The translations under genes were made by a program, and so were the position numbers. From the sequence record OR670491: a stretch of 64,000 bases of DNA. The stretch is one strand, 5' to 3'. Below are positions 1-64,000 of the stretch, piece by piece. Every line of letters starts with the position of its first letter. Within the stretch, counting starts at the first letter, position 1. Below the pieces are notes generated by a model. The model did no database searches. It saw only the letters and a program-made list of their open reading frames with translations, and was not told the origin of the DNA. The stretch comes from Escherichia phage vB_EcoM_JNE01.

Positions 1-111
1 ATTTTGTGTCGTGATACACTTTTTTATTCTTGTGTGTACTAGTGTAGTATATAAGTTAGTTCCGTTCTTTAAAGATTTGCACAGTAAAATCCGTGCTAAG
101 AAGAGAGGTGA

Positions 112-468
112 GTGATGTTATCATTTGCGGGTCAGATTATCGTCATGGGTATTACATTATTATTCACGGTGAATAGTATTATTTTACTCGGTAAGTACTT
201 TAATATTCGTCCAATGAATAAGTTGTACGATAAATTAAAAGAAGATAATCCATTCTATGTATTTTTATCTGTAGCAATTGGCATAGGTTTCGTTTTAGAA
301 GTTATTGGTTTAATTGCATCTGCACCAGTTGTGATTGTTTTTGGAATCTTTTCTGCTACATGTGGGTTATTATTATTTTCTTTAGGTTTAATACTCGACC
401 TATCGATTAACATTGGTATTAAACTTAAGAAGTTTCATGAAAAGCAACTTCAGAGGGACGTAAAATGA
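112..468 (+). CDS. hypothetical multi-pass membrane protein
   Basis: ORF with GAGG-type RBS upstream; translation dominated by several helix-length hydrophobic stretches; stop overlaps next start (ATGA). Confidence 0.5.
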   Translation: MMLSFAGQIIVMGITLLFTVNSIILLGKYFNIRPMNKLYDKLKEDNPFYVFLSVAIGIGFVLEVIGLIASAPVVIVFGIFSATCGLLLFSLGLILDLSINIGIKLKKFHEKQLQRDVK

Positions 469-836
469 CATACCGTGAGTACTTCCTAATTGTTCATATC
501 TTATTTTTTACCGTATTTTCTGTTGTAGGGTTGATGTATTATTTTTGTATTCAACCAGTGTACAATTACTTCCAGAAGACTACTGACACAAAGGTTGTTG
601 GTACAATTGCTGCAATCCTATTATATATGTTGAGTATCCTTCTTATAATTGGTGAAGTATTTTTTGATGGTATGCCAAATTCAGACGGTTTGCTTATTCA
701 TGAGTTTATAACTGGTTTATATTGTTTAGTTGGGTTTATTGCATTTGTGATTTTTACAGTGTACAGGATCTATAAATTTTTCATGTATCTTGGTGGACTA
801 CACGATTCTATTCGTCAGAAACGTATGGGGGAATAA
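465..836 (+). CDS. hypothetical multi-pass membrane protein
   Basis: ORF translationally coupled to upstream gene; several hydrophobic helix-length segments; followed by hairpin terminator. Confidence 0.5.
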   Translation: MTYREYFLIVHILFFTVFSVVGLMYYFCIQPVYNYFQKTTDTKVVGTIAAILLYMLSILLIIGEVFFDGMPNSDGLLIHEFITGLYCLVGFIAFVIFTVYRIYKFFMYLGGLHDSIRQKRMGE

Positions 837-842
837 AAAAAT

Positions 843-875
843 ACCCAGTACTGAAATATTGTACTGGGTATTTTA
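843..875 (+). terminator. rho-independent terminator (acccagtac...gtactgggt + T-run)
   Basis: perfect 9-bp inverted repeat followed by ATTTT, directly after stop of 465..836. Confidence 0.5.
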
Positions 876-882
876 ATATATT

Positions 883-1236
883 ATGAGATTCATTAAAGCG
901 AGCTTGCAATCACAAAAGAAATGTCAAATTATAATTGAACACGATGGTTTGAAGATATCAGCATTTGATTTTGGAAGTACTAAACATTCTATTTGCTTTA
1001 ATGATCCTGACAACGCAGTGTATTGTCTTATGATTAAAGTAAACTACTTACATAAACTTATAACAGAACCTGAATATTTTGTTCGTTTCAAAAACTTTAG
1101 TACAGAGAAACTACATGAGATATATAGAATTTCAATGATTGCATATACATTTTTGGGAATACCTGATGATGAACTTGATGTGACATTCCCTGGTGAAGCT
1201 AAAATACCTAAAGAATCATTTTGGAAGGATTTATGA
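883..1236 (+). CDS. hypothetical protein
   Basis: ORF from track; no recognisable motif; weak RBS. Confidence 0.4.
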   Translation: MRFIKASLQSQKKCQIIIEHDGLKISAFDFGSTKHSICFNDPDNAVYCLMIKVNYLHKLITEPEYFVRFKNFSTEKLHEIYRISMIAYTFLGIPDDELDVTFPGEAKIPKESFWKDL

Positions 1237-1874
1237 AACACAGACTTAATAAGTTTTACACTGACTATTTCAAAGATGTAAATGCATTCTTTAAAAAATA
1301 CAAGATGCATACTAAAAATGCACAGAACAGACGAAACCCAGCATTTGCCAGACCAAGTAGAAATATTACTTCATGTACACCTACGTGCTCAACGAAAAAG
1401 ATGTTAAGTGCCAAAGGTATAAAGATAGCTTATATTGAAGCATATAAAGATAATGCACGTTTGAATAGTACTGATGATATTAAATTCAGTTCTGTTAAAA
1501 TGAAAATTGGTGATATTCAGTGTGAAATGGCTGTTGATTTGGAATACAATCTGGAAATCAGAATGTATGTAGCTCACGATAGTTCACGAAAAGTGGAATT
1601 AATGGGAATAACATCTTATATTTGTAAAGATACAGATGGATTTGCATTGAAAACTTCAACGTTCAACGTTGATTCGGTAGATGATCTCGATGGTGCATTA
1701 AATCATCTGATGAGTTCTGAATGTACAGACGAACTAATGTTCCAGTACTCACTGTTGTATAAAGATATTGACCAGTACATTGAAATGTGCAAAGTACTAC
1801 AACGTGTATATGATATGTACATGAAGACTGGAAAACTAACTGCATTTATTTTATATAACGCAGTAGAGGTATGA
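1233..1874 (+). CDS. hypothetical protein, outlying member of the FQxS-motif family
   Basis: ATG overlapping upstream stop (ATGA); contains DELMFQYSLLYKD matching the motif of the 44-64 kb array; track ORF starts at TTG 1221. Confidence 0.5.
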   Translation: MKHRLNKFYTDYFKDVNAFFKKYKMHTKNAQNRRNPAFARPSRNITSCTPTCSTKKMLSAKGIKIAYIEAYKDNARLNSTDDIKFSSVKMKIGDIQCEMAVDLEYNLEIRMYVAHDSSRKVELMGITSYICKDTDGFALKTSTFNVDSVDDLDGALNHLMSSECTDELMFQYSLLYKDIDQYIEMCKVLQRVYDMYMKTGKLTAFILYNAVEV

Positions 1875-1875
1875 T

Positions 1876-2085
1876 ATGGAAAAGTTTTATAGTTCACTAC
1901 TTCTATCTACTGAACTTGTATCATTTATGGTGTGCAAGACTAAGAAAGATTATTACATTAATAATCCAAATCCTTTAAATGATATAGAGCTATCACTTAA
2001 ATTTGTAAATTGTACTGAAAATATATTAAAGTACAACAATAAAGTTTATTTTAATGTATTGAAATTGATATTTGTATATAACTAA
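1876..2085 (+). CDS. small hypothetical protein, outlying member of the EYY/LIYKY small-protein family
   Basis: C-terminal VYFNVLKLIFVYN resembles conserved C-termini of the 13.5-17.4 kb array; followed by terminator. Confidence 0.4.
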   Translation: MEKFYSSLLLSTELVSFMVCKTKKDYYINNPNPLNDIELSLKFVNCTENILKYNNKVYFNVLKLIFVYN

Positions 2086-2088
2086 AAA

Positions 2089-2115
2089 GCCAGTACAAAG
2101 TACTGGCTTTATTTT
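2089..2115. terminator. bidirectional rho-independent terminator between convergent gene blocks
   Basis: gccagtac-aaa-gtactggc hairpin flanked by A-run upstream and T-run downstream; lies between plus gene end 2085 and minus gene end 2114. Confidence 0.6.
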
Positions 2116-3319
2116 ATATACCACGACTGGGTATTTGATATAATTGGAATTTAGTGTAGTAATCAGAAACTGTTGTCCCGGCTGCTTGTGGGATATAGCC
2201 ACTCAAATACACATCCCCTTGATTATCCATATACACTGTTGTACATTCACTTGAACAGAATAACTCGGTGTTAGATACTTTAGGAGCATCAACTGGTGTT
2301 ACAAATGTAGTACTTGATGTTGTATTACCGCGACCGAGCTTACCATACGTGTTTATACCACACATATAAAGTGAATCGGCAGTTTTAACCGTAAGCCCAC
2401 CATATGTTAATGAATTTGATTTCATTTCCATATCATCTGATATTGGTAGAGTGGAGATAGTGGATAATACTGTCCAAGAATTAGCGGATGAACCATTACC
2501 CAAGTTACCATCGGACTGAATCCCACTTGCACGAACTGTATATGTATTATTCGTGTTGTGTTTATATACAACCCATGATGCACTCCCACCGAGTTCATAA
2601 TGTATAACAGTATTGTTGGCGAATGCACCCATTTGTGTCCATACTCTAATGTTAGTTGCATTATTACTTATACCAAGCGAACCCCATGTGTTTTGACCAG
2701 TGACCCAAAGTGTTTTATCAATTTTCTGCACAATCACTGCACTTGAACCTGTTTTAACACTATCAACATTCGTATTAATTGACGTAAAAGTTGATAATCT
2801 AGTGGTTGTGTTATTACCAAAATATCCCTGTGTATTCGTCCCCATTCCATATAGCGTACCATTTTCAAGTAAAACAAAAATACCCTCACCTACAAGTTGA
2901 ATGTCCTTAATTTGGGACAATTGTGTAGCATTGAATACTGATGTAAAATATGAAGTACAATCAGTATAAGTACTGGCAGTACTTAAACCTGCACCAATAG
3001 CTTTACCAACCCCACTGTAATAAAATTTATTATCTTCAGTTTGGATTAAATTAAAAGTACCTTGGGCTGTTCTGAAACGTTTTACATTTTGGTATATTAA
3101 AGTCCATTCTTTTACTTTCGCATTATGTACACCATTCCCGAATCCATAGTTTTGTGAAGTAGTTCCACCTATACCCATTAAGTCTCCATTTTTATATAAT
3201 AGTAAGAGTGCTGTTGCTGGAATTACTGACGCACTATAACCATTGTACATAAAGATTTCTTTCACTTCAGGAACTTTCATTTTATTAGCGTATTTAACCA
3301 TTCTTGCAAAAGGTAACAT
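2114..3319 (-). CDS. RCC1-like beta-propeller repeat protein, paralogue 1 of 9 (possible virion adhesin/fibre-type protein)
   Basis: 401-aa ORF; N-terminus MLPFARMVKYAN shared with array; G/N/S/T/Y-rich with GxNxxGxxG-type repeats; AGGAGG RBS. Confidence 0.7.
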   Translation of the reverse strand: MLPFARMVKYANKMKVPEVKEIFMYNGYSASVIPATALLLLYKNGDLMGIGGTTSQNYGFGNGVHNAKVKEWTLIYQNVKRFRTAQGTFNLIQTEDNKFYYSGVGKAIGAGLSTASTYTDCTSYFTSVFNATQLSQIKDIQLVGEGIFVLLENGTLYGMGTNTQGYFGNNTTTRLSTFTSINTNVDSVKTGSSAVIVQKIDKTLWVTGQNTWGSLGISNNATNIRVWTQMGAFANNTVIHYELGGSASWVVYKHNTNNTYTVRASGIQSDGNLGNGSSANSWTVLSTISTLPISDDMEMKSNSLTYGGLTVKTADSLYMCGINTYGKLGRGNTTSSTTFVTPVDAPKVSNTELFCSSECTTVYMDNQGDVYLSGYIPQAAGTTVSDYYTKFQLYQIPSRGI

Positions 3320-3396
3320 AAAATCCTCCTTTATTCATTATACTATATTTAGCCAAAAAGGAAAAGCCAGTACTTGAGTACTGGCATTATAAAGAA
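3320..3396 (-). promoter_or_regulatory. conserved inter-cassette junction: terminator hairpin, TATAAT-like element, AGGAGG RBS
   Basis: minus-strand reading: gccagtactcaagtactggc hairpin + T-run, then aaatatagtataatgaataaaggagg before ATG; near-identical copies between array genes. Confidence 0.55.
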
Positions 3397-4572
3397 TCAA
3401 ATTGTAGGAAGTAGGAATTCTTTCATAACAGATGAACTACTCGCACTGACATTATCTGGTGATTTCCCTGCGTAGTATAATTTATTATTAATGAACATAT
3501 ATAATGTTGCATCATTCCCTGCAACAAGAGAAACCTCTTTATTAAAAACAACACCACTAGGTAAAATTGCTTCAACGAATGAACCTGATTCGCGTGTGGT
3601 ATTATTTGCTAATTGACCATTGTTATTATAACCAGTACTATAAATTTTACCTGAACTATAATACACAAGCCCACGTGTACTAGTGTTTTCTATACGAAGG
3701 AATTCACTATCATCTGGAACTGAAGTTGATAAAGTTGCATTTAACTTATAAGCGGATGTTGTATTATTATTACCCAACTGACCATAACCTTGATATCCTA
3801 GTGTATACATAGGACATGATTCTGGTGTACCTTTAGTTATAACACCAAAATAATTCGAACTACAAAAAGCGTCTATAACTTCTGTAACAGGTGTACCCTT
3901 ATATTGAACCCAAGGGAATACATATGATTGTTGTTTGCCATTCCCTAAAGTACCAGAGCTTGTTGTTCCGGTACGCCATATTGTATCATCAAGTTTAATA
4001 ATCCAGTTAGCAGATGTTATAGATGAACAGAATTTTTTAACATTATCAATTAAGTATGTAAATTTATTATAATATGATGCAGTGTTTAGCCCAAACTTAG
4101 CACCAGTATTATCACCTAACAAATATAAACTATTATCAGTACCTAAAATGACAGCATAATCATAACCTACATATATCTCTTTTATTTTTGAAATACCAAA
4201 TTGTGTAAAATAGCTTGTACATTCAGTGAATGTTGTTACTGTATTTGTTGTATTATTACCTAACCATTTATCAAAACCACTAAAAAAGAATCTATCATCA
4301 TTTGTGCGTATTAGACAAAAAGCGTTCCCTGTACTACACCAGAAATCTTTAACATTGCTATATATTTTTGTCCATTCCTGTACCTGTGTCGTATTACCTA
4401 GACCAAAAATACCACCATTTTGAAGACCGATGGCCCATACTGAACCATTTTTATCAAGTAGCATTGTAGTTGTAAATGAGTATCCAGATGATGGTGTAAC
4501 CAATTTAACAAAATTTGGGATATATGGCACGACCTTATTTCCGTACTTAGCCATCCTTGCAAAAGGTAACAT
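3397..4572 (-). CDS. RCC1-like beta-propeller repeat protein, paralogue 2 of 9
   Basis: 391-aa ORF; N-terminus MLPFARMAKYGN; motifs such as GYNNNGQLANN and GYQGYGQLGNN. Confidence 0.7.
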   Translation of the reverse strand: MLPFARMAKYGNKVVPYIPNFVKLVTPSSGYSFTTTMLLDKNGSVWAIGLQNGGIFGLGNTTQVQEWTKIYSNVKDFWCSTGNAFCLIRTNDDRFFFSGFDKWLGNNTTNTVTTFTECTSYFTQFGISKIKEIYVGYDYAVILGTDNSLYLLGDNTGAKFGLNTASYYNKFTYLIDNVKKFCSSITSANWIIKLDDTIWRTGTTSSGTLGNGKQQSYVFPWVQYKGTPVTEVIDAFCSSNYFGVITKGTPESCPMYTLGYQGYGQLGNNNTTSAYKLNATLSTSVPDDSEFLRIENTSTRGLVYYSSGKIYSTGYNNNGQLANNTTRESGSFVEAILPSGVVFNKEVSLVAGNDATLYMFINNKLYYAGKSPDNVSASSSSVMKEFLLPTI

Positions 4573-4646
4573 AATTTCTCTCCTTTATTCATTATAATGT
4601 ATTTACCCAAAAAAAGAAATGCCAGTACTGGAGTACTGGCATTATA
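4573..4646 (-). promoter_or_regulatory. conserved inter-cassette junction (hairpin terminator + promoter-like element + RBS)
   Basis: gccagtactggagtactggc hairpin at about 4621-4640 and conserved junction sequence. Confidence 0.5.
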
Positions 4647-5990
4647 TTATTGTAAAGGTATTTCAGTTAAGGTGCTATATTGTGTTCCGTTATATATACC
4701 CCTCCAGTATAATTTACCTTCAGTACTAATAACTAATAAACCATATGTTGTAAACCCTAGAGTTCCTCCGACATACATAGCATCTTTTATTCTAATACCA
4801 ATGTCTTCATATGTAAACTCTGATACTTCACCAGCATTCCACGCTGGACTGTAATAATAATCAGTATAAACACCATGTGCTTTATATAGGGACGTCAATC
4901 CAGGTTCAAAAATTACAGTTCCGCAGTAGTTCATTCTTATTTTAGTACTGGATGAAGTTGGTATATTACCAAAAATATTATCTTTTAACCCAGTAGTTAG
5001 AACGTTGAAACCACCACCAATGGAGTTAACGTTATTCACGCCACTTAGACTCATACCAACGTTGTATCCCATGCAATACACACTACTGCTACCATTCCAG
5101 TAAGAAAAACCGCCGCCACGACCACAACGATATAATTGTGAATTTGAACAGTACATCATACCTTCGTTTGATGCGTCATAGTCGTCTGCTGTTCCAATTG
5201 TAGCTACAGTAGTCCAAGTTTTAATTACTTGGTTTGCACTAGCTGGTGTTTGTATGCCATATCTGATATTATATCCCTTACCGACTATGGTCCCATCTAA
5301 TAATTTGGCATACAGTACTGGTCTAGCCCCATTATAATAAACGTTATTATGTGACATATCAATTGTACTTCGTAATGAAACTGCTTTTTGTGTCAATTGG
5401 TTATCTTTAGTAAAAGATGAAAAGTAGTAATCTGCTGTGGAGTTGTTTATTAAACCCTGAAAGGACTGACCCATATACCAGACTTCTCCGTTTGAGTTCA
5501 ATGCTGCCAAAATACAACTATATTTGGATGTGTACCCAGTATTAGTGCCTGGACCTTTATCATACCCACCACTGAATACCATATCAACGACATCACCAAC
5601 GCTAGTGAAATATGACGAAACATCGATGAATCCAGATGTTAAAAATGGTGCAGTCGTCATCCCTGTATTTGTGAATATTCCATTTGCATATACACCACAA
5701 AAATTATACGAACCATCAATATCCTGTACTATGATACCATTAGAAAGTAACCAAAAGTTTTTTACATTTTTACGAACCAATTCAACACCTGCACCATTAT
5801 TAGGAGTTATTCCAAATGTAATTGCTTTAGTTGTGCCCATGCCATATAAATTCCCATTGGTTGCTAATATTGCACCAAGCCAGTTTCCACCTCCATTACT
5901 ATTACGACCCATACCAATGGAATCGAATTTCTTTACAGTTGGAGCTTCTACTGTATTCCCATAATCAAATAATCTAACAAAAGGTAACAT
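4647..5990 (-). CDS. RCC1-like beta-propeller repeat protein, paralogue 3 of 9
   Basis: 447-aa ORF; N-terminus MLPFVRLFDYGN; Gly/Asn/Thr/Tyr-rich repeats. Confidence 0.65.
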   Translation of the reverse strand: MLPFVRLFDYGNTVEAPTVKKFDSIGMGRNSNGGGNWLGAILATNGNLYGMGTTKAITFGITPNNGAGVELVRKNVKNFWLLSNGIIVQDIDGSYNFCGVYANGIFTNTGMTTAPFLTSGFIDVSSYFTSVGDVVDMVFSGGYDKGPGTNTGYTSKYSCILAALNSNGEVWYMGQSFQGLINNSTADYYFSSFTKDNQLTQKAVSLRSTIDMSHNNVYYNGARPVLYAKLLDGTIVGKGYNIRYGIQTPASANQVIKTWTTVATIGTADDYDASNEGMMYCSNSQLYRCGRGGGFSYWNGSSSVYCMGYNVGMSLSGVNNVNSIGGGFNVLTTGLKDNIFGNIPTSSSTKIRMNYCGTVIFEPGLTSLYKAHGVYTDYYYSPAWNAGEVSEFTYEDIGIRIKDAMYVGGTLGFTTYGLLVISTEGKLYWRGIYNGTQYSTLTEIPLQ

Positions 5991-6062
5991 ATATTCCTCC
6001 TTTATTCATTATACTATATTTAGCCAAAAAGGAAAAGCCAGTACTTGAGTACTGGCTTTATG
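5991..6062 (-). promoter_or_regulatory. conserved inter-cassette junction (hairpin terminator + promoter-like element + RBS)
   Basis: gccagtacttgagtactggc hairpin at about 6037-6056; junction identical to 3320-3396 over most of its length. Confidence 0.5.
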
Positions 6063-7214
6063 TCAATAAACATCCCAAGGTAATGGTGTCTTTCTAAACC
6101 CATACCTAGTTGCGTTCTGCCCATCTCCGGCTATGTATCTACCAGTACCACACTGATATAATTCAGTACTGCTACATATCGCACCACCAATAGTACCACT
6201 ACCCCACTGAGTTATATTGGAATATAATATTGGCAAATCACTACATTTAGTATATAATGCAACAGTAGCAGCACCACTCGCACCACCAAAAACACTTCGG
6301 TTCGAACCCGTGTAATATATACCATCTGGACTCATAAATGCGGAAGTATAAGTTGTACTACAATCCACTGGACTTCTTATATTATTAAGATCACTTGGGT
6401 ATACCCTAGCACCATATGTGTATACATTACCTGTAGTAGTAATACCATTACCTAACTGACCATTATTTTGTCCACCACATGTAACTAACGATCCACTACC
6501 AGAAACAATGGCAGTAGCATTATAAGAAGTACCTATAACAATAGAAGCTCCCGCCAATAGGTATGGGGCAGGAACTCCGGCTGCATTCCCCTGACCTAAT
6601 TCACCATTGACATTTCTTCCCCATCCGTATACAGAAGTGGTATCCAATTGGCATAGTACTGAACCATAACTAAACGTATATCGTATATCCTTCACTGCCG
6701 ATGGTAAACCACTAACTTTAGTTGCAACACTAATAACGCCAGAAACGCCTGTTACTCCAGCGTTCGCGTTCAGATTACGTCCATATGCATATAAAGAGCC
6801 ATCAGCAGTTTTAATATGCATCATGCCATCTGTGCAATATAATGTATCTATACTACCCACTGCAACCTCTCCCATACTGGACGTTATATCGTTCCACCCA
6901 AGCGTTGTAGTACTAGAAATTAAGTTATTTCCGGCGTAAAGTATTCTATTATCATTAGTAACTACTACTGTATAATTGGCAGTAACGCCAATTAATCTAA
7001 CTTTCTCGTATATCTTAGACCACATTCCTATTGAATTTGTGTTAGTATCCAGAAACCCCAACTGACCAGCGGTATTATATCCAATACCCCACACATCACC
7101 TTCACTATCCAATAACACTTCATGGGAAAAACCAATCTTAAAATCTTTTATCGTTGGTGTTTCTGGAACAGGTTTAATATTTCCGTACTTAACCATTCTA
7201 GCAAAAGGTAACAT
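6063..7214 (-). CDS. RCC1-like beta-propeller repeat protein, paralogue 4 of 9
   Basis: 383-aa ORF; N-terminus MLPFARMVKYGN; clear RCC1-type motifs WGIGYNTAGQLGF, GWGRNVNGELGQGN, CGGQNNGQLGNG. Confidence 0.75.
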   Translation of the reverse strand: MLPFARMVKYGNIKPVPETPTIKDFKIGFSHEVLLDSEGDVWGIGYNTAGQLGFLDTNTNSIGMWSKIYEKVRLIGVTANYTVVVTNDNRILYAGNNLISSTTTLGWNDITSSMGEVAVGSIDTLYCTDGMMHIKTADGSLYAYGRNLNANAGVTGVSGVISVATKVSGLPSAVKDIRYTFSYGSVLCQLDTTSVYGWGRNVNGELGQGNAAGVPAPYLLAGASIVIGTSYNATAIVSGSGSLVTCGGQNNGQLGNGITTTGNVYTYGARVYPSDLNNIRSPVDCSTTYTSAFMSPDGIYYTGSNRSVFGGASGAATVALYTKCSDLPILYSNITQWGSGTIGGAICSSTELYQCGTGRYIAGDGQNATRYGFRKTPLPWDVY

Positions 7215-7285
7215 AATTCCTCCTTTTATTTGTTATACTATATTTAATAAAAAAGAAAAGCCAGTATCAAGTACTGGCATTATTA
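7215..7285 (-). promoter_or_regulatory. conserved inter-cassette junction (hairpin terminator + promoter-like element + RBS)
   Basis: gccagtatcaagtactggc hairpin at about 7260-7278. Confidence 0.5.
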
Positions 7286-8476
7286 TTACAATTGTCTAGG
7301 TGTATCCAGAACATATCTATTTGTACTAGGACCACCATCATCATCAGTTCCGGTTGAATATATATTTTTCATATCAGCAGTTAGAAAAGTACGATACGAA
7401 CCGCGATATATTTTTATTTTATCATACATAGAATATGTTATTTCTGACGGCAATGGACATGCAGTAAATTTACCAATGGTAACATCAGAACCAACACCCA
7501 ATGTGCCAGCATAACTACTCGCATTTAAACCAGTTGCATATACACCTGCACTCGTAACTAGTATACTAGATTGTGTTGGGTATCCAGTATGAATTGAATA
7601 CAAAGTACCGGGTGGTAAGGTTGTACTATTGTTTCCTAAAACTCCATTAACAGTGCTAGATGTAGTTTTATTTCCCCATGCTCCATTATTAGCTAATCCA
7701 CCAACTAGAAACTGACGTGCTCCTGTATTTGGATTCTCCACTAAAGCACTGACTGAACCCATTGAGCATACAGTGTATTGTAACGTTTTTGTGTATGTTG
7801 TACTTGGCTGATATAAAGTATATTCATTATATAAAGTCCATGTAGTGCTGGAACTTATACCGGATGTACCACCACCAATATATAAATTATTTTGTGTATC
7901 AAAAAACATTGCACAGCTATTTGTTGACATTATTTGTGCAATATCAACATCTGGTGTTACAGCTTTAACAAATGAACCATCGGTTATTTGTTGAGTTTTT
8001 CCAGTACCATCAGCGAATTGTTTAGCCCCACTCCAACCAGTACTCCATATTGTATTATTATCCATTAAGAAAGTAAACCACGTAGTACCTGCATACATCT
8101 GTTTAATTGAAGTACTTGAACTTTGTGTGAACAAATTTTCAATATATTGGTTATAACTTAAAAATGATGTAGTACTAGTTTCTAAACCAATATAACCACC
8201 ATAGCCACAATAAAAATAATTTAAGTCATTATCTTGTACTAACAAAGTTCCTTCTGACATCCAACAATCGTTAACGTTTTCTCTAATTAATGTCCATGTT
8301 CTTAATGCAGTGTTGTTTCCTCTCCCAAACTTCCCAAAACTATTATTGCCTCGTGCGTATAGTTGACCATCAGTATAAAGTACAACAACATCACTATTGA
8401 TTGGTATTATTTTCTTAATTTGAAGAGGCTCAGGTGTAATATTTCCATAATCAAACATTCTAACAAAAGGTAACAT
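7286..8476 (-). CDS. RCC1-like beta-propeller repeat protein, paralogue 5 of 9
   Basis: 396-aa ORF; N-terminus MLPFVRMFDYGN; motif GNNSFGKFGRGNN. Confidence 0.65.
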   Translation of the reverse strand: MLPFVRMFDYGNITPEPLQIKKIIPINSDVVVLYTDGQLYARGNNSFGKFGRGNNTALRTWTLIRENVNDCWMSEGTLLVQDNDLNYFYCGYGGYIGLETSTTSFLSYNQYIENLFTQSSSTSIKQMYAGTTWFTFLMDNNTIWSTGWSGAKQFADGTGKTQQITDGSFVKAVTPDVDIAQIMSTNSCAMFFDTQNNLYIGGGTSGISSSTTWTLYNEYTLYQPSTTYTKTLQYTVCSMGSVSALVENPNTGARQFLVGGLANNGAWGNKTTSSTVNGVLGNNSTTLPPGTLYSIHTGYPTQSSILVTSAGVYATGLNASSYAGTLGVGSDVTIGKFTACPLPSEITYSMYDKIKIYRGSYRTFLTADMKNIYSTGTDDDGGPSTNRYVLDTPRQL

Positions 8477-8553
8477 AACTAATTCTCCAAATTCAAATAA
8501 TTATAATGTATTTACAAAAAAAATACCAGCACATATTTCAGTACTGGTATCAT
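8477..8553 (-). promoter_or_regulatory. inter-cassette junction (degenerate hairpin + promoter-like element)
   Basis: accagcac...gtactggt imperfect hairpin at about 8524-8550; junction more diverged than the others. Confidence 0.4.
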
Positions 8554-9735
8554 TTATGGTAAAATGATAGATTGTAACGAACTCATACCCAATGCTGGAA
8601 CACTAGCCTGTGGTGCTGGAGAATTCAATTTTGGTGATGAAACCGCATATGACATTCCTGAACCCAAATCTGGATCAAAAACTACAGCACAATAATTCCC
8701 ACTATATATAAGTCCATTCTTGTATCCTTGTGCACTTTGAATGCATTTCGTGAACGTACCAATATCTGTAGTGGCATTTATTAAGTTCCTCCCACGATAA
8801 CCGCAGGTGTATATGAAATTATCATCGCCTATGTACATACTAGAATCCCCAGAAGAACTACATAGATAAGACATATAAGCACGCATGTTTTTAGGAGCAA
8901 CTGACAATGTACCTGCATAGAATTTATTATTCGAACCCGTAATATCACCATCACCCAATGCACCAAAACTTCCCCAGCCAGTACCATAATATCTCTTATC
9001 ACTCAAGAATATAATACAGTTGTTATTACACATCTTGACTTGATATATCAATGAAGGATCAACCCCAGGGAATGATTCAGTGTATGTTAGAACAGCCAGA
9101 TCAGTACTAGCATTACATTGATGATATGTATTAGTACCAGCGGACAAGATTGTTCCATTAGCTAACAGAATTCTCGCAGTACCAGTACCAGCAGTACAAG
9201 CAACTGCACTTCCTGCACTTCCGGTGTATATTTGTCTGAAAGTAAAGAAACCAACAGTTTTACTTCCCTGCCCACTCCAACCAGTATTATCAACTCCACA
9301 CGCCCATACTGAACCATCTTCCATGATCATCATTACACCAAAGCGTTCTATTGAAATATAAACAATCTTTTTAGTATCAACTGCACGAAATCTAGAAGTT
9401 ATATCAGTCCATACCTTAACACTTACCGCCGTCGCACTGGAAGTAGGATCTTCACCAGCTATCATTATCCTCCCATTGTTAGTAAGATACATTGTCTGAC
9501 TATAACCAGTACTACAAAACTTAACACTATCAGTCTCTGGAACTTTTAACCACTCGTTGTAACGTGTTACGTTAGTGTTATTACCTAACTGATAATAGTT
9601 ATTCATCCCAGATACATATAACACACCATCCTTTATTAAACTATAAGTCGCACTATAGTCACTACAGGTATAACGTGTACCCACAGGTGGCTCAACGACG
9701 TTCCCATAATCAAACATTCTAACAAAAGGTAACAT
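8554..9735 (-). CDS. RCC1-like beta-propeller repeat protein, paralogue 6 of 9
   Basis: 393-aa ORF; N-terminus MLPFVRMFDYGN; motif GMNNYYQLGNNTN. Confidence 0.65.
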   Translation of the reverse strand: MLPFVRMFDYGNVVEPPVGTRYTCSDYSATYSLIKDGVLYVSGMNNYYQLGNNTNVTRYNEWLKVPETDSVKFCSTGYSQTMYLTNNGRIMIAGEDPTSSATAVSVKVWTDITSRFRAVDTKKIVYISIERFGVMMIMEDGSVWACGVDNTGWSGQGSKTVGFFTFRQIYTGSAGSAVACTAGTGTARILLANGTILSAGTNTYHQCNASTDLAVLTYTESFPGVDPSLIYQVKMCNNNCIIFLSDKRYYGTGWGSFGALGDGDITGSNNKFYAGTLSVAPKNMRAYMSYLCSSSGDSSMYIGDDNFIYTCGYRGRNLINATTDIGTFTKCIQSAQGYKNGLIYSGNYCAVVFDPDLGSGMSYAVSSPKLNSPAPQASVPALGMSSLQSIILP

Positions 9736-9811
9736 AATTCCCTCCTTTATTCATTATACTATATTTAATCAAAAAAAAAGAAATGTCAGTACTCAAGTAC
9801 TGGCATTGTGT
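9736..9811 (-). promoter_or_regulatory. conserved inter-cassette junction (hairpin terminator + promoter-like element + RBS)
   Basis: gtcagtactcaagtactggc hairpin at about 9785-9804. Confidence 0.5.
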
Positions 9812-18376: not shown

Positions 18377-18457
18377 CAGTATTCAGTACTACATGATGGT
18401 CTTCATCCTCCTGGGGTAACATAGTGAAGGTTATGATGGCAGTACTGAATACTCCAA
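18377..18457. repeat. 13-bp inverted repeat agtattcagtact / agtactgaatact flanking about 55 bp
   Basis: read directly from sequence. Confidence 0.5.
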
Positions 18458-18479
18458 ACTCAAGATGGATTAAGGGTGT

Positions 18480-18665
18480 AGTACTGACGGATTTTGGGTG
18501 TAGTTACCCTGGATGGATTTTGGACGTAGATATGTCTAGCCCTCCAGAAGTCTGGAAGTAAAGATGGCTATCCATCTAGACGGCTAAACGGCTAGATTTC
18601 TGGATGGCTGGACGTTTGGACGGCTAAACGGCTAAACGGCTAAACGGCTAAACGTCTGGATGTAT
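18480..18665. repeat. iteron-like cluster: TGGATGG / GGACG units, palindrome agatggctatccatct, and ggctaaacg tandem repeat (x4-5)
   Basis: cggctaaacggctaaacggctaaacggctaaacg at about 18620-18655; several tggatgg copies upstream and downstream. Confidence 0.6.
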
Positions 18666-18897
18666 GGATGGCTAAATCAAAATTTTATTTTGTTTTTTCC
18701 AATAGTTCCCCTACCGCGTGGGGATAGTTTCCCCGCAGTATCTGGTGTTAGATTTTTCTGAATCTGGAATCATTATCTTATAAACTGGGGGCAATGTCAA
18801 CGGCCTGGACGGATATTTTTAAAAATTTTTTCAGTACTGAATTTTGGGCGTAACTATGCACCCGGTGGGCTTGAGTCTTTCTCGACTTGATGGAACT

Positions 18898-18925
18898 ATT
18901 ATACAGTACTGAAAAAATAAAGCAA
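18898..18925 (-). promoter_or_regulatory. minus-strand sigma70-type promoter (TTGCTT-N16-TATAAT) reading into a CCCACCGGGTGC box
   Basis: reverse complement reads attgctttattttttcagtactgtataat; box at about 18864-18880 lies about 25 nt downstream on minus strand. Confidence 0.4.
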
Positions 18926-19290
18926 TACCCTGGAAGCAAAAAAGTTTTAATTAATTTGCTTGCTATCCTGGGCCGGACTATGGTACTATATTTCAGTACT
19001 GAGAAAGTGCGTTTACCTGCTAGGGTGCGGGAGTGTATCCTTTTTTTATATCTTGAATTTTGGACGGATCTTCCCACCCCCTGGGGTATCCGCTTTCTCG
19101 CGTCTATGTAGTAATTATACGCTTTTTCAGGATCAAGTCAATACCTAAAAACAAAATAATTGAAAATAATTTAACGCGTTTAAACGGCCCGTAACGCCCT
19201 GGAATGATTAGAATGGTGCAAATGTATAGCTTAGGTGTATTAATGCGTTAGAATGCGTCTGAGGCCGTTTTATGGGGTGTAGTAGTGATT

Positions 19291-19470
19291 TGGTTGATTC
19301 AGTACTGAATAATAGTACTCCTATATAGAAAGATAGTTCCCCTGGATTGATTCAGTACTGAATGATAGTACTGAATAATAGTACTCCTATATAGAAAGAT
19401 AGTTCCCCTGGATTGATTCAGTACTGAATGATAGTACTGAATAATAGTTCCCCTATATAGAAAGAAAACT
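19291..19470. repeat. tandem direct repeat, about 66-bp unit x about 2.5 (gattcagtactgaatgatagtactgaataatagtactcctatatagaaagatagttcccctggatt)
   Basis: near-perfect copies read directly; the minus-strand ORF 19299..19502 with internally repeated peptide is an artefact of this repeat. Confidence 0.7.
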
Positions 19471-19496
19471 ATTTTAAAAGTATTTGTAGAAAGTAC

Positions 19497-19556
19497 TTGC
19501 ACAGTACTGATAAAAGCGTATAATGTTTTACATCGAGAGCGGGAACTCTTCCCGCT
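19497..19556 (+). promoter_or_regulatory. early promoter (TTGCAC-N16-TATAAT) + 5' GC-rich stem-loop (agcggga...tcccgct)
   Basis: first copy of the recurrent promoter/5'-hairpin module. Confidence 0.6.
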
Positions 19557-19579
19557 ACACTTTAAGAGAGATTAATACG

Positions 19580-19942
19580 ATGGCGACTCAAATCACTAAA
19601 ATCATTGCTAACCTGGTTAACTTCCGCGACGATATGAAAGATCTTCCGGCGGCAACGGTTAAAACTCACATTGACGCATACCGCGAACTGATTAAAATGC
19701 TGCCGCTTAAGCGTGAACAATACGCCGCCACCGTGATGCTTGATGCGATGATCCATAAGATGATCGCCAGTGATTTAACGATGGCTTATCAGTATATGGG
19801 TGAATTGTTCGCGGTGTATAGTAAACCAGTACCAGGAATGGAAAGTACAGAAGTATTACACGGTTTAAATTTAAAACAAGATGCATGGGATAATATGCCT
19901 CGTTTCCTGGTATGGGCTGACAGTGGCAAAATTTACGAATAA
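19580..19942 (+). CDS. hypothetical early protein
   Basis: track ORF starts at 19523 inside the promoter; ATG MATQITK preceded by AAGAGAG RBS is at 19580. Confidence 0.55.
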   Translation: MATQITKIIANLVNFRDDMKDLPAATVKTHIDAYRELIKMLPLKREQYAATVMLDAMIHKMIASDLTMAYQYMGELFAVYSKPVPGMESTEVLHGLNLKQDAWDNMPRFLVWADSGKIYE

Positions 19943-19955
19943 GTTAAAAATTAGT

Positions 19956-20014
19956 TTGACAGTACTGAATAAAAGCGTATAATGTTTTACATCAGGTGGG
20001 GAATAGTTCCCCAC
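19956..20014 (+). promoter_or_regulatory. early promoter (TTGACA-N16-TATAAT) + 5' stem-loop (gtgggga...tccccac)
   Basis: read directly; module immediately upstream of gene 20035. Confidence 0.6.
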
Positions 20015-20034
20015 TATATAAGAGGATTAAAAAA

Positions 20035-20274
20035 ATGGCTAAATCAAAAATGTTCTTAGGTCACAAAAATAAAACTCATTGGAATGTAAGCCTTTGGATT
20101 AATAACGATGAGGGATTGTATCGGTTGGCCCAGGACTTTATTAACGATAGCACTAATCGCAATGATGCGGCCCGTCATATGATGTTATTTTTAGAACAGA
20201 CTGGACAAGATAAAACACCGGACGGATTCAAATATAGCACTACTGCGATCCGTGCGGCAATGGTAGGAATGTAA
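20035..20274 (+). CDS. hypothetical early protein (paralogue of 22076..22315)
   Basis: start MAKSKMF after GAGG RBS; shares GHKNKTHWNVSLWINN...TPDGFKYSTTAIRAAMVGM with 22076..22315. Confidence 0.6.
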   Translation: MAKSKMFLGHKNKTHWNVSLWINNDEGLYRLAQDFINDSTNRNDAARHMMLFLEQTGQDKTPDGFKYSTTAIRAAMVGM

Positions 20275-20360
20275 TAGAATATATTTAAAGTACTATCATT
20301 TTTTTGCGATAGTACTTTATAATAGTGTTTTATTCATACACCAACGATAAGGGCAACAGC

Positions 20361-20627
20361 ATGAATATTAAGTATTTTGCGACGCGTGAACAAGCTCGGA
20401 TCGCCGCTCGCCAGGACGGGGCAACGTTTAAAGATATGGGCGTACAATCGGAACGTGGTAAACGTTGGGCCATTGTAAAGCGTAGTACCGCCAGATCATT
20501 ACAGTACTGGTTAGCGGCCTTAAAAAGTCCCGATAGTGTATCGCGTCGAGTGGTAGAAATAAAGCTCGACCGAAAGGGCAACCGCGTGACCGTGTACCGT
20601 ACTAAAAAGATAGCAGTACTTGAATAA
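20361..20627 (+). CDS. hypothetical early protein (paralogue of 32830..33225)
   Basis: shares FATREQAR...TFKDMG...GKRWA...RKGNRVTVY with 32830..33225; internal ATG of track ORF chosen. Confidence 0.5.
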   Translation: MNIKYFATREQARIAARQDGATFKDMGVQSERGKRWAIVKRSTARSLQYWLAALKSPDSVSRRVVEIKLDRKGNRVTVYRTKKIAVLE

Positions 20628-20633
20628 AAAGTA

Positions 20634-20700
20634 CTTGCAAACTATGTTTAATGGCGTATAATGTTTTACATCGAGAGCGGGAACTCTTCCCGCCTATAAC
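20634..20700 (+). promoter_or_regulatory. early promoter + 5' stem-loop (agcgggaactcttcccgc)
   Basis: acttgcaaactatgtttaatggcgtataat then hairpin. Confidence 0.6.
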
Positions 20701-20714
20701 CTGGAGTAATAAAA

Positions 20715-20945
20715 ATGACTAATATGTATATGACTGAAGTTAAAACCGTAAAAGATACTACCACGAATAAAACTACTTACTTACAGCGGATCTGCGGTGT
20801 ATGGCAACGTATCAGCAAATCAAAGTACTTTAAATTAACATCATATGCAAATCGTTCGGATTCATTCAGTACTGAAATAAAAGGTAATAAAGTACACCAA
20901 TACGGCACTTATTATTATTACAGCCTGGACGCGATTGCAGTATAA
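20715..20945 (+). CDS. hypothetical early protein
   Basis: ORF from track with GGAG RBS. Confidence 0.5.
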   Translation: MTNMYMTEVKTVKDTTTNKTTYLQRICGVWQRISKSKYFKLTSYANRSDSFSTEIKGNKVHQYGTYYYYSLDAIAV

Positions 20946-20977
20946 GCAGTTTACAAATCTTTACAATTGCCGGTATT

Positions 20978-21005
20978 GACTTATTTTGTCAGTACTGGCA
21001 TAATG
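20978..21005 (+). promoter_or_regulatory. promoter (TTGACT-N17-CATAAT with upstream TG) reading into the CCCATAGGGTGC box
   Basis: ttgacttattttgtcagtactggcataat; box at about 21031. Confidence 0.5.
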
Positions 21006-21009
21006 TATT

Positions 21010-21165
21010 CATTGGCAGATAAGCCGTAGCCCATAGGGTGCGGGAGTGTATCTATAGAAAAATTAGTTTAGTATAGTTACAATTGTGCACCCGGTGGGTT
21101 AGCTGTTGTCATGGGGTATATTATGCCAGTACTTGATAATTCTGTCAATACTTTTTTTTTACTAT
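21010..21165. ncRNA. candidate convergently transcribed non-coding locus (plus- and minus-strand promoters facing each other across inverted CCCAYMGGGTGC boxes)
   Basis: plus promoter at 20978-21005; minus promoter at 21120-21148; no ORF; boxes at about 21031 and 21090 form an imperfect long inverted repeat; T9 run at about 21155. Confidence 0.3.
21120..21148 (-). promoter_or_regulatory. minus-strand promoter (TTGACA-N17-CATAAT)
   Basis: reverse complement reads ttgacagaattatcaagtactggcataat. Confidence 0.45.
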
Positions 21166-21189
21166 TCAGTACTGAAAACTATTTTTAAA

Positions 21190-21345
21190 AAGTACTTGCA
21201 AACTATGTTTAAAGGCGTATAATGTTTTACATCAGGACGGGGAACGAAATAAGTAACTTCCCGTTAAGTAGCCCAGGAGTAAGGCACACGAAAAACTCCC
21301 CTGATAAAATAGTTTGACAAATGTTTTTAAAAGCGTATAATACTT
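21190..21345 (+). promoter_or_regulatory. tandem early promoters separated by a conserved about 90-nt leader (caggacggggaacgaaataagtaac...aaaaactcccctgataaaatagtttgacaa)
   Basis: two TTGxxx-N16-17-TATAAT promoters; the leader between them recurs at about 31632-31760 and partially at about 23925-24010. Confidence 0.5.
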
Positions 21346-21373
21346 ACATCAACTACTGAATGAGGGTTACAAA

Positions 21374-21985
21374 ATGAAAACTATCACTACTACTACTTTC
21401 GTTATGGATTTTTCTGAATTGAACGCAGAACAACAAACGTCAGCTATCGAACTGGTTCGGGATCGTGAGCGTTCATGTGAGGATAATTTCTTTGCTGAGG
21501 GCGTTATCGAGTACTATAAAGAAACAGTACTACCAGAATACGGCATAGATGAAGCTGAATTGCAATACAGTGGTTTTTGGTCGCAAGGTGACGGTGCATC
21601 AATCAGTACTGACAGCGTGGACGCAGTGAAGTTTTTACGCAAGATTAAAGCGTTAACGAAATATCGTTCTATCCGTCACTTGTTGAATGAAGATGATTTG
21701 GCAATGAGTGTAGAACGTTCACACTCTCGCTACGCACACGAAAACACGGTAAGCGGGTACATTGAATCGGCTTACACTGATTTAACCGCAAAACAAGAAA
21801 CGTTAGTTAATGAGCTTGAGGAACTACTCACTGATACTATTCGTGAATTGTCCCGCAAGTTGTACCGTGATTTAGAGAATGCATATGAGGATCAATTCAC
21901 TACTGAAAACATTACGGCACTGATTGAGGGTAACGAATATCAATTCAATGTTATTGATGGCGTAGTGGAATCAATCGAATATTAA
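21374..21985 (+). CDS. hypothetical acidic protein
   Basis: 203-aa ORF with GAGGG RBS; strongly acidic composition. Confidence 0.55.
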   Translation: MKTITTTTFVMDFSELNAEQQTSAIELVRDRERSCEDNFFAEGVIEYYKETVLPEYGIDEAELQYSGFWSQGDGASISTDSVDAVKFLRKIKALTKYRSIRHLLNEDDLAMSVERSHSRYAHENTVSGYIESAYTDLTAKQETLVNELEELLTDTIRELSRKLYRDLENAYEDQFTTENITALIEGNEYQFNVIDGVVESIEY

Positions 21986-22075
21986 TTTAAAAAGTACTTG
22001 CAAACTAAGTTTAAAAGCGTATAATACTTTATATCGAGGCGGGGAGTGGTTCCCCGCTCAAACGAGGATTTAAAA

Positions 22076-22315
22076 ATGGCTAGTACTAAAACTTACAACG
22101 GACACAAAAACAAAACTCATTGGAATGTAAGCCTTTGGATTAATAACGGTGAGTCATTGTATCGGCTTGCTCAAAGTTGCATCGCACAAAGTAGAACTAA
22201 AGATATTGCTGCGGAATGTATGTACCGCAGATTAAAAGCCAACGGTACTACTACAACGCCGGACGGCTTTAAGTATAGCACTACTGCGATCCGTGCTGCA
22301 ATGGTTGGAATGTAA
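22076..22315 (+). CDS. hypothetical early protein (paralogue of 20035..20274)
   Basis: start MASTKTY after promoter/hairpin module; conserved block shared with 20035..20274. Confidence 0.6.
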   Translation: MASTKTYNGHKNKTHWNVSLWINNGESLYRLAQSCIAQSRTKDIAAECMYRRLKANGTTTTPDGFKYSTTAIRAAMVGM

Positions 22316-22372
22316 TATTCAGTACTGAGATAATGGCGGGTAATAGTTCCCGCCTTTACTGAGGGTTATCTA

Positions 22373-22633
22373 ATGAGTAAAGTAATTAGCTATACAGCAC
22401 TAAGCAAGACATTATCTATTAGCCAGTGCACCGATGGTTATTGGCTATTTGATGAAACGCGTGGCATGAATTTAGCGATGCGTGCAAAAACTGCTGAGGC
22501 GGCGTATATTCAAGCACTGGAATACTACCAGGAACGTTTAAAGGAAGTAGAAGAAGATTATAAAAGCCTCAAAGCGAAAGTAGATCATTTCGTCGGTCAA
22601 TTCAACGAGGAAGACGACGACAAACAATATTGA
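22373..22633 (+). CDS. hypothetical early protein
   Basis: ORF from track; upstream hairpin gcgggtaatagttcccgc. Confidence 0.5.
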   Translation: MSKVISYTALSKTLSISQCTDGYWLFDETRGMNLAMRAKTAEAAYIQALEYYQERLKEVEEDYKSLKAKVDHFVGQFNEEDDDKQY

Positions 22634-22719
22634 AAAAGTACTTGCAATTAGTTTTCAGTACTGTATAATGGTTTACATCAAAGGGAGAAATGGTTCTCCC
22701 TGGTAATGAGGAAAATAAA

Positions 22720-22941
22720 ATGGCTAATATCACTACTCTTTCCCAACTGGAAGCACTGGTGAAATCTATGCGGGAACATGCCGACAAAATCGGCGTACAA
22801 GATCCAGCCGTTTGCTTCTGCGACGAATTGAATGATGATACCCTGGTAATAGCAGAAGTCCAGGACGTTTCTAACTATTCCTCGCGTTACACTGGCGGCG
22901 TAGCAAATAAAGGCGACTTCTGTTTATACCTTACAAAATAA
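22720..22941 (+). CDS. hypothetical early protein
   Basis: start MANITT after promoter + gggagaaatggttctccc hairpin; track ORF starts upstream at 22690. Confidence 0.55.
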   Translation: MANITTLSQLEALVKSMREHADKIGVQDPAVCFCDELNDDTLVIAEVQDVSNYSSRYTGGVANKGDFCLYLTK

Positions 22942-22944
22942 CAA

Positions 22945-23046
22945 CGCGGGGAGATAATAACTCCCCGTTACTTTTTCAGTACTGAATCATTTAATAGACG
23001 GATCTCGGCACCCGGTGGGTTAGTGACTGTTTCGTCTTGATGTAGT
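22945..23046 (-). ncRNA. candidate minus-strand small RNA with CCCACCGGGTGC box, ending at a bidirectional hairpin
   Basis: minus-strand promoter at 23048-23076; no ORF; hairpin ggggag-ataataa-ctcccc at about 22947-22968 also terminates plus-strand gene 22720..22941. Confidence 0.3.
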
Positions 23047-23047
23047 A

Positions 23048-23076
23048 ATTATGCCAGTACTGGATGCACTTGTCAA
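23048..23076 (-). promoter_or_regulatory. minus-strand promoter (TTGACA-N17-CATAAT with upstream TG)
   Basis: reverse complement reads ttgacaagtgcatccagtactggcataat. Confidence 0.5.
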
Positions 23077-23184
23077 CAACTATTTTTCAAATACTTTTTA
23101 TTAAAATACTTGCAATTAGTTTTTAAACGCGTATAATGTTTTGCATAGGGGGAGCGGTTCCCCTGGTAACTAAGGAATAATAAA

Positions 23185-23421
23185 ATGCTTGAACAAATCA
23201 AATCAACGTCTGCGAATGTAACGGGAACGGTATCACACTTTACTAGTGATGAATCGCGTGGTGTTCCTTATTGTGCTGTACATGTAAACACTGATGGCAA
23301 CTACTGGTTTACGGTTTACGGATCATATTCATTTGGACGGCCAGGGCATCAAAAAATTCTGGATAAAGTACAACCAACGGGTAAAAATATCACTGCCGAA
23401 ATGTTTTATAAAAAATCATAA
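23185..23421 (+). CDS. hypothetical early protein
   Basis: ORF from track, preceded by promoter + ggggagcggttcccc hairpin. Confidence 0.55.
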   Translation: MLEQIKSTSANVTGTVSHFTSDESRGVPYCAVHVNTDGNYWFTVYGSYSFGRPGHQKILDKVQPTGKNITAEMFYKKS

Positions 23422-23505
23422 AGTACTTGCAATTAGTTTTTAGTACTGTATAATATTTTACATCGCAAGGGGAAACGGTTTCCCCTGGTAACTAAGGATA
23501 ATCAA

Positions 23506-23805
23506 ATGAAAGTTGCAATCATCGCCCTGGCTTTATCTGTATCGTCTTTCGCTGTTAACGCTTCCGTTGATGTACCGCGTGAAAAATTCATTCAGTGCAC
23601 TGTTGCAATGACTAACGAGGAAACGGCTGAGATTGTTACCAAATCCCTGGAACTGGCCCCTGCAATGTTTGCTAATGGCCCGTACCATGAAGAAGATGAT
23701 CAGGGTAGCACGACCATCTATTACGATGCAAAAAGTAAACGCGGTTCAGTTACTGTAATGGATACTGAGAAAGTTACATTCACGGGAGTAATTAATTGTT
23801 TTTAA
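23506..23805 (+). CDS. secreted or periplasmic hypothetical protein (N-terminal signal peptide)
   Basis: MKVAIIALALSVSSFAVNA-SVD: basic start, hydrophobic core, AxA-type cleavage motif. Confidence 0.6.
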   Translation: MKVAIIALALSVSSFAVNASVDVPREKFIQCTVAMTNEETAEIVTKSLELAPAMFANGPYHEEDDQGSTTIYYDAKSKRGSVTVMDTEKVTFTGVINCF

Positions 23806-23823
23806 TGAAGTACTGAATCATAA

Positions 23824-23850
23824 GCCCACTATAAGAAGTGGGCTTTTTTT
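23824..23850 (+). terminator. rho-independent terminator
   Basis: gcccact-ataagaa-gtgggc followed by T7. Confidence 0.65.
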
Positions 23851-24035
23851 ATTGTAGTACTGAATACTTTAAAAATAGTTTTGAAATAGTAGTTGACATT
23901 ACCAGGGAAAGGCGTAGAATGTATTACATCAGGACGGGGAACACTAAGTAGACCGCCAGTAAGTCGAACGAAAAACTGGACACGACCTGGAAACTTTGAT
24001 AAACTAACTTACACTTTAATTGAGGAATTAAAAAA

Positions 24036-24515
24036 ATGGCAAATGTAAAATCATTCTTTAAAGCACTGGTATCTTCTGACGTATCTATCGCCGCTGAATT
24101 GCTGGCTGACCTGGATAATGATACCATGAAAGCAGTACGCAATAATTTTAATATGGCGTACAGTGCAGCAAAAGAACTGCAAGCCAAAAAGGTAGCAGAA
24201 CTGGAAGCGGCAAAGGCAGAACGTGAAGCAGAACTGCAAGCAACAATCGAAAGCATCCAGGCGGCGGTAAGTGGATTGGATATCGAGATCGTAACCGATA
24301 TGGCACATAAAGCCCTAGCTGCAAAATACGGTGAAGTAAAAGCGGTTAAAGAAAAGAAATGGATTCAGGACCGCGTTAACGTAGTACTTGACAACGGGGA
24401 AGAATATCTTATTCCTGTACGCGGTAACTGCATTGCCGTAGTACTGGACGCGATTAACTCCAGTGGTATGACACGCGAGGAATGGATCGAAGCTCATCGC
24501 AAAGTTGAAGCATAA
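24036..24515 (+). CDS. hypothetical protein with predicted coiled-coil segment
   Basis: 159-aa ORF; alanine/glutamate/lysine-rich heptad-like stretch AKELQAKKVAELEAAKAEREAELQA. Confidence 0.55.
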   Translation: MANVKSFFKALVSSDVSIAAELLADLDNDTMKAVRNNFNMAYSAAKELQAKKVAELEAAKAEREAELQATIESIQAAVSGLDIEIVTDMAHKALAAKYGEVKAVKEKKWIQDRVNVVLDNGEEYLIPVRGNCIAVVLDAINSSGMTREEWIEAHRKVEA

Positions 24516-24536
24516 CAATAAAAGTACTGAATCACT

Positions 24537-24563
24537 AGCCCACCTTAAACGGTGGGCTTTTTT
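24537..24563 (+). terminator. rho-independent terminator
   Basis: agcccacc-ttaaac-ggtgggct followed by T6. Confidence 0.65.
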
Positions 24564-24790
24564 GTGTTTATCGTTTACCAGGCCACCAGCACCGCCTAGA
24601 AACGATTCTAACGCATTAAACTGATTATCTGATGCATTGCCCTAGCTGGTGGCGTTAAGGCTGTAAGAACGCGATTGAGAGCGTTTAAAGTATTTTGCAA
24701 AAAGTAATAAAAAGTACTTGCACGATTAAGAGATTAGCGTATAATTAATTACATCAAGGCAAGACACCTTAACTAACTGAGGATATAAAG

Positions 24791-24943
24791 ATGAATACTT
24801 ATGACCTGGATTGTTTTACTTTACAAGTAATGTCAGTATGCAGTAAGAAAGATTGGTCATCAAAGGAATTTAAAGCAGTTATCGCGTGTGCAAAACACGG
24901 CAAGACTATCAATGAAACGGCATCAATCATTGATAAACTTTAA
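24791..24943 (+). CDS. small hypothetical protein (50 aa, below ORF-track cutoff)
   Basis: hand-translated ORF downstream of promoter aaaagtacttgcac...gcgtataat with GAGGA RBS. Confidence 0.4.
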   Translation: MNTYDLDCFTLQVMSVCSKKDWSSKEFKAVIACAKHGKTINETASIIDKL

Positions 24944-24951
24944 AAAATAGT

Positions 24952-24980
24952 TTGACAATAGTTTTAAGTACTGGCATAAT
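24952..24980 (+). promoter_or_regulatory. early promoter (TTGACA-N17-CATAAT with upstream TG)
   Basis: ttgacaatagttttaagtactggcataat. Confidence 0.6.
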
Positions 24981-25012
24981 ACATACATCAACTACTGAAT
25001 AGGAATTAAAAA

Positions 25013-25240
25013 ATGGCTATTATCATTACTCGCGTATCTGGTACTACTGGCAACGAACAAGTAGTTGCAGTCATTACCAACAAGGAAGGTGCGGAATTGC
25101 AAAATGCAATGAATACCTGGGCCGTTAATGAGTTCGGTCAGTGGGCAAGTGTAGCATACATTGAAACCTATCAAGTGCCGTCGATTAGTTTAACTGATTT
25201 GGGCGTTGAGCGTATCCTTTGCCTGGATGAATTAAATTAA
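25013..25240 (+). CDS. hypothetical early protein
   Basis: ORF from track; AGGAA RBS. Confidence 0.55.
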   Translation: MAIIITRVSGTTGNEQVVAVITNKEGAELQNAMNTWAVNEFGQWASVAYIETYQVPSISLTDLGVERILCLDELN

Positions 25241-25325
25241 AAAAGTACTTGCAAAGTAAATCGAATAAAGTATAATACATTACATCAAGGGGAGAAATGG
25301 TTCTCCCCACTACAAGGAAACTAAA

Positions 25326-25469
25326 ATGAAAACTTGTCAATGTGGTCATAAATCTATTACGGGTTTTAAGCGGGGCGTTGCTCTTTGCCAGTACCATTAT
25401 AATTTACAAGTATGGGGTAAAGAATGGGCCGACCAGGTGGAAGCAGCAAAGAAAGCAAAAAGTAAGTAA
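25326..25469 (+). CDS. small cysteine-containing hypothetical protein (47 aa)
   Basis: hand-translated ORF after promoter + ggggagaaatggttctcccc hairpin; CQCGH...CQYH pattern suggests possible metal binding. Confidence 0.4.
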   Translation: MKTCQCGHKSITGFKRGVALCQYHYNLQVWGKEWADQVEAAKKAKSK

Positions 25470-25557
25470 AATATTATCACAGTACTATTGACATAGTTTG
25501 ATAGTACTGGCATAATAGATTTTATCAAGACAACATATTAATTTAAGGAATACAAAA

Positions 25558-25881
25558 ATGGCTAAAACTATCATTAACACCGTTTCCCTGGCTGCAATCC
25601 GTGCAATCAATGTTGACGGTAAACGTTGGACTGATACATATGGCAATACTTATCATTCTTGTCATGTAAGCGTTGAACTGGATAACGGTTTGAATGATCT
25701 GGCGGTTGAATCATTTACTTATGGCTATGAAGATGCATATCAACAAACGGCGTTAGATCTATTAAAGGAATCAGTAGACGGGCTTAATACTGATGAAACC
25801 TCCCTTACTCGTTTGTGCAATGATCTTAATATCCCGTTGCATTGTACTGTACAGAATGTTAAACGCAAAAAAGATCTTTAA
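25558..25881 (+). CDS. hypothetical early protein (paralogue of 32407..32730)
   Basis: shares RWTD..GNTYHSC.VS...TFTYGY...VKRKKD with 32407..32730. Confidence 0.6.
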   Translation: MAKTIINTVSLAAIRAINVDGKRWTDTYGNTYHSCHVSVELDNGLNDLAVESFTYGYEDAYQQTALDLLKESVDGLNTDETSLTRLCNDLNIPLHCTVQNVKRKKDL

Positions 25882-25961
25882 TTAGCTTTACTTTATGCAG
25901 ATACTTTGATATAGTGTCTGCATAGGGGAAAGAAATTAAATTAACTTAAGAGGATCGTATA

Positions 25962-26231
25962 ATGAAAAATATCAGTACTTTAATCGATACAGGTACTCAT
26001 GTTCGTCGGTCTATGGTTGCAACCAGTACTACAAAACAAGTACCAAGCGGTTATCTTGTATTTGTGCACGATGGTAAACTCCTGGAACGTTCAATCAATT
26101 TTGATGTTAAAAACAATTGCCGTTTTATTATCTTTAAGCGTGAGCAATATAAAATTGATTTACCAGCAAAGCCCATAAGCGGGGCGTACAACGTGCAATC
26201 ATTGTTTGAACGTCAACCATACACCTATTAA
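25962..26231 (+). CDS. hypothetical early protein
   Basis: ORF from track with AAGAGGA RBS. Confidence 0.5.
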   Translation: MKNISTLIDTGTHVRRSMVATSTTKQVPSGYLVFVHDGKLLERSINFDVKNNCRFIIFKREQYKIDLPAKPISGAYNVQSLFERQPYTY

Positions 26232-26282
26232 TCAAAACATCGTTAGCGGTCGATTTAGGCCGCGTATATTGGGGATTATACC

Positions 26283-26555
26283 ATGAACGTTAATCAAGTA
26301 CTGAATGAGATCGAAAGCATCATTAAACCAATGAAACGCATTGATGCTATGTTAACACCGGAAGAATGCCGCCTTTATGAGCGTTACAGCGTCGAACAAG
26401 TCCAGGCAATGGCTATGGCTACCCCAGCCGTTAAACCGCCTGAGAATGCGTTACAGGACGTTACAGGGGATTATATCATCAATCCAGTACTAGGGAAGAT
26501 GGCTGCAATCACCGAAGATCAACAAGATTACTTAAGTCAGTACTTAAAAGGTTAA
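26283..26555 (+). CDS. hypothetical early protein
   Basis: ORF from track. Confidence 0.45.
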   Translation: MNVNQVLNEIESIIKPMKRIDAMLTPEECRLYERYSVEQVQAMAMATPAVKPPENALQDVTGDYIINPVLGKMAAITEDQQDYLSQYLKG

Positions 26556-26560
26556 TTAAT

Positions 26561-26770
26561 ATGCTTACTGTACAGGATAAGATCGACATCTTAAAGGTTA
26601 ATATGTATGTGATTGATGCAGTACCTGGTAAAGTATTTGCATACGATGACAGTACTGTAAGCGATTTCTACTATAGCCAGGACGTGGGGGATCTTTCTGT
26701 ACAGTCGGTTATTGAAAACGTAGTTAATGCAGCGTATGAGCATTTACTTTCAAATAGTACTTGCAATTAG
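26561..26770 (+). CDS. hypothetical early protein
   Basis: ORF from track, closely following previous gene. Confidence 0.45.
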   Translation: MLTVQDKIDILKVNMYVIDAVPGKVFAYDDSTVSDFYYSQDVGDLSVQSVIENVVNAAYEHLLSNSTCN

Positions 26771-26839
26771 TTTTTAAACGCGTATAATGTTTTACATGAA
26801 GGGGAGAAATGATTCTCCCCACTAATTAAGGAATATGAA

Positions 26840-26986
26840 ATGAAAGCATCAAAAAAGAGTAATACTAAGAAAGCACGTTCAACCTTAGATGGGGTATTCC
26901 CTTTACGTTTCGTTGATGAAGTGGTGTCCTACCCGCCGGGCCTTACTCCTGAGATGGTAGAAAGTTTGCGTAAATCTAAAAAATAG
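26840..26986 (+). CDS. small basic hypothetical protein (48 aa)
   Basis: hand-translated ORF after promoter + ggggagaaatgattctcccc hairpin and AAGGAA RBS. Confidence 0.4.
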   Translation: MKASKKSNTKKARSTLDGVFPLRFVDEVVSYPPGLTPEMVESLRKSKK

Positions 26987-27067
26987 TACTTGCAATTAGT
27001 TTTTAGTACTGTATAATAGTTTACATGAAGGGGAGAAATGATTCTCCCCAATAACAGGAGAATCAAA

Positions 27068-27220
27068 ATGAAACAATACAACGCTCGGTTTGATGTTACT
27101 ATCGGTAACGGCAAAGGTCAATTCTCTTTCAGTACTCGCAAAAGTTATACAGAAAACTTCCTGCGTAATTGTGCACTGACCGCCGCTCAAATTAAACATT
27201 ACTTTCAGGCTAAAAAATGA
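27068..27220 (+). CDS. small hypothetical protein
   Basis: start MKQYNAR after promoter/hairpin and AGGAG RBS; track ORF begins upstream at 27038. Confidence 0.5.
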   Translation: MKQYNARFDVTIGNGKGQFSFSTRKSYTENFLRNCALTAAQIKHYFQAKK

Positions 27221-27306
27221 AAACATTAGCTTACTATAGTTCGGCCCTGGTCGGTGCATTGATCGCGGCGTTGTTAGTAACCTATCTATTCTTTATGGTG
27301 ATTTAA
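27217..27306 (+). CDS. small hydrophobic peptide (29 aa), possible membrane peptide
   Basis: hand-translated ORF MKTLAYYSSALVGALIAALLVTYLFFMVI; ATGA-coupled on both sides. Confidence 0.3.
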   Translation: MKTLAYYSSALVGALIAALLVTYLFFMVI

Positions 27307-27450
27307 ATGAATCCAACAGGTTTAAACTATAAAAGTTGTTCGGCGTTTACGAAAGCAAATAAAGCGAATGCACGTAAAGCGAAAGTACAAGAATACATCA
27401 AGCAAGGCATGACGCGAAAGGCGGCGATTCTAAAAGCTAAAAATAAATGA
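27307..27450 (+). CDS. small lysine-rich basic protein (47 aa)
   Basis: hand-translated ORF coupled to upstream peptide. Confidence 0.3.
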   Translation: MNPTGLNYKSCSAFTKANKANARKAKVQEYIKQGMTRKAAILKAKNK

Positions 27451-27560
27451 AAAAAGTGGTTGACTCCGGTCAGCCATTTTGCTATTATATATTCATTGAG
27501 AGATAGCTCACTAGCCCACAGGGTGCATAAGTGTATCTATTATATGAGTATTGAGTACTG
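27451..27560 (+). promoter_or_regulatory. repeat module: hairpin with embedded TTGACT -35, TATTAT -10, CCCACAGGGTGC box
   Basis: one of four full copies (also about 31468-31575, 34741-34850, 37487-37625). Confidence 0.5.
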
Positions 27561-27671
27561 AAAACTATTTTAAAAGTATTTGTAGAAAGTACTTGCAAAC
27601 TATCTCAATAAGCGTATAATGTTTTACATCGAAAGGGGAAACGGTTTCCCCTGATAATAAGGAAACAAATC

Positions 27672-28013
27672 ATGACTATCTCAATTGCTCAATCTAACTT
27701 TGAAAACGAAATCATCGCCCAGGCACTGCGTTTAAATGATGGTCGGGCCGAAATTAATTACGGTTTCAATTCAGGCGGTTGTGAAAAATATCAGTACTTT
27801 GTAACGGCTGATGGCGGTGTCCTGGGTATCAATACAGTTATTGTAAACATCCAAAAAATTAATTTCAATGATCCAGACGATAGCCAGTTTTACATCACTG
27901 GCGTAGACGTGAACTATGAGGATGACTCACTAACTGATGATCACACTGGTGAGAAGTTAGAGAGTGCATACGGTGAAGATGATTATCAGTCAGTACCGGA
28001 AGATTTTGAATAA
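27672..28013 (+). CDS. hypothetical acidic protein
   Basis: ORF from track after promoter + aggggaaacggtttcccct hairpin; acidic C-terminal third. Confidence 0.55.
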   Translation: MTISIAQSNFENEIIAQALRLNDGRAEINYGFNSGGCEKYQYFVTADGGVLGINTVIVNIQKINFNDPDDSQFYITGVDVNYEDDSLTDDHTGEKLESAYGEDDYQSVPEDFE

Positions 28014-28027
28014 TATTAAAAAAATAG

Positions 28028-28086
28028 TTTGACAATAGATTATAGTACTGTATAATAGTTTACATCAAGGGGAGAAAAACTTCTCC
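28028..28086 (+). promoter_or_regulatory. early promoter (TTGACA-N16-TATAAT) + 5' stem-loop (ggggagaaaaacttctcccc)
   Basis: read directly. Confidence 0.6.
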
Positions 28087-28110
28087 CCACTAACAGAGAG
28101 AGAAAACAAA

Positions 28111-28323
28111 ATGGCTAATATCTGCACTGTACTGAAAAATGCAAAACAAGTTTTATTTTCTGATCACGATCATTTAAACAAGGATATTACTGGCGTTCGG
28201 AATATCAAAGATGTAAAAAGTGTTATGGGTATCTATTGCAATATGAAACGTGTTGGAACGTTCGGCGACAAAGTACTATACCAGGCAGGGGATTACAATT
28301 TTACACTGACTATCATTAACTAA
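28111..28323 (+). CDS. hypothetical early protein
   Basis: ORF from track. Confidence 0.55.
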   Translation: MANICTVLKNAKQVLFSDHDHLNKDITGVRNIKDVKSVMGIYCNMKRVGTFGDKVLYQAGDYNFTLTIIN

Positions 28324-28415
28324 AAATATATTACCAGTACTATTAAATCTATTGACAACGTTTGATAGTACTGACATAATAACTTTTATCAACTACACTA
28401 CTAAGGAATTAAAAA

Positions 28416-28595
28416 ATGGCTATCATCGCAAAAACTGAAATCGTTGGTCTGGATTCTATCATCATGACGTTTGAAGATCAAAAAGGTATGTATGTAGTTT
28501 CATATGGTGATTATGTTCGGGAGTATGAAACGGTAGACGAAGCCTTTGAAAGTTATATTCGCCAGGTGAATAAAGCATACGACGACTACCGCTAA
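28416..28595 (+). CDS. small hypothetical protein (59 aa)
   Basis: hand-translated ORF after ttgacaacgtttgatagtactgacataat promoter and AAGGAA RBS. Confidence 0.45.
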   Translation: MAIIAKTEIVGLDSIIMTFEDQKGMYVVSYGDYVREYETVDEAFESYIRQVNKAYDDYR

Positions 28596-28685
28596 AATAT
28601 ATTACCAGTGCTATTGACAAAGTTTGATAGTACTGTATAATAAGTTTTATAAACAGTAGTTAACTTAACCTAAGAGAGAAATAAA

Positions 28686-28829
28686 ATGATCGCACTGGAT
28701 TCATTCATCGACGCAGTACTGGCAAAAACTGGCGAGGATCTGACCGCAGAACAATACGCGATGATCGAGCAATGTCAGCAAAACGGTAAATCGGTGAAAG
28801 ATACTGTTAAGATTATCCGCAAGATGTAA
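28686..28829 (+). CDS. small hypothetical protein (47 aa)
   Basis: hand-translated ORF after ttgacaaagtttgatagtactgtataat promoter. Confidence 0.45.
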   Translation: MIALDSFIDAVLAKTGEDLTAEQYAMIEQCQQNGKSVKDTVKIIRKM

Positions 28830-28836
28830 GATTATA

Positions 28837-28866
28837 GCCCACTGGTTAACGCTGGTGGGCTTTAAT
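28837..28866 (+). terminator. hairpin terminator containing a Chi octamer
   Basis: gcccac-tggttaacgctg-gtgggc then TTTAATCCTTT; GCTGGTGG lies in the loop/3' arm. Confidence 0.45.
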
Positions 28867-28928
28867 CCTTTACCCTATACAATGCCAGTACTCAACCGTT
28901 TATCTCGTTAGAATGCGTTACAGGACGT

Positions 28929-29132
28929 TTGACAATGATTAGCATGAAATCAGTACAAAAACAAATAGAAACATTATCAAAAATTAAACGTAAACAGTAC
29001 TCGTTAGAATATACAATCAATGGTAACTATCATCTAATGAAAGAGAATAATTTTATCGTCATTGATGAATCATTGCAAGTTATTAGTATAGTACTGAAAG
29101 CATTAATCAATGACAGAAAAAAATTAAAATAA
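28929..29132 (+). CDS. hypothetical protein (uncertain start)
   Basis: track ORF with TTG start and no clear RBS. Confidence 0.3.
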   Translation: MTMISMKSVQKQIETLSKIKRKQYSLEYTINGNYHLMKENNFIVIDESLQVISIVLKALINDRKKLK

Positions 29133-29136
29133 TCTA

Positions 29137-29165
29137 TTGACAATATCCTCCAGTACTGGCATAAT
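29137..29165 (+). promoter_or_regulatory. promoter (TTGACA-N17-CATAAT) heading a long leader with CCCATAGGGTGC box
   Basis: ttgacaatatcctccagtactggcataat; about 300-nt leader before gene 29462. Confidence 0.55.
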
Positions 29166-29221
29166 ACTTACATCAAGACGAGAACGTCGCTAACCCATAG
29201 GGTGCACAAATGTAACTATAT

Positions 29222-29300
29222 AATATCGATCAATAAATGATCAAAAAAGTACTGGATCAATTTAGCATAAGGCGTATAATTCTGATCAATTCTTGATCAA
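29222..29300. promoter_or_regulatory. cluster of five GATC sites (tgatcaa-type repeats) around a TATAAT element upstream of the TraR/DksA-like gene
   Basis: GATC at about 29228, 29239, 29255, 29284, 29295, as cgatcaat / tgatcaaa / ggatcaat / tgatcaat / tgatcaaa. Confidence 0.5.
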
Positions 29301-29461
29301 AGGCAATATACGCAGTTGAATTTATATAGACAGTACAAAGGCGTTACTATCCGTGGTAATGCTGGTGGATATGTAGTATCATATGGTTTGAATAAGATAA
29401 ACACTAGTAGTATTATTGTAGCATTACAGTACTATAGTATTTTTATAATGAGGTTAAAATA

Positions 29462-29719
29462 ATGGCAGTAGGATACGCGAAAGACGGGGCCGAACAAGAC
29501 GAGATTCACGCAGTGATTCAGGCCGCCGTTAACCACGCTAGAAAGCAAATTAACGCACAAAGAGAATCACTGGTACATTGCCTCGACTGCGGCGATAAAA
29601 TCCCTGAGAATCGACGCCAGGCCGTTATAGGGTGCATGTATTGTATTACTTGCCAGGAGGATCATGATAGTACTTTTAAAAGAGATCCGCGTAATTGTTG
29701 GCATAGATCTATGAGATAA
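29462..29719 (+). CDS. TraR/DksA-family C4 zinc-finger protein (putative RNA polymerase-binding regulator)
   Basis: CLDCGDKIPENRRQAVIGCMYCITCQ matches the TraR/DksA zinc-finger pattern CxxC...IPxxR...CxxCQ; 85 aa; GAGG RBS. Confidence 0.65.
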   Translation: MAVGYAKDGAEQDEIHAVIQAAVNHARKQINAQRESLVHCLDCGDKIPENRRQAVIGCMYCITCQEDHDSTFKRDPRNCWHRSMR

Positions 29720-29725
29720 AAAGTA

Positions 29726-29753
29726 TTGACAGTACTGAAAGATAGTGTATAAT
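29726..29753 (+). promoter_or_regulatory. early promoter (TTGACA-N16-TATAAT)
   Basis: ttgacagtactgaaagatagtgtataat. Confidence 0.6.
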
Positions 29754-29782
29754 GTTTTATATCTTAACTGAGGATAGTAATC

Positions 29783-30139
29783 ATGGGAATACAACATATC
29801 ACGCGTACTACTGACAATGGCGAGATCACTGGTTATCAGGTACAGGGCAAAGTAGCACAATTGCAGTACTGGTTTGTTAAACGTGGAATCATTGCACCGG
29901 ATCTTGATTATGACCGTGTAGCGTTTATTGATTCTCTTTATGTTGATCCTGATAGTCGGGGCAATGGTGAAGGTAACGAATTAATGAATGCCTTTATTGA
30001 TGCCGCCGATGATTCAGATTGTATCATCTTAGAATGCGATACGGGAGAAGATAACGCCTTTAATCTTAAAGAATGGTACGAAGGTTTCGGATTCGAGGTA
30101 CTGATCGATAGTGAATATCCTATCATGATTTTATCATAG
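29783..30139 (+). CDS. hypothetical early protein
   Basis: ORF from track with GAGGA RBS. Confidence 0.55.
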   Translation: MGIQHITRTTDNGEITGYQVQGKVAQLQYWFVKRGIIAPDLDYDRVAFIDSLYVDPDSRGNGEGNELMNAFIDAADDSDCIILECDTGEDNAFNLKEWYEGFGFEVLIDSEYPIMILS

Positions 30140-30217
30140 TACTTGCATTTAGTTTTCAGTACTGTTATAGTACTTGCATCAAGGGGAAACATCTTCCCCT
30201 ACTAAGAGGAAATAAAA

Positions 30218-30406
30218 ATGGAAAACTTATCAAGTATTTTAGTACAAGATGATTTCGGTAATCCTGGAAGTGCTATCATTGTTCGGGGCAATAAAGCAAC
30301 GTTTGTTATTGCTGGTGGACCCGTACAGCGTAGCATTAAAAATAATGCTGTTACCATTAATAATGTACGCTATCGCTTAGATAAAGAATTAATTCATAAA
30401 CTGTAA
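30218..30406 (+). CDS. small hypothetical protein
   Basis: ORF after promoter + aggggaaacatcttcccct hairpin. Confidence 0.5.
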   Translation: MENLSSILVQDDFGNPGSAIIVRGNKATFVIAGGPVQRSIKNNAVTINNVRYRLDKELIHKL

Positions 30407-30433
30407 TATTAATTTAATAGAGGATAACAATAA

Positions 30434-30757
30434 ATGTACATTCATACTACTATCACAAAGGAAGTCCGTTGCCAGTTCGAAAGTATTCCGGGCGTATGTT
30501 TCATCACTGGTACGTTTTCCCCTGGTGATCGTGATAATCCAGTACTGTTACAATTACGCCATCCATCATGGGATAAAGCATTTGATCTACCGTTGAATGA
30601 ATTCGCAACTACTGCTGAAAAGTACATTAAAAATATTCGCGAGAATGATCGACTATTCATTAATGCTTTTAGTGATGCCGCGTTAAGTGAGATCCATGCT
30701 GTATTGGTTGCAATCATGGAATCAATGGAGAAAACTATATTCAAACAAGGTGAATAA
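30434..30757 (+). CDS. hypothetical early protein
   Basis: ORF from track with GAGGA RBS. Confidence 0.55.
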   Translation: MYIHTTITKEVRCQFESIPGVCFITGTFSPGDRDNPVLLQLRHPSWDKAFDLPLNEFATTAEKYIKNIRENDRLFINAFSDAALSEIHAVLVAIMESMEKTIFKQGE

Positions 30758-30763
30758 AAACTA

Positions 30764-30822
30764 TTGACAATGCAATCCAGTACTGTATAATAGTTTACAT
30801 GAAGGAGAGAAATGATTCTCCC
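30764..30822 (+). promoter_or_regulatory. early promoter (TTGACA-N16-TATAAT) + 5' stem-loop (gagagaaatgattctc)
   Basis: read directly. Confidence 0.6.
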
Positions 30823-30840
30823 CACTAAGAGGAAAGAAAA

Positions 30841-31053
30841 ATGCAAGGTCAACTAATCGTTCGTAAATGGTCTGATACTAACGAAAAACCGTGGGATGTA
30901 CAATACATCGCCCCAAATGGTGAATCCAGATATCAACCAGGTGTAACGCATAGTACTGAGCAATTCGCCGCCGCTCATCGCGAACGTCTGTTACAATCAA
31001 TGCAGCAAGGTTCCGGTGAAAAATTCATTCAGGATCATTGGCTGAAAGATTAA
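30841..31053 (+). CDS. hypothetical early protein
   Basis: ORF from track. Confidence 0.55.
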   Translation: MQGQLIVRKWSDTNEKPWDVQYIAPNGESRYQPGVTHSTEQFAAAHRERLLQSMQQGSGEKFIQDHWLKD

Positions 31054-31139
31054 AAAGTACTTGCACAGTACTGAATAAAGTGTATAATGTTTTATATCGG
31101 AAGGGGAATAGTTCCCCTCCGAACAAAGAGGAAAGTATA

Positions 31140-31313
31140 ATGGTCCAGGTAGAATTAACAGTACTGAAAGATCTGTTTTATCGGATTGGTACTACTGGCG
31201 AATATCCGAAGGGTGATAATGCAAAACTTTACGTATCACTCGACTTATGGCAACGCGAACAATTAGCAACGGCCTGGCGTAAAGGCAAAGCAGATAGCGA
31301 GGTGAAAGCATGA
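31140..31313 (+). CDS. small hypothetical protein
   Basis: track ORF 31038..31313 begins with TTG inside promoter; ATG MVQVELT after AGAGGAAAG RBS at 31140. Confidence 0.5.
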   Translation: MVQVELTVLKDLFYRIGTTGEYPKGDNAKLYVSLDLWQREQLATAWRKGKADSEVKA

Positions 31314-31459
31314 AAGAATTCTTATTTGAAGTAGTGTTTCAAGGTGTCGGTAATAACCAACTGATTCGATCAAGTGGTTATAATGTTAACCAGGCATGGA
31401 ATAACATTAAACAAATGTACCCGAACGCTATCACATATCGCAACCCGAAAGAAGTTTAA
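31310..31459 (+). CDS. small hypothetical protein (49 aa)
   Basis: hand-translated ORF, ATGA-coupled to upstream gene. Confidence 0.35.
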   Translation: MKEFLFEVVFQGVGNNQLIRSSGYNVNQAWNNIKQMYPNAITYRNPKEV

Positions 31460-31467
31460 AAATAATT

Positions 31468-31575
31468 GAAAAAGGGATTGACTCCGGTCAGTCCCTTTGT
31501 TATTATATACGCATAGAAACAAATTAGCCCACCGGGTGCATAAATGTATCTATTGTTTGCTGGTGGCTAGTACTG
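31468..31575 (+). promoter_or_regulatory. repeat module: hairpin gggattgactccggtcagtccc with embedded -35, TATTAT -10, CCCACCGGGTGC box, Chi octamer
   Basis: copy of the 27451-27560 module; GCTGGTGG at about 31559. Confidence 0.5.
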
Positions 31576-31631
31576 AAAACTATTTTTAAAAAGTACTTGC
31601 ATTGTACTTAGAATCAAGTATAATGTTTTAC

Positions 31632-31760
31632 ATCAGGACGGGGAACGAAATAAGTAACCCCGTTAAGTAGTCCAGGAGTAAGACATACGAAAAACTCCCC
31701 TGATAAAATAGTTTGACAATAGAAAGTAAACGAGTATAATACTTACATCAACCACTGATA
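31632..31760 (+). promoter_or_regulatory. conserved about 90-nt leader between tandem promoters (copy of 21228-21345)
   Basis: caggacggggaacgaaataagtaaccccgttaagtagtccaggagtaagacatacgaaaaactcccctgataaaatagtttgacaa. Confidence 0.5.
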
Positions 31761-31773
31761 AGGAAACATAAAA

Positions 31774-32049
31774 ATGCGGATTCTACTGACAGCTAACGAA
31801 ATCGAACAAGTACTGACTACTAATCTGGAACAATGGAAACGTGAAGCAGATATCCAGGCGGTTCAATGCCTTAACGATAAGTTAACGCCAGATGACTTAA
31901 GCACGATTGTTGATCCACAATTTTATGAAGATATTCACGACACGTCTTTAAGCGTCGAGGATGTACTTGATAAGCACTACATTGATACTGATTTACATGT
32001 TTACGGTCGTAAAAACTTTATCACTATTCACGACATTTACAATACTTAA
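31774..32049 (+). CDS. hypothetical early protein
   Basis: ORF from track. Confidence 0.55.
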   Translation: MRILLTANEIEQVLTTNLEQWKREADIQAVQCLNDKLTPDDLSTIVDPQFYEDIHDTSLSVEDVLDKHYIDTDLHVYGRKNFITIHDIYNT

Positions 32050-32052
32050 GTA

Positions 32053-32110
32053 TTGACAAAGTATCTTAGTACTGTATAATAGTTTACATCAAGGGGGGGA
32101 ATGGTTCCCC
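32053..32110 (+). promoter_or_regulatory. early promoter (TTGACA-N16-TATAAT) + 5' stem-loop; module duplicated at 32322-32380
   Basis: ttgacaaagtatcttagtactgtataatagtttacatcaaggggg...ggttcccctcc; duplicate differs only in G-run length. Confidence 0.6.
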
Positions 32111-32135
32111 TCCTAACTAAAAGAGAGAAATAAAA

Positions 32136-32318
32136 ATGGCTAAGTGCACTATCTGTAATAAAGAAATAGTATTAGTTCCAAGTGCCCGTGAACGTGCCGC
32201 TCGGTTCGGTGGCAAAGCGTCAGACTATACAAAAATGTTTACTACCCATACAGCTTGCCAGGTAGCAAAACGTTCACAAGAAAGCGTAGAATTAATGCGT
32301 AAACTTTCCAAAAAATAA
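32136..32318 (+). CDS. small cysteine-containing hypothetical protein
   Basis: ORF from track; CTICNK...HTACQ pattern. Confidence 0.5.
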   Translation: MAKCTICNKEIVLVPSARERAARFGGKASDYTKMFTTHTACQVAKRSQESVELMRKLSKK

Positions 32319-32321
32319 GTA

Positions 32322-32380
32322 TTGACAAAGTATCTTAGTACTGTATAATAGTTTACATCAAGGGGGGGGGAATGGTTCCC
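32322..32380 (+). promoter_or_regulatory. early promoter + 5' stem-loop (duplicate of 32053-32110)
   Basis: read directly. Confidence 0.6.
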
Positions 32381-32406
32381 CTCCTAACAAAGAGAGAGAA
32401 ATAAAA

Positions 32407-32730
32407 ATGGCTATGATCCTTACCCAGAAAGTAGAACTGAAAATTGTAACCTCCTTTGACATTAAAGTTAATCGGTGGACTGATAGCCACGGCAATACTT
32501 ACCACTCCTGCTACGTGTCCGCATTGATTGGTGATCGCTGGGAAGACCTGGGACACGAAACCTTTACATACGGTTACGGCACACAAGGCGAGTACACGGG
32601 TTTAGAAATCATTAAGGAAACTGTAATAGGTTTCAACCCGAAAGAGAAAGTACTACACAGAATTGAGAAAGAGATCAACAAAGAAATTACAGTTCGCTAC
32701 TACGATGTAAAACGTAAGAAAGACATGTAA
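32407..32730 (+). CDS. hypothetical early protein (paralogue of 25558..25881)
   Basis: conserved block shared with 25558..25881. Confidence 0.6.
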   Translation: MAMILTQKVELKIVTSFDIKVNRWTDSHGNTYHSCYVSALIGDRWEDLGHETFTYGYGTQGEYTGLEIIKETVIGFNPKEKVLHRIEKEINKEITVRYYDVKRKKDM

Positions 32731-32829
32731 TAGAATCCATTTAAAGTACTATTTGACATTGCCCAGATAGTACTTTATAATAGACTCTAACTTGTAGTAC
32801 TAATTAACTTAACTAATAGGATGTACACC

Positions 32830-33225
32830 ATGATTACTAAATTCTTCGCTACCCGTGAACAAGCTCGCATCGTTGCCCGTGAGGAAGGTGAAACATTTAA
32901 AGACATGGGTAAAGATTCTCCTACTGGTAAACGCTGGGCGGTACAGTTCAAAGAGATCTCTGATATTGTGAATTCACCTGAGCCTGTACTTACAGCAGCA
33001 GAACTAAAGCAAGCTCAAGAACTGGCTGAAGTACTGAACGCTCAAGATGACTTCTTGAAAGGTTCTGATATTGAAGTTACAGTTAACGCAAATGCATGGA
33101 CTCACGCGGATCACCTGGCAAACCTTAAGCGTCCAAGTGAACTGATTCGTAACCAGAAAGAGATCCGTCATGACCGTAAAGGAAACCGTGTTACCGTATA
33201 CAGTAAACGCCGCCAGGTTATCTAA
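32830..33225 (+). CDS. hypothetical early protein (paralogue of 20361..20627)
   Basis: conserved FATREQAR / GKRWA / RKGNRVTVY blocks; start may instead be 32821. Confidence 0.5.
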   Translation: MITKFFATREQARIVAREEGETFKDMGKDSPTGKRWAVQFKEISDIVNSPEPVLTAAELKQAQELAEVLNAQDDFLKGSDIEVTVNANAWTHADHLANLKRPSELIRNQKEIRHDRKGNRVTVYSKRRQVI

Positions 33226-33289
33226 TACCTTGCAGTACTAACCAACACGGCGGGAAGACAGTTCCCGCCTTTTTTATAGGACAAACAAA

Positions 33290-33544
33290 ATGATTAAGGT
33301 TCAACTATATAAAGATAACATCTTACGGGTACACTATAAAGCACCTCAGAGAATCATCACAAAGGCCGTACAGCTTGCTAATGAGTTTATTAATGGTAAC
33401 CTATTACCTAGGAAGTTAAGCAACGGGAAACTGCGTGTAATCGACGTGGACACTAACAACAGGATAGTAATCGAGAACACAGGAAAGATAAACCTTTATG
33501 AGCATCAACAATACAATAAGAAAATAAAACTAATATCACGTTGA
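33290..33544 (+). CDS. hypothetical early protein
   Basis: ORF from track. Confidence 0.5.
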   Translation: MIKVQLYKDNILRVHYKAPQRIITKAVQLANEFINGNLLPRKLSNGKLRVIDVDTNNRIVIENTGKINLYEHQQYNKKIKLISR

Positions 33545-33597
33545 CAGTACTCAATTGTTTTAGTACTATGTACACATACCAACACGGGAGAAACAAA

Positions 33598-33816
33598 ATG
33601 AAATTATCTAAAATCGAAAAGAAAACTATTGATGAAGCAGTTAAGCACGGTTATACCTTTCGTAATGATTCACATTTTACCAATTTTCAACAAGGGTATC
33701 GTACTATTAAAAAACTAATTGACAAAGGTTTATTAGTTGAAGTCAATAACGGTAACGGTATCGAGTATCAACCAACACAGGACGCATTTTATTTTAAGAA
33801 ATATAATATTATCTAA
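33598..33816 (+). CDS. hypothetical early protein
   Basis: start MKLSKIEKK after promoter ttgacagtactcaattgttttagtactat; track ORF 33541..33816 begins inside the promoter. Confidence 0.5.
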   Translation: MKLSKIEKKTIDEAVKHGYTFRNDSHFTNFQQGYRTIKKLIDKGLLVEVNNGNGIEYQPTQDAFYFKKYNII

Positions 33817-33874
33817 TTGACAGTACTCAAATGTTTTAGTACTATATGTACATACCAACACGGGGGGAAACAAA

Positions 33875-34117
33875 ATGATTACTTTAGAAAAACGTATCAA
33901 AGAAACTACATCGCTGGTGGAACTGTTAACAGTACTCAAATGTAAAACAGCACCATTCAGCACGCCGGACTTTATTAATATGGTTGATGTTAATGGTCGC
34001 TATCGTATCACGGTCGAACAAGGAGCGGCGAAAGTATTCAGTACTAAAAACACGAAGGAAGTGATCCACGCCGTTAATGTTAAAAAAGTAGTTGCCATTG
34101 ATAGTAAAGTACTGTAA
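33875..34117 (+). CDS. hypothetical early protein
   Basis: preceded by a near-identical copy of the 33541-33597 promoter/leader. Confidence 0.55.
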   Translation: MITLEKRIKETTSLVELLTVLKCKTAPFSTPDFINMVDVNGRYRITVEQGAAKVFSTKNTKEVIHAVNVKKVVAIDSKVL

Positions 34118-34148
34118 TATAGTTTCATTAACTCAAGGAGATCATGCA

Positions 34149-34733
34149 ATGCGTAATTATACAAAATTCATCCGTACACTGTCAGAAATGGAAACCAACA
34201 AAGAGATCCTTTCAGCTTGTCGGTTAGCTGACCTGGAGATCATCGGTGCTGGTTCTTCCCGTATAGTTTTCGCTTTAAATGATCGGTTAGTGATTAAGGT
34301 CGCGAATTGTGATGCGGGTGTAGAACAAAATGAAACTGAATGTAAGGTATGGAATTTTTTAGACTATGACCGCCCTCAGTTGAAACAGTACTTTGCAAAG
34401 GTGCATATGCATTTATGCGATCCTGATAATATGTTTATCGTTATGGATCGGTTGAGTACTGCAAGCAAAGGCAGTGTGAAGCACGTAAACGCGTGCAATG
34501 AATTAAAGTACAATATTAAACGTAATGCAATCGAACGCCAGCACCGCTTTGCTGATGCACTACAACACGTTGATGATACATTATCAACACTAACGATAAG
34601 AGATATCAGAAAACAGAATATCGGCCAGGATCGTAATGGACTTATTAAAGTACTTGATTACGGTTTAACCAGCAATATCTGGAATCAGTACTATAAAAAG
34701 CGTGATGTGGCAGCAAGTAAGGTAACACGATAA
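34149..34733 (+). CDS. putative minimal protein kinase-like protein
   Basis: ordered kinase-like motifs: glycine loop IGAGSSRIVF, lysine in VIKVA, catalytic-loop-like IRDIRKQNIG, DFG-like VLDYG; start MRNYTKF after AAGGAG RBS. Confidence 0.5.
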   Translation: MRNYTKFIRTLSEMETNKEILSACRLADLEIIGAGSSRIVFALNDRLVIKVANCDAGVEQNETECKVWNFLDYDRPQLKQYFAKVHMHLCDPDNMFIVMDRLSTASKGSVKHVNACNELKYNIKRNAIERQHRFADALQHVDDTLSTLTIRDIRKQNIGQDRNGLIKVLDYGLTSNIWNQYYKKRDVAASKVTR

Positions 34734-34740
34734 AAAAGAT

Positions 34741-34850
34741 TAAAAAAAGGGATTGACTCCGGTCAGTCCCTTTGCTATTATATATCCATTGAGAGATAAC
34801 TCACTGACCCATAGGGTGCGGAAGTGTATCTATTATATAAGTATTCAGTA
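34741..34850 (+). promoter_or_regulatory. repeat module: hairpin with embedded -35, TATTAT -10, CCCATAGGGTGC box (copy of 27451-27560)
   Basis: gggattgactccggtcagtccctttgctattatat...gacccatagggtgcggaagtgtatc. Confidence 0.5.
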
Positions 34851-34955
34851 CTGAAAACTATTTTTAAAAAAGTACTTGCATTGTACTTAGAATCAAGTAT
34901 AATGTTTTATATCGAGAGGGGGAAATGGTTCTCCCTGGCAATAAGGAATAAAATC

Positions 34956-35177
34956 ATGACTACAATGACTTGCATTTACGCTTCCAATCGTCTGAATGAT
35001 GCGGCCTTTAATGTTGATTCAGAATATCAATGTTATCGGGATGAAAATAAAAAAGTTTTTGTAGTTGATAATAATGGTTTCCATATTGAATTACAATCCG
35101 GCTTCACTGGTGTTGATGGTAAATCAGTATGGGGCGTACAGGATGATAAAGGCACATATCATTTTAAACGTAATTAA
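34956..35177 (+). CDS. hypothetical early protein
   Basis: start MTTMTCIY after promoter + gggggaaatggttctccc hairpin; track ORF begins upstream at 34824. Confidence 0.5.
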   Translation: MTTMTCIYASNRLNDAAFNVDSEYQCYRDENKKVFVVDNNGFHIELQSGFTGVDGKSVWGVQDDKGTYHFKRN

Positions 35178-35180
35178 GTA

Positions 35181-35240
35181 TTGACAAAGTATATCAGTAC
35201 TGTATAATAGTTTACATCAAGGGGAGAATAGTTCTCCCCG
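35181..35240 (+). promoter_or_regulatory. early promoter + 5' stem-loop; module duplicated at 35672-35740
   Basis: ttgacaaagtatatcagtactgtataatagtttacatcaaggggagaatagttctcccc present twice. Confidence 0.6.
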
Positions 35241-35260
35241 ATACTAAAAGGAATAAAATC

Positions 35261-35665
35261 ATGACTACTACTAATCTTGCTCGGAATATCGCCAACGATA
35301 AAAATCATGCTGCAATGGTTGTTGGTTACATTGAAGCTATGCAATTCAGTACTGTACACAATGAGAACGGCGATTACCTGGAAGATTATGAATTATCAGA
35401 GCAAGCCCATCAAGCGGCAGTGATTGCATGTTCTCGCTTCATTGAGAAACACGGTAATGATCTGGAAGTAGTTCGCGGTATGTTTATTGATTACGGTTAT
35501 GAGCAAGCTGGTCATGATCTGTTCCTTACCCGCGAAGGTCACGGAACTGGTTTTTGGGATCGTGGTTTAGGTCACTATGGCGATGTATTCACGAAGTACT
35601 GCGAAGAAATCAACGTTTGCGATCCCTATGTAGGCGATGATAATCTAATCTATATGGGCGAATAA
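35261..35665 (+). CDS. hypothetical early protein
   Basis: ORF from track. Confidence 0.55.
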   Translation: MTTTNLARNIANDKNHAAMVVGYIEAMQFSTVHNENGDYLEDYELSEQAHQAAVIACSRFIEKHGNDLEVVRGMFIDYGYEQAGHDLFLTREGHGTGFWDRGLGHYGDVFTKYCEEINVCDPYVGDDNLIYMGE

Positions 35666-35671
35666 AAGTAT

Positions 35672-35740
35672 TTGACAAAGTATATCAGTACTGTATAATA
35701 GTTTACATCAAGGGGAGAATAGTTCTCCCCGATACTAAAA
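35672..35740 (+). promoter_or_regulatory. early promoter + 5' stem-loop (duplicate of 35181-35240)
   Basis: read directly. Confidence 0.6.
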
Positions 35741-35752
35741 GGAAACAAAATT

Positions 35753-36025
35753 ATGTCCAGCTACTCCGCTACTATGATCATTAAAGATATGAACGGTAAT
35801 CCTACTTCTGCTGGTGGATCATTTGGAAACATTAATTTAGATGGTCGGTTATCCATGCAATCAGCAATCGATGCAGCGAAAGAAGTTTTTAAGAATGAAT
35901 GTACTGTTAGTAAGCTGGATTATATGGGATTTGCTATCGAAAAAACTAATCGTTTTGTGGACTACAAAAAACCACTGATGATTGATACTAACCTGAAAGC
36001 AAACGAAGTGGAGTACTTATTATGA
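35753..36025 (+). CDS. hypothetical early protein
   Basis: ORF from track. Confidence 0.55.
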   Translation: MSSYSATMIIKDMNGNPTSAGGSFGNINLDGRLSMQSAIDAAKEVFKNECTVSKLDYMGFAIEKTNRFVDYKKPLMIDTNLKANEVEYLL

Positions 36026-36213
36026 CAGTTGAAGAAGTTAAAAAAGTACTGGCAGTACTACGCTATCATAATCATTGTAAGGTGAAGAATGATCCTGATT
36101 ATCTTGATTCATCCCTGGAAGAGGATACACTACAAGCAATAAGCCATATGCAAACATTAGCAAAGCGTATGACCGAAAAGAATAGACCGGACTATATCGG
36201 AAATAAAATTTAA
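36022..36213 (+). CDS. small hypothetical protein
   Basis: ATGA-coupled to upstream gene. Confidence 0.5.
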   Translation: MTVEEVKKVLAVLRYHNHCKVKNDPDYLDSSLEEDTLQAISHMQTLAKRMTEKNRPDYIGNKI

Positions 36214-36299
36214 AAAGTACTTGCATTGTAGTTAGATTAACGTATAATGTTTTACATAGAGCGGGGGAATAGTTCTCCCGCCAGTCCAGGAGATACACC

Positions 36300-36563
36300 A
36301 TGAACACTATCGAAATCACTATCAATGCACACGTATACGACAACGTAATCATGCAAACTACTATGACCGCTAATGATACCAGTACTTTGCGGAATACTGT
36401 TATTAGTGCTGTATGTGCCGCTATCGGTGATGTCGCCCTGGAAAATGCAAAACACGTAAACGATGGTTTCACTATGTGCAAACGTGATAACGCAAAACAT
36501 ATCATCGTGGAAGGTTACGGCGGTGTAGAATTTAATGTTTATATGAAAAAAGTACTTGCATAA
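36300..36563 (+). CDS. hypothetical early protein
   Basis: ORF after promoter + gcgggggaatagttctcccgcc hairpin. Confidence 0.55.
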   Translation: MNTIEITINAHVYDNVIMQTTMTANDTSTLRNTVISAVCAAIGDVALENAKHVNDGFTMCKRDNAKHIIVEGYGGVEFNVYMKKVLA

Positions 36564-36630
36564 TAACTAAAACAAAGTATAATGTTTTGCATAGGGGGAG
36601 ATATCCTCCCCCACTAAAAGGAGTAATAAA

Positions 36631-36855
36631 ATGGCTAACTTTGATGAACTGATGCGGGAAGTAGCTAACCTGGCAGAAGAGAAGAAATCATTCGATTCTA
36701 TCTATAACACCGCTCACCGTGATTCAGTACTGGCATGTAACCAGGATCAAAAAGATGAACTAATCGCCACCTATCATGAAGCATGGAAGTACTACCGACA
36801 ATGGGAGAAAGAAGAAAGTGAGTCTACCATTGACGGCCTCAATAATCTAATCTAA
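36631..36855 (+). CDS. hypothetical early protein
   Basis: ORF after promoter + gggggagatatcctccccc hairpin. Confidence 0.55.
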   Translation: MANFDELMREVANLAEEKKSFDSIYNTAHRDSVLACNQDQKDELIATYHEAWKYYRQWEKEESESTIDGLNNLI

Positions 36856-36931
36856 AAGTTTTATTTCAGTACTATTGACATAGCTTGATAGTACTGATGT
36901 AATAACTTTACTAACTACAAGGGGAAACATA

Positions 36932-37189
36932 ATGGATCAGTTCACACAATATCGGGTAAATCATCAAGCTATGGCCTACGTAGAAGACCATAAAACGTTA
37001 CCAGTACTGCAACCAGTTAAAGGCCATATCTATCGTGCAATGTCGTGGTGTACGGCCCAGGATGGCTATAAAACCGTAGCCGTTGGTATGTATTGCGGTA
37101 ATGGTGAATGGTTTGATCCAAATAATCCGGTAGCCATTGACAGTACTGAAAAAATGAAATGGGCCGACTACATCGAAGATATTTCATAA
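36932..37189 (+). CDS. hypothetical early protein
   Basis: ORF from track after ttgacatagcttgatagtactg promoter. Confidence 0.5.
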   Translation: MDQFTQYRVNHQAMAYVEDHKTLPVLQPVKGHIYRAMSWCTAQDGYKTVAVGMYCGNGEWFDPNNPVAIDSTEKMKWADYIEDIS

Positions 37190-37206
37190 AAACTATTTGA
37201 CAGTAC

Positions 37207-37265
37207 TAACCAGTAATGTATAATGTTTTACATAGAGCGGGGAATAGTTCTCCCGCCAATAGTTT
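37207..37265 (+). promoter_or_regulatory. early promoter (TTGACA-N16-TATAAT) + 5' stem-loop (gcggggaatagttctcccgc)
   Basis: read directly. Confidence 0.6.
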
Positions 37266-37278
37266 GGAGTAAAACATT

Positions 37279-37479
37279 ATGTCTATCGCTATCGCCCTGG
37301 TTGAAGTACTGAAAGAAGCTAAAGCCAACCAGATCGACGTAAAGATCCAGGAACTACAAAACGGCTTAATCGGCTGTACTTGTACCGCTGGTGGAGCGGC
37401 AGACTATCGAGAACACGAATCACTCGAATCACTGGTTCGGTATCTTACCATGATCGTTGATGATTGGAGAATCATCTAA
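37279..37479 (+). CDS. small hypothetical protein
   Basis: ORF from track. Confidence 0.5.
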   Translation: MSIAIALVEVLKEAKANQIDVKIQELQNGLIGCTCTAGGAADYREHESLESLVRYLTMIVDDWRII

Positions 37480-37486
37480 CAAAAAA

Positions 37487-37625
37487 AGAATAAAAAAAGG
37501 GATTGACTCCGGTCAGTCCCTTTGCTATTATATACGCATAGACAAAAACTAGCCCACAGGGTGCATAGGTGTATCCAAAATATATAGTTAATAACGGTGA
37601 GTAACTATCTGCTGGTGGAACTAAA
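37487..37625 (+). promoter_or_regulatory. repeat module: hairpin with embedded -35, TATTAT -10, CCCACAGGGTGC box, Chi octamer
   Basis: copy of 27451-27560 module; GCTGGTGG at about 37611. Confidence 0.5.
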
Positions 37626-37643
37626 ACTATTAATAAAAAAGTA

Positions 37644-37672
37644 TTGACAAAGTATATCAGTACTGCAATAAT
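37644..37672 (+). promoter_or_regulatory. early promoter (TTGACA, variant -10)
   Basis: ttgacaaagtatatcagtactgcaataat. Confidence 0.5.
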
Positions 37673-37725
37673 GTATCTCGTAGGGCGGCAATGGTGCGAC
37701 GGCCCACAAAGTTAGGAGATTCAAA

Positions 37726-38058
37726 ATGACTACTTCAATCGCTATCGTTAAAGCTTTCATCCGTACTAATGTTTCCTCTGTATTCATCGACGGCCTCGAC
37801 CGTAACGTAGAATACTCAATCATTATCGCACAAACGGCAAACGGTTCTCGGTACATCCTGAATGATAGTGAAGCAAATCACTACTACTTCACTAAAGCCA
37901 CTGGCTTTAAACGCATCGATGCTGATGTAGTATACGCTAAGATGAATAAGCTGGTAGACAAGATTAACGCTAAAGGTACTATAGATTTACAGTACTGGAC
38001 CGAAACCGATCCAGAATATGGATCTCACCGCTACCTGAATCCAGGTATCAAAATGTAA
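37726..38058 (+). CDS. hypothetical early protein
   Basis: ORF from track. Confidence 0.55.
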   Translation: MTTSIAIVKAFIRTNVSSVFIDGLDRNVEYSIIIAQTANGSRYILNDSEANHYYFTKATGFKRIDADVVYAKMNKLVDKINAKGTIDLQYWTETDPEYGSHRYLNPGIKM

Positions 38059-38147
38059 AAAGTACTTGCATAGTACTTAGATTCATGTATAATGTTTTAC
38101 ATAGAGAGGGGGAAATGGTTCTCCCTCCTAAATTAAGGAGTATTGTC

Positions 38148-38549
38148 ATGACTTTTTCTATCAATTCTTATGCTGACGTTTTAGTACTGGCTCGGACTTT
38201 TGGTAAAGATGCACTGGAGTACGCTGTAAGTAATGGCACTATCCAACCGGAACAGTGCCGCATCATTGGAAACTGCAAACGTTGGGCGGTTTCCAATACT
38301 ATTGCACTGGAAAACTTCCACGATGGCAACAATGAATATTCTGTTGATGTAGTATTCGAAGCCGTTGATCTCGGCGGTATCTATAATACTAACCTGAATG
38401 ATGTGCGTATCGTTCGCACTGGGTTCGGTGCTTATGATGTATCTATTCGTGAAGCTATGAACACCGGATACATTAGCAAGGACTTACTTGCTCACATCAT
38501 GCAGCTGTGTACGGAACGTAACGAAGCACGCACTATCTTAGGACTGTAA
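38148..38549 (+). CDS. hypothetical early protein
   Basis: start MTFSINSY after promoter + gggggaaatggttctccc hairpin and AAGGAG RBS; track ORF begins at 38085. Confidence 0.55.
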   Translation: MTFSINSYADVLVLARTFGKDALEYAVSNGTIQPEQCRIIGNCKRWAVSNTIALENFHDGNNEYSVDVVFEAVDLGGIYNTNLNDVRIVRTGFGAYDVSIREAMNTGYISKDLLAHIMQLCTERNEARTILGL

Positions 38550-38617
38550 GCGTTACACATCACCAAACATCATAGGCCGCCTTGTAGCGGCCTTAACTAT
38601 ATCAGGAGTACATACAC

Positions 38618-38827
38618 ATGATCTATACAGTATACAGCGTTCTAGGCACTATTGCAGGCGTACATGATAACGTCGATAGTGCTATGCGTACAGTACTGCA
38701 ACAGGTTCCACTAAAGCCTAAGACCATTAAGCAGATGACAGCACGACTAACCAGGGCGACGGCTGGCGTGGAAGTATGGCAGGACTATGGGGATACACAG
38801 ATAATCGTAAGCGTAACGAAGGATTAA
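38618..38827 (+). CDS. small hypothetical protein
   Basis: ORF with AGGAG RBS after stem-loop ggccgc-cttgta-gcggcc. Confidence 0.5.
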   Translation: MIYTVYSVLGTIAGVHDNVDSAMRTVLQQVPLKPKTIKQMTARLTRATAGVEVWQDYGDTQIIVSVTKD

Positions 38828-39002
38828 TGCGTAAAAGGATTTAGTACTGATGCATTTTAAATTTTAGTCATTTTTTAAAAACTACGCAAAAAAACTAAAC
38901 CAATACCTTAGCGTAATAGTTTAGGGATTGGACTATGTTTTTATGCGTGGGGGGGCTAGTATGGGGTAACCTTAGCTCGATCGTGAAGTAGCCCATAGGG
39001 TA

Positions 39003-39030
39003 TTGACTTTTTATATGGAACGTGTAAAAT
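39003..39030 (+). promoter_or_regulatory. promoter (TTGACT-N16-TAAAAT) for the LGTNYQE array
   Basis: ttgactttttatatggaacgtgtaaaat followed by AAGGAG RBS and GTG start. Confidence 0.5.
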
Positions 39031-39060
39031 CTGAATGATATAAATTATCAAGGAGTCCCC

Positions 39061-39291
39061 GTGAAAAACTTAAGTAAAGATGAATACGATGAGTTACTTA
39101 TACGAACTGTTAATAAAGCCTTTGGAGCCGCTACACCGTTGATACGTTTGGATTACTTCCTTTCGGCTACTCTAGGAACTAACTATCAGGATTTTTGGAT
39201 AGATAAGTATATTGCACAACTAAAAGAAGATATAACTTACAAGGTAGTCAATTACACTATACAAAACGCTATTACTAAAGGTAACAAATGA
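39061..39291 (+). CDS. small protein, LGTNYQE-motif family (member 1)
   Basis: GTG start after AAGGAG; motif LSATLGTNYQDFWIDKYI. Confidence 0.6.
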   Translation: MKNLSKDEYDELLIRTVNKAFGAATPLIRLDYFLSATLGTNYQDFWIDKYIAQLKEDITYKVVNYTIQNAITKGNK

Positions 39292-39515
39292 AAGTCATAA
39301 CACAAACACAAGCGTATTCACTTATGCTGCTTTACATGGATGACTTAACCAGTATCTCCCGTGACCTCAATCCTTTGATTAGGGGTCATCTGCAATGTGA
39401 GATTCGCATGTTGGCTGTACTGGGGACCAACTTTCAACTGGAGTACGTTGAAGAATATCTTTACGCACTGAAGAGGTATATTGCACATGAAGCACATCTC
39501 GCCGGACGAACATGA
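39288..39515 (+). CDS. small protein, LGTNYQE-motif family
   Basis: ATGA coupling; motif AVLGTNFQLEYVEEYL. Confidence 0.6.
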   Translation: MKVITQTQAYSLMLLYMDDLTSISRDLNPLIRGHLQCEIRMLAVLGTNFQLEYVEEYLYALKRYIAHEAHLAGRT

Positions 39516-39705
39516 AGAAATCATTAGAAAACTCACACAGCAAGCATTAAATCTGTATAACGATCCATCTAAAACATGGTATGAAAATAGAATCGCAGTG
39601 AGTGACTTATGGGTTCTGCACTTTATCGGGACACAGTATCAAGAAAGGTATCTGGATCACTTGATTGGACATTTACTGCAAGGAATTATAATTAAATGCG
39701 AATGA
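39487..39705 (+). CDS. small protein, LGTNYQE-motif family
   Basis: motif HFIGTQYQERYLDHLI; start MKHISPDEHEE (ATG) chosen over upstream TTG. Confidence 0.55.
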   Translation: MKHISPDEHEEIIRKLTQQALNLYNDPSKTWYENRIAVSDLWVLHFIGTQYQERYLDHLIGHLLQGIIIKCE

Positions 39706-39944
39706 AAATCCTAAGCGAAGTAGAATTTTCTGAAAGAATGAAACTAGGAAGAAACGCCAGATTAAAAGTCTACGATGAAGTGGAGTTAACTAACACACAA
39801 AGAGCCGTAAAGCGTATGGAAATAACATTACCTTACTTCCTTGGGACGAACTATCAGGAAACGATGATAATGAACTATATAAATGAACTTAAAATTCATA
39901 TCCATGAAACATATCAAGGTGTACTGAATGAAAAAACTAAGTAA
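39702..39944 (+). CDS. small protein, LGTNYQE-motif family
   Basis: motif YFLGTNYQETMIMNYI; ATGA coupling. Confidence 0.55.
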   Translation: MKILSEVEFSERMKLGRNARLKVYDEVELTNTQRAVKRMEITLPYFLGTNYQETMIMNYINELKIHIHETYQGVLNEKTK

Positions 39945-40170
39945 TTACGATTACTTCAAACTATTGGACGGCATCAAAGGTGACATACGTTTAATTCATC
40001 AAACTGAATACATTCCAAGGGACGATAGGATTATTATTGTATCAGAAATGAAACTCAAACTCCTTGTGGGAACCGATAGACAGAATATCGCGGTGGACTT
40101 ACTTATATCATCCTTACGCAATAAGATATGGAACCAATATAATGAAGACAATCGACATAAAGGAATTTAA
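39928..40170 (+). CDS. small protein, LGTNYQE-motif family
   Basis: motif LLVGTDRQNIAVDLLI. Confidence 0.55.
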   Translation: MKKLSNYDYFKLLDGIKGDIRLIHQTEYIPRDDRIIIVSEMKLKLLVGTDRQNIAVDLLISSLRNKIWNQYNEDNRHKGI

Positions 40171-40369
40171 CATTAGACTGGCTCGAACTCGTGCACTAAG
40201 ACAACAGATTTTCTACGATACAAACACACCACAAACCAAAAAGGATGTTGCAATATCAGAGATTAACATGTATAGTACCTTGGGAACGCAATACCAAGAG
40301 ATGTACGTCCAAGAGCATGTACTGAACTTAAAAAAGGAAATCCAACATGAAATACATCGATGCCGCTGA
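40142..40369 (+). CDS. small protein, LGTNYQE-motif family
   Basis: motif STLGTQYQEMYVQEHV; family-type start MKTIDIKEF at internal ATG of track ORF 40064..40369. Confidence 0.55.
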   Translation: MKTIDIKEFNIRLARTRALRQQIFYDTNTPQTKKDVAISEINMYSTLGTQYQEMYVQEHVLNLKKEIQHEIHRCR

Positions 40370-40586
40370 AAAACAACGTAGATTAATGGAATCGCTTAAA
40401 GCATGTAAAAAGATTTTCAATGACTATACGATTACACATGAAGAACGAATGGTGCTAATCGCTGAAACCCGCGTTCTGGTTATGCTGGGAACATCTGAAC
40501 AGGAAGGTGCAGTTGAAATCTTACTTAAGGAAATGCAATTCCACTTAAAACGAAGAGGCAAAGATGAAACACTTGACAAGCGATGA
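40347..40586 (+). CDS. small protein, LGTNYQE-motif family
   Basis: motif VMLGTSEQEGAVEILL. Confidence 0.55.
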   Translation: MKYIDAAEKQRRLMESLKACKKIFNDYTITHEERMVLIAETRVLVMLGTSEQEGAVEILLKEMQFHLKRRGKDETLDKR

Positions 40587-40851
40587 ATTGAATGCTAAAT
40601 TAAACCATGCGTTCACAGTAAGAACCAGAATTATGATGAACAAGAATTACAGCATAAACGAAAAACGTATCCTCTGTGTAGAAGCTACGATGGGTGTACT
40701 GTTGGGAACCACTAAGCAAGAGCATCACGTTAATCTTGTTATCTCGGAGTTACTCCAGGAAATCAAAGGTAAAATCTATATTCAAAATATGAGTAAAGCT
40801 ATCCACAGAAAGGATATTGACTCTATCGTATCTTTAAACAGAGAAATTTAA
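40564..40851 (+). CDS. small protein, LGTNYQE-motif family
   Basis: motif VLLGTTKQEHHVNLVI. Confidence 0.55.
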   Translation: MKHLTSDELNAKLNHAFTVRTRIMMNKNYSINEKRILCVEATMGVLLGTTKQEHHVNLVISELLQEIKGKIYIQNMSKAIHRKDIDSIVSLNREI

Positions 40852-41105
40852 TGCAAAATGAAATGATATACTTAACGAACGATGAACTAAAAGTAAGGCT
40901 CGTTAAATCCAGAAGAGATACCAATAACATCCCAAAAGACCCTATGCAATCACCCGCAGAAAGGAGTGCTGAAGTATTATATGCACAACTCTTGTACTTT
41001 CTAGGAACTGATAGACAAGAACATTACGTTCAATCCTGGCTTAGATACACTAAAATTACTATTCAAGAAAAGCTACATGAACAAGAATTTCCTAAGTCGG
41101 AGTAA
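40851..41105 (+). CDS. small protein, LGTNYQE-motif family
   Basis: motif YFLGTDRQEHYVQSWL. Confidence 0.55.
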   Translation: MQNEMIYLTNDELKVRLVKSRRDTNNIPKDPMQSPAERSAEVLYAQLLYFLGTDRQEHYVQSWLRYTKITIQEKLHEQEFPKSE

Positions 41106-41109
41106 TAGA

Positions 41110-41334
41110 ATGCAAAAACCTAAACCACTAGGAACAGCAGAATACATTGAACTAATGGCAGTGAACTTCTCTGCATTTAAGAAACTGCTACAAGAATCAA
41201 AGAATGATTTAGAGTATAAGATTAAGGGTTCTGATTTAAGATTGTTACTTACTCTAGGAACAGACATTCAGGATAAATCTGTTCAAGAGCATATCAGAGC
41301 ACTTACACATAGCATCTGTCATAAACATTCCTAA
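41110..41334 (+). CDS. small protein, LGTNYQE-motif family
   Basis: motif LTLGTDIQDKSVQEHI; ATG with GGAG RBS; track ORF starts upstream at 41077. Confidence 0.55.
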   Translation: MQKPKPLGTAEYIELMAVNFSAFKKLLQESKNDLEYKIKGSDLRLLLTLGTDIQDKSVQEHIRALTHSICHKHS

Positions 41335-41348
41335 ATCGGAGAAATACA

Positions 41349-41576
41349 ATGCAAGCCCAAATCAAAACTCTAACATCTAAAATGTATCACGATGGTTTAA
41401 TGAAGAGATCACCACAGCTACTGGAAATTTCCTCAAGCGATAAAAGTGATGAAGAGATTGAAATGCTCATGCAGGAAGTCAGACTAGATATCACGATAGG
41501 CACTGATGCACAATCAGAATACATTGGTTATTATATTGATTGTACTAAAGATTACATCAAGAGCCTATGCCAATGA
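41349..41576 (+). CDS. small protein, LGTNYQE-motif family
   Basis: motif ITIGTDAQSEYIGYYI. Confidence 0.55.
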   Translation: MQAQIKTLTSKMYHDGLMKRSPQLLEISSSDKSDEEIEMLMQEVRLDITIGTDAQSEYIGYYIDCTKDYIKSLCQ

Positions 41577-41624
41577 CATATTAGTACTGAATACTTAGTA
41601 CTAAATTTTAATTAGGAAAATAAA

Positions 41625-41978
41625 ATGAAAAACATTTGGGGAATTGAAAGTACTAGTACTAAACAAAATGATTTAGCACTTTCAGCGATTGGAGTGGAGT
41701 TTATTAATCTACAAGGAAAGACATTCTTTTTATCGTGTTCTTCTGATGATGACATTAATATGTGTTTTGAATTAGATAAACATAACATTTCTTTATCGTA
41801 CATTAAAAGTGAAGGATTATTATTATATAGAGTGTATGACACTTGTAGTACTATCAGTACTGTTTATTACATCCAGAATAATACTGGAATGATATTAGAT
41901 CAAAATGGAAATGAACACAATCTATTTGGTTTATCTTATAGGGATAGTTCTTATTTAATTTCAAAGATTATGGAGTAA
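41625..41978 (+). CDS. hypothetical protein (non-family insert in the array)
   Basis: 117-aa ORF with AGGAAA RBS; no family motif. Confidence 0.5.
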   Translation: MKNIWGIESTSTKQNDLALSAIGVEFINLQGKTFFLSCSSDDDINMCFELDKHNISLSYIKSEGLLLYRVYDTCSTISTVYYIQNNTGMILDQNGNEHNLFGLSYRDSSYLISKIME

Positions 41979-41981
41979 TTA

Positions 41982-42206
41982 ATGCACACAATAACACCAA
42001 AAGAACTATGGCGTAGGCTAGGACTAACTGCTACTAACTCTAGTCCAATCAGGACTGACCCAAATCTGACTGTCCTAGAGAAGCGTGTTTTAATGCATGA
42101 ATTACAATTGCACAAAACCATAGGAACAAACTACCAGGAACAGTTCGTTGGAATTTACCTTAAGAGTTTACAAGATTTAATTAAACAGAATAAAAGGACA
42201 TTATGA
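41982..42206 (+). CDS. small protein, LGTNYQE-motif family
   Basis: motif KTIGTNYQEQFVGIYL. Confidence 0.6.
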   Translation: MHTITPKELWRRLGLTATNSSPIRTDPNLTVLEKRVLMHELQLHKTIGTNYQEQFVGIYLKSLQDLIKQNKRTL

Positions 42207-42442
42207 GCATCATCTCAATAACCCAAGATGAACTATTACGTAGGATAGGACTAACAACTGCCAGTGCTATTGCAATTCGTAATAATCCAAACTTTACAGT
42301 ACTAGAAAAGTACGCTCTAATGTACGAAGTAAAATTGAATGCTATTTTAGGAACAAACTACCAAGAACAGTTCATTGAAAGTTACGTAAATGCCTTAAAA
42401 GATTTAATTGAACATAATAAAAAGGAATATACCAGAATATGA
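42203..42442 (+). CDS. small protein, LGTNYQE-motif family
   Basis: motif AILGTNYQEQFIESYV; close paralogue of 41982..42206. Confidence 0.6.
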   Translation: MSIISITQDELLRRIGLTTASAIAIRNNPNFTVLEKYALMYEVKLNAILGTNYQEQFIESYVNALKDLIEHNKKEYTRI

Positions 42443-42684
42443 GAATCATTACATCTCAACAGTACAGAAACATTATGCTCAATACTATCCCTGATTGCAG
42501 GGCAATAGATAAACTAACCTTAAGACCTGATGAGCGAAAGTGCAAGTACTATGAACTTATGTACTTTAACTTACTGGGTACTAACTATCAAGAGCATCAT
42601 ATTAAAGCGTACTTAAATGTTTTAAAGGAGAGCACTGAATACCTTATTGAACAATCTAAGAAAGCTAAAAAGAGACAGAAATGA
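42439..42684 (+). CDS. small protein, LGTNYQE-motif family
   Basis: motif NLLGTNYQEHHIKAYL. Confidence 0.6.
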   Translation: MRIITSQQYRNIMLNTIPDCRAIDKLTLRPDERKCKYYELMYFNLLGTNYQEHHIKAYLNVLKESTEYLIEQSKKAKKRQK

Positions 42685-42941
42685 CAGCAATGAAAGAATT
42701 AAGACACGAAGATTACTTTACTTTTATTTCAAAGCACAACCAACAGTACAAAGAATTTAAAGAGCAGAGTACTTCCCATTATGAGTACTGTGTATTAAGT
42801 ACTGATTATACTTTAGGTTTTACAGTAGGAACTACATTACAGGAATACTCTATTGGTTTGCACTTAAATGCTTTAGAAAGATTAATTCAAAGTAAAGTCC
42901 TAGAACATGAACAAGAAAATAAAAATACTAACAAAAAGTGA
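42681..42941 (+). CDS. small protein, LGTNYQE-motif family
   Basis: motif FTVGTTLQEYSIGLHL. Confidence 0.55.
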   Translation: MTAMKELRHEDYFTFISKHNQQYKEFKEQSTSHYEYCVLSTDYTLGFTVGTTLQEYSIGLHLNALERLIQSKVLEHEQENKNTNKK

Positions 42942-43146
42942 ATACGCAGATATCATTTTCAATACTATGCACAAATACCAGTACTTAAAAGATAATTACG
43001 ATTCTATAGAGTTAGAAGTTAAAAAAGCAGACTTAGATGTATTAATAGCTTTAGGTACTAATTATCAAAAGTACAGTACTCCAAGATTAATAGAAGCATT
43101 ACTACAAGAGGTCCAAAGTAAATGCAATGACAATGACAATGAATAA
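42907..43146 (+). CDS. small protein, LGTNYQE-motif family
   Basis: motif IALGTNYQKYSTPRLI. Confidence 0.55.
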   Translation: MNKKIKILTKSEYADIIFNTMHKYQYLKDNYDSIELEVKKADLDVLIALGTNYQKYSTPRLIEALLQEVQSKCNDNDNE

Positions 43147-43393
43147 GAACATAGTAGTAATACAGTACATGAGTTCTGTGCAGTACAAAAATGAAATTGC
43201 TAAAATGCAGAGCAATAGTACAGAAGACCGTTCTAAGTACTTGTGGTTAGTACAATCCAGAGAAATCGTTTTAAATAAATTTATAGGGACAGATGCACAA
43301 GAGTATTGCTTAGAGCAGTACATTGAAGCGTTGATGATGCACATCAGAGGTCTTAAGAAATTACGTTACAGTATTGACAGTACCAGAAAGTAG
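43127..43393 (+). CDS. small protein, LGTNYQE-motif family
   Basis: motif KFIGTDAQEYCLEQYI. Confidence 0.55.
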   Translation: MTMTMNKNIVVIQYMSSVQYKNEIAKMQSNSTEDRSKYLWLVQSREIVLNKFIGTDAQEYCLEQYIEALMMHIRGLKKLRYSIDSTRK

Positions 43394-43442
43394 TGCTATA
43401 GTACCTGTACATTCAAGGTACGTTCAATAAAGGGTAGAGGTT

Positions 43443-43679
43443 ATGATTAAATTAGCATTCGGTATTGTAGTACTGGCACTTGCAATCAGCTTAGGTCTAG
43501 CTGCACTGGAAGTTAATGAATTAGAAGAGATGCATTGCACAAAGACAGGACAGAGTAGAGTTGAAACGGTTTTGATTCCCGTAACGGTTATTGTGAATAA
43601 TATGCCCATCACGAATCTGATTCCTACCCTAACGACAACGTATCAGTACACTTGCGATGACGGAGAGCGATGGAGATAA
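43443..43679 (+). CDS. small secreted/membrane-anchored hypothetical protein
   Basis: N-terminal hydrophobic signal-like segment MIKLAFGIVVLALAISLGLAALEV; GAGG RBS; not a family member. Confidence 0.5.
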   Translation: MIKLAFGIVVLALAISLGLAALEVNELEEMHCTKTGQSRVETVLIPVTVIVNNMPITNLIPTLTTTYQYTCDDGERWR

Positions 43680-43921
43680 TGCATTACAAACATCTTCCAG
43701 AAATGGAATTCAGACGCATGTCCAAGTCAATCAGACAAAAATACATTGCAACACAAAGGTACAACCTAAAGTACAAGCACAATATTCATGACGAACGATT
43801 GCTGTACGTAGTAGGGACAGAGTATCAGGATAGGGTTGTTAATTCATATTTGTACGCCCTAAAAGAGTACATCCTATATCTTTGTAATAACAACAATAAC
43901 AGTACAAAGGACATAAAATGA
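43679..43921 (+). CDS. small protein, LGTNYQE-motif family
   Basis: motif YVVGTEYQDRVVNSYL; ATG with GGAG RBS chosen (track start 43670). Confidence 0.55.
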   Translation: MHYKHLPEMEFRRMSKSIRQKYIATQRYNLKYKHNIHDERLLYVVGTEYQDRVVNSYLYALKEYILYLCNNNNNSTKDIK

Positions 43922-44238
43922 AATTTAATATCCTAAGAGTATCAAAAAGAGCGATTTATGCATATGAGTTTAATTATGATCAATTTGATGTAGATATCAT
44001 TTTGTACAAGAACAGCCAAGGTGAAATGCTTTTTAAGTACCAAAATAGTGAAGCAGATAATATTCCTTTACCGGATTTAACCAAAATGCAAGAGGATGAA
44101 TTCTTTCAGCAGAGCTTAGTATATGATATTGATTTTTATAGTATAGATATTCTTTTAGCTTTACAGAAAAAGATGCACGAAATCTTTAATGATTTAGTCC
44201 AGGGTGATGATAGCACAAGGTTCGTATTCTATGTTTAG
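43918..44238 (+). CDS. FQxS-motif family protein (first member of main array)
   Basis: motif QEDEFFQQSLVYDID; ATGA coupling. Confidence 0.55.
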   Translation: MKFNILRVSKRAIYAYEFNYDQFDVDIILYKNSQGEMLFKYQNSEADNIPLPDLTKMQEDEFFQQSLVYDIDFYSIDILLALQKKMHEIFNDLVQGDDSTRFVFYV

Positions 44239-44434
44239 AAACATAGATCCCAATCAGTACGCAACAATGTACAGAGATTATTGGATGCAAAGTTCCAGTA
44301 CCAAGTCCCTTGCGGAATTTCGTATGATATATTTTCTTGGTACAGAGAATCAAGAAGAAACGATGCTGGACTATATTGAAGTACTAAAGGTTGAAGTACA
44401 AGATGAATACATATTAGGGGTTATGGAGCAGTGA
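44231..44434 (+). CDS. small protein, LGTNYQE-motif family
   Basis: motif YFLGTENQEETMLDYI; internal ATG of track ORF 44204..44434. Confidence 0.5.
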   Translation: MFRNIDPNQYATMYRDYWMQSSSTKSLAEFRMIYFLGTENQEETMLDYIEVLKVEVQDEYILGVMEQ

Positions 44435-44925
44435 AATCGAGATTCGTTTCAGAGTTCAGTACAGACACGGTGTACGCTAAGGATTTAGTACAGTTATTAA
44501 TTTCATTGCTCAAGGCTAAGGATAATTCAGAAGTTCAAGATTTGTGTAGTTCTTGTATCCGATATGCAGGTGGTAATTTGTATATTAATATAGATGGATT
44601 AGATCGTCCTATATATAAACAATCAAAATTCATCCAAAGTTGGACATACATTGATTTTGATAGTACATATTCGGCGTACACAAAAAGAAGTACAAAAACC
44701 TTTTTTACAATCCAGGGTAAAACGTATAATTTATTAAAAGAGCCATTAACAGAAGAAATGTATTTCCAGATGCAATGCTTAGGATTAAGTACAGAAGCGT
44801 TAAATGCTTATGTGCTTATTGATGCTATGGATTATTTAGATTTAGATAAGTACGTTCCAGACGGATGGAGAATGTCTTTACCTTCGTTATTTGCAGTGTA
44901 CAATACAATACATGGGGAACCTTAA
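44431..44925 (+). CDS. FQxS-motif family protein
   Basis: GTG start after GGAG; motif TEEMYFQMQCLGLSTEALNAYVLIDAM. Confidence 0.55.
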   Translation: MKSRFVSEFSTDTVYAKDLVQLLISLLKAKDNSEVQDLCSSCIRYAGGNLYINIDGLDRPIYKQSKFIQSWTYIDFDSTYSAYTKRSTKTFFTIQGKTYNLLKEPLTEEMYFQMQCLGLSTEALNAYVLIDAMDYLDLDKYVPDGWRMSLPSLFAVYNTIHGEP

Positions 44926-45436
44926 AGTGAATTTTAATGTAATTGATGTTCCTGAATTAGCAAAGAAGATTCAAACAATCCTGTACATAGGTAGTTCAAT
45001 ACGAAGTACAGGTGATTTCATCAGGACAGATAAAGTAAGAATGCAAGGTATGCGTTCATCATATGATGTTAAAGGTATGTGTACATTTGATATGGTCTAT
45101 ACAAAATACGGAAAGGAAAAGAATGCAGTATGTTTATTATCGTTTCCACCGAACCCTATAGCACCGAGAAATCCTAACAATACATTATGGTACGAGCAAG
45201 GTGCAGATACAGTAGAGTTCAAGGGTGTATTTTATGATGTAGAAGATATTCCAGCAACAGAAGAAGGAGCATTCCAGTACAGCTTATTATATCCAGATGA
45301 TGTAATATTTTATAAGAAGTTATTTTGGGAGTTAAACAATTTACCTCATTACACCCCTAATTTTTCAATAGATCTGGAGTGCATTGATACCGTATACGAA
45401 AGTTTAATGGAGTTCATTAGTTATGAAGTACAGTAA
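44912..45436 (+). CDS. FQxS-motif family protein
   Basis: motif TEEGAFQYSLLYPDD; internal ATG of track ORF 44891..45436. Confidence 0.5.
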   Translation: MGNLKVNFNVIDVPELAKKIQTILYIGSSIRSTGDFIRTDKVRMQGMRSSYDVKGMCTFDMVYTKYGKEKNAVCLLSFPPNPIAPRNPNNTLWYEQGADTVEFKGVFYDVEDIPATEEGAFQYSLLYPDDVIFYKKLFWELNNLPHYTPNFSIDLECIDTVYESLMEFISYEVQ

Positions 45437-46004
45437 CCCAGAAGAGACAGTATTTGAGTACACATATGAAAATGCTGTAGAGCTTTGTACAAAATTAAAA
45501 GAAGTCCTTCAAATTTACAATTCCATTGTAAATGACCCAAAGAATAAAGATAAAAATGTAATCCAATTAAATGCATTTTGTTCCATAAACATAGCAAAAG
45601 ACCATTCAGAATTACAGGTCCGTAAAACACAAGATAACGAGGACAAATTCAGATTCATCAGGAATTATCCAATATCAGATGTATTATCATATCTTAGTTT
45701 TCCACCTGGTCCTTGTTTGAGTAAAGAAGATACGGATTCATTTTGGTATAATAGTACATTCCAGTACATGGGTATTAATAACAAGGGTTCAGATGCAACG
45801 GACAGGATTGAAGTGAATCAAAGTCCTAAAAGTGCAGAGGAATTCTTTCAGTACAGTACCCTTATGCATCCAAGAACAATTTTTTATTCATGCGTTTTAG
45901 ATGCTTTGAAGAGTTCAGGTTTAGATTTACCGCATTTACGTTTCAACCCACAGAGCATTCCTAGTGTGTGGGAAATGTTAAAGAACGAGCCGCCTGTGTC
46001 GTAA
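45423..46004 (+). CDS. FQxS-motif family protein
   Basis: motif SAEEFFQYSTLMHPR; followed by hairpin + T7 terminator. Confidence 0.55.
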   Translation: MKYSNPEETVFEYTYENAVELCTKLKEVLQIYNSIVNDPKNKDKNVIQLNAFCSINIAKDHSELQVRKTQDNEDKFRFIRNYPISDVLSYLSFPPGPCLSKEDTDSFWYNSTFQYMGINNKGSDATDRIEVNQSPKSAEEFFQYSTLMHPRTIFYSCVLDALKSSGLDLPHLRFNPQSIPSVWEMLKNEPPVS

Positions 46005-46023
46005 GATACGGGCTTTTTTTGTA

Positions 46024-46052
46024 TTGACAAAAGCAAAAGTACCAAGTACAAT
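46024..46052 (+). promoter_or_regulatory. internal array promoter (TTGACA-N17-TACAAT)
   Basis: ttgacaaaagcaaaagtaccaagtacaat after T-run terminator. Confidence 0.55.
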
Positions 46053-46080
46053 ACAGATATATTAATAAAAGGAACATACC

Positions 46081-46647
46081 ATGCAACCAGTACAACCAGT
46101 ACAACCAGTACCTAAAGTGCCTAAAGTGCATCTAGTAGCCGATTTCGAAGTACCACAAACGTTCGAAGAGTGCAATGCGTACATCGACAAGGTGCTTTGT
46201 ATTTTCAAGGCATTCATTGAAGATGACATTCCATCCTTTGATTACGAACATCCCAGCCAAGGGTACGCAAACATGTACACAAGGAATAACATGAGTGGTA
46301 TTATTCCTCACATCACGAGTACAACGTTTTGGTACACAGATAGTTCAAAGAAATCAAAAGATTTCCTTGTACGCGATTTGAATTTAAACGAACCTTCATC
46401 AGTACCTATGCTGTTTGAGCCTATTCAATCCAAAGAAGAGTATTTTCAGTACAGCACCTTGTATACAGCATTTGAGTTATTTTGTATTCAGATGTACGCA
46501 AGAACAAATGCTTATATTAAAGATAATCCAATCAATTTCAAAAGTGCCAAGATTGTCCATCCTGTATTTGCTGATTTATATGATTCAGTGTATTCAGGTA
46601 AAAAGCCAAAGTACACCACAACAGCGTATAGAGCGTTTCGTCCTTAA
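46081..46647 (+). CDS. FQxS-motif family protein
   Basis: motif SKEEYFQYSTLYTAFE; N-terminal tandem repeat MQPVQPVQPVPKVPKV. Confidence 0.55.
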   Translation: MQPVQPVQPVPKVPKVHLVADFEVPQTFEECNAYIDKVLCIFKAFIEDDIPSFDYEHPSQGYANMYTRNNMSGIIPHITSTTFWYTDSSKKSKDFLVRDLNLNEPSSVPMLFEPIQSKEEYFQYSTLYTAFELFCIQMYARTNAYIKDNPINFKSAKIVHPVFADLYDSVYSGKKPKYTTTAYRAFRP

Positions 46648-46656
46648 GGAGCTATA

Positions 46657-47268
46657 ATGAGTTACATGAGTTCGCACAGATTATTAGATGTGTTAAAGGA
46701 GCATCTTGTTTTCCTTCAGGACAAGTTACGTTCCTTTTCAGAGACATTCCCGGAGGGTAGTAAGTTGGTAGTTCCTTTTCGTGCACCCAATGTGAATGAC
46801 CAGTTCATAGTACACATCAGTACAGATAATATTTCGTTGCGTATTATCAATTCAGATTTAGATTTATTCGGTGTAAGATTCAATACAAAACAAACGGTAT
46901 CGAGTTCGTCCCTGAACAAATGGGATTTTTGTATTGCTCACCCTAATAAAGCTGAAGAGATTTGGATACAAATCAGTGCAGATGGTCATGAGAGATCGCA
47001 TTTTGCGTATTATCCTAAAACAGATAAGTTCCCAGAATCAGTGTATTACAAGAGAACAGATTATGAAACATTGGATTCATTTTTGTTCCAGCAGCAGATG
47101 TTTGAAGGCGTAAGAAATCAAGATGAAATCCAGAAGGACATTGATACAATCCTTGATATCCAAAGTTATCTTGATGAAGACATGTACGTATATCATGGTA
47201 ATTCAGTTATTTTTGAAAATGTATTACCGTCCTTTATCAATGCATTACAAGATATTAAGGTGTTTTAA
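46657..47268 (+). CDS. hypothetical protein (weak FQxS-like motif)
   Basis: 203-aa ORF with AAGGAG RBS; motif DSFLFQQQMFEG. Confidence 0.5.
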   Translation: MSYMSSHRLLDVLKEHLVFLQDKLRSFSETFPEGSKLVVPFRAPNVNDQFIVHISTDNISLRIINSDLDLFGVRFNTKQTVSSSSLNKWDFCIAHPNKAEEIWIQISADGHERSHFAYYPKTDKFPESVYYKRTDYETLDSFLFQQQMFEGVRNQDEIQKDIDTILDIQSYLDEDMYVYHGNSVIFENVLPSFINALQDIKVF

Positions 47269-47501
47269 TGATTTTATTCAATACAGGTCCGTGTTCCTTA
47301 GAAGTGATGTTTTCAAGAAATCGTTTATGGAATCAAAAATTCAGGGACGATACGTTGTTTCACAGGATGGTACAAACCTTCGAAAACGAGAAAGAAGAAG
47401 AATACATACACAGAATCATGTACATAGCAGTCCTCAGTACACCTGAATATTACGAGCGTTTGAGAGCGTTCAATTCCACAATACCAAAGGAGCCTAAGTG
47501 A
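47268..47501 (+). CDS. small hypothetical protein
   Basis: ORF coupled to flanking genes; overlaps alternative-frame ORF 47123..47446, judged less likely. Confidence 0.4.
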   Translation: MILFNTGPCSLEVMFSRNRLWNQKFRDDTLFHRMVQTFENEKEEEYIHRIMYIAVLSTPEYYERLRAFNSTIPKEPK

Positions 47502-47899
47502 CAACCATGAAACCAGTACCGTTAAGATATCAATTTTGTGCTTACGCAGTGCAAATGTACAGTTCAGAAGGTATATGTCAATACGAGTTTGATATTGAGT
47601 CACAGGAGACGAATGAAGAGGTGTACACGGTACGTTACCTTTACGGGAAGTACACCTTCGCTATCAAAGACAAGCACAGAAACATATCCCCTGTTCCTAA
47701 TTTTGTACACGAACCGGAGTTGGAGTTCCAGTACAGCACCTTAAGAGATGACATTCCTGTGCACAAGAAGATGCAGGATGTGCTGATAAAGTTCGTAGAA
47801 TGTGTTATGGCGGTTGACAATTACCCGAATATCCTGTACATTACCTTTGATAGTTACGAAATCTTAGAAGATATGTTCGAGGGATGGGAATTATGTTAA
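47498..47899 (+). CDS. FQxS-motif family protein
   Basis: GTG start after AAGGAG; motif PELEFQYSTLRDD. Confidence 0.5.
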   Translation: MTTMKPVPLRYQFCAYAVQMYSSEGICQYEFDIESQETNEEVYTVRYLYGKYTFAIKDKHRNISPVPNFVHEPELEFQYSTLRDDIPVHKKMQDVLIKFVECVMAVDNYPNILYITFDSYEILEDMFEGWELC

Positions 47900-48087
47900 G
47901 TGAAAATCAGACCAAAATAATTGACAGGATGGTATCCCTGCATATCAGTCAGTACCTTTATGATTCCAGAAGAGGTATTGATACATGGGACATTACAATG
48001 CAATGCATCAGGCTTTTTTATTCGGATTTTAATAATGGATTAAAATGGCTCCAAGAGAGAAAAGATGAGAAAGTACACCAGACATGA
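47884..48087 (+). CDS. small hypothetical protein
   Basis: ORF from track. Confidence 0.4.
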   Translation: MGIMLSENQTKIIDRMVSLHISQYLYDSRRGIDTWDITMQCIRLFYSDFNNGLKWLQERKDEKVHQT

Positions 48088-48265
48088 GTTTATAGTAGAA
48101 ATTCAGGAAGTATTTCAGAGGTGGAAAGCCTTGGGTTTAGAGAATTTTCCGTATCAGGATTTTAAATTATTACATTTTTGGGGTAGTAATATGCAGGACG
48201 CTGTATTAAAAGAGTACCTAAAAGAGATGCAGTACAAGATACAGTACAAGAAGGAACAACAATGA
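48065..48265 (+). CDS. small protein with degenerate LGTNYQE-like motif
   Basis: LLHFWGSNMQDAVLKEYLKEMQYKI resembles family motif. Confidence 0.4.
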   Translation: MRKYTRHEFIVEIQEVFQRWKALGLENFPYQDFKLLHFWGSNMQDAVLKEYLKEMQYKIQYKKEQQ

Positions 48266-48486
48266 GTCCAAATCCAAGTCATGAAGTTGCATTTGATTCG
48301 AGTATAGTACATTTAGTTGTAGAAATGGTTAATGAAGATTTCAAACATGAAATTAACAAAGACCGATGGGAAATGCTTTTGGAGTTCATATTACAAAACA
48401 TCAGGTCGTATTGGACGGAGGCAGTACGAGAAGAGATGTTTTGGAGGGGTGAAATTCAAATGATAAATAACGGCATTTTGGAATAA
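48262..48486 (+). CDS. small hypothetical protein
   Basis: ATGA-coupled ORF. Confidence 0.4.
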   Translation: MSPNPSHEVAFDSSIVHLVVEMVNEDFKHEINKDRWEMLLEFILQNIRSYWTEAVREEMFWRGEIQMINNGILE

Positions 48487-48690
48487 CATGAGGGGGCGGT
48501 TTTACAGGCCGATGTTTTAGGGGTCAAAAAAATTTCCGCTTTAACAAGGTGGAGATTATCTTTTATATATCCTGTTAGAATTGTGCATAAGCGTAGAAGG
48601 AATTTTCGAAAAAGAAAAAAAGACGCGACGCAGGCACGATTCGGGCTGGGAATATATTTCTTTATCTTGTATTTTAATTTGGAGTTCATT

Positions 48691-49035
48691 ATGGATTTTG
48701 ATTATTCGATTTACAGTATAAAGTACCATGATTCTTTTGAATTGTATTGTAATCTTGTAAAGGGTGATAGCAAGCACGATTGTGAGCAATTCCTGCGATA
48801 CGATGGGAAACAATTTCATTTCTATGATTACTGTACTGGAGATAAAGAAGAAGTACCAGATTATACGGGGCTGGATGATGCAGAACTATTTCAGGCTAGA
48901 CTTGTATTTGATTCGAGATTAGTTTGCAGTATTGAAGAGATGATTCCTTTACAACAGGAATTAAAAGAACATTCCGAAAAGAAAGTCCAGTACGGATATG
49001 ATCATCGTTATTACTTTAATCTAGAGGATAAGTAA
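48691..49035 (+). CDS. FQxS-motif family protein, short A-type
   Basis: start MDFDYSIY after GGAG; motif DDAELFQARLVFD; track ORF begins upstream at 48583. Confidence 0.55.
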   Translation: MDFDYSIYSIKYHDSFELYCNLVKGDSKHDCEQFLRYDGKQFHFYDYCTGDKEEVPDYTGLDDAELFQARLVFDSRLVCSIEEMIPLQQELKEHSEKKVQYGYDHRYYFNLEDK

Positions 49036-49511
49036 TGAGTTTAGAAAGTGCACTGGAATTAGGTCGAAGGATAGTTCCTATTATTAATTTCTACCAAAAG
49101 AATTTATATAAGCTAGGATACTTCAATGATGAAATCCTGACTCCAGAAGAACTGGAGTTGGGATACATGTGTATGTTAGCCTTTGGTCAGTATCATACTA
49201 GTGGTGATTGTGATATGAACCTTAGTGGTGGATATCTTGATTTCGAAAGGAATAGTGCACTCCAATTCGTAGACAGAAATGGTTCAGTACAACGTATTGA
49301 ACCGGAAGAGTTTAAAGAATTTAGTACTATGACAGAGGATATGTATTTCCAGTTAAGTACTCTTTACAGTTCAGAAGCACTTGATGCAATGATACTTTTT
49401 GATTACTTATATGGCAGTGATGTTCCTAACTTCGTGTATCTAAGTCTTACTCGCTTGGATATTCTGGAAGAATTATATGAACAGGATTTATTAAAACAGG
49501 TACATATGTAA
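49035..49511 (+). CDS. FQxS-motif family protein, long B-type
   Basis: N-terminus MSLESALELG; motif TEDMYFQLSTLYSSEALDAMILFDYL. Confidence 0.6.
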   Translation: MSLESALELGRRIVPIINFYQKNLYKLGYFNDEILTPEELELGYMCMLAFGQYHTSGDCDMNLSGGYLDFERNSALQFVDRNGSVQRIEPEEFKEFSTMTEDMYFQLSTLYSSEALDAMILFDYLYGSDVPNFVYLSLTRLDILEELYEQDLLKQVHM

Positions 49512-49864
49512 TGGAATTTGAATTTGTAATATCGACACATAGTTTCAAGTTACAGCGTCAGTACTTTTGTAATTTAAACAAAGGTGATATGATACACGCA
49601 GGGAATGAATATCTTCATTACAGTAGTGGTAAATTTACATTTGTTAATTACGATAATTATCTTAATCCACATGAAGAGATGCTGGATTATACAGTACTAC
49701 CAGATGGTGAACTATTTCAGCAGTCCCTGGTATTTGATAAGAAGTACATTTGTTCTTTTGAGGATGTTTGTGCTTTGCAGAAGATCATAAAAGAATACGA
49801 CAAGAGTATTTCTGGGCGTGATATAATAATTAAGGAATATAAGTTCAACCTAGAGGATATGTAA
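49511..49864 (+). CDS. FQxS-motif family protein, short A-type
   Basis: motif PDGELFQQSLVFDKKY...LQKII. Confidence 0.6.
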   Translation: MEFEFVISTHSFKLQRQYFCNLNKGDMIHAGNEYLHYSSGKFTFVNYDNYLNPHEEMLDYTVLPDGELFQQSLVFDKKYICSFEDVCALQKIIKEYDKSISGRDIIIKEYKFNLEDM

Positions 49865-50301
49865 TGAGTTTAGAAAGAGCATTAGAAATTGCTGAGTTGA
49901 TTGATTTGTGCAGAACTAAAATCAAAACTGACTGCCTCAATGGATATCTATACCAGGAAGGCAATTCATATTTCCGAAGTTTATTTGATGAAAGTTCTGA
50001 TAGTATTGAAATGTATGATGATAAGTTAGATACCAGATATACTGTTGAATGCGATGTTAGTTTAGAAGATAATTACATATTCTTTTGTAAGAACTCTAGT
50101 ATTGCATTAAGTTATAATGAGCTTCTCCCTTATTCAGTACTTGAAGGTAATTGGGGTAGTCCAGAATATTACTTCCAGCAAAGTACTATCTACAGTGAAG
50201 AAGTTCTTGATAAACTAGTCATTTTGTGGTACTTTAATAACACTAGTCCCAATAACTTCTACATGGACTTGGACATATTAGATGTAATGAAAGGGGGATA
50301 A
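49864..50301 (+). CDS. FQxS-motif family protein, long B-type
   Basis: N-terminus MSLERALEIA; motif SPEYYFQQSTIYSEEVLDKLVILWYF. Confidence 0.6.
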   Translation: MSLERALEIAELIDLCRTKIKTDCLNGYLYQEGNSYFRSLFDESSDSIEMYDDKLDTRYTVECDVSLEDNYIFFCKNSSIALSYNELLPYSVLEGNWGSPEYYFQQSTIYSEEVLDKLVILWYFNNTSPNNFYMDLDILDVMKGG

Positions 50302-50303
50302 AC

Positions 50304-50783
50304 GTGTCATTTGAAAGTGCCTTTATGGAAGCCCAACGAATCCATGAGTACATGATTCGTATTATTAATGATGATAATCCAAATATAACAAAGTACTGTG
50401 ATGCATCATGGACTGAGTACTACCTATGTACACCAGCACAAAAAAATTACATGTTGGATTCAAATACTCGTATTCTACATTTATGCCCTGGTAGTAATCA
50501 CTTCTACTGTTGTCGTACAGCAGAGCACAGTACTATGGAGTTCAGTAGGAGTAGTCCTATTATTTTTTATAACTGGAATGTAGAGGGTTCTAACTATACT
50601 GACTGTACACACCAGATAGATGCAGAAGTACTGGATGAGCCGTGGGATTCTTCTGATTATTATTTTCAGATGAGCACTGTGTACGAAGAAGATGTACTTG
50701 ACACTTTAGTACTGATGTGGTACTTTAAGCACAGAACAGATTATCCAGATTTCTATCTGGAGTACTTCCACGACATAGGCTAA
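50304..50783 (+). CDS. FQxS-motif family protein, long B-type
   Basis: GTG start after AAAGGGGGA; N-terminus MSFESAFMEA; motif SSDYYFQMSTVYEEDVLDTLVLMWYF. Confidence 0.6.
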   Translation: MSFESAFMEAQRIHEYMIRIINDDNPNITKYCDASWTEYYLCTPAQKNYMLDSNTRILHLCPGSNHFYCCRTAEHSTMEFSRSSPIIFYNWNVEGSNYTDCTHQIDAEVLDEPWDSSDYYFQMSTVYEEDVLDTLVLMWYFKHRTDYPDFYLEYFHDIG

Positions 50784-50792
50784 GAGGATTAT

Positions 50793-51341
50793 ATGGATTA
50801 CACATTTAATGGTTTAGAGTACAGGCACTGTATTGCAATGGCTAAAGTACTGGAGTACGTTGTTACCAGATTGCAATGCAATGAATTTCTTAAGCGAAAT
50901 ATCTTATATCTAAATTCCGATGGTTACTTGTGCCATATTAATGATTTTGTTGACTTTGGTTGGGGCGTTCGTATTGACAAAGATACCATATCAAGAGCCG
51001 GATGCAGGGGTGCAGTTCTTACGCACTGTATTTGTTTTTCTCCTGATAGTAGATCTGTTATTATCAATCACGACAGTCAAAAATATTTTCTGGGTCTGGA
51101 CAATGGAGATTTGGAAGCGTGGTTCTTCCAGAACATTTTAGTACTTGAACCTATGAAAGTACTATATATGGTAGTGTTTAATTATTTGTACAACATTAAA
51201 TGCATAGATTCATTTGATATAGAAATGAGTCTTATGCGTATTATCAATCAAATACCTGAACTCCAGCGTATTACAGAAGAACCGTACTTCAACGATTTCA
51301 CAGAATTATATCGTATGCACAGCTTTGAAGGAGATGAATAA
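50793..51341 (+). CDS. FQxS-motif family protein (divergent)
   Basis: motif GDLEAWFFQNILVLEP; AAGAGGA RBS. Confidence 0.5.
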   Translation: MDYTFNGLEYRHCIAMAKVLEYVVTRLQCNEFLKRNILYLNSDGYLCHINDFVDFGWGVRIDKDTISRAGCRGAVLTHCICFSPDSRSVIINHDSQKYFLGLDNGDLEAWFFQNILVLEPMKVLYMVVFNYLYNIKCIDSFDIEMSLMRIINQIPELQRITEEPYFNDFTELYRMHSFEGDE

Positions 51342-51823
51342 TGTCATTTAAAGGAGCACTTGAAAAAGCTAATACTATTTTCGAGTACTATAAACTATTT
51401 CGTAATGGTGACTTGGATGATCTTTTTCAATGCAGCGATTTTTCTAATTCATACTTTCATACCAATAGTGATGGTAAGACATGGATAGTATACAGTACTA
51501 GTGGATCACGTGAAACTATTGAGTACTGCTGCAATCCAGACAGGGATTATATCTCGTACTGTCATAATTCTGAATATATTAATCTTGAGTTATGGACACA
51601 TGATGACAGTACTTACATGAAGACAACTGTTGATGGTGATGAGTTAAATGCCATGTACCAAGATTGGTTATCAGAAGATTATTACTTCCAGCAAAGTACT
51701 TTGCACAAGGAAATGTATCTTGATGCTATGGTAGTTCTTTCTTATCTTCGTTCTAAGAATTTAAGTCCTTTTTATTTGAATTTAGGTTATCTTGAAGAAA
51801 TCAAGAAGTCAATGCAAGGGTAA
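51341..51823 (+). CDS. FQxS-motif family protein, long B-type
   Basis: N-terminus MSFKGALEKA; motif SEDYYFQQSTLHKEMYLDAMVVLSYL. Confidence 0.6.
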   Translation: MSFKGALEKANTIFEYYKLFRNGDLDDLFQCSDFSNSYFHTNSDGKTWIVYSTSGSRETIEYCCNPDRDYISYCHNSEYINLELWTHDDSTYMKTTVDGDELNAMYQDWLSEDYYFQQSTLHKEMYLDAMVVLSYLRSKNLSPFYLNLGYLEEIKKSMQG

Positions 51824-51826
51824 TCA

Positions 51827-52174
51827 ATGAAAACTGAAATAGATGTAACTAACTTTTCGTACCACGGTACACTGTATTGTATTTTTAAACTCAAGAACAA
51901 AGATGTATCAATTCGTGCTCTTTATAATATTTGTACTACCGAAACTGAATACGATTTGTACATAGTTAAAGATGAACGTGGTGAGCGTGGTAGGATTCCT
52001 AATTACGCTGAATGTTCATACAGGGATGAATATGAAGCTTTTATGTTCCAGGAATCATTAGTATGGGAGAAGGATGTTGATTTCTTCTTAGTAAAAGAAA
52101 TCCAAGAGTACTTCCAACGTAATCACGAAAAGTTTATAAATGATGATTCCAAATTTACTTTAACACTAGGATAA
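51827..52174 (+). CDS. FQxS-motif family protein, short A-type
   Basis: motif YEAFMFQESLVWEKD...EIQEYF. Confidence 0.55.
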   Translation: MKTEIDVTNFSYHGTLYCIFKLKNKDVSIRALYNICTTETEYDLYIVKDERGERGRIPNYAECSYRDEYEAFMFQESLVWEKDVDFFLVKEIQEYFQRNHEKFINDDSKFTLTLG

Positions 52175-52177
52175 TTT

Positions 52178-52570
52178 ATGACATTCGAAGATTCACAAAG
52201 AATTGTAAGTAAATGTATGGAATTAATAAAAGAATTAAAAGAAGTAACAGAATATGATCTATCATTTGCTGAACAAAATGAATTCAAGATTGATGGTTCT
52301 TTTTACTACAATCCCCTTTGGGATAAAAAAATCACATTCTTCTCAAAAGAGGGTTATAAAACAGATTATCCCCTAGAGCCAGAGCACGATCCTAGTACTG
52401 AAGAAGGTTTCTTTCAGTTGAGTTTACTTTACAATGATGATATAGTTCTAATGTACGCGATGTTCGATGCGTTCAAAAAGAGCGATTACGAAGAAATTTT
52501 CTTCCCTAATTATCGTTACCGTGTTGAACTAACTGGGATGGTGAAATGCAAAGTCAAAGTGGAGGAATAG
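52178..52570 (+). CDS. FQxS-motif family protein, long B-type
   Basis: N-terminus MTFEDSQRIV; motif TEEGFFQLSLLYNDDIVLMYAMFDAF. Confidence 0.6.
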   Translation: MTFEDSQRIVSKCMELIKELKEVTEYDLSFAEQNEFKIDGSFYYNPLWDKKITFFSKEGYKTDYPLEPEHDPSTEEGFFQLSLLYNDDIVLMYAMFDAFKKSDYEEIFFPNYRYRVELTGMVKCKVKVEE

Positions 52571-52571
52571 T

Positions 52572-52883
52572 GTGACACACGATGAATATAAAAGAGTCAT
52601 TACTGTGCAGAGTTCACTCCTTGATATAACTAAGGAGGATGCTGCATATGCACTTGTTTGTAAGAATATTCTTTCTGATTACCAAGATTTCTTTACGAAG
52701 AAATACACTGCTCGTTCTGTTTTGTTCACGGTGTACTTGGTAGGGGAAGAACAAATCCAAGAAATGAAAATAAACGAGTACTGTATAAATTTACACGCGA
52801 TATTCTTCAGAGTAGGTAAAAACGGTTCTAACTCATACGCTGCCAGATGTTTCAGTACTGGATACGTTGAATTACTCCCATAG
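52572..52883 (+). CDS. hypothetical protein (no family motif)
   Basis: GTG start after GGAGGAA RBS. Confidence 0.45.
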   Translation: MTHDEYKRVITVQSSLLDITKEDAAYALVCKNILSDYQDFFTKKYTARSVLFTVYLVGEEQIQEMKINEYCINLHAIFFRVGKNGSNSYAARCFSTGYVELLP

Positions 52884-52885
52884 GA

Positions 52886-52913
52886 TTGACACTTGGGAGT
52901 TTTGTGCTATAAT
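52886..52913 (+). promoter_or_regulatory. internal array promoter (TTGACA-N16-TATAAT)
   Basis: ttgacacttgggagttttgtgctataat. Confidence 0.55.
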
Positions 52914-52929
52914 ATTTTTAGAGGTACTT

Positions 52930-53241
52930 ATGACAACATATACAGTTGAGGTTAGCAGTTACGGGACGTACACGTACAGGGCAGGTGTAGTAGGTAAATT
53001 AGATCAGATCCTTGCATACGATGCATTTGAAGATTTCTGGTACATTCCATATCCTAATGAACGCAAATACGCTGATATCAGTGAAATCTTTAAGATGAAT
53101 GAAGAAGAGTTGTTTCAATTCTCATTAGTATGGGAACATAAAATCCCAATGGAAGTCGTTCTTGCACTGAATCCTATCATCATGAATTTAGTACTGAATT
53201 GTGAAACGCCCCGCAACATGAAGATTACATTTGAGGTGTAA
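52930..53241 (+). CDS. FQxS-motif family protein, short A-type
   Basis: start MTTYTVEV after promoter and AGAGG RBS; motif NEEELFQFSLVWEHK. Confidence 0.55.
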   Translation: MTTYTVEVSSYGTYTYRAGVVGKLDQILAYDAFEDFWYIPYPNERKYADISEIFKMNEEELFQFSLVWEHKIPMEVVLALNPIIMNLVLNCETPRNMKITFEV

Positions 53242-53712
53242 ATGATTAATTTAGAGAATAGCAGGACTTTAGCGAATAAGGTTATTACAATTGTTCAGTA
53301 CTACCATACAAACAGGCATCTTCTTACTGAGAATGTTCTGGTAGTTAGTAGGAGTGAAGATTTCGATGTAGATGCCTTAAAGGTATGTGAATGTATTTCT
53401 GAAGATAATTTAACAGAATACAGTGCTCGTTATCAGTACATGTGCTACAATAAGATGAGACGCTTGCACATTTCGAGTGACATGTACCCAACTAAAGATG
53501 AATTCGAAGAATTTGATATCACCAAAGATGAGTGCATGTATGCCTGTACTGAAGAAGGTTTCTTTCAATTAGAGACAATGTATTACCCTGAAGTTGTTGA
53601 AATTATTGCAGCTTTTGGTTTCATTTATAATAGCGATATTAACGTTGACTTCTATCTGGACTTAGATTATCTGGATTATCTTTATGCTGAGGCTACTAAA
53701 AATGAACATTAA
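53242..53712 (+). CDS. FQxS-motif family protein, long B-type
   Basis: N-terminus MINLENSRTLA; motif TEEGFFQLETMYYPEVVEIIAAFGFI. Confidence 0.6.
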   Translation: MINLENSRTLANKVITIVQYYHTNRHLLTENVLVVSRSEDFDVDALKVCECISEDNLTEYSARYQYMCYNKMRRLHISSDMYPTKDEFEEFDITKDECMYACTEEGFFQLETMYYPEVVEIIAAFGFIYNSDINVDFYLDLDYLDYLYAEATKNEH

Positions 53713-54238
53713 TATTAACAATCCAGAATCACTTGAGTACTTTTATTCTTTTATTACTAAAGCAGTTCCTTTGATCAAACAATCATTTCTCGAAGGTACT
53801 GAAGATAAACTTCTGAATTCTAAGTACACTATTGATGGCACAGTCCAAGAAAAATCTTCAGCGTTTCAGTCATGTGAAGTGCGTAATGTATTTTGTAAAA
53901 GCGAAGTGCCTGTTATCATTGGGACAAGTGTGTCTAATTCTTTTATGACAGTAGATGATGATGGTAAAATTCTACGTTTCGAGTACACAAGAAAAAGTAA
54001 TGTCTTTGAGTTATTCACTAATACAAAATACAAGTTCAGTTCTTCGTGTAACGCATTTCTTATTCCTGAATATAATTACACAGAATTTGAAGAACAATGT
54101 TTCCAGTTGCGTTGTACCGATGAGAACTGTGAACTAATGATTTTCTTAATGAAACTAAGAATGGTTATGAATAATACATTTGCAATGTACTTACCGTTCT
54201 TAAAAGTAAATGAAGTATTCAATGAAGGTGTACTGTGA
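53702..54238 (+). CDS. FQxS-motif family protein (divergent)
   Basis: motif FEEQCFQLRCTDENCELMIFLMKL; internal ATG of track ORF 53684..54238. Confidence 0.5.
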   Translation: MNININNPESLEYFYSFITKAVPLIKQSFLEGTEDKLLNSKYTIDGTVQEKSSAFQSCEVRNVFCKSEVPVIIGTSVSNSFMTVDDDGKILRFEYTRKSNVFELFTNTKYKFSSSCNAFLIPEYNYTEFEEQCFQLRCTDENCELMIFLMKLRMVMNNTFAMYLPFLKVNEVFNEGVL

Positions 54239-54444
54239 GTAAAATAAAGTACATCAATGATGATTACATTATGAAGAACGCTATTAAGTACTTCAGTAAT
54301 TCTGCCAATCAGGGTGACAATCTTAAGATGGTGGAGATTCGTGTACTCATATACTTAGGAACACAACACCAGGAAAAATTGATTGCAGAATATCTTGATT
54401 CACTAAAACGACATGTAGAGAAAATTTATTATGGAATACAATGA
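54235..54444 (+). CDS. small protein, LGTNYQE-motif family (outlying copy inside FQxS array)
   Basis: motif IYLGTQHQEKLIAEYL. Confidence 0.55.
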   Translation: MSKIKYINDDYIMKNAIKYFSNSANQGDNLKMVEIRVLIYLGTQHQEKLIAEYLDSLKRHVEKIYYGIQ

Positions 54445-54931
54445 AGTTTTGAAGTTATACGAAGATATTTGTACTGCAATTAAAGTTGTGGAACTTGATA
54501 CAAAGAATCCAAATCCCAAGTTACATACACAGATAGTTAGTCCAGTAGCTTCCTTCCGTAAGATATTAATAAAATCAGACTACGAGATGGAACACTTAAT
54601 GTTTGTACATGATGAGAAGTTGACTAATATTGTACCGAACTCTCATTTCGAACAAGCAATGCATACGTTCATGTCATTCCACAAGGACAGTACTAAAATC
54701 ATGTTACACAGTGATATATACACTGAGTATGATATTGTTCCTGTGGAGTTGAATGCTGACAGTTATTTTCAGTACAGTTTTGTGTACGACGAGACGCTAC
54801 TGATGATGCAGTTTCTTTCTAATCTATACATGCAGAACGATGACCTTCCGAACTTCATTAAGATTAATATTTCATATCTCAAGATGCCACAGTACTTAAA
54901 GATTAAGGAATACTACAGTGATTTACTCTGA
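54431..54931 (+). CDS. FQxS-motif family protein
   Basis: motif NADSYFQYSFVYDETLLMMQFL. Confidence 0.55.
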   Translation: MEYNEVLKLYEDICTAIKVVELDTKNPNPKLHTQIVSPVASFRKILIKSDYEMEHLMFVHDEKLTNIVPNSHFEQAMHTFMSFHKDSTKIMLHSDIYTEYDIVPVELNADSYFQYSFVYDETLLMMQFLSNLYMQNDDLPNFIKINISYLKMPQYLKIKEYYSDLL

Positions 54932-55460
54932 ATACAATTCGTTAATTGAAACTATTGAAAAGTCCAGACGTGCTCATACGTTAATGGTTAAGTACGATAT
55001 TAATAAGTATAAGAAATTTAGTATTCAAGAACTTGAACTCGGTGAAAATACAAGGAAATTTCTTTCTTATAGTGGTAGAATGTTTATCTCTCTTAATTTC
55101 TTTGAGAATCCAGATTTGGAATTGATGCGTTCTATGGTTACATCAATGGACGATAAAATACAAAGTATCTATTTCCGTAATGGCAAGAAGATGGAAATCC
55201 ATGTGTACTATCAGTGTGATGACCGTTTATCATATGATATTACAAACTATCCACAATTCAGTACTTCAGACGATGCAGCTTTATTCCAGTACAGTACTCT
55301 GTACAGTAATTTTGATTTCATGTGCTTGTACATAATCAATGCCCTACGAGAACTGGACTATAACAATTACAACATCAACTGCTCTGTAATGCAGGACGAT
55401 GGTTTCGATGAAGGTATTGATGAGTTACTTACATATCTAAATGAGTACATTAATGAATAA
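54918..55460 (+). CDS. FQxS-motif family protein
   Basis: motif SDDAALFQYSTLYSNFDFMCLYII. Confidence 0.55.
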   Translation: MIYSEYNSLIETIEKSRRAHTLMVKYDINKYKKFSIQELELGENTRKFLSYSGRMFISLNFFENPDLELMRSMVTSMDDKIQSIYFRNGKKMEIHVYYQCDDRLSYDITNYPQFSTSDDAALFQYSTLYSNFDFMCLYIINALRELDYNNYNINCSVMQDDGFDEGIDELLTYLNEYINE

Positions 55461-55513
55461 AATAGAAATAAAATCTTTTTGTAATAGTTTTATAAAAGAT
55501 CTGGAGTACTAAT

Positions 55514-55882
55514 ATGAAACAGGTATTTCGTTATACGTATTACACTACAAAAAAGCAATTGGTTTCTTTATTTGGTTTCAAGACTTTGAAGACAAATGCA
55601 TATCAAAGGGTATTCATTGGCATTGATGATAATGGTTTCTTTCAATTACTGTCCAATGAAAGTGATAAGTCCTATACTATCCCTGACACTACTGTACTGG
55701 GAGAAGGTGAATTATTCCAGTTGAGTACTGTATGGGATGATTCAGAATATGCATGTAATTTTGAGAATTTTGTTCAGTACCAGAAAATATTACGAACTGA
55801 TTTTGAGAACTACCCAGTGAAAGTATTAAGTACTGGAAACGAACAATACAGACAAAAAGTGGTTGAACTTGATGCGTATTGA
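55514..55882 (+). CDS. FQxS-motif family protein, short A-type
   Basis: motif GEGELFQLSTVWDDSE...YQKIL. Confidence 0.55.
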   Translation: MKQVFRYTYYTTKKQLVSLFGFKTLKTNAYQRVFIGIDDNGFFQLLSNESDKSYTIPDTTVLGEGELFQLSTVWDDSEYACNFENFVQYQKILRTDFENYPVKVLSTGNEQYRQKVVELDAY

Positions 55883-56405
55883 AACAATAAGAACACACAG
55901 TGCAGAAACATTCTTTGATATTTGGCTTGTCCAGGAGCTAATGACTATTGGTTCTATTCCTACGAAATTATTAAATTACACACATAACAATAGTAATTCT
56001 GTACCACACCAATCAATTACCGATAGTAGTGGTGTGGTGTACATGCGTAGTAGTACTAATATTAATAATATAAAAAGTGCATACAATAATTCATGTGGCT
56101 TCTTTACTTATAAATCCGATACTCACCCATCATTCAGTACTATATTACAGGGGAATGTAATTTATCTTGACATGTTGAAACCACAAGAGTATACTGACGA
56201 TGTAATTAATGAAATTAGTACTGCAACAGATCCGAATCTGGTAATTGCTTCTATGGTATTCTCTTACATGAGATACAGTGCTATGCCGTGTACGTGGGCT
56301 TCAGCACCTGATCTCAGGAGATATTTAAATTCACTCCTAGGCACAAACTTCAGAGAACATTTAAATGCACGACGATTTATACAAAATAAACTACAGATTG
56401 AGTAG
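55872..56405 (+). CDS. hypothetical protein with C-terminal LGTNFRE motif
   Basis: C-terminal YLNSLLGTNFREHLNARRFI resembles LGTNYQE family; ATG chosen over TTG 55863. Confidence 0.45.
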   Translation: MRIETIRTHSAETFFDIWLVQELMTIGSIPTKLLNYTHNNSNSVPHQSITDSSGVVYMRSSTNINNIKSAYNNSCGFFTYKSDTHPSFSTILQGNVIYLDMLKPQEYTDDVINEISTATDPNLVIASMVFSYMRYSAMPCTWASAPDLRRYLNSLLGTNFREHLNARRFIQNKLQIE

Positions 56406-56718
56406 AAAAGAACTTATACTCAGGATTGGTTATGATGCACGTAAAAAATGTCACAATAATATCATGTACAACAGTACTGAACGTTTTCTTTTTTGTGTTG
56501 GATTTACAAGGTACTTCATTGATGACTTTACGGAGTTAGGTGAAGGGGAACTATTCCAGAACATGTGTGTTCTTCCTGATTACATTAATGTAGATATATA
56601 TGACTTAGTAAAGTATCAGAAAGCATTAAAGTACTTATACAATAACTATCCATGTACACCAGATCCTAAAACTATAGGTTATGAGGTTTATCACTTACCA
56701 GGAAATCTAATATGTTAG
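56365..56718 (+). CDS. FQxS-motif family protein, short A-type (paralogue of 55514..55882)
   Basis: motif LGEGELFQNMCVLPD...YQKAL; N-terminus aligns with 55514..55882. Confidence 0.5.
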   Translation: MHDDLYKINYRLSRKELILRIGYDARKKCHNNIMYNSTERFLFCVGFTRYFIDDFTELGEGELFQNMCVLPDYINVDIYDLVKYQKALKYLYNNYPCTPDPKTIGYEVYHLPGNLIC

Positions 56719-57296
56719 ATAAAGATAAAAAACTACTGTCCCCAAGAAATAATCATTTAAAATTAGATACATTAGAAGAAGCTATCCAATGCGGTAAACA
56801 GTTAGTTGAACTAATCAATGCAATTGAAAATGATGAAATACCACAGATTCAACGCTGTGAAGAAGAATTTGAGGGTGATGGCGATCCTTACTATTACAAT
56901 TTTAGAAAGGAAGATGCTAGAACATCTGAATACGAAAGTGCACTATATACAGTACAAGGTGATTACGACACAAGTGAATACGATCCATGTTTTCAGGGTG
57001 GATTCCTCAGTACTAGTTTAAAATCAGATATAATTGTAGTTGACTGGTATGTACACAGAGATGGTAGTTTAGAGGATAATAATGAACTTCGTCTCGATGC
57101 ATCAGGTATTGAATTTACTGAAGAGTCATTCTTCATGCACAGTACATTGTACTCTCAGTACTGCACTGGTGTTATGGTACTGGCGAAGTACTTAAACCAA
57201 GAACTCAAAAAACCTATCTATCTGGACTTAGATATGCTAGAACAAGCATACAAGTACCACCTTCAAGCCAAATCAAAAAAGGCATCTAAAAAATAG
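56712..57296 (+). CDS. FQxS-motif family protein (FM.S variant)
   Basis: motif TEESFFMHSTLYSQY. Confidence 0.5.
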   Translation: MLDKDKKLLSPRNNHLKLDTLEEAIQCGKQLVELINAIENDEIPQIQRCEEEFEGDGDPYYYNFRKEDARTSEYESALYTVQGDYDTSEYDPCFQGGFLSTSLKSDIIVVDWYVHRDGSLEDNNELRLDASGIEFTEESFFMHSTLYSQYCTGVMVLAKYLNQELKKPIYLDLDMLEQAYKYHLQAKSKKASKK

Positions 57297-57326
57297 TTGA
57301 CCTTCCTCCTTCTCTTGTGATATAAT
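57297..57326 (+). promoter_or_regulatory. internal array promoter (TTGACC-N18-TATAAT)
   Basis: ttgaccttcctccttctcttgtgatataat. Confidence 0.45.
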
Positions 57327-57360
57327 TCTTTTAATATCTTTTTAATGGAGTTATATCACA

Positions 57361-57834
57361 ATGAGCACTCATTTTCTTTGCACTTATCAATCAGCATTTG
57401 CTTTAGCTCAAAAAATCGAATTCCTTTACCATACATTCATTTCCTTCGAGGATGATGAACACATCCAAGTAGGTTCAGAAAGACTTGATTTCAAGGAAAG
57501 TCATAACCAAATTATATATAAAAAATGTTTGTTATTCAGTGTAAATGAAAATTCAGTGAATATCAGGACAAATATAGACCCTTATGTTTGTTATTCCCCA
57601 ACAATAAAGAGATATAAATTATCTACTGCAAGGGGTTATTCAAATGATTATGAAGCTGTTGACATTTTCAGTGAAGAAGATTACTTCATGAATTTGTGTT
57701 TGTTCCCTGAACTGGACGTATATAATCTTACTATCATTTCATACTTCAAGTTAAAGGGCATGGGTTCATTCTATATGGATCTGGATTGCGTTAATGAATT
57801 GTATGAGCATTTTTCTGGAGTACATAATGTATAA
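57361..57834 (+). CDS. FQxS-motif family protein (variant)
   Basis: motif SEEDYFMNLCLFPELD. Confidence 0.5.
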   Translation: MSTHFLCTYQSAFALAQKIEFLYHTFISFEDDEHIQVGSERLDFKESHNQIIYKKCLLFSVNENSVNIRTNIDPYVCYSPTIKRYKLSTARGYSNDYEAVDIFSEEDYFMNLCLFPELDVYNLTIISYFKLKGMGSFYMDLDCVNELYEHFSGVHNV

Positions 57835-58315
57835 GAATGTAATGATGACCGACTACGATTCAGTACTGAAATTTGCAGAAATCGTAACCAAAATACACTT
57901 TGAAGCTTACACTGATAATCCATTCGGTGGTTTATTTTATAAGAAATTCGACTCATACGAACGACCAATCCTCGCTGATCTAAATTATGTAAATGATGAG
58001 AATGCAATGGAACGATATTGTGAGTACTTCAAAGATAGTGATTTCAGTTTAAAAAGTGCATATATGTCATACGCACCTGGAACTGATATATCCATTAATG
58101 ATGGCTATGATAAAGTCCTATACAAATCTGAAGATTTACCAAAGGATTATAGTGAGGATTCATATTTTCAGTACTTATGTATACATGATATCAATACTGT
58201 GAATGTATTATTCTTCTATACTATTCTTCGTAAGAAATATCAGTTGACTAAATGTTTCTTTTTGGATTTTGAATTAATGTCCGATGCAGTACTGGAGTAT
58301 CTCAATGCCGATTGA
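57827..58315 (+). CDS. FQxS-motif family protein
   Basis: motif SEDSYFQYLCIHDINTVNVLFFYTIL; ATG after GGAG chosen (track start 57794; 57842 also possible). Confidence 0.5.
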   Translation: MYKNVMMTDYDSVLKFAEIVTKIHFEAYTDNPFGGLFYKKFDSYERPILADLNYVNDENAMERYCEYFKDSDFSLKSAYMSYAPGTDISINDGYDKVLYKSEDLPKDYSEDSYFQYLCIHDINTVNVLFFYTILRKKYQLTKCFFLDFELMSDAVLEYLNAD

Positions 58316-58646
58316 AATCGAGTTCATGGTTGATTCGGATTATGATTGTTTTATTATCCAGACTAAGTACAAAGATGACTTGTACTTAGTTTATATTCAC
58401 GATAATTCACAGTTCTATATGCATAGAAAAGTATCCAAAACATACACACAAGAAAAGAAAATCAAAAACTATACCAAACTAAGTACAGAAGAACTATTCC
58501 AAATGAGTTGTTCTGACGACTATGATGTGCATTTGATAAAAGAATTACAATTACCGCTTCTTAAATTCCAAAAAGAATGTAATCCTGTATTTGCAAAGCA
58601 CTTTGGTATCCCGTGGGATTATACAACATTTATGTACGAAGGATAA
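58305..58646 (+). CDS. FQxS-motif family protein, short A-type
   Basis: motif STEELFQMSCSDDYD; ATG after GGAG chosen (track start 58284). Confidence 0.5.
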   Translation: MPIEIEFMVDSDYDCFIIQTKYKDDLYLVYIHDNSQFYMHRKVSKTYTQEKKIKNYTKLSTEELFQMSCSDDYDVHLIKELQLPLLKFQKECNPVFAKHFGIPWDYTTFMYEG

Positions 58647-58649
58647 GAT

Positions 58650-59045
58650 ATGAAAACAATGCATGTAATTTTACGTGTTGAAACTGCTTTACGTGTTGAT
58701 ACTTCTCTTAAATATGCCAATAATTCATATGATTCAGTAGTATATGAACGTTGGGTTAAGCTTGACAAGACGAACACTTTACGCTATATTTCTAATACAA
58801 ATAAATTCGATGTGAACTCCGAGAACGTTCCTAGGCTCGCTCACATGAGTTCTGAAGAGGTATTTCAGTACTCCTTAGTGCACAAGCATAGTGCTGATTT
58901 GAAGGTTCTGAAGGCCGTTCAGGAGGCTCTATTGGAGAATAACAGGACTCGTTACGTTACAATTGAGGTGGATGCACCGGATTATATGTTAGATGATGAC
59001 GAATTCTATGAGAAACATTTCCCTAAGAAACAATGGAGGGATTAA
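58650..59045 (+). CDS. FQxS-motif family protein
   Basis: motif SSEEVFQYSLVHKHS. Confidence 0.55.
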   Translation: MKTMHVILRVETALRVDTSLKYANNSYDSVVYERWVKLDKTNTLRYISNTNKFDVNSENVPRLAHMSSEEVFQYSLVHKHSADLKVLKAVQEALLENNRTRYVTIEVDAPDYMLDDDEFYEKHFPKKQWRD

Positions 59046-59513
59046 ATGCGAAAGTACAATGATGCTATGCGTTTCGCACGTGATAGTCTAAATGCACTCA
59101 CGTACCTTGTACTGAACGAAGATAAACTACCAAAAGAGTTTGACGTTCGTTATCCAGCCCGTAACGTTATGGTTACATGGCACGGTGCTTATAGTGTTAG
59201 TGTTTCGTCGGCAGGAGATCCATCACCTTATGTAGCTTCCATATTTGAAAAAGCCAGAACAAACTATGTGTACTTCGCTAAGAACACTAATACTGTTAAT
59301 TTCATCGCTAAAGACCGTAACTTGTGCAAGATGCAAGTACTGACAGAATTAAGTCCAGAGAATTTCTTTCAACAGAGTCTTCTTTATCCAGAAGATGCAG
59401 TACTTGCATTGTTTATGATTTCGTACTATAATTTGAACAGTACTATCGGTTCGTTCTCCTACGAGGTTGCTGACATGAAGCACTTCATTAAAACACTGAA
59501 GGGATTAAAATGA
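59046..59513 (+). CDS. FQxS-motif family protein
   Basis: motif SPENFFQQSLLYPEDAVLALFMISYY. Confidence 0.55.
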   Translation: MRKYNDAMRFARDSLNALTYLVLNEDKLPKEFDVRYPARNVMVTWHGAYSVSVSSAGDPSPYVASIFEKARTNYVYFAKNTNTVNFIAKDRNLCKMQVLTELSPENFFQQSLLYPEDAVLALFMISYYNLNSTIGSFSYEVADMKHFIKTLKGLK

Positions 59514-60055
59514 ATATTGAAGGTATAGATAAAATTGTCCAAATGTACAAGTTCTTATTATATGCTCGTAAGAATATGGAAGCACATAAAATTTGGTTTG
59601 ATGCACCTGATGATGAATATATGTTGATTAGAAATATCGCTGCGGGTACTGATTTTTATGGAAAGGGTGATGGACTAATATTTACAATTCGCCCTGAAGT
59701 TCAGGGTGATCATAACCGACGAAACCCCAATAGTGCTTCACATTACAAGCACATACTACGCGATGATAATTTCTTCATTAGCTCAAGTGAAAGTGATTTA
59801 TGTGATGATATTTTCATTAGTTATTTGGATGAACCTGTTATAATCAAAATGCCAAGTACTGAAGAAGAGGAATTTCAGTTCTCATTAATTCATGATGACA
59901 AGACTATGTTTATATATTATCTACAGAAAGCATTGAAAGGTATTATACCAAATGATGTATGGGTTGGTGGTTATTATGATAGAATCATAAACTACGATTT
60001 CAGTACTGTACTAAGTCTCATTAACACTGATAAGATGAAATATGGAAAATATTAA
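59510..60055 (+). CDS. FQxS-motif family protein
   Basis: motif TEEEEFQFSLIHDDK; ATGA coupling. Confidence 0.55.
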   Translation: MNIEGIDKIVQMYKFLLYARKNMEAHKIWFDAPDDEYMLIRNIAAGTDFYGKGDGLIFTIRPEVQGDHNRRNPNSASHYKHILRDDNFFISSSESDLCDDIFISYLDEPVIIKMPSTEEEEFQFSLIHDDKTMFIYYLQKALKGIIPNDVWVGGYYDRIINYDFSTVLSLINTDKMKYGKY

Positions 60056-60560
60056 AACACCTAAGCATATTATTAAAGTACTTGAATTCATGTTAACTAA
60101 AGTACAAAAAACAATAGAGAATGGTATTAAAAAATCTATATACGTTAATGGAAAAGATTCTCTACTTATTATCCATCCTGATGGTCAATGCACTTTGCAG
60201 TACAATACTGACCGTAAAATCACTATGTTAAATGAAAACCTTCAGTACGTAAGTGATAGTGTTTCAAGGATTATCATCAGGGGTGATACATTCTTCCTAT
60301 CTTCACCGAACTCAATGAAGTTGTATCCAGTCAACGATGTTATTGAATATGAGGATGCAGAAAAATATGATTTGACTGGTTTCAAGACCGAAGAAGGTCG
60401 CTTCATGTTAAGTACACTTCTTGATCAAGATGCAATGAACATCCTGGAAATTGATGCTGCTATCGGTCACTTAATCCCAGCTAATCAATACATTAGCTTA
60501 AGAACCAATGCCATGTACAGCGAAGCAATGCGTGCTATAAGACGTGATTTCAACATATAA
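60042..60560 (+). CDS. FQxS-motif family protein (FM.S variant)
   Basis: motif TEEGRFMLSTLLDQDAMNILEIDAAI; followed by terminator. Confidence 0.5.
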   Translation: MENIKTPKHIIKVLEFMLTKVQKTIENGIKKSIYVNGKDSLLIIHPDGQCTLQYNTDRKITMLNENLQYVSDSVSRIIIRGDTFFLSSPNSMKLYPVNDVIEYEDAEKYDLTGFKTEEGRFMLSTLLDQDAMNILEIDAAIGHLIPANQYISLRTNAMYSEAMRAIRRDFNI

Positions 60561-60581
60561 GACCCTTATGGGTCTTTTTGT
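60560..60581 (+). terminator. rho-independent terminator
   Basis: agaccc-ttat-gggtct followed by TTTTTG. Confidence 0.6.
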
Positions 60582-60590
60582 GTTTAGGGC

Positions 60591-60619
60591 TTTACAGAGC
60601 GTTCTAGACGTGTTATAAT
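60591..60619 (+). promoter_or_regulatory. internal array promoter (TTTACA-N17-TATAAT)
   Basis: tttacagagcgttctagacgtgttataat, then AGAGG RBS. Confidence 0.5.
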
Positions 60620-60649
60620 GCGTATATATTAATTGTTTAAGAGGCTATA

Positions 60650-61189
60650 ATGGAAAAAATACTCATAGTTCATGACATTATAAAAGAGATGGCAACATTA
60701 CATGAAAGCGATAAAGTTGTTTCTAATCCCACTTCAATAACAAACTGCTTTTTAATGAGAAAGATGCACTACGGTGTGAACTTACTACTCAAGGCAGAAT
60801 CGGCAACGTACTTCACCTTTTCAGTGTATAGTAGTTCATTCCAAATAGATGATAGTACTGAGACAAAAATCCTGATAGATGGCTCTAACAAATGGGTGTT
60901 TATTGAAAGTGCTGAAAACTGTATCCCGTGCTTAGAGGCTGACTACGCAGATATTAAACTTGATCTAATTGAAAGTACTGACATTGAGAGTACATACTTT
61001 CAGATGTGTACTTTACATGATACTTCTATTGTAGATGCATTAGTACTTGAATTCTTACTTCGTGATTGGATTAAGAATAGTTCACTAGGAAGATTCTACG
61101 TTGGTTATGTCAATAAAATGCGTGATTTAACTGTTCAAGAGTTGAAAGAACTTCTGGACGCATTAAGGAAATTAAATGCTGAATCGTGA
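60650..61189 (+). CDS. FQxS-motif family protein
   Basis: motif DIESTYFQMCTLHDTSIVDALVLEFLL. Confidence 0.55.
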   Translation: MEKILIVHDIIKEMATLHESDKVVSNPTSITNCFLMRKMHYGVNLLLKAESATYFTFSVYSSSFQIDDSTETKILIDGSNKWVFIESAENCIPCLEADYADIKLDLIESTDIESTYFQMCTLHDTSIVDALVLEFLLRDWIKNSSLGRFYVGYVNKMRDLTVQELKELLDALRKLNAES

Positions 61190-61745
61190 TATACTCTGTA
61201 AAATTAGTTCTGCACTTCATAAAGTTGGTACTAAGTACGATATCCCTGGTGAGAAAGATAAGTGGATTGATATTGAGGATGTGTACCGTATCGTAATCAG
61301 TCCTAGTACTGAATACACGTATAACATCTGTAGTATCAATACCATTAACTACAACCCAAGAATGGGTCTTCAACACATCATCATTGCATCCTATGTAGGT
61401 ACTAGCAGAGTTTATACTGATAACATTGGATACTATAGTCCGCATATGTTTTCTATACGTTGTGCAAGGGACAACCAAATAGCAGCGGTTGAATTGTATA
61501 ATGAGACTGAGTACGCGAATGAAGTGATGGATATCCCAGTTGATCTTCAAAACTTAAAAGAGCGAGAATCTTCATGGTTCCAGTACTCTTTACTTGACAA
61601 CTACAAGATTTATGATACTATGTGCTTAATGTACGATGTGAACAAGATTTTACCTAAAGGGGAAATCTTAATGTACGAGGCATTTGTTAATCTCAAAGAT
61701 GAAGAACTCCAAAAAATTTACGAGGAATTAATCAAACATGTCTAA
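61176..61745 (+). CDS. FQxS-motif family protein
   Basis: motif ERESSWFQYSLLDNYK. Confidence 0.55.
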   Translation: MLNRDILCKISSALHKVGTKYDIPGEKDKWIDIEDVYRIVISPSTEYTYNICSINTINYNPRMGLQHIIIASYVGTSRVYTDNIGYYSPHMFSIRCARDNQIAAVELYNETEYANEVMDIPVDLQNLKERESSWFQYSLLDNYKIYDTMCLMYDVNKILPKGEILMYEAFVNLKDEELQKIYEELIKHV

Positions 61746-62316
61746 CATCATTGATGCTATTCAAAATCCAAATCACAAAATTCTGTGCAATATCATTGCT
61801 GATATGAAGCAGCATTTGATTAAAATGAAAAACACAGATACACCTGTGAACTTCAACAAACAATTACAGCACGGGTTGAACTTGAGCTTAAAGTTGAAGC
61901 AGAAGATGACATATGATAATTACATCTTGAACGCAGGTGGTCCGCGTGCTATTGTATTTGTCAATAACGGTTTCAGTACTGATGCGGTGCATGATATCAA
62001 TGTTGACCATTACATCAATAATAGAAATTTCGTTGTTATTGATGCACCATGTGATAAAGTTGTACTTACTACGGATACAGGATACCGTAAAGTTAAAATT
62101 CTTCGCAGTACGGATGACGTACAAGGTAAAGTCTTTCAGATGATTACCGTTGAAGATACCGACAGTATTGATGCATTATTACTGGTATCAGCTTTACACG
62201 AACTAATTATTGGTAGTGCAATGAAATTGATTATTGATATTGATACCGTCAATAAATTATCAATTGACTCTCTACAGAAAGTACACGAAACTGTACAGGG
62301 ATTACTTAATGAATAA
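61738..62316 (+). CDS. FQxS-motif family protein
   Basis: motif VQGKVFQMITVEDTDSIDALLLVSAL. Confidence 0.5.
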   Translation: MSNIIDAIQNPNHKILCNIIADMKQHLIKMKNTDTPVNFNKQLQHGLNLSLKLKQKMTYDNYILNAGGPRAIVFVNNGFSTDAVHDINVDHYINNRNFVVIDAPCDKVVLTTDTGYRKVKILRSTDDVQGKVFQMITVEDTDSIDALLLVSALHELIIGSAMKLIIDIDTVNKLSIDSLQKVHETVQGLLNE

Positions 62317-62857
62317 TTTTCAAAATATGTACGACATGTGTAAGATTATGTCAAATTTCAGTACTAAGATTAAATCGGCTCCAGTAGCGGAAGTTCACAT
62401 GTCCGAACGCTACTACACGTTCCGAGTATCCAGTACTGGTGACAGTATTCGACTGTTCTTAAATGACCGACAGCAATTGTTTGATGTAGTCATTGTAGAC
62501 CATACTACAAAGGGAAAATATGCATACAATATGTATGCAAAAAATCGTTGGTTAGTAATTCGTAATACAATGCAACGATTACGTGCAGCTACAGATATAA
62601 ACAGTACTGGTGATGATTACGATATTACTAACATTTTAGATGAATCTGTTTTTAATTTTGAAATAGATTTATCTGTTGATGATCCATTCCTGCGTGACCT
62701 TTACAAATTACACGGGTGCGTTGTTCGTGGTACACAAGATATCAAAGCTGTGTCAATTGAGGTATCCAGAATTCATGAACACAATGTGAACCTGGAATCA
62801 TTGATTGATAAGATGAATACCAATTTCTTCTTTTGGAAGTGTAAGGATGAACTATGA
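62309..62857 (+). CDS. hypothetical protein (weak family resemblance)
   Basis: internal ATG MNNFQNMYD overlapping upstream stop; track ORF starts at 62234. Confidence 0.4.
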   Translation: MNNFQNMYDMCKIMSNFSTKIKSAPVAEVHMSERYYTFRVSSTGDSIRLFLNDRQQLFDVVIVDHTTKGKYAYNMYAKNRWLVIRNTMQRLRAATDINSTGDDYDITNILDESVFNFEIDLSVDDPFLRDLYKLHGCVVRGTQDIKAVSIEVSRIHEHNVNLESLIDKMNTNFFFWKCKDEL

Positions 62858-63306
62858 CACGCGATGAGTGTATCCTATTATGTAAAGTTGTAGAGAAGAT
62901 CTTAAGTGATCCTTCTCTTGAAAATAGTAAAGTACTGAAAAATAAAACACGCAGGTCGTGGACTGATATTGCACTTGTAAGTGATGATATCAATGTTGGA
63001 ACTTTGTGGCCTTCGAGAACATATACACTAACAAGTGCAATACACGAAGAAAGTGTAGATTATGTAGGTGAGAAAACTTTCATCTACGGTAGTACTACAC
63101 CAGTAATGCATATCATTGATTTAGTTGATATGGATGACTTTGATTCGTTATATCTTCAGTACTCTTCGACATATAATACTGAATTAATTTATCAATTGGT
63201 TCTTATTTCGAGGATTAGTTATTTGATTAAAAATAACAATGATTATTCTTCGCTTTCACTTACGTTCGAATTACTACCTTATGCAGAGGAATTCTTAAAT
63301 GAGTAA
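62854..63306 (+). CDS. FQxS-motif family protein (variant LQYS)
   Basis: motif FDSLYLQYSSTYNTELIYQLVLI; ATGA coupling. Confidence 0.5.
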   Translation: MTRDECILLCKVVEKILSDPSLENSKVLKNKTRRSWTDIALVSDDINVGTLWPSRTYTLTSAIHEESVDYVGEKTFIYGSTTPVMHIIDLVDMDDFDSLYLQYSSTYNTELIYQLVLISRISYLIKNNNDYSSLSLTFELLPYAEEFLNE

Positions 63307-63784
63307 TATCAGTGCACAAGATTACGTTAAGATTTACAATTTCATGAATAGCTTCTTTGGTCCTGAAACTAAAGAAGTACAACTAACTAAGAACTTACAG
63401 TTAGGTGTATACAGTAATACTTATGTAGGTATTAAGAATACATCAAGTACCACTGAATTTAATACAGATATGTTTCGTATTATCCGTAATACACATAATC
63501 GTGAAATTAGTACATTAACACCTAATACAATGATAGCTGAACCTCCGACGAAAAATATCAATGTTATCACATTCAATTCAGATAATGTCGTTGAGATTCC
63601 AGAATTTACTTCATTTGATGAATTACAGTTTCAGTTGAGTACTCTATATAAAAATGAAAGTATCCTGACATTCTTATCATATCTTAATAGTATTAATAAT
63701 AATTATGTGGTTTATTTTGGTTCAATCCAGTCTATTAGTATTACACAGGAATTAATTGATTACATTGATAGTCTGGAGGAATAA
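63299..63784 (+). CDS. FQxS-motif family protein
   Basis: motif SFDELQFQLSTLYKNESILTFLSYL. Confidence 0.55.
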   Translation: MSNISAQDYVKIYNFMNSFFGPETKEVQLTKNLQLGVYSNTYVGIKNTSSTTEFNTDMFRIIRNTHNREISTLTPNTMIAEPPTKNINVITFNSDNVVEIPEFTSFDELQFQLSTLYKNESILTFLSYLNSINNNYVVYFGSIQSISITQELIDYIDSLEE

Positions 63785-64000
63785 TGGAACTCAATTTCAG
63801 TACTTTACTAAAGTTCATCCATCCAGTACTTTGGGTACTAAAGAATAGAAAATCAGAACATGATACTGTTCAGTACAGTAATGATTACTACAGTATATTG
63901 TGCGGGGTTTATGCTGATGGTGGTTCCATTATTATGGAGTACAAAGAAGCTAGTGCAAGGGGAACCAATCTAAGAATCGAATTACGTCTACCACTGTACG
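63784..64000 (+). CDS. hypothetical protein, 3'-truncated by window end
   Basis: ORF MELNFSTLLKF... open to the end of the window; array continues beyond. Confidence 0.4.
   Translation, partial: MELNFSTLLKFIHPVLWVLKNRKSEHDTVQYSNDYYSILCGVYADGGSIIMEYKEASARGTNLRIELRLPLY

Follow-up and report, generated by a model that had tools for sequence, protein, structure and literature searches.

Why should one palindromic hexamer, AGTACT, be so abundant in a phage genome, and what reads it? The question is raised by a stretch of 64,000 nucleotides from Escherichia phage vB_EcoM_JNE01 (the window). It belongs to an Asteriusvirus, a 121Q/PBECO4-like jumbo coliphage, and takes in a terminal repeat of ~21 kb. 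AGTACT is the most frequent hexamer of the window: it is present 307 times in the 64 kb, whereas 100 dinucleotide-preserving shuffles give 22.3 ± 4.8 (maximum 34), and it stands at 14x its zero-order expectation. An earlier note had claimed a window-wide over-representation, unusual against a backdrop of palindrome depletion. Both points hold: other palindromes are strongly avoided alongside the AGTACT excess, most GC-containing 6-bp palindromes having 0 copies in the window. The density is not uniform, and two stretches lack any copy. In the complete genome of 121Q, AGTACT is again the top hexamer (903 copies versus 118 expected) and every 10-kb bin is enriched. The excess over chance in the window phage and its enterobacterial relatives is ~8-14x.

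As the earlier note had also stated, AGTACT lies inside coding regions, which hold 199 sites (3.8/kb), or two thirds of the total, the remaining 108 being in non-coding DNA (9.5/kb). Coding sites of the window occupy all three codon phases (AGT ACT 83, xAG TAC Txx 59, xxA GTA CTx 57), and neither codon-aware null reproduces their number: synonymous shuffling gives 65.6 ± 6.3 and codon permutation 28 ± 5, against 200 observed. Ser-Thr is coded as AGT-ACT 361 times versus 101 expected, and the xAG TAC Txx context occurs 143 times versus 14 expected, with TAC usage of 80% within it compared to 31% overall. The peptides themselves are affected. Ser-Thr dipeptides number 694 (490 expected; 473 for Thr-Ser) and Val-Leu dipeptides 778 (558 expected; 550 for Leu-Val), an inflation of ~40%. 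Selection for AGTACT is thus independent of reading frame and strong enough to alter proteins.

The preference extends beyond the hexamer. The 307 sites (positions 1-64,000, unstranded) favour the form [C>A>T]AGTACT[G>A>T]; C precedes the hexamer (-1) in 134 of 307 and G follows it (+6) in the same number, and CAGTACTG is the commonest octamer context in the window (61 copies). In the 747 sites that lie within genes of 121Q, C(-1) reaches 44% and G(+6) 46%, compared to 10% for G(-1) and 6% for C(+6); this two-fold symmetric flank preference is found in coding and non-coding sites alike. The sites are under purifying selection. In comparison with 121Q, AGTACT was conserved at 83% in CDS, where other hexamers reach 58% (p=2e-4), and at 88% versus 62% in non-coding DNA (p=4e-7), and in comparison with Turkey5 at 94% versus 85% (p=0.014).

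The highest density is found in the direct terminal repeat, predicted at 17,757-38,970 (plus strand) with the physical left end at ~17,757. Position 1 of phage fEgEco12 aligns with window position 17,757 and the end of its repeat (20,993) with ~38,970; the termini behind this placement were fixed by experiment (PMC13070987). The repeat holds 141 sites, 6.65/kb overall and 12.3/kb in non-coding DNA. Small early genes and the early promoters of the sigma70 type also lie here. At the genome end lies a largely non-coding island (17,440-19,522, unstranded) with 21 sites in 17,757-19,522 and repeats of the form ATTCAGTACTGAAT(g/a)ATAGTACT at 13-bp spacing. A 14-bp palindrome said to be repeated through this island is indeed present, as three exact copies of ATTCAGTACTGAAT (starts 19,297, 19,350 and 19,416) and two of the nine one-mismatch copies in the window.

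An array of ~26-33 sigma70 promoters of consensus type, with TTGACA or TTGCAA set 16-17 bp from TATAAT, spans 19,961-37,672 on the plus strand. Relative to the first -10 base, AGTACT starts at -7/-8 in 16 promoters, at -27 in eight and at -17 in three. The early promoter at 22,637-22,669 (plus strand) has both main slots filled, AGTAC-TTGCAA on the -35 side (slot B) and AGTACTG-TATAAT on the -10 side (slot A), 20 bp apart, and the same layout recurs at 23,422/23,442, 26,985/27,005 and 30,138/30,158. The contexts ..AGTACTGTATAAT.. and ..AGTACTGGCATAAT.. singled out by the earlier note proved real on positional check. The promoter role it assigned to AGTACT stands in so far as the word sits in fixed slots by the -10 element, but such slots account for only ~10% of sites (at most ~93 of 903 in 121Q), and consensus promoters without AGTACT, such as those at 21,336 and 31,735, are equally good. 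Likewise, the claim that AGTACT supplies an extended -10 TG applies to five of the 16 slot-A promoters; in the main class the TG directly adjoins TATAAT rather than taking the canonical TGn register. Given the few sites in slots, the good promoters without them and the TG register, AGTACT at promoters looks like an overlaid operator rather than a core promoter element.

Two stretches beside the terminal repeat lack the full palindrome. The smaller (2.7 kb; 38,844-41,582, unstranded) starts at the repeat boundary and contains TGTACT six times and AGTACA not at all; the syntenic region of 121Q (155,501-159,568), whose genes are diverged homologues, has 0 AGTACT, 0 AGTAC[ACG] and 6 [CGT]GTACT. 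In the larger (4.9 kb; 44,381-49,322, plus strand) the density of GTAC is normal (13/kb), and AGTACA (29), AGTACC (10) and AGTACG (3) all point one way, the reverse complement TGTACT occurring once. These variants occur in every codon phase as well as outside coding DNA, and the pattern is kept in Turkey5 and in the syntenic 121Q island (161,799-169,383; 41 AGTAC[ACG], 0 [CGT]GTACT), although the proteins of this island are only 27-37% identical between the window phage and 121Q. The exclusion islands are syntenic across genomes despite island proteins of only 27-50% identity, and AGTAC[ACG] in them is ~7x enriched and single-oriented.

The AGTACT enrichment is a trait of one clade, the RaK2/121Q-like jumbo phages of enterobacteria. 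It lies at ~6-8x in the Klebsiella phage Muenster and the Yersinia phage fHe-Yen9-04, and the hosts of enriched phages are Escherichia, Salmonella, Klebsiella, Yersinia and those of a capsid-related Cronobacter/Erwinia/Serratia group. More than 25 distant relatives show ~1x, and Pseudomonas phage Paride has 0 copies versus 14 expected.

An excess kept by selection inside genes points to a protein that reads AGTACT along the chromosome, and its restriction to one clade makes a phage-encoded reader plausible. The suggestion that AGTACT is a recognition site for a phage-encoded DNA-binding or DNA-modifying activity is supported at the DNA level by frame-independent selection, symmetric flanks, purifying selection and avoidance of other palindromes; it found no counterpart among the window proteins, in which no such protein, and no HTH, methylase or nuclease domain, was recognisable. 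No ParB-, TetR- or KorB-like reader was found, none of the annotated 121Q nucleases is type-II-like, and the searchable literature yielded no binding, methylation or ScaI-digestion data for these phages.

In our preferred reading, (C)AGTACT(G) may well be a positively selected double-stranded DNA word of a clade-specific reader, serving both as promoter operator and as genome-wide mark. The phage itself would most likely encode this reader, a DNA-binding protein of two-fold symmetry that might work alongside, or by means of, site-specific methylation. In the terminal repeat, where ~30 early promoters are of the host-sigma70 type, AGTACT in fixed slots overlapping the -35/-10 spacer would be an operator, its likeliest purpose being the shut-off or timing of immediate-early transcription. 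The remaining ~90% of copies, spread evenly through genes at 2-5 per kb, could form a mark or loading array read by the same protein for chromosome organisation, self-marking or protection, and the two conserved regions by the terminal repeat would have to lack the full palindrome, the oriented half-word AGTAC[A/C/G] standing there instead. SPO1 TF1 and phi29 p6 are phage proteins that bind along the phage genome and shut off strong early promoters in its terminal region. They would match this reading functionally, but TF1 recognises hmU-DNA and p6 bendability, neither a defined palindrome, and no homologue of either was identified here. Against the preferred reading, a simple homodimer-operator model does not account for an oriented half-site at full density in the islands, and ~900 sites are far above any classical operator system.

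The closest analogue appears to be cyanobacterial HIP1 (GCGATCGC), which, with its alternate palindromes, is likewise short and hyper-abundant in coding and non-coding DNA. In certain related lineages a different palindrome takes the place of HIP1, whose features also include orphan methyltransferases and single-nucleotide deviants biased to outer positions (PMC4390886). By this resemblance, an orphan methyltransferase could target AGTACT or its GTAC/AGTAC core while methylation-dependent short-patch repair converts near-miss words, abundance being largely a by-product and not a function of each site. We regard such a drive as unlikely. It would fit the ~10x abundance of TTCGAA in place of AGTACT in one distant relative, the enrichment of only AGTACA/TGTACT and AGTACC/GGTACT among neighbour words in the window, and the methyltransferases of the clade: a PF05869 (Dam-family) adenine enzyme with orthologues in all four AGTACT-rich genera and a C5 enzyme in three. 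The latter was not found in the AGTACT-rich Eneladusvirus and appears to be of DNMT3 type, a minimal enzyme whose recognition domain is minimal too. The neighbour-word depletion expected from repair drive was not found in the window counts, the deamination products AGTATT (1.44x) and AATACT (1.17x) showing no depletion. Fixed promoter positions also speak against a drive, as do the AGTACT-free islands persisting in the same genome, which a genome-wide drive would fill. Single sites are conserved well above background; for HIP1 too, selection was argued from the conservation of sites within ORFs and between them (PMC5861425). AGTACT further differs from HIP1 in belonging to a virulent phage lineage rather than a cellular chromosome, in being a 6-8 bp, AT-rich word enriched 8-14x (15-300x for HIP1), in its promoter positions and terminator stems, in its conserved exclusion islands with an oriented half-word, and in having only a candidate cognate methyltransferase. 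The Dam/GATC-SeqA-MutH system, and methylation control of P1 pac, offer another dense palindrome (~4/kb for GATC in E. coli, ~2.6/kb for AGTACT) that overlaps promoter elements, and the phage has a gene for a Dam-family methyltransferase. GATC clusters at oriC and pac, AGTACT at the genome end; GATC shows no strong excess in E. coli and is under-represented in this phage (0.6-0.7x), and AGTACT methylation is putative.

It is improbable that a phage enzyme cutting with two-fold symmetry, such as a T4-like type II topoisomerase or a nicking/processing endonuclease, prefers AGTACT, although cutting as A|GTAC|T would leave a 5' stagger of 4 nt, as type IIA enzymes typically do. Spread sites would then allow frequent decatenation or processing, and the islands would be free of double-strand-cleavable palindromes, keeping oriented single-strand sites only. 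The palindrome with its central 4-bp core, the even spacing without relation to genes, and half-sites that would fit action on one strand are compatible with this, and 121Q has genes for topoisomerase II subunits and for several nucleases. The reasoning, however, is purely geometric, and no sequence evidence points to specificity. PA5oct-like relatives have the same T4-like core but zero AGTACT sites, and fixed promoter slots are not accounted for.

Equally doubtful is a host protein, conserved across Enterobacterales though not in Pseudomonas, that the phage recruits or titrates via AGTACT. Enrichment follows enterobacterial hosts and the Pseudomonas relative lacks the site, but host range is confounded with phage phylogeny, and we know of no E. 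coli factor other than SlmA with an AGTACT-type site. SlmA-SBS, Noc-NBS, ParB-parS and KorB-OB of plasmid RK2 are palindromic protein-binding words spread over a replicon; SBS and NBS are excluded from Ter, and KorB sites lie at promoters as global operators. AGTACT shares this dispersal, with exclusion from a region or placement at promoters, but those arrays comprise tens of 12-16 bp sites and AGTACT ~900 sites of 6-8 bp. AGTACT is found within the SlmA site GTGAGTACTCAC (SBS as defined in PMC3020112). SlmA itself is excluded: the SBS consensus GTRAGYRCTYAC is absent from the window and from 348 kb of 121Q, a single SlmA half-site occurs in only 20 of 903 sites, and C is preferred at -1, where a purine is required.

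An ordinary by-product, in which a promoter/terminator cassette was copied with paralogous early genes and supplemented by codon and amino-acid bias, is very unlikely. In the terminal repeat and in the RCC1 array, promoters, leaders and terminators are clearly modules that recur, and many early genes are paralogous, phrog_4148 alone having 16 members. The promoter-slot count and the codon-aware nulls, which coding sites in all phases exceed 3-7x, nevertheless largely refute it. Enrichment also extends to genes for capsid, replication and tail, as well as to other genera, whose sites have few promoter contexts, and island paralogues encode the same peptide without AGTACT that those outside encode with it. 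Codon bias and a promoter-only origin, like SlmA and repair drive, were tested and are disfavoured.

Just as improbable is AGUACU as a processing, stability or pairing motif in transcripts. In its favour, a palindrome appears in RNA whichever strand is transcribed, AGTACT pairs form terminator hairpins and the larger-island variants are oriented to the sense strand. Against it, the flank preference is symmetric on both sides, sites lie upstream of transcription starts in promoter spacers and show no bias along genes, the smaller island has the opposite orientation with its genes on the same strand, and no Rfam family matched. Abundant short words that bias peptides and terminate transcription as inverted pairs are also known from Pasteurellaceae and Neisseriaceae, as the uptake sequences USS/DUS. 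AGTACT resembles them in all three respects, but USS/DUS are non-palindromic, 9-12 bp long and serve competence, and a virulent phage has no uptake step. The terminator stems described in the earlier note are genuine: at 3,369-3,382 (minus strand) two AGTACT copies form an intrinsic terminator stem, GCCAGTACTnnAGTACTGGC followed by a T-run. Equivalent stems lie at 4,624-4,637, 6,040-6,053, 9,788-9,801 and 11,040-11,052, one after each RCC1-repeat paralog, the five copies having RNAfold energies of -9 to -16 kcal/mol.

AGTACT is the commonest hexamer in the window, where its 307 copies exceed the zero-order expectation 14-fold and compare with 22.3 ± 4.8 in dinucleotide-preserving shuffles, bearing out the window-wide over-representation claimed in the earlier note. 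Its preferred extended form is the octamer CAGTACTG (61 copies), and C at −1 and G at +6 are each found at 134 of the 307 sites. Coding sequence holds 199 sites (3.8/kb) and non-coding DNA 108 (9.5/kb); the copies reported inside genes are thus real, and they occupy all three codon phases (AGT ACT 83, xAG TAC Txx 59, xxA GTA CTx 57). The 14-mer ATTCAGTACTGAAT, described as repeated through the non-coding island, has three exact copies there and nine near-exact copies across the window. Reproduction of the AGTACT frequency by codon-aware null models had been proposed as the refutation. A synonymous-codon shuffle, which preserves every protein and the codon usage of each gene, gave 65.6 ± 6.3 copies and a codon permutation 28 ± 5, against 200 observed in coding sequence; both fall far below the real count, and the proposed refutation therefore fails. 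Together with codon-pair tests, these shuffles rule out codon or amino-acid bias as the source of the word.

By megablast, the window belongs to the genus Asteriusvirus, the 121Q/PBECO4-like jumbo coliphages of ~350 kb, and is mosaic, with 40–64 kb closest to phage Turkey5. In the complete reference genome of 121Q, which we assembled from seven pieces (348,532 bp), AGTACT is again the top hexamer (903 copies against 118 expected). All 10-kb bins of this genome are enriched, with densities running from 1.1–2/kb in the replication and structural modules up to 6.5/kb in the terminal repeat.

Selection for AGTACT is strong enough to reshape proteins. The 747 coding sites of 121Q share the two-fold symmetric flank preference of the non-coding sites (C at −1 in 44%, G at +6 in 46%, G at −1 in 10% and C at +6 in 6%). 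Ser-Thr dipeptides number 694 in 121Q against 490 expected (Thr-Ser, 473) and Val-Leu dipeptides 778 against 558 (Leu-Val, 550). Within Ser-Thr, AGT-ACT is used 361 times where 101 are expected, while the xAG TAC Txx arrangement occurs 143 times against 14, with TAC making up 80% of its Tyr codons compared to 31% overall. Individual sites are also under purifying selection. Between the window and 121Q, 83% of coding sites are unchanged, compared with 58% of other hexamers overall (p = 2e-4), as are 88% of non-coding sites against 62% (p = 4e-7); relative to Turkey5 the figures are 94% and 85% (p = 0.014).

The enrichment is specific to a clade. Around the capsid gene, AGTACT stands at 3–6.5x in every relative whose capsid is at least 89% identical, at 2.4x at 72% identity and at about 1x in over 25 distant relatives. 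It is abundant in Klebsiella phage Muenster (Alcyoneusvirus; 82 against 14 expected) and in Yersinia phage fHe-Yen9-04 (Eneladusvirus; 37 against 7, and 129 against 16 in a second region), and completely avoided in Pseudomonas phage Paride (PA5oct-like; 0 against 14 expected). Avoidance of the kind shown by a ScaI-type restriction site is not seen in the AGTACT-rich clade, where the word is enriched 8–14x. Short palindromes are expected to disappear from phage genomes, and many have done so here, yet AGTACT has been driven to about 900 copies at a cost in protein sequence. About 25 GC-containing palindromic hexamers have zero copies in the window. GCGC has no copy in the window or in the 348,532 bp of 121Q (estimated zero-order expectations ~66 and ~290), nor in 41 kb of Muenster or 49 kb of fHe-Yen9-04; in Paride it occurs at the expected frequency (31). 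In one distant metagenomic relative (L030, IMGVR_UViG_3300044959_000303; capsid 65% identical), ~21 kb around the capsid gene contain TTCGAA 68 times and ATCGAT 25 times, against 7.1 expected for each, and lack TTTAAA, ATTAAT, CTTAAG, GTTAAC, CTATAG and other TA-rich palindromes. TTCGAA may be an alternate iterated palindrome in L030, and two further distant relatives provide weaker cases, again from about 21 kb per genome.

The window opens with small genes (1–2.1 kb) and a minus-strand array of RCC1-repeat paralogues (2.1–13.4 kb), followed by small plus-strand genes, a largely non-coding island at 17.4–19.5 kb and, to its right, ~120 small plus-strand genes. In the related phage fEgEco12, whose ends were determined by PhageTerm and restriction digests, the direct terminal repeat measures 20,993 bp (PMC13070987). 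The first base of fEgEco12 aligns to window position 17,757 and the end of its repeat to about 38,970; this places the physical genome end at the non-coding island and makes 17.8–39.0 kb the terminal repeat with the immediate-early genes.

This terminal repeat contains about 26–33 promoters with near-perfect sigma70 elements, composed of TTGACA or TTGCAA, a 16–17 bp spacer and TATAAT, in which AGTACT takes fixed slots. Numbered from the first base of the −10 hexamer, these are −7/−8, directly 5′ of the −10 (16 promoters), −27, where the last T of the word is the first T of TTGCAA (8 promoters), and −17, as TTGAC-AGTACT (3 promoters). Promoters using both −7/−8 and −27 carry copies 20 bp apart. 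The earlier note had placed AGTACT just 5′ of the −10 in many promoters, which is correct (AGTACTG-TATAAT or AGTACTGgCATAAT contexts), and had assigned it the TG of an extended −10, which holds in part. An extended −10 has TG at −15/−14, one base 5′ of the −10 hexamer; this canonical TGn register occurs solely in five AGTACTGnNATAAT-type promoters (e.g. AGTACTGgCATAAT), the TG abutting TATAAT in the other 11 of the 16, so that the element is not general to the group. Several equally strong consensus promoters, such as those at 21336 and 31735, lack the word. With the TG mostly off-register and strong promoters doing without AGTACT, the hexamer behaves like an operator laid over host-type promoters, not like a core element. 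Of the 903 sites in 121Q, moreover, no more than about 93 (~10%) have promoter contexts, and a promoter-only or extended −10 explanation is rejected on these grounds.

Downstream of the early promoters, 17 of 26 in the terminal repeat have a conserved G-rich leader hairpin of 8–10 bp (GGGGAGAA-loop-TTCTCCCC; −12 to −17 kcal/mol) about 12–14 nt past the −10, preceded by a conserved start region, gtttACATC. These hairpins lie within 19984–37730 (e.g. 22682–22701, 27030–27049 and 35221–35239) and may be 5′ stabilisers or processing sites; no Rfam family matches within the window, leader hairpin included.

Since AGTACT is self-complementary, two copies 7–9 bp apart form a hairpin, and such pairs are deployed in bidirectional terminators. 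Five copies of GCCAGTACTnnAGTACTGGC followed by a T-run, each 3′ of an RCC1 paralogue, substantiate the terminator stems described previously. The array itself comprises nine tandem paralogues of ~360–450 aa ('regulator of chromosome condensation'-like; 2114–13382, minus strand), with AGTACT in six intergenic spacers and, in five of these, the stereotyped AGTACT-pair terminator.

Right of the terminal repeat, most of the window is made up of phrog_4148-type paralogues (16 members of 150–200 aa sharing an F-Q-[YL]-S-[TL]-L motif, 44891–63784). Two stretches of this side are free of AGTACT, one at 38,844–41,582, beginning at the repeat boundary, and one at 44,381–49,322; at the mean density of the word, a gap of the larger island's length has a probability of about 5e-11. 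GTAC itself has a normal density in the larger island (13/kb), present as AGTACA (29), AGTACC (10) and AGTACG (3), with the reverse complement TGTACT found once. All three codon phases and non-coding DNA contain these variants, which keep the canonical flanks (CAGTACAG); the F-Q-Y-S-T-L peptide of the paralogues is written CAG TAC AGT ACC inside the island and CAG TAC AGT ACT outside it. Simple site destruction under codon constraint is rejected, given variants in all phases and in a single orientation. In the smaller stretch the asymmetry is reversed (TGTACT 6, AGTACA 0).

The island pattern is common to the window and Turkey5, and it recurs in 121Q, where the syntenic larger island (161.8–169.4 kb) has 0 AGTACT, 41 AGTAC[ACG] and 0 [CGT]GTACT, and the syntenic smaller stretch (155.5–159.6 kb) has 0, 0 and 6, respectively. 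On the side of the larger island the variants are oriented 42:1 in the window and 41:0 in 121Q, and on the opposite side 0:6. Island proteins share only 27–50% identity between the two phages, so the shared state is ancient and maintained, and a recent horizontal transfer of an AGTACT-free island is rejected. Enrichment of the oriented half-word in the 121Q island is about 7x, matching that of the palindrome elsewhere, and suggests that selection may act on the oriented pentamer AGTAC, mostly present as two overlapping copies. The pattern also suggests that these zones specifically bar the full palindrome. The mirror-image orientation around 41.6–44.4 kb would fit a polar process diverging from the centre, with small counts on the left-hand side. 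Polar motifs such as Chi and KOPS are non-palindromic words with a strong strand bias relative to a fixed point, whereas AGTACT itself is palindromic and only its island variants are oriented.

We interpret AGTACT as a double-stranded DNA recognition word of a clade-specific reader, a protein that would bind and/or modify DNA, control early promoters and serve to mark or organise the chromosome as a whole, and we regard this interpretation as evenly poised between right and wrong. It draws on a symmetric preference spanning 8 bp inside and outside genes, positive selection that is independent of reading frame and measurably costly to proteins, purifying selection per site, operator-like fixed positions in early promoters, clade specificity and conserved exclusion zones. 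The reader would act on early promoters through AGTACT, and the same protein would mark or organise the entire phage chromosome. Among 133 window proteins scanned against Pfam and PHROG, none had a DNA-binding, HTH, methylase or nuclease domain, matches being limited to DksA/TraR, GNAT, ParE-like, RCC1 and DUFs. 121Q encodes a 173-aa Dam-family adenine methyltransferase (gene 417, PF05869), with orthologues in four of the four AGTACT-rich genera, and a 286-aa C5-cytosine methyltransferase (gene 91, PF00145), with orthologues in Asterius-, Mimas/CBB- and Alcyoneusvirus. The latter aligns end to end with the DNMT3 catalytic domain, which implies a very small recognition module, and no homologue was found in the AGTACT-rich Eneladusvirus (syntenic 49 kb and database list); on both counts we lean against it as the probable driver of AGTACT.

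The main rival is a drive by methylation and repair like that considered for HIP1, the highly iterated palindrome of cyanobacteria, where orphan methyltransferases and an outer-position bias of one-nucleotide deviants are likewise found (PMC4390886). In the window, AGTACA stands at 3.8x, TGTACT at 3.3x, AGTACC at 3.3x and GGTACT at 2.0x, compared to 0.75–2.1x for inner-position variants. However, neighbour words are not depleted, site-free islands persist and AGTACT sites are conserved, the last an argument also made for HIP1 (PMC5861425), and such a drive is disfavoured. Its Vsr-like form is rejected, since it should deplete AGTATT/AATACT or other neighbours and no such depletion is seen. Cleavage by an enzyme at AGTACT is less likely. 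As for candidate readers, none of the annotated 121Q nucleases is type-II-like. fEgEco12 DNA was cut as predicted by ten enzymes other than ScaI (PMC13070987), so it is not globally hypermodified. Binding of the word by a host factor is also less likely. The 12-bp site of SlmA, GTRAGYRCTYAC, needs G1, T2, a purine at position 3, A4 and G5 (PMC3020112), and the site GTGAGTACTCAC contains AGTACT. Full SlmA sites number zero in the window and in 348 kb of 121Q, one half-site is present at only 20 of the 903 121Q AGTACT sites, and at position 3 C is preferred and G avoided; with no full site and the required G1, T2 and purine-3 not found, SlmA is rejected as the reader. Cassette amplification and an RNA-level signal are less likely readings. 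The sites are evenly scattered, with no along-gene bias, modulo-3 signal or helical periodicity except for the 20-bp promoter pairs.

The phenomenon belongs with the hyper-abundant selected palindromes, as HIP1 does. Like HIP1, AGTACT is a short perfect palindrome many-fold enriched genome-wide (307 against 22; 903 against 118), in all frames and non-coding DNA beyond codon or peptide bias (83/59/57; 66 ± 6 against 200), conserved between related genomes above background (121Q, Turkey5), with one-nucleotide deviants biased to the first and last positions. Some related lineages carry an alternate palindrome instead of HIP1, for which L030 with TTCGAA, at ~21 kb per genome, may be a parallel. 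A HIP1-type palindrome would also have an orphan methyltransferase specific for the word or its core, a role for which the Dam-family (PF05869) enzyme and, less probably, the C5 (PF00145) enzyme would be candidates. New with respect to HIP1 are the virulent phage lineage, the demonstrable promoter and terminator deployment, the extreme avoidance of other palindromes alongside, and the conserved palindrome-free islands with an oriented half-word. The searchable literature yielded no paper linking AGTACT to these phages; the CBB paper describes RpoD-like, TGAAACG-type and late promoters without it.

About 900 selected copies imply a strong DNA-reading function in jumbo phages under development for therapy. 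The question of what hyper-abundant palindromes do dates from the description of HIP1, and defined early promoters, known ends and islands that act as built-in negative controls make it directly testable in a virulent E. coli phage. AGTACT is also a strong lineage signature when such phages are binned or assigned to hosts, flags about 30 sigma70 promoter-leader cassettes that are both strong and compact, and must be respected when such genomes are recoded or engineered. A broader and more doubtful proposal is that enterobacterial RaK2/121Q-like jumbo phages may keep AGTAC, mostly as AGTACT, as a sequence-encoded self-mark; phage proteins dedicated to reading it would organise, regulate or protect the 350-kb chromosome. 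The conserved palindrome-free zones with opposed half-words would then lie on either side of a functional centre beside the terminal repeat, such as an origin or a region controlling entry or packaging. If true, HIP1 and architecture-imparting sequences would have in this self-mark a viral counterpart, carried by a tractable E. coli phage where the reader can be found.

The inferred genome end at 17,757 (...ATTCAGTACTGATATGTCACTA/AGTAGGCAGAGG..., the slash marking the end; region 17739–17760) falls inside an AGTACT cluster, with one copy 13 nt upstream, and this cluster might belong to the terminase recognition region. The immediate-early genes include a DksA/TraR-type C4 zinc-finger protein (29462–29719) and a GNAT acetyltransferase (29783–30139), and one window protein has a ParE-like toxin domain; all three may be host-RNAP or host-takeover factors. 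The Chi octamer of E. coli, GCTGGTGG, has 11 plus-strand copies in the window (18247, 18358, 24645, 28851, 29361, 30311, 31559, 33913, 35810, 37387 and 37611) and two on the minus strand (18346 and 24583). Every copy lies inside the inferred terminal repeat, where about 0.2 per strand is the zero-order expectation, and a comparable cluster is present in 121Q at 136–154 kb. This orientation would stop RecBCD entering from the right-hand repeat copy.

Follow-up and report, generated by a model that had tools for sequence, protein, structure and literature searches.

Members of three small-gene families, here called S, L and F, are found outside their home tandem arrays in Escherichia phage vB_EcoM_JNE01 (OR670491), which raises the question of whether these outliers were scattered recently or have long held places of their own. 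The window, i.e., the whole stretch of 64,000 nucleotides that was analysed, comes from an Asteriusvirus, an E. coli jumbo phage of ~350 kb in the PBECO4/121Q group, and its nearest record is Turkey5 (96-97% identity). The initial annotation had read the outliers as families that moved over tens of kilobases, consistent with recombination between repeated junctions and promoters. All of the ORFs that it named are present, and the interdigitation that it described was recovered, with L genes in the F array, a gene carrying an FQxS motif in the S array (O2, 14733..15407) and an S-like gene beside a second FQxS gene (O1, 1233..1874).

Based on comparison with relatives, the window probably holds both termini of an Asteriusvirus genome's unique sequence, linked via the terminal-repeat (early) region. 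The equivalent of this region, a direct terminal repeat (DTR) of ~21 kb in related phages, spans 17750..38980 by inferred boundaries (no strand assigned) and keeps the S end of the unique genome apart from its L/F end. A sigma-70-like promoter with a stem-loop recurs ~16 times in it, at 18.1-38.1 kb only. Window position 18001 matches position 245 of fEgEco12 and vB_Ec-M-J, and DTR lengths reported for related phages are 20,993 bp and 20,668 bp (PMC13070987, PMC11895373); in the related phage PA5oct, the DTR genes are early (PMC7318152). Judging from the alignment at 18001 and from PMC13070987, the end with S, O1 and O2 would lie opposite that with L and F, at the two termini of the unique sequence in the packaged linear genome. 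Strong sigma-70-like sites stand where arrays begin (13432, 39003, 52886 and 57297), further candidate promoters lie at 43374 and 46024, and promoter-like sites across the whole window are rarer than in shuffled sequence (58 vs 91.5).

S, L and F are likely to be three orphan families whose tandem arrays adjoin the terminal repeat. The S array (13484..17439, plus strand; phrog_11711) follows the strong site at 13432..13460; its profile-positive genes number 14, encode 59-69 aa each and enclose O2, while two further ORFs within it (13484..13729 and 14124..14339) fail the S profile. Membership was defined by a C-terminal hLxLIa[KR][YF] end together with an N-terminal xEYY segment. Across the terminal-repeat region lies the L array (39061..43921, plus strand; phrog_4148), with 18 genes of 73-95 aa in which the G and Q of LGTxxQE never vary; two ORFs that do not belong to the family (41625..41978 and 43443..43679) break up the array. 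AlphaFold2 (AF2) models the L family as a 4-helix protein (pLDDT 97). A Cro/C1 (XRE) helix-turn-helix (HTH) identity was considered for this family and rejected: a weak HTH_26 match (E=0.023) was seen in two of 21 L proteins and a match to HipB over residues 5-49 (E=0.0035) in one, and these matches stayed short of the curated Pfam/NCBIfam cut-off and of structural likeness to an HTH.

The F array (43918..63784, plus strand) contains 36 profile-positive genes of 105-203 aa, runs past the window end and extends ~5 kb further in Turkey5. Its proteins are acidic (median pI 4.9, net charge ~-9) and match phrog_9317/12674/19795/15629/13866. By reciprocal best hits the array is collinear with those of PBECO4 and Ecwhy_1 at 24-60% protein identity; at such identity to PBECO4, some array "orthologues" could be differentially retained paralogues. 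Judged by dN/dS against Turkey5, most array genes are under purifying selection. The array family is confined to the window's phage clade, with 94 representatives among 1.84 billion proteins, and fold matches in BFVD are to uncharacterised Asteriusvirus and RaK2 proteins only. The FQxS motif resembles the TEV protease site ENLYFQ/S, but a role as a protease site was rejected, as the motif is predicted to be helical within a confidently folded subdomain and its serine lies two residues past the glutamine, not adjacent to it.

Three L genes lie on the F side of the L array, all on the plus strand: one at the L/F junction after the first F gene (44204..44434; L HMM E=4e-7 to 3e-10) and two within the F array (48065..48265 and 54235..54444). 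The two latter had been called L-like in the initial annotation, and the L profile bears this out (E=1.5e-7 and 7e-11, and with a deeper profile 8e-10 and 5e-13; for 54235 also E=1.9e-9 against phrog_4148). Each of the three matches the L HMM over its full length, encodes 66-76 aa and keeps the G and Q of hhGTxxQ[ED], with 48065 reading GS where the family has GT. PBECO4 and Ecwhy_1 also have L genes within their F arrays, and these are the best hits of the embedded L genes of the window: by reciprocal best hits, 44204..44434 pairs with PBECO4 L001:3214, 48065..48265 with PBECO4 L001:15547 and Ecwhy L003:22341, and 54235..54444 with L001:15734 and L003:22172. The gene at 54235 differs from Turkey5 by four synonymous and no non-synonymous changes. 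Only the gene at 48065 is non-collinear among the L members, since its orthologues in PBECO4 and Ecwhy_1 adjoin the orthologue of 54235, and lineage-specific ORFs stand on both sides of it in the window (47884..48087 and 48262..48486).

A fourth candidate, the plus-strand ORF 55863..56405 (180 aa), had been proposed to end in an L-like C-terminus. Its last 77 aa do resemble L proteins and contain LLGTNFRE, the sole non-L match to LGT...E in 44,452 aa, with R at the family-invariant Q position; profile scores for this C-terminus fall short of significance (L HMM E=5-27). Comparison with hhalign gave a probability of 20.6% (14 columns; P=0.001), and none of 60 random controls exceeded 7.5%. A homologue is annotated in Turkey5 and absent from PBECO4 and Ecwhy_1; dN/dS against Turkey5 (0.56) is ambiguous and not frame-specific.

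At the other end of the window, the plus-strand ORF 1876..2085 (69 aa) is probably a divergent S-family gene (S HMM E=2.6e-6 to 3e-5, ~22 bits). It had been described as resembling the family in both its EYY and its LIYKY parts, of which only the second is recovered: the C-terminal 43 residues align with the S profile (...VLKLIFVY), and the N-terminal EYY segment is left unaligned. The ORF has no match in PHROGs and, beyond the window, occurs in Turkey5 alone, where it is annotated; the two copies are identical, hence dN/dS is uninformative. No S-like ORF was found 3' of O1 in PBECO4, Ecwhy_1, E9.1, TH47, Turkey3 or UE-S1. Directly behind the ORF, at 2086..2110 (no strand assigned), stands a terminator-like bidirectional hairpin with a stem of 11 pairs, a further copy of the hairpin that stands between RCC1 genes, which matches sequence at 7256, 11033, 6033 and 3362. 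Nucleotide similarity of the window to PBECO4 restarts at 2084, i.e., at this repeated hairpin.

O1 and O2 show a different kind of relationship. O1 (plus strand, 213 aa, pI ~8.7) adjoins an RCC1-like array and is a full-length match to phrog_34359. Near its C-terminus it carries the module DELMFQYSLLY within an extended motif, TDELMFQYSLLY, which lies 38 residues ahead of the stop and is kept in eight orthologues; the extended motif of the F family was defined as acidic residues followed by [FY]F[QM]xS[TL][LIV], ~45-60 residues from the C-terminus. O2 (plus strand, 224 aa, pI ~9.0) carries the module EDEMFQWSTII and is a full-length match to phrog_29152. Both are single-copy genes, with one orthologue per genome at the same relative position in 32 Asteriusvirus records (29-32% identity for O1, 36-44% for O2). 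The O1 orthologues (213-220 aa, pI ~8.7) fall outside the size range and acidic character of F-array proteins, and the O2 orthologues (190-224 aa, pI ~9.0) likewise are not acidic. For O2, orthologues were gathered from GenBank phage records because a word-indexed protein search was too insensitive and returned one near-identical match.

The assignment of both genes to the FQxS proteins stands at the level of motifs and of profile-profile comparison, and much less so at that of a plain HMM search. Against the F-array HMM, O1 is marginal (13-15 bits; E=0.003 in a set of 590 ORFs, 0.004-0.011 in one of 2,160), and O2 is unlisted at E<=10 in the window search and reaches E=7-72 in a larger database. 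With alignments of orthologues, hhalign relates O1 (eight sequences) to the F alignment at a probability of 90.6% (E=1.3e-6) and O2 (nine sequences) at 81% (E=1.2e-5), in both cases over just 34 columns round the motif, while controls against the L and S profiles stay below 1%. The regular expression for the extended motif occurs 20 times in six-frame ORFs of the window against 0.6 in shuffles, and outside the F array it matches O1 and O2 only. Direct similarity between O1 and O2 is weak (BLASTP E=0.044; hhalign 41%). What the two share with the array proteins is thus probably a C-terminal FQxS module of ~35 residues only, a reading drawn from sequence. O1 and O2 differ from the array proteins in length and charge.

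A family map built on the whole genome of Turkey5, rather than on the window's own genome, showed a second FQxS cluster at 272-295 kb plus singletons, and no further L or S genes. In profile-profile comparison, the alignment of this second cluster matches F at 92.8% and O1 at 78.6%. Because of the second cluster, the FQxS module would mark a dispersed superfamily of ~55-60 genes in Turkey5, about a tenth of the phage's genes. In PHROGs, the L, S, F, O1 and O2 proteins of the window match existing profiles, all annotated as of unknown function, and the FQxS proteins are divided into many families with no link of O1 or O2 to the array. This link was made here by profile-profile comparison over ~35 residues.

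The brevity of the shared part suggests a first alternative, namely that FQxS is a recombining C-terminal cassette that was fused repeatedly to unrelated N-terminal parts. Domain shuffling of this kind would account for the ~35 residues shared across the array, the second cluster, O1 and O2, and it fits the limitation of similarity to 16-42 columns in every cross-group comparison as well as the N-terminal regions of the array proteins, which are essentially unalignable (mean column identity of the alignment 12%). Whole-gene duplication followed by rapid N-terminal divergence, however, gives an equal pattern, cassette exchange left no trace that was seen at the nucleotide level, and in the AF2 model of the F family the N-terminal helix packs on the C-terminal subdomain as a single predicted fold. 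We therefore regard the cassette as unlikely and prefer descent by whole-gene duplication.

Alternatively, the FQxS of O1 and O2 could be a short motif that arose by chance or convergence in two proteins unrelated to the array family. The marginal and null HMM scores, the separate PHROGs and the basic, longer proteins all fit such an origin, as does the degenerate FQxS motif in the O2 homologue of the distant Erwinia phage Hallingskeid, and two regular-expression matches beyond the array against ~0.4 expected are weakly significant taken alone. Yet the profile-profile probabilities far exceed their controls, FQYSL never varies between O1 orthologues with ~30% identity elsewhere, and the motif keeps an equal distance to the C-terminus, a like acidic prefix and a like following helix. 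The independently aligned second cluster also links to O1. Chance or convergence thus appears somewhat less probable still than the cassette, and we favour kinship through the module.

The positions of O1 and O2 speak against recent dispersal. The order S4-O2-S10 is identical in PBECO4 and the window, and Ecwhy_1 has S6-O2-S10, so that O2 lies within the S array there too. Hallingskeid carries an O2-like gene after its RCC1 array and lacks the S array, with no S, L or F matches in 40 kb; this makes it most likely that O2 is the older of the two and that the S array expanded about it. Since most outliers hold the same places in distant relatives, ordinary gene-family evolution of old date is a better description than recent shuffling, and moves over tens of kilobases are contradicted by O1 and O2, each in place across 32 records. 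Synteny with PBECO4 and Ecwhy_1 is likewise mostly collinear, the gene at 48065 being the departure from it, so that only that gene and the lineage-specific S-like ORF look rearranged, the other outliers being positional orthologues. The repeated promoters flank no outlier. Nucleotide similarity between outliers and home arrays was not detected (best E 0.003 or higher).

We consider it likely, from the sequences compared, that the outliers are long-standing residents. Ancient tandem duplication would have been followed by deep divergence, with individual paralogues kept (birth-and-death evolution); local insertions of small size, and the replacement of modules at the edges of arrays, would have come later. 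Two of the three F-embedded L genes lie at genus-conserved positions, that at 48065 was displaced by ~6 kb in this lineage, and the divergent S-like gene next to O1 is specific to the same lineage. Recent dispersal over tens of kilobases via repeated junctions or promoters is very improbable and largely contradicted: the non-collinear gene at 48065 in its lineage-specific three-gene block, the S-like ORF of the window and Turkey5 and the restart of PBECO4 similarity at a repeated hairpin speak for it, but the remaining outliers keep their positions throughout the genus, outlier-to-array DNA similarity is lacking, the promoter repeats stay within their own region, and the S/O1/O2 and L/F ends would lie at opposite termini (PMC13070987).

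Asteriusvirus arrays were mentioned earlier in one sentence, as tandem duplication of pre-existing genes (PMC5646251, 2017), and RCC1-like gene arrays of phAPEC6 have been cited for genome growth via tandem duplication (PMC7247149). These reports concern the same genus and very probably the identical arrays, and share the explanation by tandem duplication; neither the families nor the FQxS module, the embedded L genes, the kinship of O1 and O2 or the second cluster are described in them. A view of the genome as recently scrambled gives way here to one of ordinary multigene-family evolution, by a mechanism that is not new.

With respect to function, sequence searches of Pfam, NCBIfam and PDB with representatives and whole alignments gave no usable match for the three families, and fold searches with the F and L models gave no functional lead. 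A role as early or accessory proteins, probably in host takeover or counter-defence, is a tentative suggestion. The arrays would partly be transcribed from host-type sigma-70 promoters, and the conserved FQxS subdomain may form a common scaffold or docking unit under variable surfaces. The initial annotation had hinted that the families may act together; their conserved synteny is compatible with co-expression and with nothing beyond it. It is a far more speculative idea, and one we hold to be improbable, that the subdomain plugs all ~55-60 proteins of the superfamily, which are diversified, mostly acidic and presumed to be early or accessory, into one shared partner. If so, this partner could be a host machine or the phage's own system, e.g., Clp protease components, the variable parts would select different targets, and the embedding of L in F and of O2 in S would represent co-expressed working sets.

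Terminal multigene families are also a feature of large eukaryotic DNA viruses, such as MGF360/505 of ASFV and the terminal host-range families of poxviruses. By analogy, these and the window arrays may be compared as diverged paralogues beside terminal repeats, with high strain divergence, a conserved core and a presumed role in host interaction. The window arrays differ in having no sequence or fold relation to them and a bacterial host, and their copy number looks stable, not accordion-like. Asteriusvirus phages are under characterisation as therapeutic candidates, and the majority of their genes are unannotated; a large share of these belong to a handful of orphan families, among them a dispersed superfamily with a 35-residue module, which narrows the search area for host-takeover or counter-defence functions. 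Divergence is far faster in the arrays adjoining the terminal repeat than in the sequence that flanks them, and each paralogue holds its place despite this deep divergence.

Megablast assigns the window to Asteriusvirus, a genus of PBECO4/121Q-like jumbo phages that infect E. coli and have genomes of ~350 kb, and its nearest record is Escherichia phage Turkey5 (96-97% identity, collinear across that record's start). Position 18001 of the window matches position 245 in phages fEgEco12 and vB_Ec-M-J, for which direct terminal repeats of ~21 kb have been reported, those of fEgEco12 being confirmed by restriction digests (PMC13070987); the terminal repeat of Sharanji is 20.7 kb (PMC11895373). From these alignments we infer that the terminal-repeat (early) region occupies about 17.75-38.98 kb of the window. 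This placement is consistent with the matching distances from O2, an FQxS-motif ORF at 14733..15407, to the right repeat in fEgEco12 (2.9 kb) and to the inferred boundary in the window (3.0 kb). To its left lie a second FQxS-motif ORF, O1 (1233..1874), a minus-strand array of RCC1-like paralogues (2114..13382) and the array of the EYY/LIYKY-like S family (13484..17439), and to its right the arrays of the L family (LGTxxQE motif; 39061..43921) and the F family (FQxS motif; 43918..63784, extending past the window). Once the DNA is packaged, the unique sequence would have S, O1 and O2 near one end and the L and F arrays near the other.

The initial annotation had placed members of all three families outside their home arrays, an observation that was mostly right. 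Profile HMMs of the home-array genes (14 of S, 18 of L and 36 of F) were run on every stop-to-stop ORF in the six frames of the window, and again with the equivalent regions of the more distant PBECO4 and Ecwhy_1 added. Of the L-like ORFs proposed within the F array, those at 54235 (E 7e-11 to 5e-13) and 48065 (E 1.5e-7 to 8e-10) were matched by the L profile, as was a gene absent from the initial list at 44204 (E 4e-7 to 3e-10); the tail of 55863..56405 is a tentative candidate. It scored E 5-27, carries R at the family-invariant Q position and aligned with L by hhalign over just 14 columns (probability 20.6%). In 44,452 residues, its LLGTNFRE is the sole match to LGT...E outside the L family. 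The S-like ORF at 1876..2085 was confirmed by the S profile (E 2.6e-6 to 3e-5), the alignment covering the C-terminal 43 residues only. While the three L genes and this ORF thus survive profile scoring, the FQxS proteins do so only at the level of a module.

Against the F profile, O1 scored E 0.003-0.011, and O2 gave no match among the ORFs of the window, PBECO4 and Ecwhy_1. By tblastn each has exactly one full-length copy in 32 Asteriusvirus records, with identities to the window copy, Turkey5 excepted, of 29-32% (O1) and 36-44% (O2). In alignments of a fetched spread of orthologues, FQYSL is invariant in O1 and the O2 motif reads F[QM][WY]ST[IV]I. Compared by hhalign, O1 aligned with F at 90.6% probability (E 1.3e-6, 34 columns), O2 with F at 81% (E 1.2e-5, 34 columns) and O1 with O2 at 41% (E 2.8e-4, 53 columns), and control comparisons of any of them with L or S stayed below 1%. 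An extended FQxS regular expression occurs 20 times in the window versus 0.6 in shuffles, and outside the F array only in O1 and O2. These counts and the profile-profile scores argue against a chance match. As judged from sequence, O1 and O2 share with F proteins only this module of ~35 residues. Both are basic proteins of ~215 aa (pI 8.7 and 9.0), the F array proteins are acidic (105-203 aa, median pI 4.9, charge about -9), and PHROGs places O1 and O2 in families separate from those of the F array.

A genome-wide scan of Turkey5 with all five profiles, covering the remainder beyond the window-equivalent, revealed that FQxS genes are widely dispersed, but detected no further L or S members. 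The Turkey5 F array runs ~5 kb past the window end, and a second FQxS set lies among tRNA genes (PQ471516; six at 272.7-276.1 kb and ~ten at 284-295 kb, loci L021 and L022), with single genes at 116.4, 308.3 and 313.6 kb (116421, 308335 and 313575). The ~16 second-set proteins are acidic (median pI 4.6), and their alignment matched F at 92.8% and O1 at 78.6% probability. The second cluster and the single genes indicate that the genes sharing the FQxS module form a superfamily, roughly 55-60 strong and scattered over the genome. On present sequence comparisons, O1 and O2 are two divergent branches of it and not genes that escaped from a single home array. Turkey5 also has genes for three protease subunits resembling ClpP and for an adaptor resembling ClpS (74.4-80.7 kb and 249.1 kb), which are conceivable partners of the many small acidic proteins.

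Movement over tens of kilobases, consistent with recombination between repeated junctions and promoters, had also been proposed; recent movement on this scale is not supported by gene order. The order is S x4 - O2 - S x10 in the window and PBECO4 and S x6 - O2 - S x10 in Ecwhy_1, and O1 adjoins the RCC1 array in every genome examined. The F arrays of PBECO4 and Ecwhy_1 likewise hold L genes, in the junction zone and as an adjacent mid-array pair. Mutual best matches with PBECO4 pair 44204 with L001:3214, 54235 with L001:15734 and 48065 with L001:15547, and reciprocal best hits of the F array are collinear throughout with both genomes, although the proteins are just 24-60% identical. A nucleotide comparison of each outlier with its home array found no similarity (best E 0.003), and the repeats invoked are confined to 18.1-38.1 kb (promoter repeats, ~16 copies) and 3.2-13.4 kb (RCC1 junction repeats). 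Hallingskeid, a distant Erwinia phage, has an O2-like gene immediately after its RCC1 array, and S, L and F genes were undetected within the 40 kb compared; this makes it probable that O2 was there first and that the S array expanded around it.

Movement on a smaller scale fares better. While O1, O2 and the other L genes keep their positions in relatives, L48065 lies 6.2 kb upstream of L54235, within a lineage-specific three-gene block, and their orthologues are side by side in relatives. The S-like ORF at 1876 is restricted to the window and Turkey5, and nucleotide similarity to PBECO4 restarts precisely at 2084, where a copy of the terminator hairpin found between the RCC1 genes lies (2086..2110). 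Together, these features and similarity boundaries point to local rearrangement. Nucleotide similarity to PBECO4 is lost over the S, L and F arrays, and the conserved blocks around them retain 85-97% nucleotide identity, which marks the arrays as divergence hotspots. The arrays and the O1 module (1..2083, 13480..17546 and 39017..64000) have 24-60% protein identity to PBECO4 and Ecwhy_1, with nucleotide similarity mostly undetectable, whereas the RCC1 array and terminal-repeat region are the blocks at 85-97%; boundaries between the regimes are sharp. Within the L array, a 78-aa ORF whose N-terminus is hydrophobic (43443..43679) stands out from most neighbouring L genes as one of the region's better-conserved genes (61-62% identity to PBECO4 and Ecwhy_1). 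In Turkey5, an extra annotated CDS of 339 nt (L016, 11698..12036; window 55460..55514) separates the homologues of 54918..55460 from those of 55514..55882, so even phages with 96% identity differ by gene-sized insertions or deletions within the F array.

Searches of Pfam, NCBIfam and PDB sequences with the three families gave no usable match. The predicted F structure (pLDDT 77) is an alpha/beta protein with a confident C-terminal subdomain (FQxS-bearing helix, helix, strand, helix) packing on the N-terminal helix; a BFVD search with it returned only uncharacterised Asteriusvirus and RaK2 proteins, and an exhaustive profile search found only 94 F relatives among 1.84 billion representative proteins. 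For L, the model (pLDDT 97) has four helices, and its fold matches were generic helical ones only; weak HTH matches in 2 of 21 L members were not upheld. Comparison with Turkey5 shows purifying selection on most array genes. Genes abut or overlap at most junctions, sigma-70-like sites close to consensus lie ahead of array starts and internal gaps, and in the related phage PA5oct the early class comprises terminal-repeat genes (PMC7318152). Taken together, this suggests early or accessory proteins for host takeover or counter-defence. The initial annotation had also hinted that the families may act together. Diverged multigene arrays beside terminal repeats are familiar from the evolution of viral genomes, and growth by tandem duplication has been argued for the RCC1-like genes of phAPEC6 (PMC7247149); the literature searched held no description of the FQxS module, the embedded L genes, O1/O2 or the second cluster.

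The RCC1-like array comprises nine paralogues of ~380-450 aa, each with an MLPF[AV]R... start. One copy is split (9812..10888 and 10812..10991), its 59 N-terminal residues forming one ORF and the other 358 aa lying in a different frame; a similar split in Ecwhy_1 (180 nt + 1032 nt) and a 120-nt CDS overlapping the start of one PBECO4 copy (gp293, gp294) suggest that it may be conserved rather than a sequencing error. Upstream of O1, two adjacent multi-pass membrane proteins of ~120 aa (112..468 and 465..836) are apparently part of another tandem series, of genes encoding 105-125 aa (Turkey5 326-329 kb; PBECO4 gp298-gp303). The ~16 copies of a 50-90 nt element across the inferred terminal-repeat region (18109..38126) consist, in this order, of a near-consensus sigma-70 promoter (AAAAAGTACTTGCA/TTGACA ... 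GTATAATGTTTTACAT), then a GC-rich stem-loop and a ribosome-binding site. Two tandem repeat arrays (18576..18676 and 19301..19465), one with an 8-nt unit, ACGGCTAA, and 16- and 48-nt periods, the other with 2.5 copies of a 66-nt unit (97% match), lie within ~1-1.7 kb of the inferred left boundary and could be tied to the genome terminus, packaging or replication. A second repeated element, with six occurrences (31458..31550, 34733..34825, 37483..37575, and at 21023, 27508 and 29187), has a promoter-like GGGATTGACTCCGGTCAGTCCC...TATTATAT and, after it, a conserved ~33 nt (AGCCCAYAGGGTGC...GTATCTAT); it shows no obvious protein coding and could be a small RNA or leader.

Follow-up and report, generated by a model that had tools for sequence, protein, structure and literature searches.

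A tandem array of MetJ metbox-like units in the terminal repeat leader of an Asteriusvirus jumbo phage, and its possible role as a decoy operator

The 64-kb stretch of DNA analysed here (the window) belongs to an Asteriusvirus, a jumbo myovirus of the PBECO4/121Q-like group with a genome of ~350 kb, and its positions 17400-19600 are 84-91% identical to 43 such genomes. The hosts of the closest relatives are E. coli or Salmonella. Credible genes are missing from the window over about 2 kb (roughly 17440-19520), a gap that is conserved in all annotated relatives and that contains an array of short tandem repeats. Positions 18400-18780 map to approximately bp 632-1022 of the related records in which the terminal repeats are resolved (fEgEco12, vB_Ec-M-J, BF17, E9.1, CRJP21, and ELP-22). 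The direct terminal repeats of fEgEco12 are 20,993 bp long, as determined with PhageTerm and then confirmed by restriction digests (PMC13070987), and a terminal redundancy of about 20 kb was reported for phage G17 from read coverage (PMC6563267). Base 1 of fEgEco12 aligns with position 17757 of the window and the end of its repeat (base 20,993) with position ~38972. We therefore infer that the left physical end of the genome is at 17757, with the array at a distance of 806-917 bp from it. The array lies in the 1.8-kb gene-free leader of the terminal repeat, and falls within the annotated 'Direct Terminal Repeats' of vB_Ec-M-J and the 'redundant repeat' of Pectobacterium phage CBB. A motif scan of the window found no array at the right repeat boundary near 38972.

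Several other features surround the leader. Nine consecutive minus-strand ORFs of 358-447 aa occupy 2114-13382, and the ORFs of phages GAP32 and Kaldavass at the corresponding position are annotated as RCC1-like. About 10 tandem plus-strand ORFs of approximately 60 aa each, at 15599-17439, end at the repeat boundary and have a negative GC skew. Between 17 and 59 bp outside the left repeat boundary, the 10-bp repeat CAGAATGATT is present in 4.3 copies (17698-17740); it is not conserved in fEgEco12, and the junction shares only ...CACTA on one side and AGTAGGCAG on the other. The inferred left end opens with a terminator-like hairpin (GGCAGA-GGAAG-TCTGCC) at 17757-17785 with a T run after it. 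For pEa_SNUABM_12 and XbC2, the records begin at the position equivalent to 17757 with TATCT[TG][CT]TCCTGAAGTC..., and the start of the XbC2 record contains ATCTGTT, which may correspond to the class II pause signal of T7 RNA polymerase. A 66-bp tandem repeat (19301-19465; 2.5 copies, 97% matches) that contains AGTACTGAATAAT sub-repeats closely precedes the first gene of the terminal repeat.

The array itself has a period of 8 bp. Tandem Repeats Finder (TRF) reported 4.4 copies of ACGGCTAA with 100% matches and a score of 70, together with degenerate arrays of period 16 and 48 nested over 18576-18676. When the sequence was printed in steps of 8, the register was continuous over 14 units (112 bp), with weaker in-register traces extending back to 18522 (Table 1). 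The ACGGCTAA run is a real repeat, far beyond chance. A search found five copies of GGCTAAACG in the 64-kb window, every one confined to the array (18582-18654), where 0.17 were expected, and none of 100 shuffles reached five copies. The double unit GGCTAAACGGCTAAAC, with up to three mismatches, gave five matches versus 0.35 expected. No second cluster of the motif was found elsewhere in the window, where the array is unique. The preliminary description had placed cggctaaacg, repeated four to five times head-to-tail, at about 18620-18655. TRF confirmed a repeat at that place but with a period of 8 bp rather than 9-10 bp, and the 9- and 10-mer units are merely overlapping readings of this one period. 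Likewise, the TGGATGG and GGACG motifs that had been described as separate flanking elements turned out to be diverged units in the same 8-bp register, and the supposed palindrome agatggctatccatct (18562-18577) is imperfect, with 6-bp arms (AGATGG and CCATCT) around CTAT, and constitutes the first two units of the array. The interval originally assigned to the repeat (18480-18665) does hold it, except for its left part (18480-18520), which is not repeat.

Table 1. Features of the terminal repeat leader and the array (positions in the window)
Feature	Position	Strand	Basis or remark
Inferred direct terminal repeat, ~21.2 kb	17757..38972	+	Homology to fEgEco12
Rightward sigma-70 promoter, 12/12 consensus, upstream of array	18125..18152	+	Consensus match
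Weak promoter-like site, 9/12	18302-18329	+	Consensus match
Five weaker in-register units: GGACGTAG ATATGTCT AGCCCTCC AGAAGTCT GGAAGTAA	18522..18561	+	Register print-out
Core array, 14 contiguous 8-bp MetJ-metbox-like units	18562..18673	+	MetJ matrix scan
Core array unit order, first part: AGATGGCT ATCCATCT AGACGGCT AAACGGCT AGATTTCT GGATGGCT GGACGTTT GGACGGCT			
Core array unit order, second part: AAACGGCT x3 AAACGTCT GGATGTAT GGATGGCT			
Perfect ACGGCTAA x4.4 run, lineage-specific homogenised stretch of array	18620..18654	+	TRF, alignment
A+T-rich tract AAATCAAAATTTTATTTTGTTTTTTCC, directly 3' of array	18674..18700	.	Sequence
Conserved hairpin just downstream of array	18712..18740	+	RNAalifold
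Leftward sigma-70-type promoter TTGACA-17-GATAAT, 11/12	18772..18800	-	Would read back through array toward genome end

The array and its surroundings are conserved among related jumbo phages. Homologous arrays of 12-15 boxes that keep the register are found in 12 Asteriusvirus genomes, which aligned over the array with 96% mean column identity and differ by indels of exactly 8 bp (Turkey3) or 16 bp (G17). Among the aligned relatives, the perfect GGCTAAAC run is found in this phage only. All 11 of the others have diverged units (GGCTAAAC GGCTAGAT GGTTACAC GTCTGG) at the columns of the run, which makes the run the product of recent homogenisation within an older array. The A+T-rich tract is nearly invariant in the 12 Asteriusvirus genomes, and a T-rich tract is present 3' of the array in other genera. 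The hairpin downstream of the array is predicted to have 10 pairs, five of which show compensatory double changes across three genera (RNAalifold), and a T.G wobble that pairs on the plus strand only is kept in six of seven sequences. Phage 121Q keeps both hexamers of the leftward promoter, and the spacer between them has diverged.

Beyond the genus, the array is homologous in Eneladusvirus (pEa_SNUABM_12 and, by BLAST match only, Serratia phage BF), in Mimasvirus (GAP32 and XbC2), and in Erwinia phage Kaldavass. The arrays used as queries from phages PGT2 and Pontus also matched Pectobacterium phage CBB at bp 705-809, inside its annotated repeat. In relatives of the Eneladusvirus/Mimasvirus type the array lies ~650-810 bp from the record start, and the record starts of pEa_SNUABM_12 and XbC2 coincide with the left end of fEgEco12. 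The in-register conservation across phage genera supports the general idea of the preliminary description that it is an array of protein-binding sites.

The box consensus of the array is RRAYGKCT, and when the shared unit G[GT]CT[AG][AG]A[CT] is shifted by four bases it becomes a tandem of the metbox recognised by MetJ, AGACGTCT. Sites were scored with the half-metbox bit matrix and the site rule of Augustus and Spicer (PMC3228920), for which a box has to reach 3.145 bits (a quarter of the consensus) and a site is at least two contiguous boxes that sum to at least 12.58 bits. The core array was the sole qualifying MetJ site in the 64-kb window, with a total of 105.3 bits, and each of its 14 boxes (5.5-10.7 bits) passed the single-box threshold. 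By hand scoring with the published matrix, two of the five weaker units (ATATGTCT and AGAAGTCT) also exceeded that threshold, and 121Q has an additional site of four boxes at the equivalent place. Only the known operators were recovered from a control of 5.8 kb of E. coli K-12 DNA (metJ-metB-metL-metF), namely those of metJ/metB (31.2 bits) and metF (24.9 bits). The best site in 100 Markov-simulated windows had 20.9 bits, and even when each is taken in its best frame, no more than 0.7% of all 8-bp tandem-repeat classes score at least 7.5 bits per box.

The resemblance to the E. coli MetJ operators extends to the contiguous head-to-tail placement of the 8-bp boxes and to their base preferences. 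After symmetrisation, the base frequencies in 152 boxes taken from 12 phage arrays and those in 832 natural half-metboxes are correlated with a Pearson r of 0.96. Phage and natural frequencies, respectively, are A.82/G.17 versus.76/.16 at position 1, G.78 versus.67 at position 2, and C.68/T.21 versus.69/.26 at position 4, and the phage boxes reproduce the secondary base preferences of natural half-metboxes as well. The metF/metB boxes AAACGGAT and AGATGTAT are near-identical to the array boxes AAACGGCT and GGATGTAT. There are also differences from the bacterial operators. The metJ/metB and metF operators have four boxes each as opposed to 14 in the phage array, and the array, for which binding of MetJ is a prediction, is located in a terminal repeat where it regulates no met gene. 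No met genes are present, and no promoter-like site overlaps the core array, which therefore fails the usual context of an operator. Moreover, G at box position 6 (GGCT for GTCT) is five times commoner in the phage boxes (49%) than in natural metboxes (10%), and with this base in half of them the phage boxes lack the symmetry that one would expect of sites for a symmetric dimer. All non-symbiont Enterobacterales have MetJ (PMC3228920), and, judging from the hosts of the closest relatives, the host of this phage is inferred to carry it.

Array queries in BLAST searches also matched phages that are not homologous to the jumbo phages, always in non-coding DNA and either within terminal repeats or at, or close to, the ends of the genome. 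The T7-like phage PGT2 has nine boxes at bp 38-109 (BLAST match at bp 40-112 of its record), the array of KPV811 (Drulisvirus) is 66-121 bp from an end (BLAST match at 70-150 bp), and in T5-like phages of Vibrio the array is 22-608 bp from the record start, with 15 boxes and 111.7 bits in Pontus and nine boxes in pVp-1. T5-like phages of Aeromonas were matched as well. The same box consensus thus occurs in Autographiviridae, Demerecviridae, and Rak2-like myoviruses, and in these three phage families the arrays are at most ~1 kb from a terminal-repeat boundary. A matrix scan found no metbox arrays in T5 and T7, though both infect MetJ-bearing E. coli. MetJ is limited to Enterobacterales, Pasteurellales, Vibrionales, Aeromonadales, and Alteromonadales (PMC3228920). 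The hosts of the matched phages are Escherichia, Salmonella, Klebsiella, Cronobacter, Erwinia, Pectobacterium, Serratia, Vibrio, and Aeromonas, a correlation that is biased since the BLAST queries came from such phages; the sole exception is XbC2 ('Xanthomonas'), which over the array region is nearly identical to an Erwinia phage. A loose version of the pattern matched at least 120 loci from many phyla in species-representative bacterial genomes, including bacteria without MetJ; we regard these loci as a background of tandem repeats with 8-bp units, which says nothing about a restriction to MetJ orders. Searches of 5,426 complete E. coli genomes and 72,556 plasmids revealed no array of this kind. 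The environmental viral contig 3300031658_004036 from IMG/VR has 36 consecutive GTCTAGAT/GTCCAGAT boxes (356 bits with the MetJ matrix) at 7257-7544, near a contig end and ~5 kb from a terminase gene. The closest isolate match of this terminase is a Pseudoalteromonas phage, although the match is weak and Achromobacter phages also match. A second array-bearing IMG/VR contig gave no host match.

The Vibrio phages invite a comparison with T5, in which repeat region 3 has been described as an 'injection stop signal' with DnaA boxes and a proposed involvement of host DNA-binding proteins (Davison, bioRxiv 10.1101/866236). Like that region, the leader of the jumbo phage is a large untranslated repeat-rich region in a long terminal repeat for which a host DNA-binding protein is proposed. 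In the Vibrio T5-like phages, the metbox-type array fits exactly into the interval that separates the DnaA-box inverted repeats from the GTGCAAATCCGAC (DRD) repeats, which corresponds to the injection-stop region of T5, and it adjoins a GCGC motif that resembles a nick site. T5 itself has no metbox array at that spot but other repeats of the AATGAGAATCATT type, which presumably are Fur-box-like. The jumbo phage differs from T5 in that its array is near the outer rather than the inner end of the repeat and is without DnaA boxes.

A tblastn search of 50,697 phage records found no MetJ homologue, and nine ORFs that flank the arrays of the window, PGT2, and Pontus gave no match to a DNA-binding domain, so any protein that binds the arrays is probably of host origin. 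Since one consensus is found in three phage families, a shared host factor is the simplest reading. Judging from the boxes, the most likely role of the array, and one to which we give about an even chance, is that of a high-capacity decoy operator for MetJ. The decoy role is favoured because the array overlaps no promoter and has 3-7 times more boxes than a chromosomal met operator. Host MetJ, as a ribbon-helix-helix repressor with S-adenosylmethionine (SAM) as its co-repressor, would bind cooperatively with one dimer per box, and MetJ-SAM dimers would then coat ~110 bp of the phage DNA. As the array would be present in both terminal repeats and be multiplied by replication, MetJ could be drawn off the host met regulon. 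The MetJ coat may also form a SAM-dependent roadblock between the convergent promoters of the leader, either as a by-product of titration or as an alternative to it.

Titration loci and arrays of sites for ribbon-helix-helix proteins are known from other systems, such as datA for DnaA, the heptads bound by omega, and the 8-bp boxes bound by ParG. Like these, the phage array has many contiguous copies of a short site, far beyond the needs of simple repression. The difference is that datA, omega, and ParG sites bind a cognate protein encoded by the element itself or the chromosome, whereas here a lytic phage would carry sites for a metabolic repressor of its host. Derepression of the met regulon would be of doubtful benefit to T5-type phages because these phages degrade the host DNA early, and the location of the arrays near a repeat boundary in three families hints at a role related to the genome ends that a pure decoy does not explain. 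A broader proposal, which we put forward tentatively and consider somewhat less probable than its being mistaken, is that at least three unrelated families of lytic phages (Rak2-like jumbo myoviruses, T5-like, and T7-like) with MetJ-bearing gammaproteobacteria as hosts carry MetJ super-operators of 9-15 or more boxes in their terminal repeats or at, or close to, their genome ends and use MetJ either as a titratable target, to reprogram methionine and SAM metabolism, or as a SAM-sensing structural protein in DNA entry, end protection, or packaging.

A link to packaging is not absurd given that the array is near the physical genome end, and the preliminary description had pointed to the terminase small subunit as a possible binder. 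The array would in that case bind this subunit or an accessory factor and mark or pause the motor near the repeat boundary, and it would resemble the short-repeat arrays, SRL and SRR, that Dunn and Studier reportedly described in and beside the terminal repeat of T7. The distance of 806 bp from the inferred left cut site, the closeness of the PGT2 and KPV811 arrays to the ends and of the Vibrio T5-like arrays to the record starts, and the equivalent places of the T7 arrays are all consistent with such a role. The T7 repeats are likewise short, direct, and non-coding, they lie no more than a few hundred bp from the ends of a genome with exact terminal repeats, and a leftward host promoter is nearby in both phages (A0 at bp 224 in T7, 18800-18772 here); in PGT2 and KPV811, a metbox-type array takes the place of the intra-repeat units of T7. 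The T7 unit, however, is CCTAAAG, with irregular spacing and a metbox score of zero. We nevertheless consider binding by a terminase unlikely, since a distance of 0.8 kb would be large for an element that marks a cut site, there is no array at the other repeat boundary, and the 10-bp CAGAATGATT repeat just beside the cut is by its position the nearer candidate for terminase recognition. In addition, the box consensus is common to T7-like, T5-like, and Rak2-like families, whose terminases presumably are unrelated, and is thus not specific to a terminase lineage; its recurrence argues against any phage-specific terminase or initiator and for a host factor. Another reading of similarly low probability is that the array is an operator or centromere-like site for a phage-encoded ribbon-helix-helix protein of the omega, ParG, or CopG type, with a MetJ-like specificity that is coincidental. 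Contiguous repeats of 7-8 bp are a hallmark of the arrays bound by such proteins (the heptads of omega, the 8-bp period of ParG), and the geometry of the phage array fits this pattern, just as boxes that are consistently asymmetric, owing to G at position 6, would fit a reader other than MetJ. Yet neither the search of the phage records for a MetJ homologue nor that of the nine flanking ORFs for such a domain found a candidate, and one consensus in three unrelated families would require repeated transfer of protein and sites together.

The remaining alternatives appear considerably weaker. That the array is a functionless, slippage-prone minisatellite in non-coding terminal DNA is very improbable, even though the perfect run of 4.4 copies occurs in this phage alone, the number of boxes differs by whole units among isolates (12 to 15), and bacterial genomes commonly have 8-bp repeats that fit the loose pattern. 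A degenerate array of similar length is held in register across three genera (67% mean column identity in the aligned region), its substitutions are confined to alternatives that MetJ tolerates, and it is found nowhere else in the window. The iterons of a replication origin bound by a phage initiator, as the preliminary description would have had it, are a very improbable identity for the array. The A+T-rich tract does adjoin it, the cumulative GC-skew minimum of the window is at 17.2-17.4 kb, with negative skew at 13.4-17.4 kb despite the plus-strand ORFs, and the arrays of the Vibrio T5-like phages adjoin DnaA boxes. The units are 8 bp and contiguous, though, and not helically phased units of 17-22 bp; DnaA boxes (with up to one mismatch) are absent from the interval 16448-21478, and the window shows no enrichment of them; the 27-bp tract is the sole A+T-rich element; and six flanking ORFs showed no initiator-like domain and no informative Pfam match. 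Furthermore, the skew is positive again at 1-2000, which makes the minimum local to the window, and part of the negative skew coincides with the block of minus-strand genes. In T5, the origins are located mid-genome according to Davison (bioRxiv 10.1101/866236). The least probable of these readings is that the array is transcribed, for instance as part of a leader or antisense RNA, and that an RNA-binding protein recognises the repeats. The array does have promoters directed at it on either side, and the covarying hairpin 3' of it has the strand-specific T.G wobble, but contiguous 8-nt units leave no room for a structured presentation, GGA motifs of the CsrA type are not at conserved positions, and an Rfam search of 16.5-20.5 kb at a permissive threshold returned only chance-level matches to miRNA and scaRNA families. 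A CsrA-sponge RNA was rejected as GGA is not conserved and is absent from the dominant AAACGGCT unit.

While the MetJ-type operator is well known, its phage context and larger scale are new. A full-text literature search found no paper that links metboxes or MetJ with phage genomes or their terminal regions, and literature searches on the repeat strings and on T7 SRL/SRR found nothing relevant. If MetJ binds these arrays, they would represent a phage cis-element that is built from the operator of a metabolic repressor of the host, and several unrelated phages may recruit or soak up host MetJ. The element would be present in many coliphages that are candidates for therapy, including the Asteriusvirus jumbo phages, and it would link the SAM and methionine status of the host to the phage DNA. 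Short-repeat arrays close to the ends of terminal-repeat phages have long gone unexplained, and the element would also provide a concrete molecular candidate for these, one that would cover the injection-stop repeat region of the T5-like Vibrio phages as well.

Two further sequence elements are concentrated in the terminal repeat. Chi sites are found in the window as 11 copies of GCTGGTGG on the plus strand and two of CCACCAGC (18346 and 24583), which together span 18247-37611. All 13 are inside the inferred terminal repeat and none is in the other 43 kb; approximately 0.11 would be expected per strand. In fEgEco12, the repeat of 20,993 bp likewise holds all of the corresponding 10 and two sites. 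Most of the sites have the orientation in which they are active for RecBCD that enters at the right end of the genome, and the site at 18346, which is 590 bp in, is oriented for entry from the left end. The array units do not appear to act as a Chi-like decoy, a possibility that was rejected as units such as GCTGGATG differ from Chi at two or more positions. The hexamer AGTACT occurs 307 times in the 64 kb, where we estimate about 20 from base composition, and the palindrome CAGTACTG occurs 61 times versus 1.2 expected. The flanks of AGTACT are not conserved. It often overlaps or lies within sigma-70-like promoters, for example AGTACTTGCA-N-TATAAT at ~19490-19525, and it may be a regulator-binding site. 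The hexamer is denser in the terminal repeat, with 6.6 per kb, than outside, with 3.4-4.6 per kb.

Follow-up and report, generated by a model that had tools for sequence, protein, structure and literature searches.

A terminal-repeat RNA module with two hairpins behind sigma70-type promoters of Rak2-like jumbo phages

The DNA analysed here (the window) is a 64,000-nt stretch of Escherichia phage vB_EcoM_JNE01 (OR670491), a Rak2-like jumbo coliphage of the genus Asteriusvirus (121Q/PBECO4-like). By megablast mapping, positions 17757–38850 are homologous to the direct terminal repeat of phage fEgEco12, which is 20,993 bp long with experimentally determined termini (PMC13070987); its left terminus maps to 17757. 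A search for the box CCCAYMGGGTGC, with up to one mismatch allowed, returned nine matches, all exact, compared with 0.19 ± 0.46 expected from shuffled sequences. Six are on the plus strand (21030, 27515, 29194, 31528, 34808 and 37553) and three on the minus strand (18858–18869, 21087–21098 and 23008–23019). A covariance model of the box and its flanks added two degenerate copies, giving 11 in the window, all at 18.8–37.6 kb and thus inside the terminal-repeat homologue; with filters off, covariance models found no copy in the rest of the window. The initial annotation had listed about ten, placed correctly to within a few bases. Upstream of each copy is a near-consensus -10 hexamer, whose end is 21–29 nt away, and the module to which the copy belongs begins 4–6 nt past that sigma70-type hexamer. 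The motif is non-random and is coupled to a promoter throughout.

Unit 1 (18842–18925, minus strand) has the promoter TTGCTT-N16-TATAAT (18925–18920 and 18903–18898) and a module at 18891–18842 (47.4 bits, E = 5e-12) with a 5′ hairpin (P2) AGUC-GAGAAA-GACU and the box at 18869–18858. Unit 2 (18960–19048, plus strand) lies behind a weak promoter, TTGCTA-N18-TACTAT (18960–18989). Its module (18996–19044) is the copy reported earlier near 19020; it is present but degenerate, reading GCTAGGGTGCGGGAGTGTATCC with CCCA lost (E = 0.5 and 0.22 in two covariance searches). With the U7 that comes after it, the alternative helix P4 of this unit, GGGUGC:GUAUCC, scores as an intrinsic terminator (19022–19041). 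Facing it is the divergent unit 3 (19058–19141, minus strand; promoter TTGACT-N16-TATAAT, 19141–19114), which the initial annotation had missed. The unit 3 module (19107–19058) has P2 CGC-GAGAAA-GCG and the box CCCAGGGGGTGG at 19074–19085 (given as CCCAGGGGGUGG for 19085–19074); it scored E = 1e-3, then 36.9 bits and E about 1e-7 with model R2.

A second convergent pair is formed by unit 4 (20976–21057, plus strand; TTGACT-N17-CATAAT, 20976–21004) and unit 5 (21071–21148, minus strand; TTGACA-N17-CATAAT, 21148–21120). The module of unit 4 (21009–21057, 53 bits) has P2 UGGC-AGAUAA-GCCG and the box at 21030–21041; that of unit 5 (21115–21071, 28.7 bits, E = 4e-6) is a short form without P2, with the box at 21098–21087. 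The two pairs are at 19019/19075 and 21030/21087. As claimed earlier for the facing promoters at 20978–21165, no ORF of at least 45 aa was found in 20946–21374. A 2-kb non-coding, repeat-rich stretch adjoins the convergent pairs. The most sRNA-like is unit 6 (22932–23076, minus strand; TTGACA-N17-CATAAT, 23076–23048). After its module (23041–22992, 55 bits; P2 GAC-GAAACA-GUC, box 23019–23008) come a spacer with CAGUACUG and a terminator hairpin at 22967–22947 with a U-rich tail, giving a predicted RNA of about 105 nt. The hairpin (22946–22968) scores as a terminator on both strands, in agreement with the initial annotation, whose three minus-strand promoters (18898–18925, 21120–21148 and 23048–23076) were likewise recovered.

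The remaining units are on the plus strand. Unit 8 (29137–29221; TTGACA-N17-CATAAT, 29137–29165; module 29172–29221, P2 GACG-AGAA-CGUC, box 29194–29205) is followed by a promoter and ORFs including a DksA/TraR zinc-finger gene (29462–29719). In the other four, the -35 hexamer lies on a hairpin and the -10 hexamer is TATTAT. These are unit 7 (27453–27542; TTGACT at 27460 within a terminator-like hairpin at 27453–27480, -10 at 27483–27488, module 27493–27542, P2 UGAG-AGAUAG-CUCA, box 27515–27526, 64.6 bits), unit 9 (31471–31555; TTGACT on hairpin 31471–31498, -10 at 31501–31506, short-form module 31511–31555, box 31528–31539), unit 10 (34746–34835; hairpin 34746–34773, -10 at 34776–34781, module 34786–34835, P2 UGAG-AGAUAA-CUCA, box 34808–34819, 64.3 bits) and unit 11 (37496–37580; hairpin 37496–37523, -10 at 37526–37531, short-form module 37536–37580, box 37553–37564). 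Chi sites occur at 31559 (unit 9) and 37611 (unit 11). Unit orientation is independent of the neighbouring genes.

The 12-mer box is not the whole element but the centre of an RNA module of ~50 nt with two hairpins. A short 5′ tail (CAU.. or AUCAA..) is followed by P2, an optional hairpin of 4–5 bp with a purine-rich loop of 6–7 nt, located 3–5 nt from the predicted 5′ end and absent from about 20% of copies. A YUAR linker joins P2 to P3, a 4-bp hairpin of the form R-CCC/AYM/GGG-U. On the 3′ side of P3 are UGC, five purines and a U-S-Y-R-Y-Y-Y segment, with which the GGGUG(C) strand can pair (at +18..+23) to form P4. P3 and P4 have GGGUG in common and are mutually exclusive.

P2 is formed by at least 14 different self-complementary, compensating sequences, with two-sided changes in all four pairs. 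In alignment A3, 130 cells were compensated compared with 49 ± 5.5 in shuffles, and 94% were paired compared with 38–63% when the partner was slid; a hand-picked seed alignment gave a similar result, and a hairpin search made independently gave a score of 9.24, where shuffled sequences reached 6.79 ± 0.37. In P2 there are 15 G·U-type pairs to every A·C-type pair, so only the transcribed sense strand is constrained, as expected of RNA and not of a duplex-DNA operator. The alignments thereby show RNA-type covariation specific to the sense strand, and the earlier suggestion of an RNA-level element is borne out. For P3 the pairing rests on few changes because the hairpin is almost invariant (third pair CG 84, UA 2, UG 2; flanking R:U pair AU 47, GU 46). 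In P4, 89% of cells pair compared with 33–65% when slid, and all variation preserves pairing. Folds of single sequences showed no unusual stability (z about -1), a point against the small-RNA reading given below.

In loci of about 12 Rak2-like genomes, which span RaK2-, GAP32-, CBB-, 121Q- and Yersinia/Serratia-phage-like members, the covariance model also detected 101 copies, 88 of them distinct; every relative sampled has the module. The loci of the first 68 sequences were fetched with the exact pattern, and the near-invariance of the box among these is partly by construction; another 20 or so distinct copies, which the model detected in the same loci without the constraint of the pattern, still keep CCC...GGGUG. 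Every inspected copy has a TTGAC-type -35 and a -10 hexamer with the module 4–6 nt past the latter, and a promoter regular expression matched 85 of 93 units. Relatives carry five or six paralogous box-spacer-terminator units of about 100 nt each. The family is confined to Rak2-like jumbo phages and, within them, to the terminal-repeat region. It matches no Rfam or other described RNA family, no ORF or tRNA fits the units, and no paper on the module was found in the literature searched. In eight public records the unit regions are unannotated except at the convergent pair, where two short CDSs are listed as hypothetical (A4_267 and fEgEco12 g05). The module family is therefore absent from Rfam and from the annotations and literature examined.

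Among 93 distinct units, 32 (34%) face a convergent twin, at three fixed spacings, and this arrangement, described earlier for the window, is kept in other genera. A terminator-like hairpin comes first on the 3′ side of 23 (25%), and another promoter follows 26 (about 28%). These data support the view that most units are stand-alone non-coding transcription units. The initial proposal of small RNA genes or antisense pairs is partly supported: an antisense arrangement applies to only about a third of units, and about 28% are placed shortly before a promoter that belongs to a gene. A role in cis is conceivable because these 28% lack a terminator and would read into the downstream promoter and gene, and because in at least one relative (L039:12600) the module directly precedes an SD-ATG.

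We believe, tentatively and with a probability of roughly 0.4, that the box marks genes for short non-coding RNAs made very early, in which the conserved hairpin/GGGUGC core offers a handle to a conserved partner. Host sigma70 RNA polymerase would transcribe small stand-alone units from the phage terminal repeat, each a near-consensus promoter with the ~50-nt module directly behind it. Transcripts would stop at a terminator (at about 100 nt), at the facing convergent twin, or where they meet or enter the next promoter; their starts, ends and stability are in each case predictions from sequence. The RNAs would probably be made in bulk right after DNA entry. The near-invariant P3/GGGUGC core may be recognised by a partner conserved across Enterobacterales hosts or these phages, which the RNAs would titrate or recruit in trans; P2 may serve as a 5′ protective or spacer hairpin, and the P3/P4 alternative would tune exposure of the core. 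Pfam searches of ten terminal-repeat ORFs identified no RNA-binding domain and no partner protein.

The main alternative, which we consider rather unlikely, is a cis-acting control element of the nascent RNA like HK022 put or lambda nut/Nun. The module would fold as it emerges from the polymerase and would alter pausing, termination or read-through, either unaided or together with a factor of the phage or host, with P3 and P4 as an antiterminator/terminator-type switch. Its position at the transcription start resembles that of putL, which has ~70 nt and two stem-loops just downstream of PL (PMC9378689), and a target on the surface of the host polymerase would account for the invariance from host to host. 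Terminator-like hairpins are also frequent in the region (23 versus 12.2 expected), the plus-strand units recur every 2–3 kb along the gene array, and a -10-like TATWAT-like stretch, as proposed for putL, follows the module in about half of copies. The mutually exclusive use of GGGUG fits a switch, and P4 plus a U-run forms a true terminator in unit 2, L029:8950 and L016:3172, but a U-rich tail follows P4 in only 9 of 87 copies. Most units do not precede genes that need them, as downstream genes have their own promoters, and many face a twin or run straight to a terminator. Compared with put, the module has far smaller hairpins; nothing resembling boxA lies near any unit, and no Rfam family is similar in sequence.

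An improbable reading is that of a 5′ stabiliser or processing signal, in which P2/P3 keep RNase E/RppH away from the 5′ end or indicate where a host or phage endoribonuclease cuts (a RegB-like enzyme at GGAG, RNase III in the duplexes of convergent pairs). The proximity of a hairpin to the predicted 5′ end is consistent with this, as are the purine-rich segment after UGC, which often contains GGAG, and the perfect duplex RNA (-54 kcal/mol, z = -5.7) that read-through of convergent pairs would yield. However, GGAG occurs in only about half of copies, P2 is absent from about 20% of copies, a generic stabiliser has no need of a GGGUGC invariant across genera, and ordinary early mRNAs of the region carry a different 5′ hairpin, GGGGAA..UUCCCC.

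More doubtful still is a DNA-level element, either an operator at +16..+30 for a DNA-binding regulator or a composite terminator/promoter repeat providing homology for modular recombination, like the PeSLs of T4-like phages (PMC4122927), which the type-A units resemble as cassettes. CCC-N3-GGG is dyad-symmetric, and relatives have exchanged the 5′ half of a module that occupies an orthologous position. Yet no DNA-binding protein could read the unrelated P2 sequences, the 15:1 ratio confines constraint to one strand, the box keeps a single orientation to the promoter at a distance varying by 8 nt, and identity over about 12–25 nt is short for homologous exchange.

In ColE1, RNA I lies inside the 5′ part of RNA II. 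Antisense pairs of that kind controlling a replication primer or bistable switch, as initially proposed, are highly improbable here, for although both window pairs lie in the terminal repeat beside the non-coding stretch and the spacings of facing twins are fixed, two thirds of units are unpaired, the 11 copies are dispersed, the pairs overlap 3′-to-3′, the window shows no enrichment of sequences complementary to the conserved 3′ segment (43 versus 37 expected), and inspection of the pairs, short of a systematic scan for DnaA boxes, iterons and AT-rich unwinding elements, revealed no origin-like feature.

The preferred reading, short early RNAs with a conserved handle, can be compared with several known systems. 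Like the module, HK022 putL and putR are phage RNA elements of tens of nucleotides with two stem-loops at an early sigma70 promoter (PMC9378689), and for both, conservation would be explained if the partner were a conserved surface of the host. However, put is a cis-acting antiterminator RNA whose ~70 nt form a triple helix as well as long, irregular stems, found twice per genome upstream of operons (PMC9378689), whereas the module has ~50 nt, hairpins of 4–5 bp and 11 copies per terminal repeat, mostly not before promoter-less genes; no sequence relationship was detected. Lambda OOP, P22 sar and the P1/P4 C4/CI RNA likewise arise from strong promoters as short non-coding transcripts; some have Rho-independent terminators, and some are convergent with or antisense to neighbours. 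Those RNAs are single-copy, pair extensively with a defined target and are in Rfam; the module family has many copies built on a common structured core, lacks an evident target and is not matched in Rfam. The related Pseudomonas jumbo phage PA5oct, of the same wider clade, has non-coding transcription units in its long terminal repeat, the RNA-seq-defined ncRNA001/002, abundant throughout infection (PMC7318152). At 236–451 nt they are longer and give no evidence of homology; the best covariance-model hit in the first 30 kb of PA5oct was not significant (E = 0.14). PeSLs, like the units here, are repeated cassettes of a terminator hairpin and an early sigma70 promoter between small early genes of T4-superfamily phages, and there is evidence that relatives have exchanged cassettes (PMC4122927, PMC2839356). 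Terminator and promoter are what define a PeSL, while here the distinctive part is the structured, transcribed module downstream of the promoter, present also behind promoters without a terminator hairpin.

Searched for with at most one mismatch, the 12-nt core of the box (CCCAYMGGGTGC) was found nine times in the 64-kb window, always as an exact match, versus 0.19 occurrences expected. The initial annotation had described this recurrence, and its positions agreed with ours to a few bases. The tenth copy that it listed, at 19019 on the plus strand, is indeed related to the others but is degenerate, the CCCA being gone, and an additional divergent copy at 19058–19107 on the minus strand was absent from it. 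Covariance-model searches of all 64 kb, using two models with the filters off, returned these 11 copies and none besides. Their promoter-proximal placement was also borne out. Each copy lies 21–29 nt beyond the end of a −10 hexamer, and in all 11 units (promoter plus box-containing module) the −35 and −10 hexamers match at least nine of 12 consensus positions, the range being 9–11. Among the relatives, 85 of 93 units were assigned a promoter of their own by regex and the remaining ones by eye.

About 20 jumbo coliphages of the Asteriusvirus genus (the 121Q/PBECO4/G17 group) share 88–97% identity with the stretch 18.7–23.3 kb; their genomes are about 350 kb, and within the T4 superfamily the group falls in the Rak2-like clade. 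Small plus-strand ORFs are arrayed along the region, each behind its own near-consensus sigma70-type promoter. The type-B promoter found in box units (TTGACA-N17-CATAAT, with CAGTACTGG in the spacer) also precedes ordinary genes at 24952, 25488 and 28352; these promoters therefore form an ordinary class, behind which the module is set as a cassette. Downstream of nearly all ordinary early promoters (..TATAATgttttacatc), directly before the ribosome-binding site, stands a 5′-UTR hairpin GGGGA(A/G)-N4-7-(U)UCCCC (26 sites between 19539 and 38125, e.g. 19998, 22039, 23469, 27635 and 35221). These hairpins form a second conserved RNA family, separate from the box module. At 18700–18745 the sequence AGTTCCCCTACCGCGTGGGGATAGTTTCCCCG has the flanks AGUUCCCC...GGGGAUA, which we take to be common to the E. 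coli type I-E CRISPR repeat; the resemblance may be due to chance, given the many GGGGA/UCCCC hairpins nearby. The hexamer AGTACT occurs 307 times in the whole window versus about 21.5 expected, most densely at 12–38 kb, and other palindromic hexamers of its composition occur 5–38 times each. Its positions at promoters are fixed, being about −60, fused to the −35 (AGTACTTGCA) or providing the TG of an extended −10 (CAGTACTGGCATAAT), and it is found in terminator stems too. It is probably the site for a DNA-binding regulator.

Aligning the window copies with 68 distinct ones obtained from IMG/VR by a pattern search revealed a module of ~50 nt rather than a 12-mer. It starts with CAU(U/A)G or AUCAAG, 4–6 nt past the −10 hexamer, a distance that holds for all 11 window units. 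There follows a hairpin, P2, with a stem of 4–5 bp and a purine-rich loop of 6–7 nt (AGAUAA, GCGAAA, GAGAAA or AGAACAA). The stems of P2 vary yet stay complementary (UGGC/GCCG, UGAG/CUCA, GACG/CGUC, AGUC/GACU, GGAG/CUCC and AGCA/UGCU, as well as ACCAC/GUGGU, ACAAA/UUUGU, AGACA/UGUCU, ACCG/CGGU and GCCA/UGGC), and about one fifth of the copies are a short form lacking P2. After P2 come a YUAR linker and the second helix, P3 (R-CCC / AYM / GGG-U), and the 3′ end consists of UGC, five purines and the segment U-S-Y-R-Y-Y-Y-R-U. Since MAFFT by itself misaligned P2, a covariance model was seeded from an ungapped subset of 18 sequences and used for realignment; it retrieved 101 copies (88 distinct) from Rak2-like loci. 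In the resulting alignment, which was fitted to the P2/P3 model and underlies most counts, all four P2 pairs changed on both sides, with 130 compensated cells versus 49 ± 5.5 in shuffles, and P2 pairing was 94% in register versus 38–63% when slid. P3 is nearly invariant, with two double changes (CCU..AGG), and at its flanking pair the copies are split half and half between A-U and G·U. The apparent invariance of the box is inflated, the initial 68 copies having been obtained by searching for the exact box. RNAalifold favours P2 plus P3.

The pattern of the 3′ segment suits pairing with GGGUG(C), with U or C opposite each G and A or G opposite U. For this alternative helix, P4, 89% of cells are paired in register and 33–65% when slid by 1–3 columns, a comparison that favours the in-register score because the helix was derived from the consensus. 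Support for P4 is one-sided, the 5′ strand being invariant; its 3′ strand has no transversions at +19 and +20 and one at +22. P3 and P4 both use GGGU and are therefore mutually exclusive. They are also near-isoenergetic (mean −3.8 versus −2.9 kcal/mol), P4 being the better in 42 of 88 copies. Followed by a U-run, P4 is a genuine predicted terminator in window unit 2 and in a few relatives; as a general intrinsic terminator it was rejected, a U-rich tail being present in only 9 of 87 copies.

Several other structures were considered and rejected. Single folds made a closing helix P1, joining the 5′ end to the 3′ segment, look plausible, but cognate pairs (−6.65 kcal/mol) gave no improvement over non-cognate pairs (−6.34 ± 0.23 kcal/mol; z = −1.3). 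Mutual information gave no long-range signal beyond P2. The P2 loop (AGAUA) could form a pseudoknot with UAUCU in only about one third of the copies, and the 3′ segment is unchanged where the loop is GCGAAA or GAGAAA. As for an antisense seed in the 3′ segment, the window shows no enrichment of its complement, and a tiny ORF starting at RUG(+16), with an apparent RUG-UAU-CUA frame, is absent in UCC/UCU variants. By inspection, a CsrA-type GGA loop or SD-like GGAG is present in only about half of the copies, and a K-turn, an 11-nt receptor and mimicry of a CRISPR repeat, ToxI or retron a1/a2 gave no consistent fit. No ORF of at least 45 aa in frame with a ribosome-binding site overlaps the modules. 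In phages A4 and fEgEco12 a short hypothetical CDS is annotated at the convergent pair: the proteins, of 36–39 aa, lie over the box pair or its minus-strand promoter (in A4, A4_267 at locus L043, 2905–3021; in fEgEco12, g05 at locus L049, 3278–3388). Both are probably mis-calls, having no ribosome-binding site and overlapping promoter elements.

True members of the family came only from contigs of 345–378 kb or fragments resembling them. We tentatively take the source genomes to be RaK2, GAP32, CBB, 121Q, fHe-Yen9-04 and Serratia phage BF, the others being metagenomic relatives. The genome lengths are 345,809 for RaK2, 348,532 for 121Q and 357,154 for phage BF. For GAP32, CBB and fHe-Yen9-04 they are 358,663, 378,379 and 354,378, respectively (PMC5259590, PMC13070987). 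The copies in each genome cluster within one stretch of about 15–20 kb, and the cluster in CBB is the 22.4-kb terminal repeat. The termini of fEgEco12 have been fixed by PhageTerm and restriction digests, giving a repeat of 20,993 bp (PMC13070987). Position 1 of that genome corresponds to window 17,757, within about 20 bp of which several other records begin, and homology extends to window 38,850, with unrelated sequence beyond. The window thus holds the entire ~21-kb direct terminal repeat. The same 11 units lie at 1,083–19,594 of the fEgEco12 repeat and none in the following 3 kb; this places the family in the terminal repeat, with 11 copies per repeat and 22, or two sets, per virion genome, and it is clade-wide. 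The terminal repeat is probably the first DNA entering the cell. Abundant ncRNAs defined by RNA-seq lie in the repeat of the related Pseudomonas phage PA5oct; homology to these was rejected, as no module homologue was detectable in the first 30 kb of PA5oct (best E = 0.14).

The repeat has further features. Chi (GCTGGTGG) occurs at 18247, 18358, 24645, 28851, 29361, 30311, 31559, 33913, 35810, 37387 and 37611, and in the opposite orientation (CCACCAGC) at 18346 and 24583. These 13 sites, versus 0.2 expected per orientation, are all in the terminal-repeat-equivalent stretch, with none elsewhere in the 64 kb; 11 of the 13 face RecBCD arriving from the right end, and the first opposite one lies about 590 bp away from the left terminus as mapped. 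fEgEco12 has the identical pattern, and in other genera the spacers of box-unit promoters also contain Chi (TTGACAagCCACCAGC...GCATAAT). This arrangement of sites suggests Chi-based protection or recombination of virion DNA ends. Immediately inside the left terminus, 2 kb (17440–19520) without a convincing ORF are rich in tandem repeats (GGCTAAAC five times at about 18585–18655, GAATGATT-type at about 17700–17745, and about 60-nt repeats at 19290–19470) and may carry signals for packaging, injection or an origin. Just past box unit 8 lie ORFs for a DksA/TraR-type C4 zinc finger (29462–29719; Pfam E = 3.7e-9) and a GNAT acetyltransferase (29783–30139). A TraR-like factor binding the RNAP secondary channel would fit early takeover of the host polymerase. 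Pfam matches among ten terminal-repeat ORFs were this zinc finger, the GNAT domain, a DUF and weak kinase and RNase H hits; none was an RNA-binding domain, hence these ORFs offer no candidate for an RNA-binding partner.

What follows the module was classified in 93 distinct units. In 32 the next element is a convergent twin, the distance taking one of three fixed values; in 23 it is a terminator-like hairpin giving predicted RNAs of about 100 nt, as in window unit 6; in 26 it is another co-directional promoter serving the next gene; and in 12 it is none of these. A unit is thus almost always an independent tiny transcription unit and not any gene's sole promoter. Within the window the predicted 3′ end is clear for unit 2 and for unit 6 (22947–22967), where the hairpin called bidirectional in the initial annotation (22946–22968) does have a terminator score on both strands. 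Likewise, no ORF lies between the members of the convergent pair at 20976–21148. At one orthologous site relatives differ in the 5′ half of the module. Several relatives, unlike this window, carry a Fur-box-like palindrome (GAATGATAATCATTC) placed exactly between the members of a convergent pair (L002:2816, L002:8080, L005:1286, L008:344 and L039:6091, as locus:position) or clustered beside pairs (L005:912–1027, L002:8336–8365 and L030:2828–2857). At those pairs, the palindromes hint at control by iron/Fur or at a Fur roadblock.

With a probability of roughly 0.4, we believe that the units are stand-alone genes for short, very early ncRNAs that act in trans, the P3/GGGUGC core being the handle for a conserved partner. 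A host-type promoter would express a short RNA carrying this core, presumably in abundance, very early in infection; the putative partner would recognise the core, and the RNA would serve as its decoy or its recruiter. P2 would be a dispensable 5′ hairpin, and P3/P4 a built-in conformational toggle. The main rival, which we consider possible but doubtful, is a cis-acting put-like or attenuator-like module working on the transcribing polymerase. The put RNA of HK022 suppresses RNAP pausing and termination in cis via the β′ zinc-binding domain, and the layout of putL, a two-hairpin RNA starting at an early promoter, matches that of the module (PMC9378689). A P3/P4 switch in a terminator-rich region is compatible with such a role, but the genes downstream own their promoters and most copies aim at a twin or a terminator. 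That the module is a 5′ stabiliser or processing site is improbable.

The pairs in P2 include 15 of G·U type and one of A·C type, and this excess means that pairing is constrained only on the strand that the promoter would transcribe. The orientation of the box relative to the promoter is fixed, while its distance varies by 8 nt. Taken together, these properties exclude a dyad-symmetric duplex operator and indicate a transcript, so that the box is not merely a DNA operator. A role at the DNA level, as operator or as a PeSL-like recombination cassette (the terminator/early-promoter cassette of T4-like phages), conflicts with P2 and with the G·U asymmetry, and we regard it as slightly more improbable still. 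The replication-primer or antisense switch suggested in the initial annotation is the least probable of all: in ColE1 the antisense RNA is wholly contained in the 5′ portion of a long primer transcript maturing at the origin, whereas the module pairs overlap 3′-to-3′, the 11 copies are dispersed, 7 of 11 are unpaired and no origin was identified.

Rak2-like jumbo phages have genomes of about 350 kb, several are phage-therapy candidates and about 80% of their genes are without known function; to our knowledge, essentially no regulatory RNA has been characterised in them. A family that is multi-copy and clade-wide, has the strongest host-type promoters and lies on what is probably the first-entering DNA is a strong candidate for an RNA-borne early takeover or anti-defence function. 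More speculatively, and rather unlikely in our view, the module could be a protein-free or single-factor RNA device that manipulates a core host machine in the first minutes, either as a decoy, with 22 strongly transcribed copies per virion genome soaking up a host RNA-binding defence or regulatory protein, or as a put-like RNA riding host RNA polymerase, with P3/P4 as its on/off switch. Action on RNA polymerase would make it only the second known put-like system. The module is a compact object of 50 nt with two or three helices and an invariant hexamer, and its covariance model is a new query for phage genomes.

Comparison with known systems placed the module apart from described RNAs. Rfam 15 gave no match at gathering score over 64 kb, and at E up to 10 the matches in 18700–23300 were at chance level (E ≥1.9) and lay elsewhere. 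ARAGORN found no tRNA or tmRNA. For a lambda-type nut boxA (CGCUCUUUA-like), none of the 11 predicted transcripts has GCTCTT, CTCTTTA or CTCTTA among its first 200 nt, and CGCTCTT(T)A does not occur in the window. Eight public records that we examined annotate the units neither as RNA nor as regulatory features, and full-text literature searches returned neither a paper mentioning them nor a transcriptome for an Asteriusvirus or a close relative. Compared by description only, the module resembles HK022 put in having two hairpins at the transcription start; however, put is about 70 nt with two long stems, which the size and stems of the module do not resemble. The resemblance to PeSL concerns the type-A units 7, 9, 10 and 11, where the −35 TTGAC lies inside a 12-bp terminator-like hairpin, whereas units 1, 3–6 and 8 lack this hairpin. 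In these composite terminator/promoters (27453–27480, 31471–31498, 34746–34773 and 37496–37523) TTGAC makes up the inner portion of the hairpin's 5′ arm, and the outer stem covaries in the window and across genera (GGGA/UCCC, GUGG/CCAU, GGGG/CCCC and AGUAC/GUACU). The transcribed module has no described counterpart, while the promoter/terminator part of the type-A units is PeSL-like, and we rate the module among phage small or leader RNAs.
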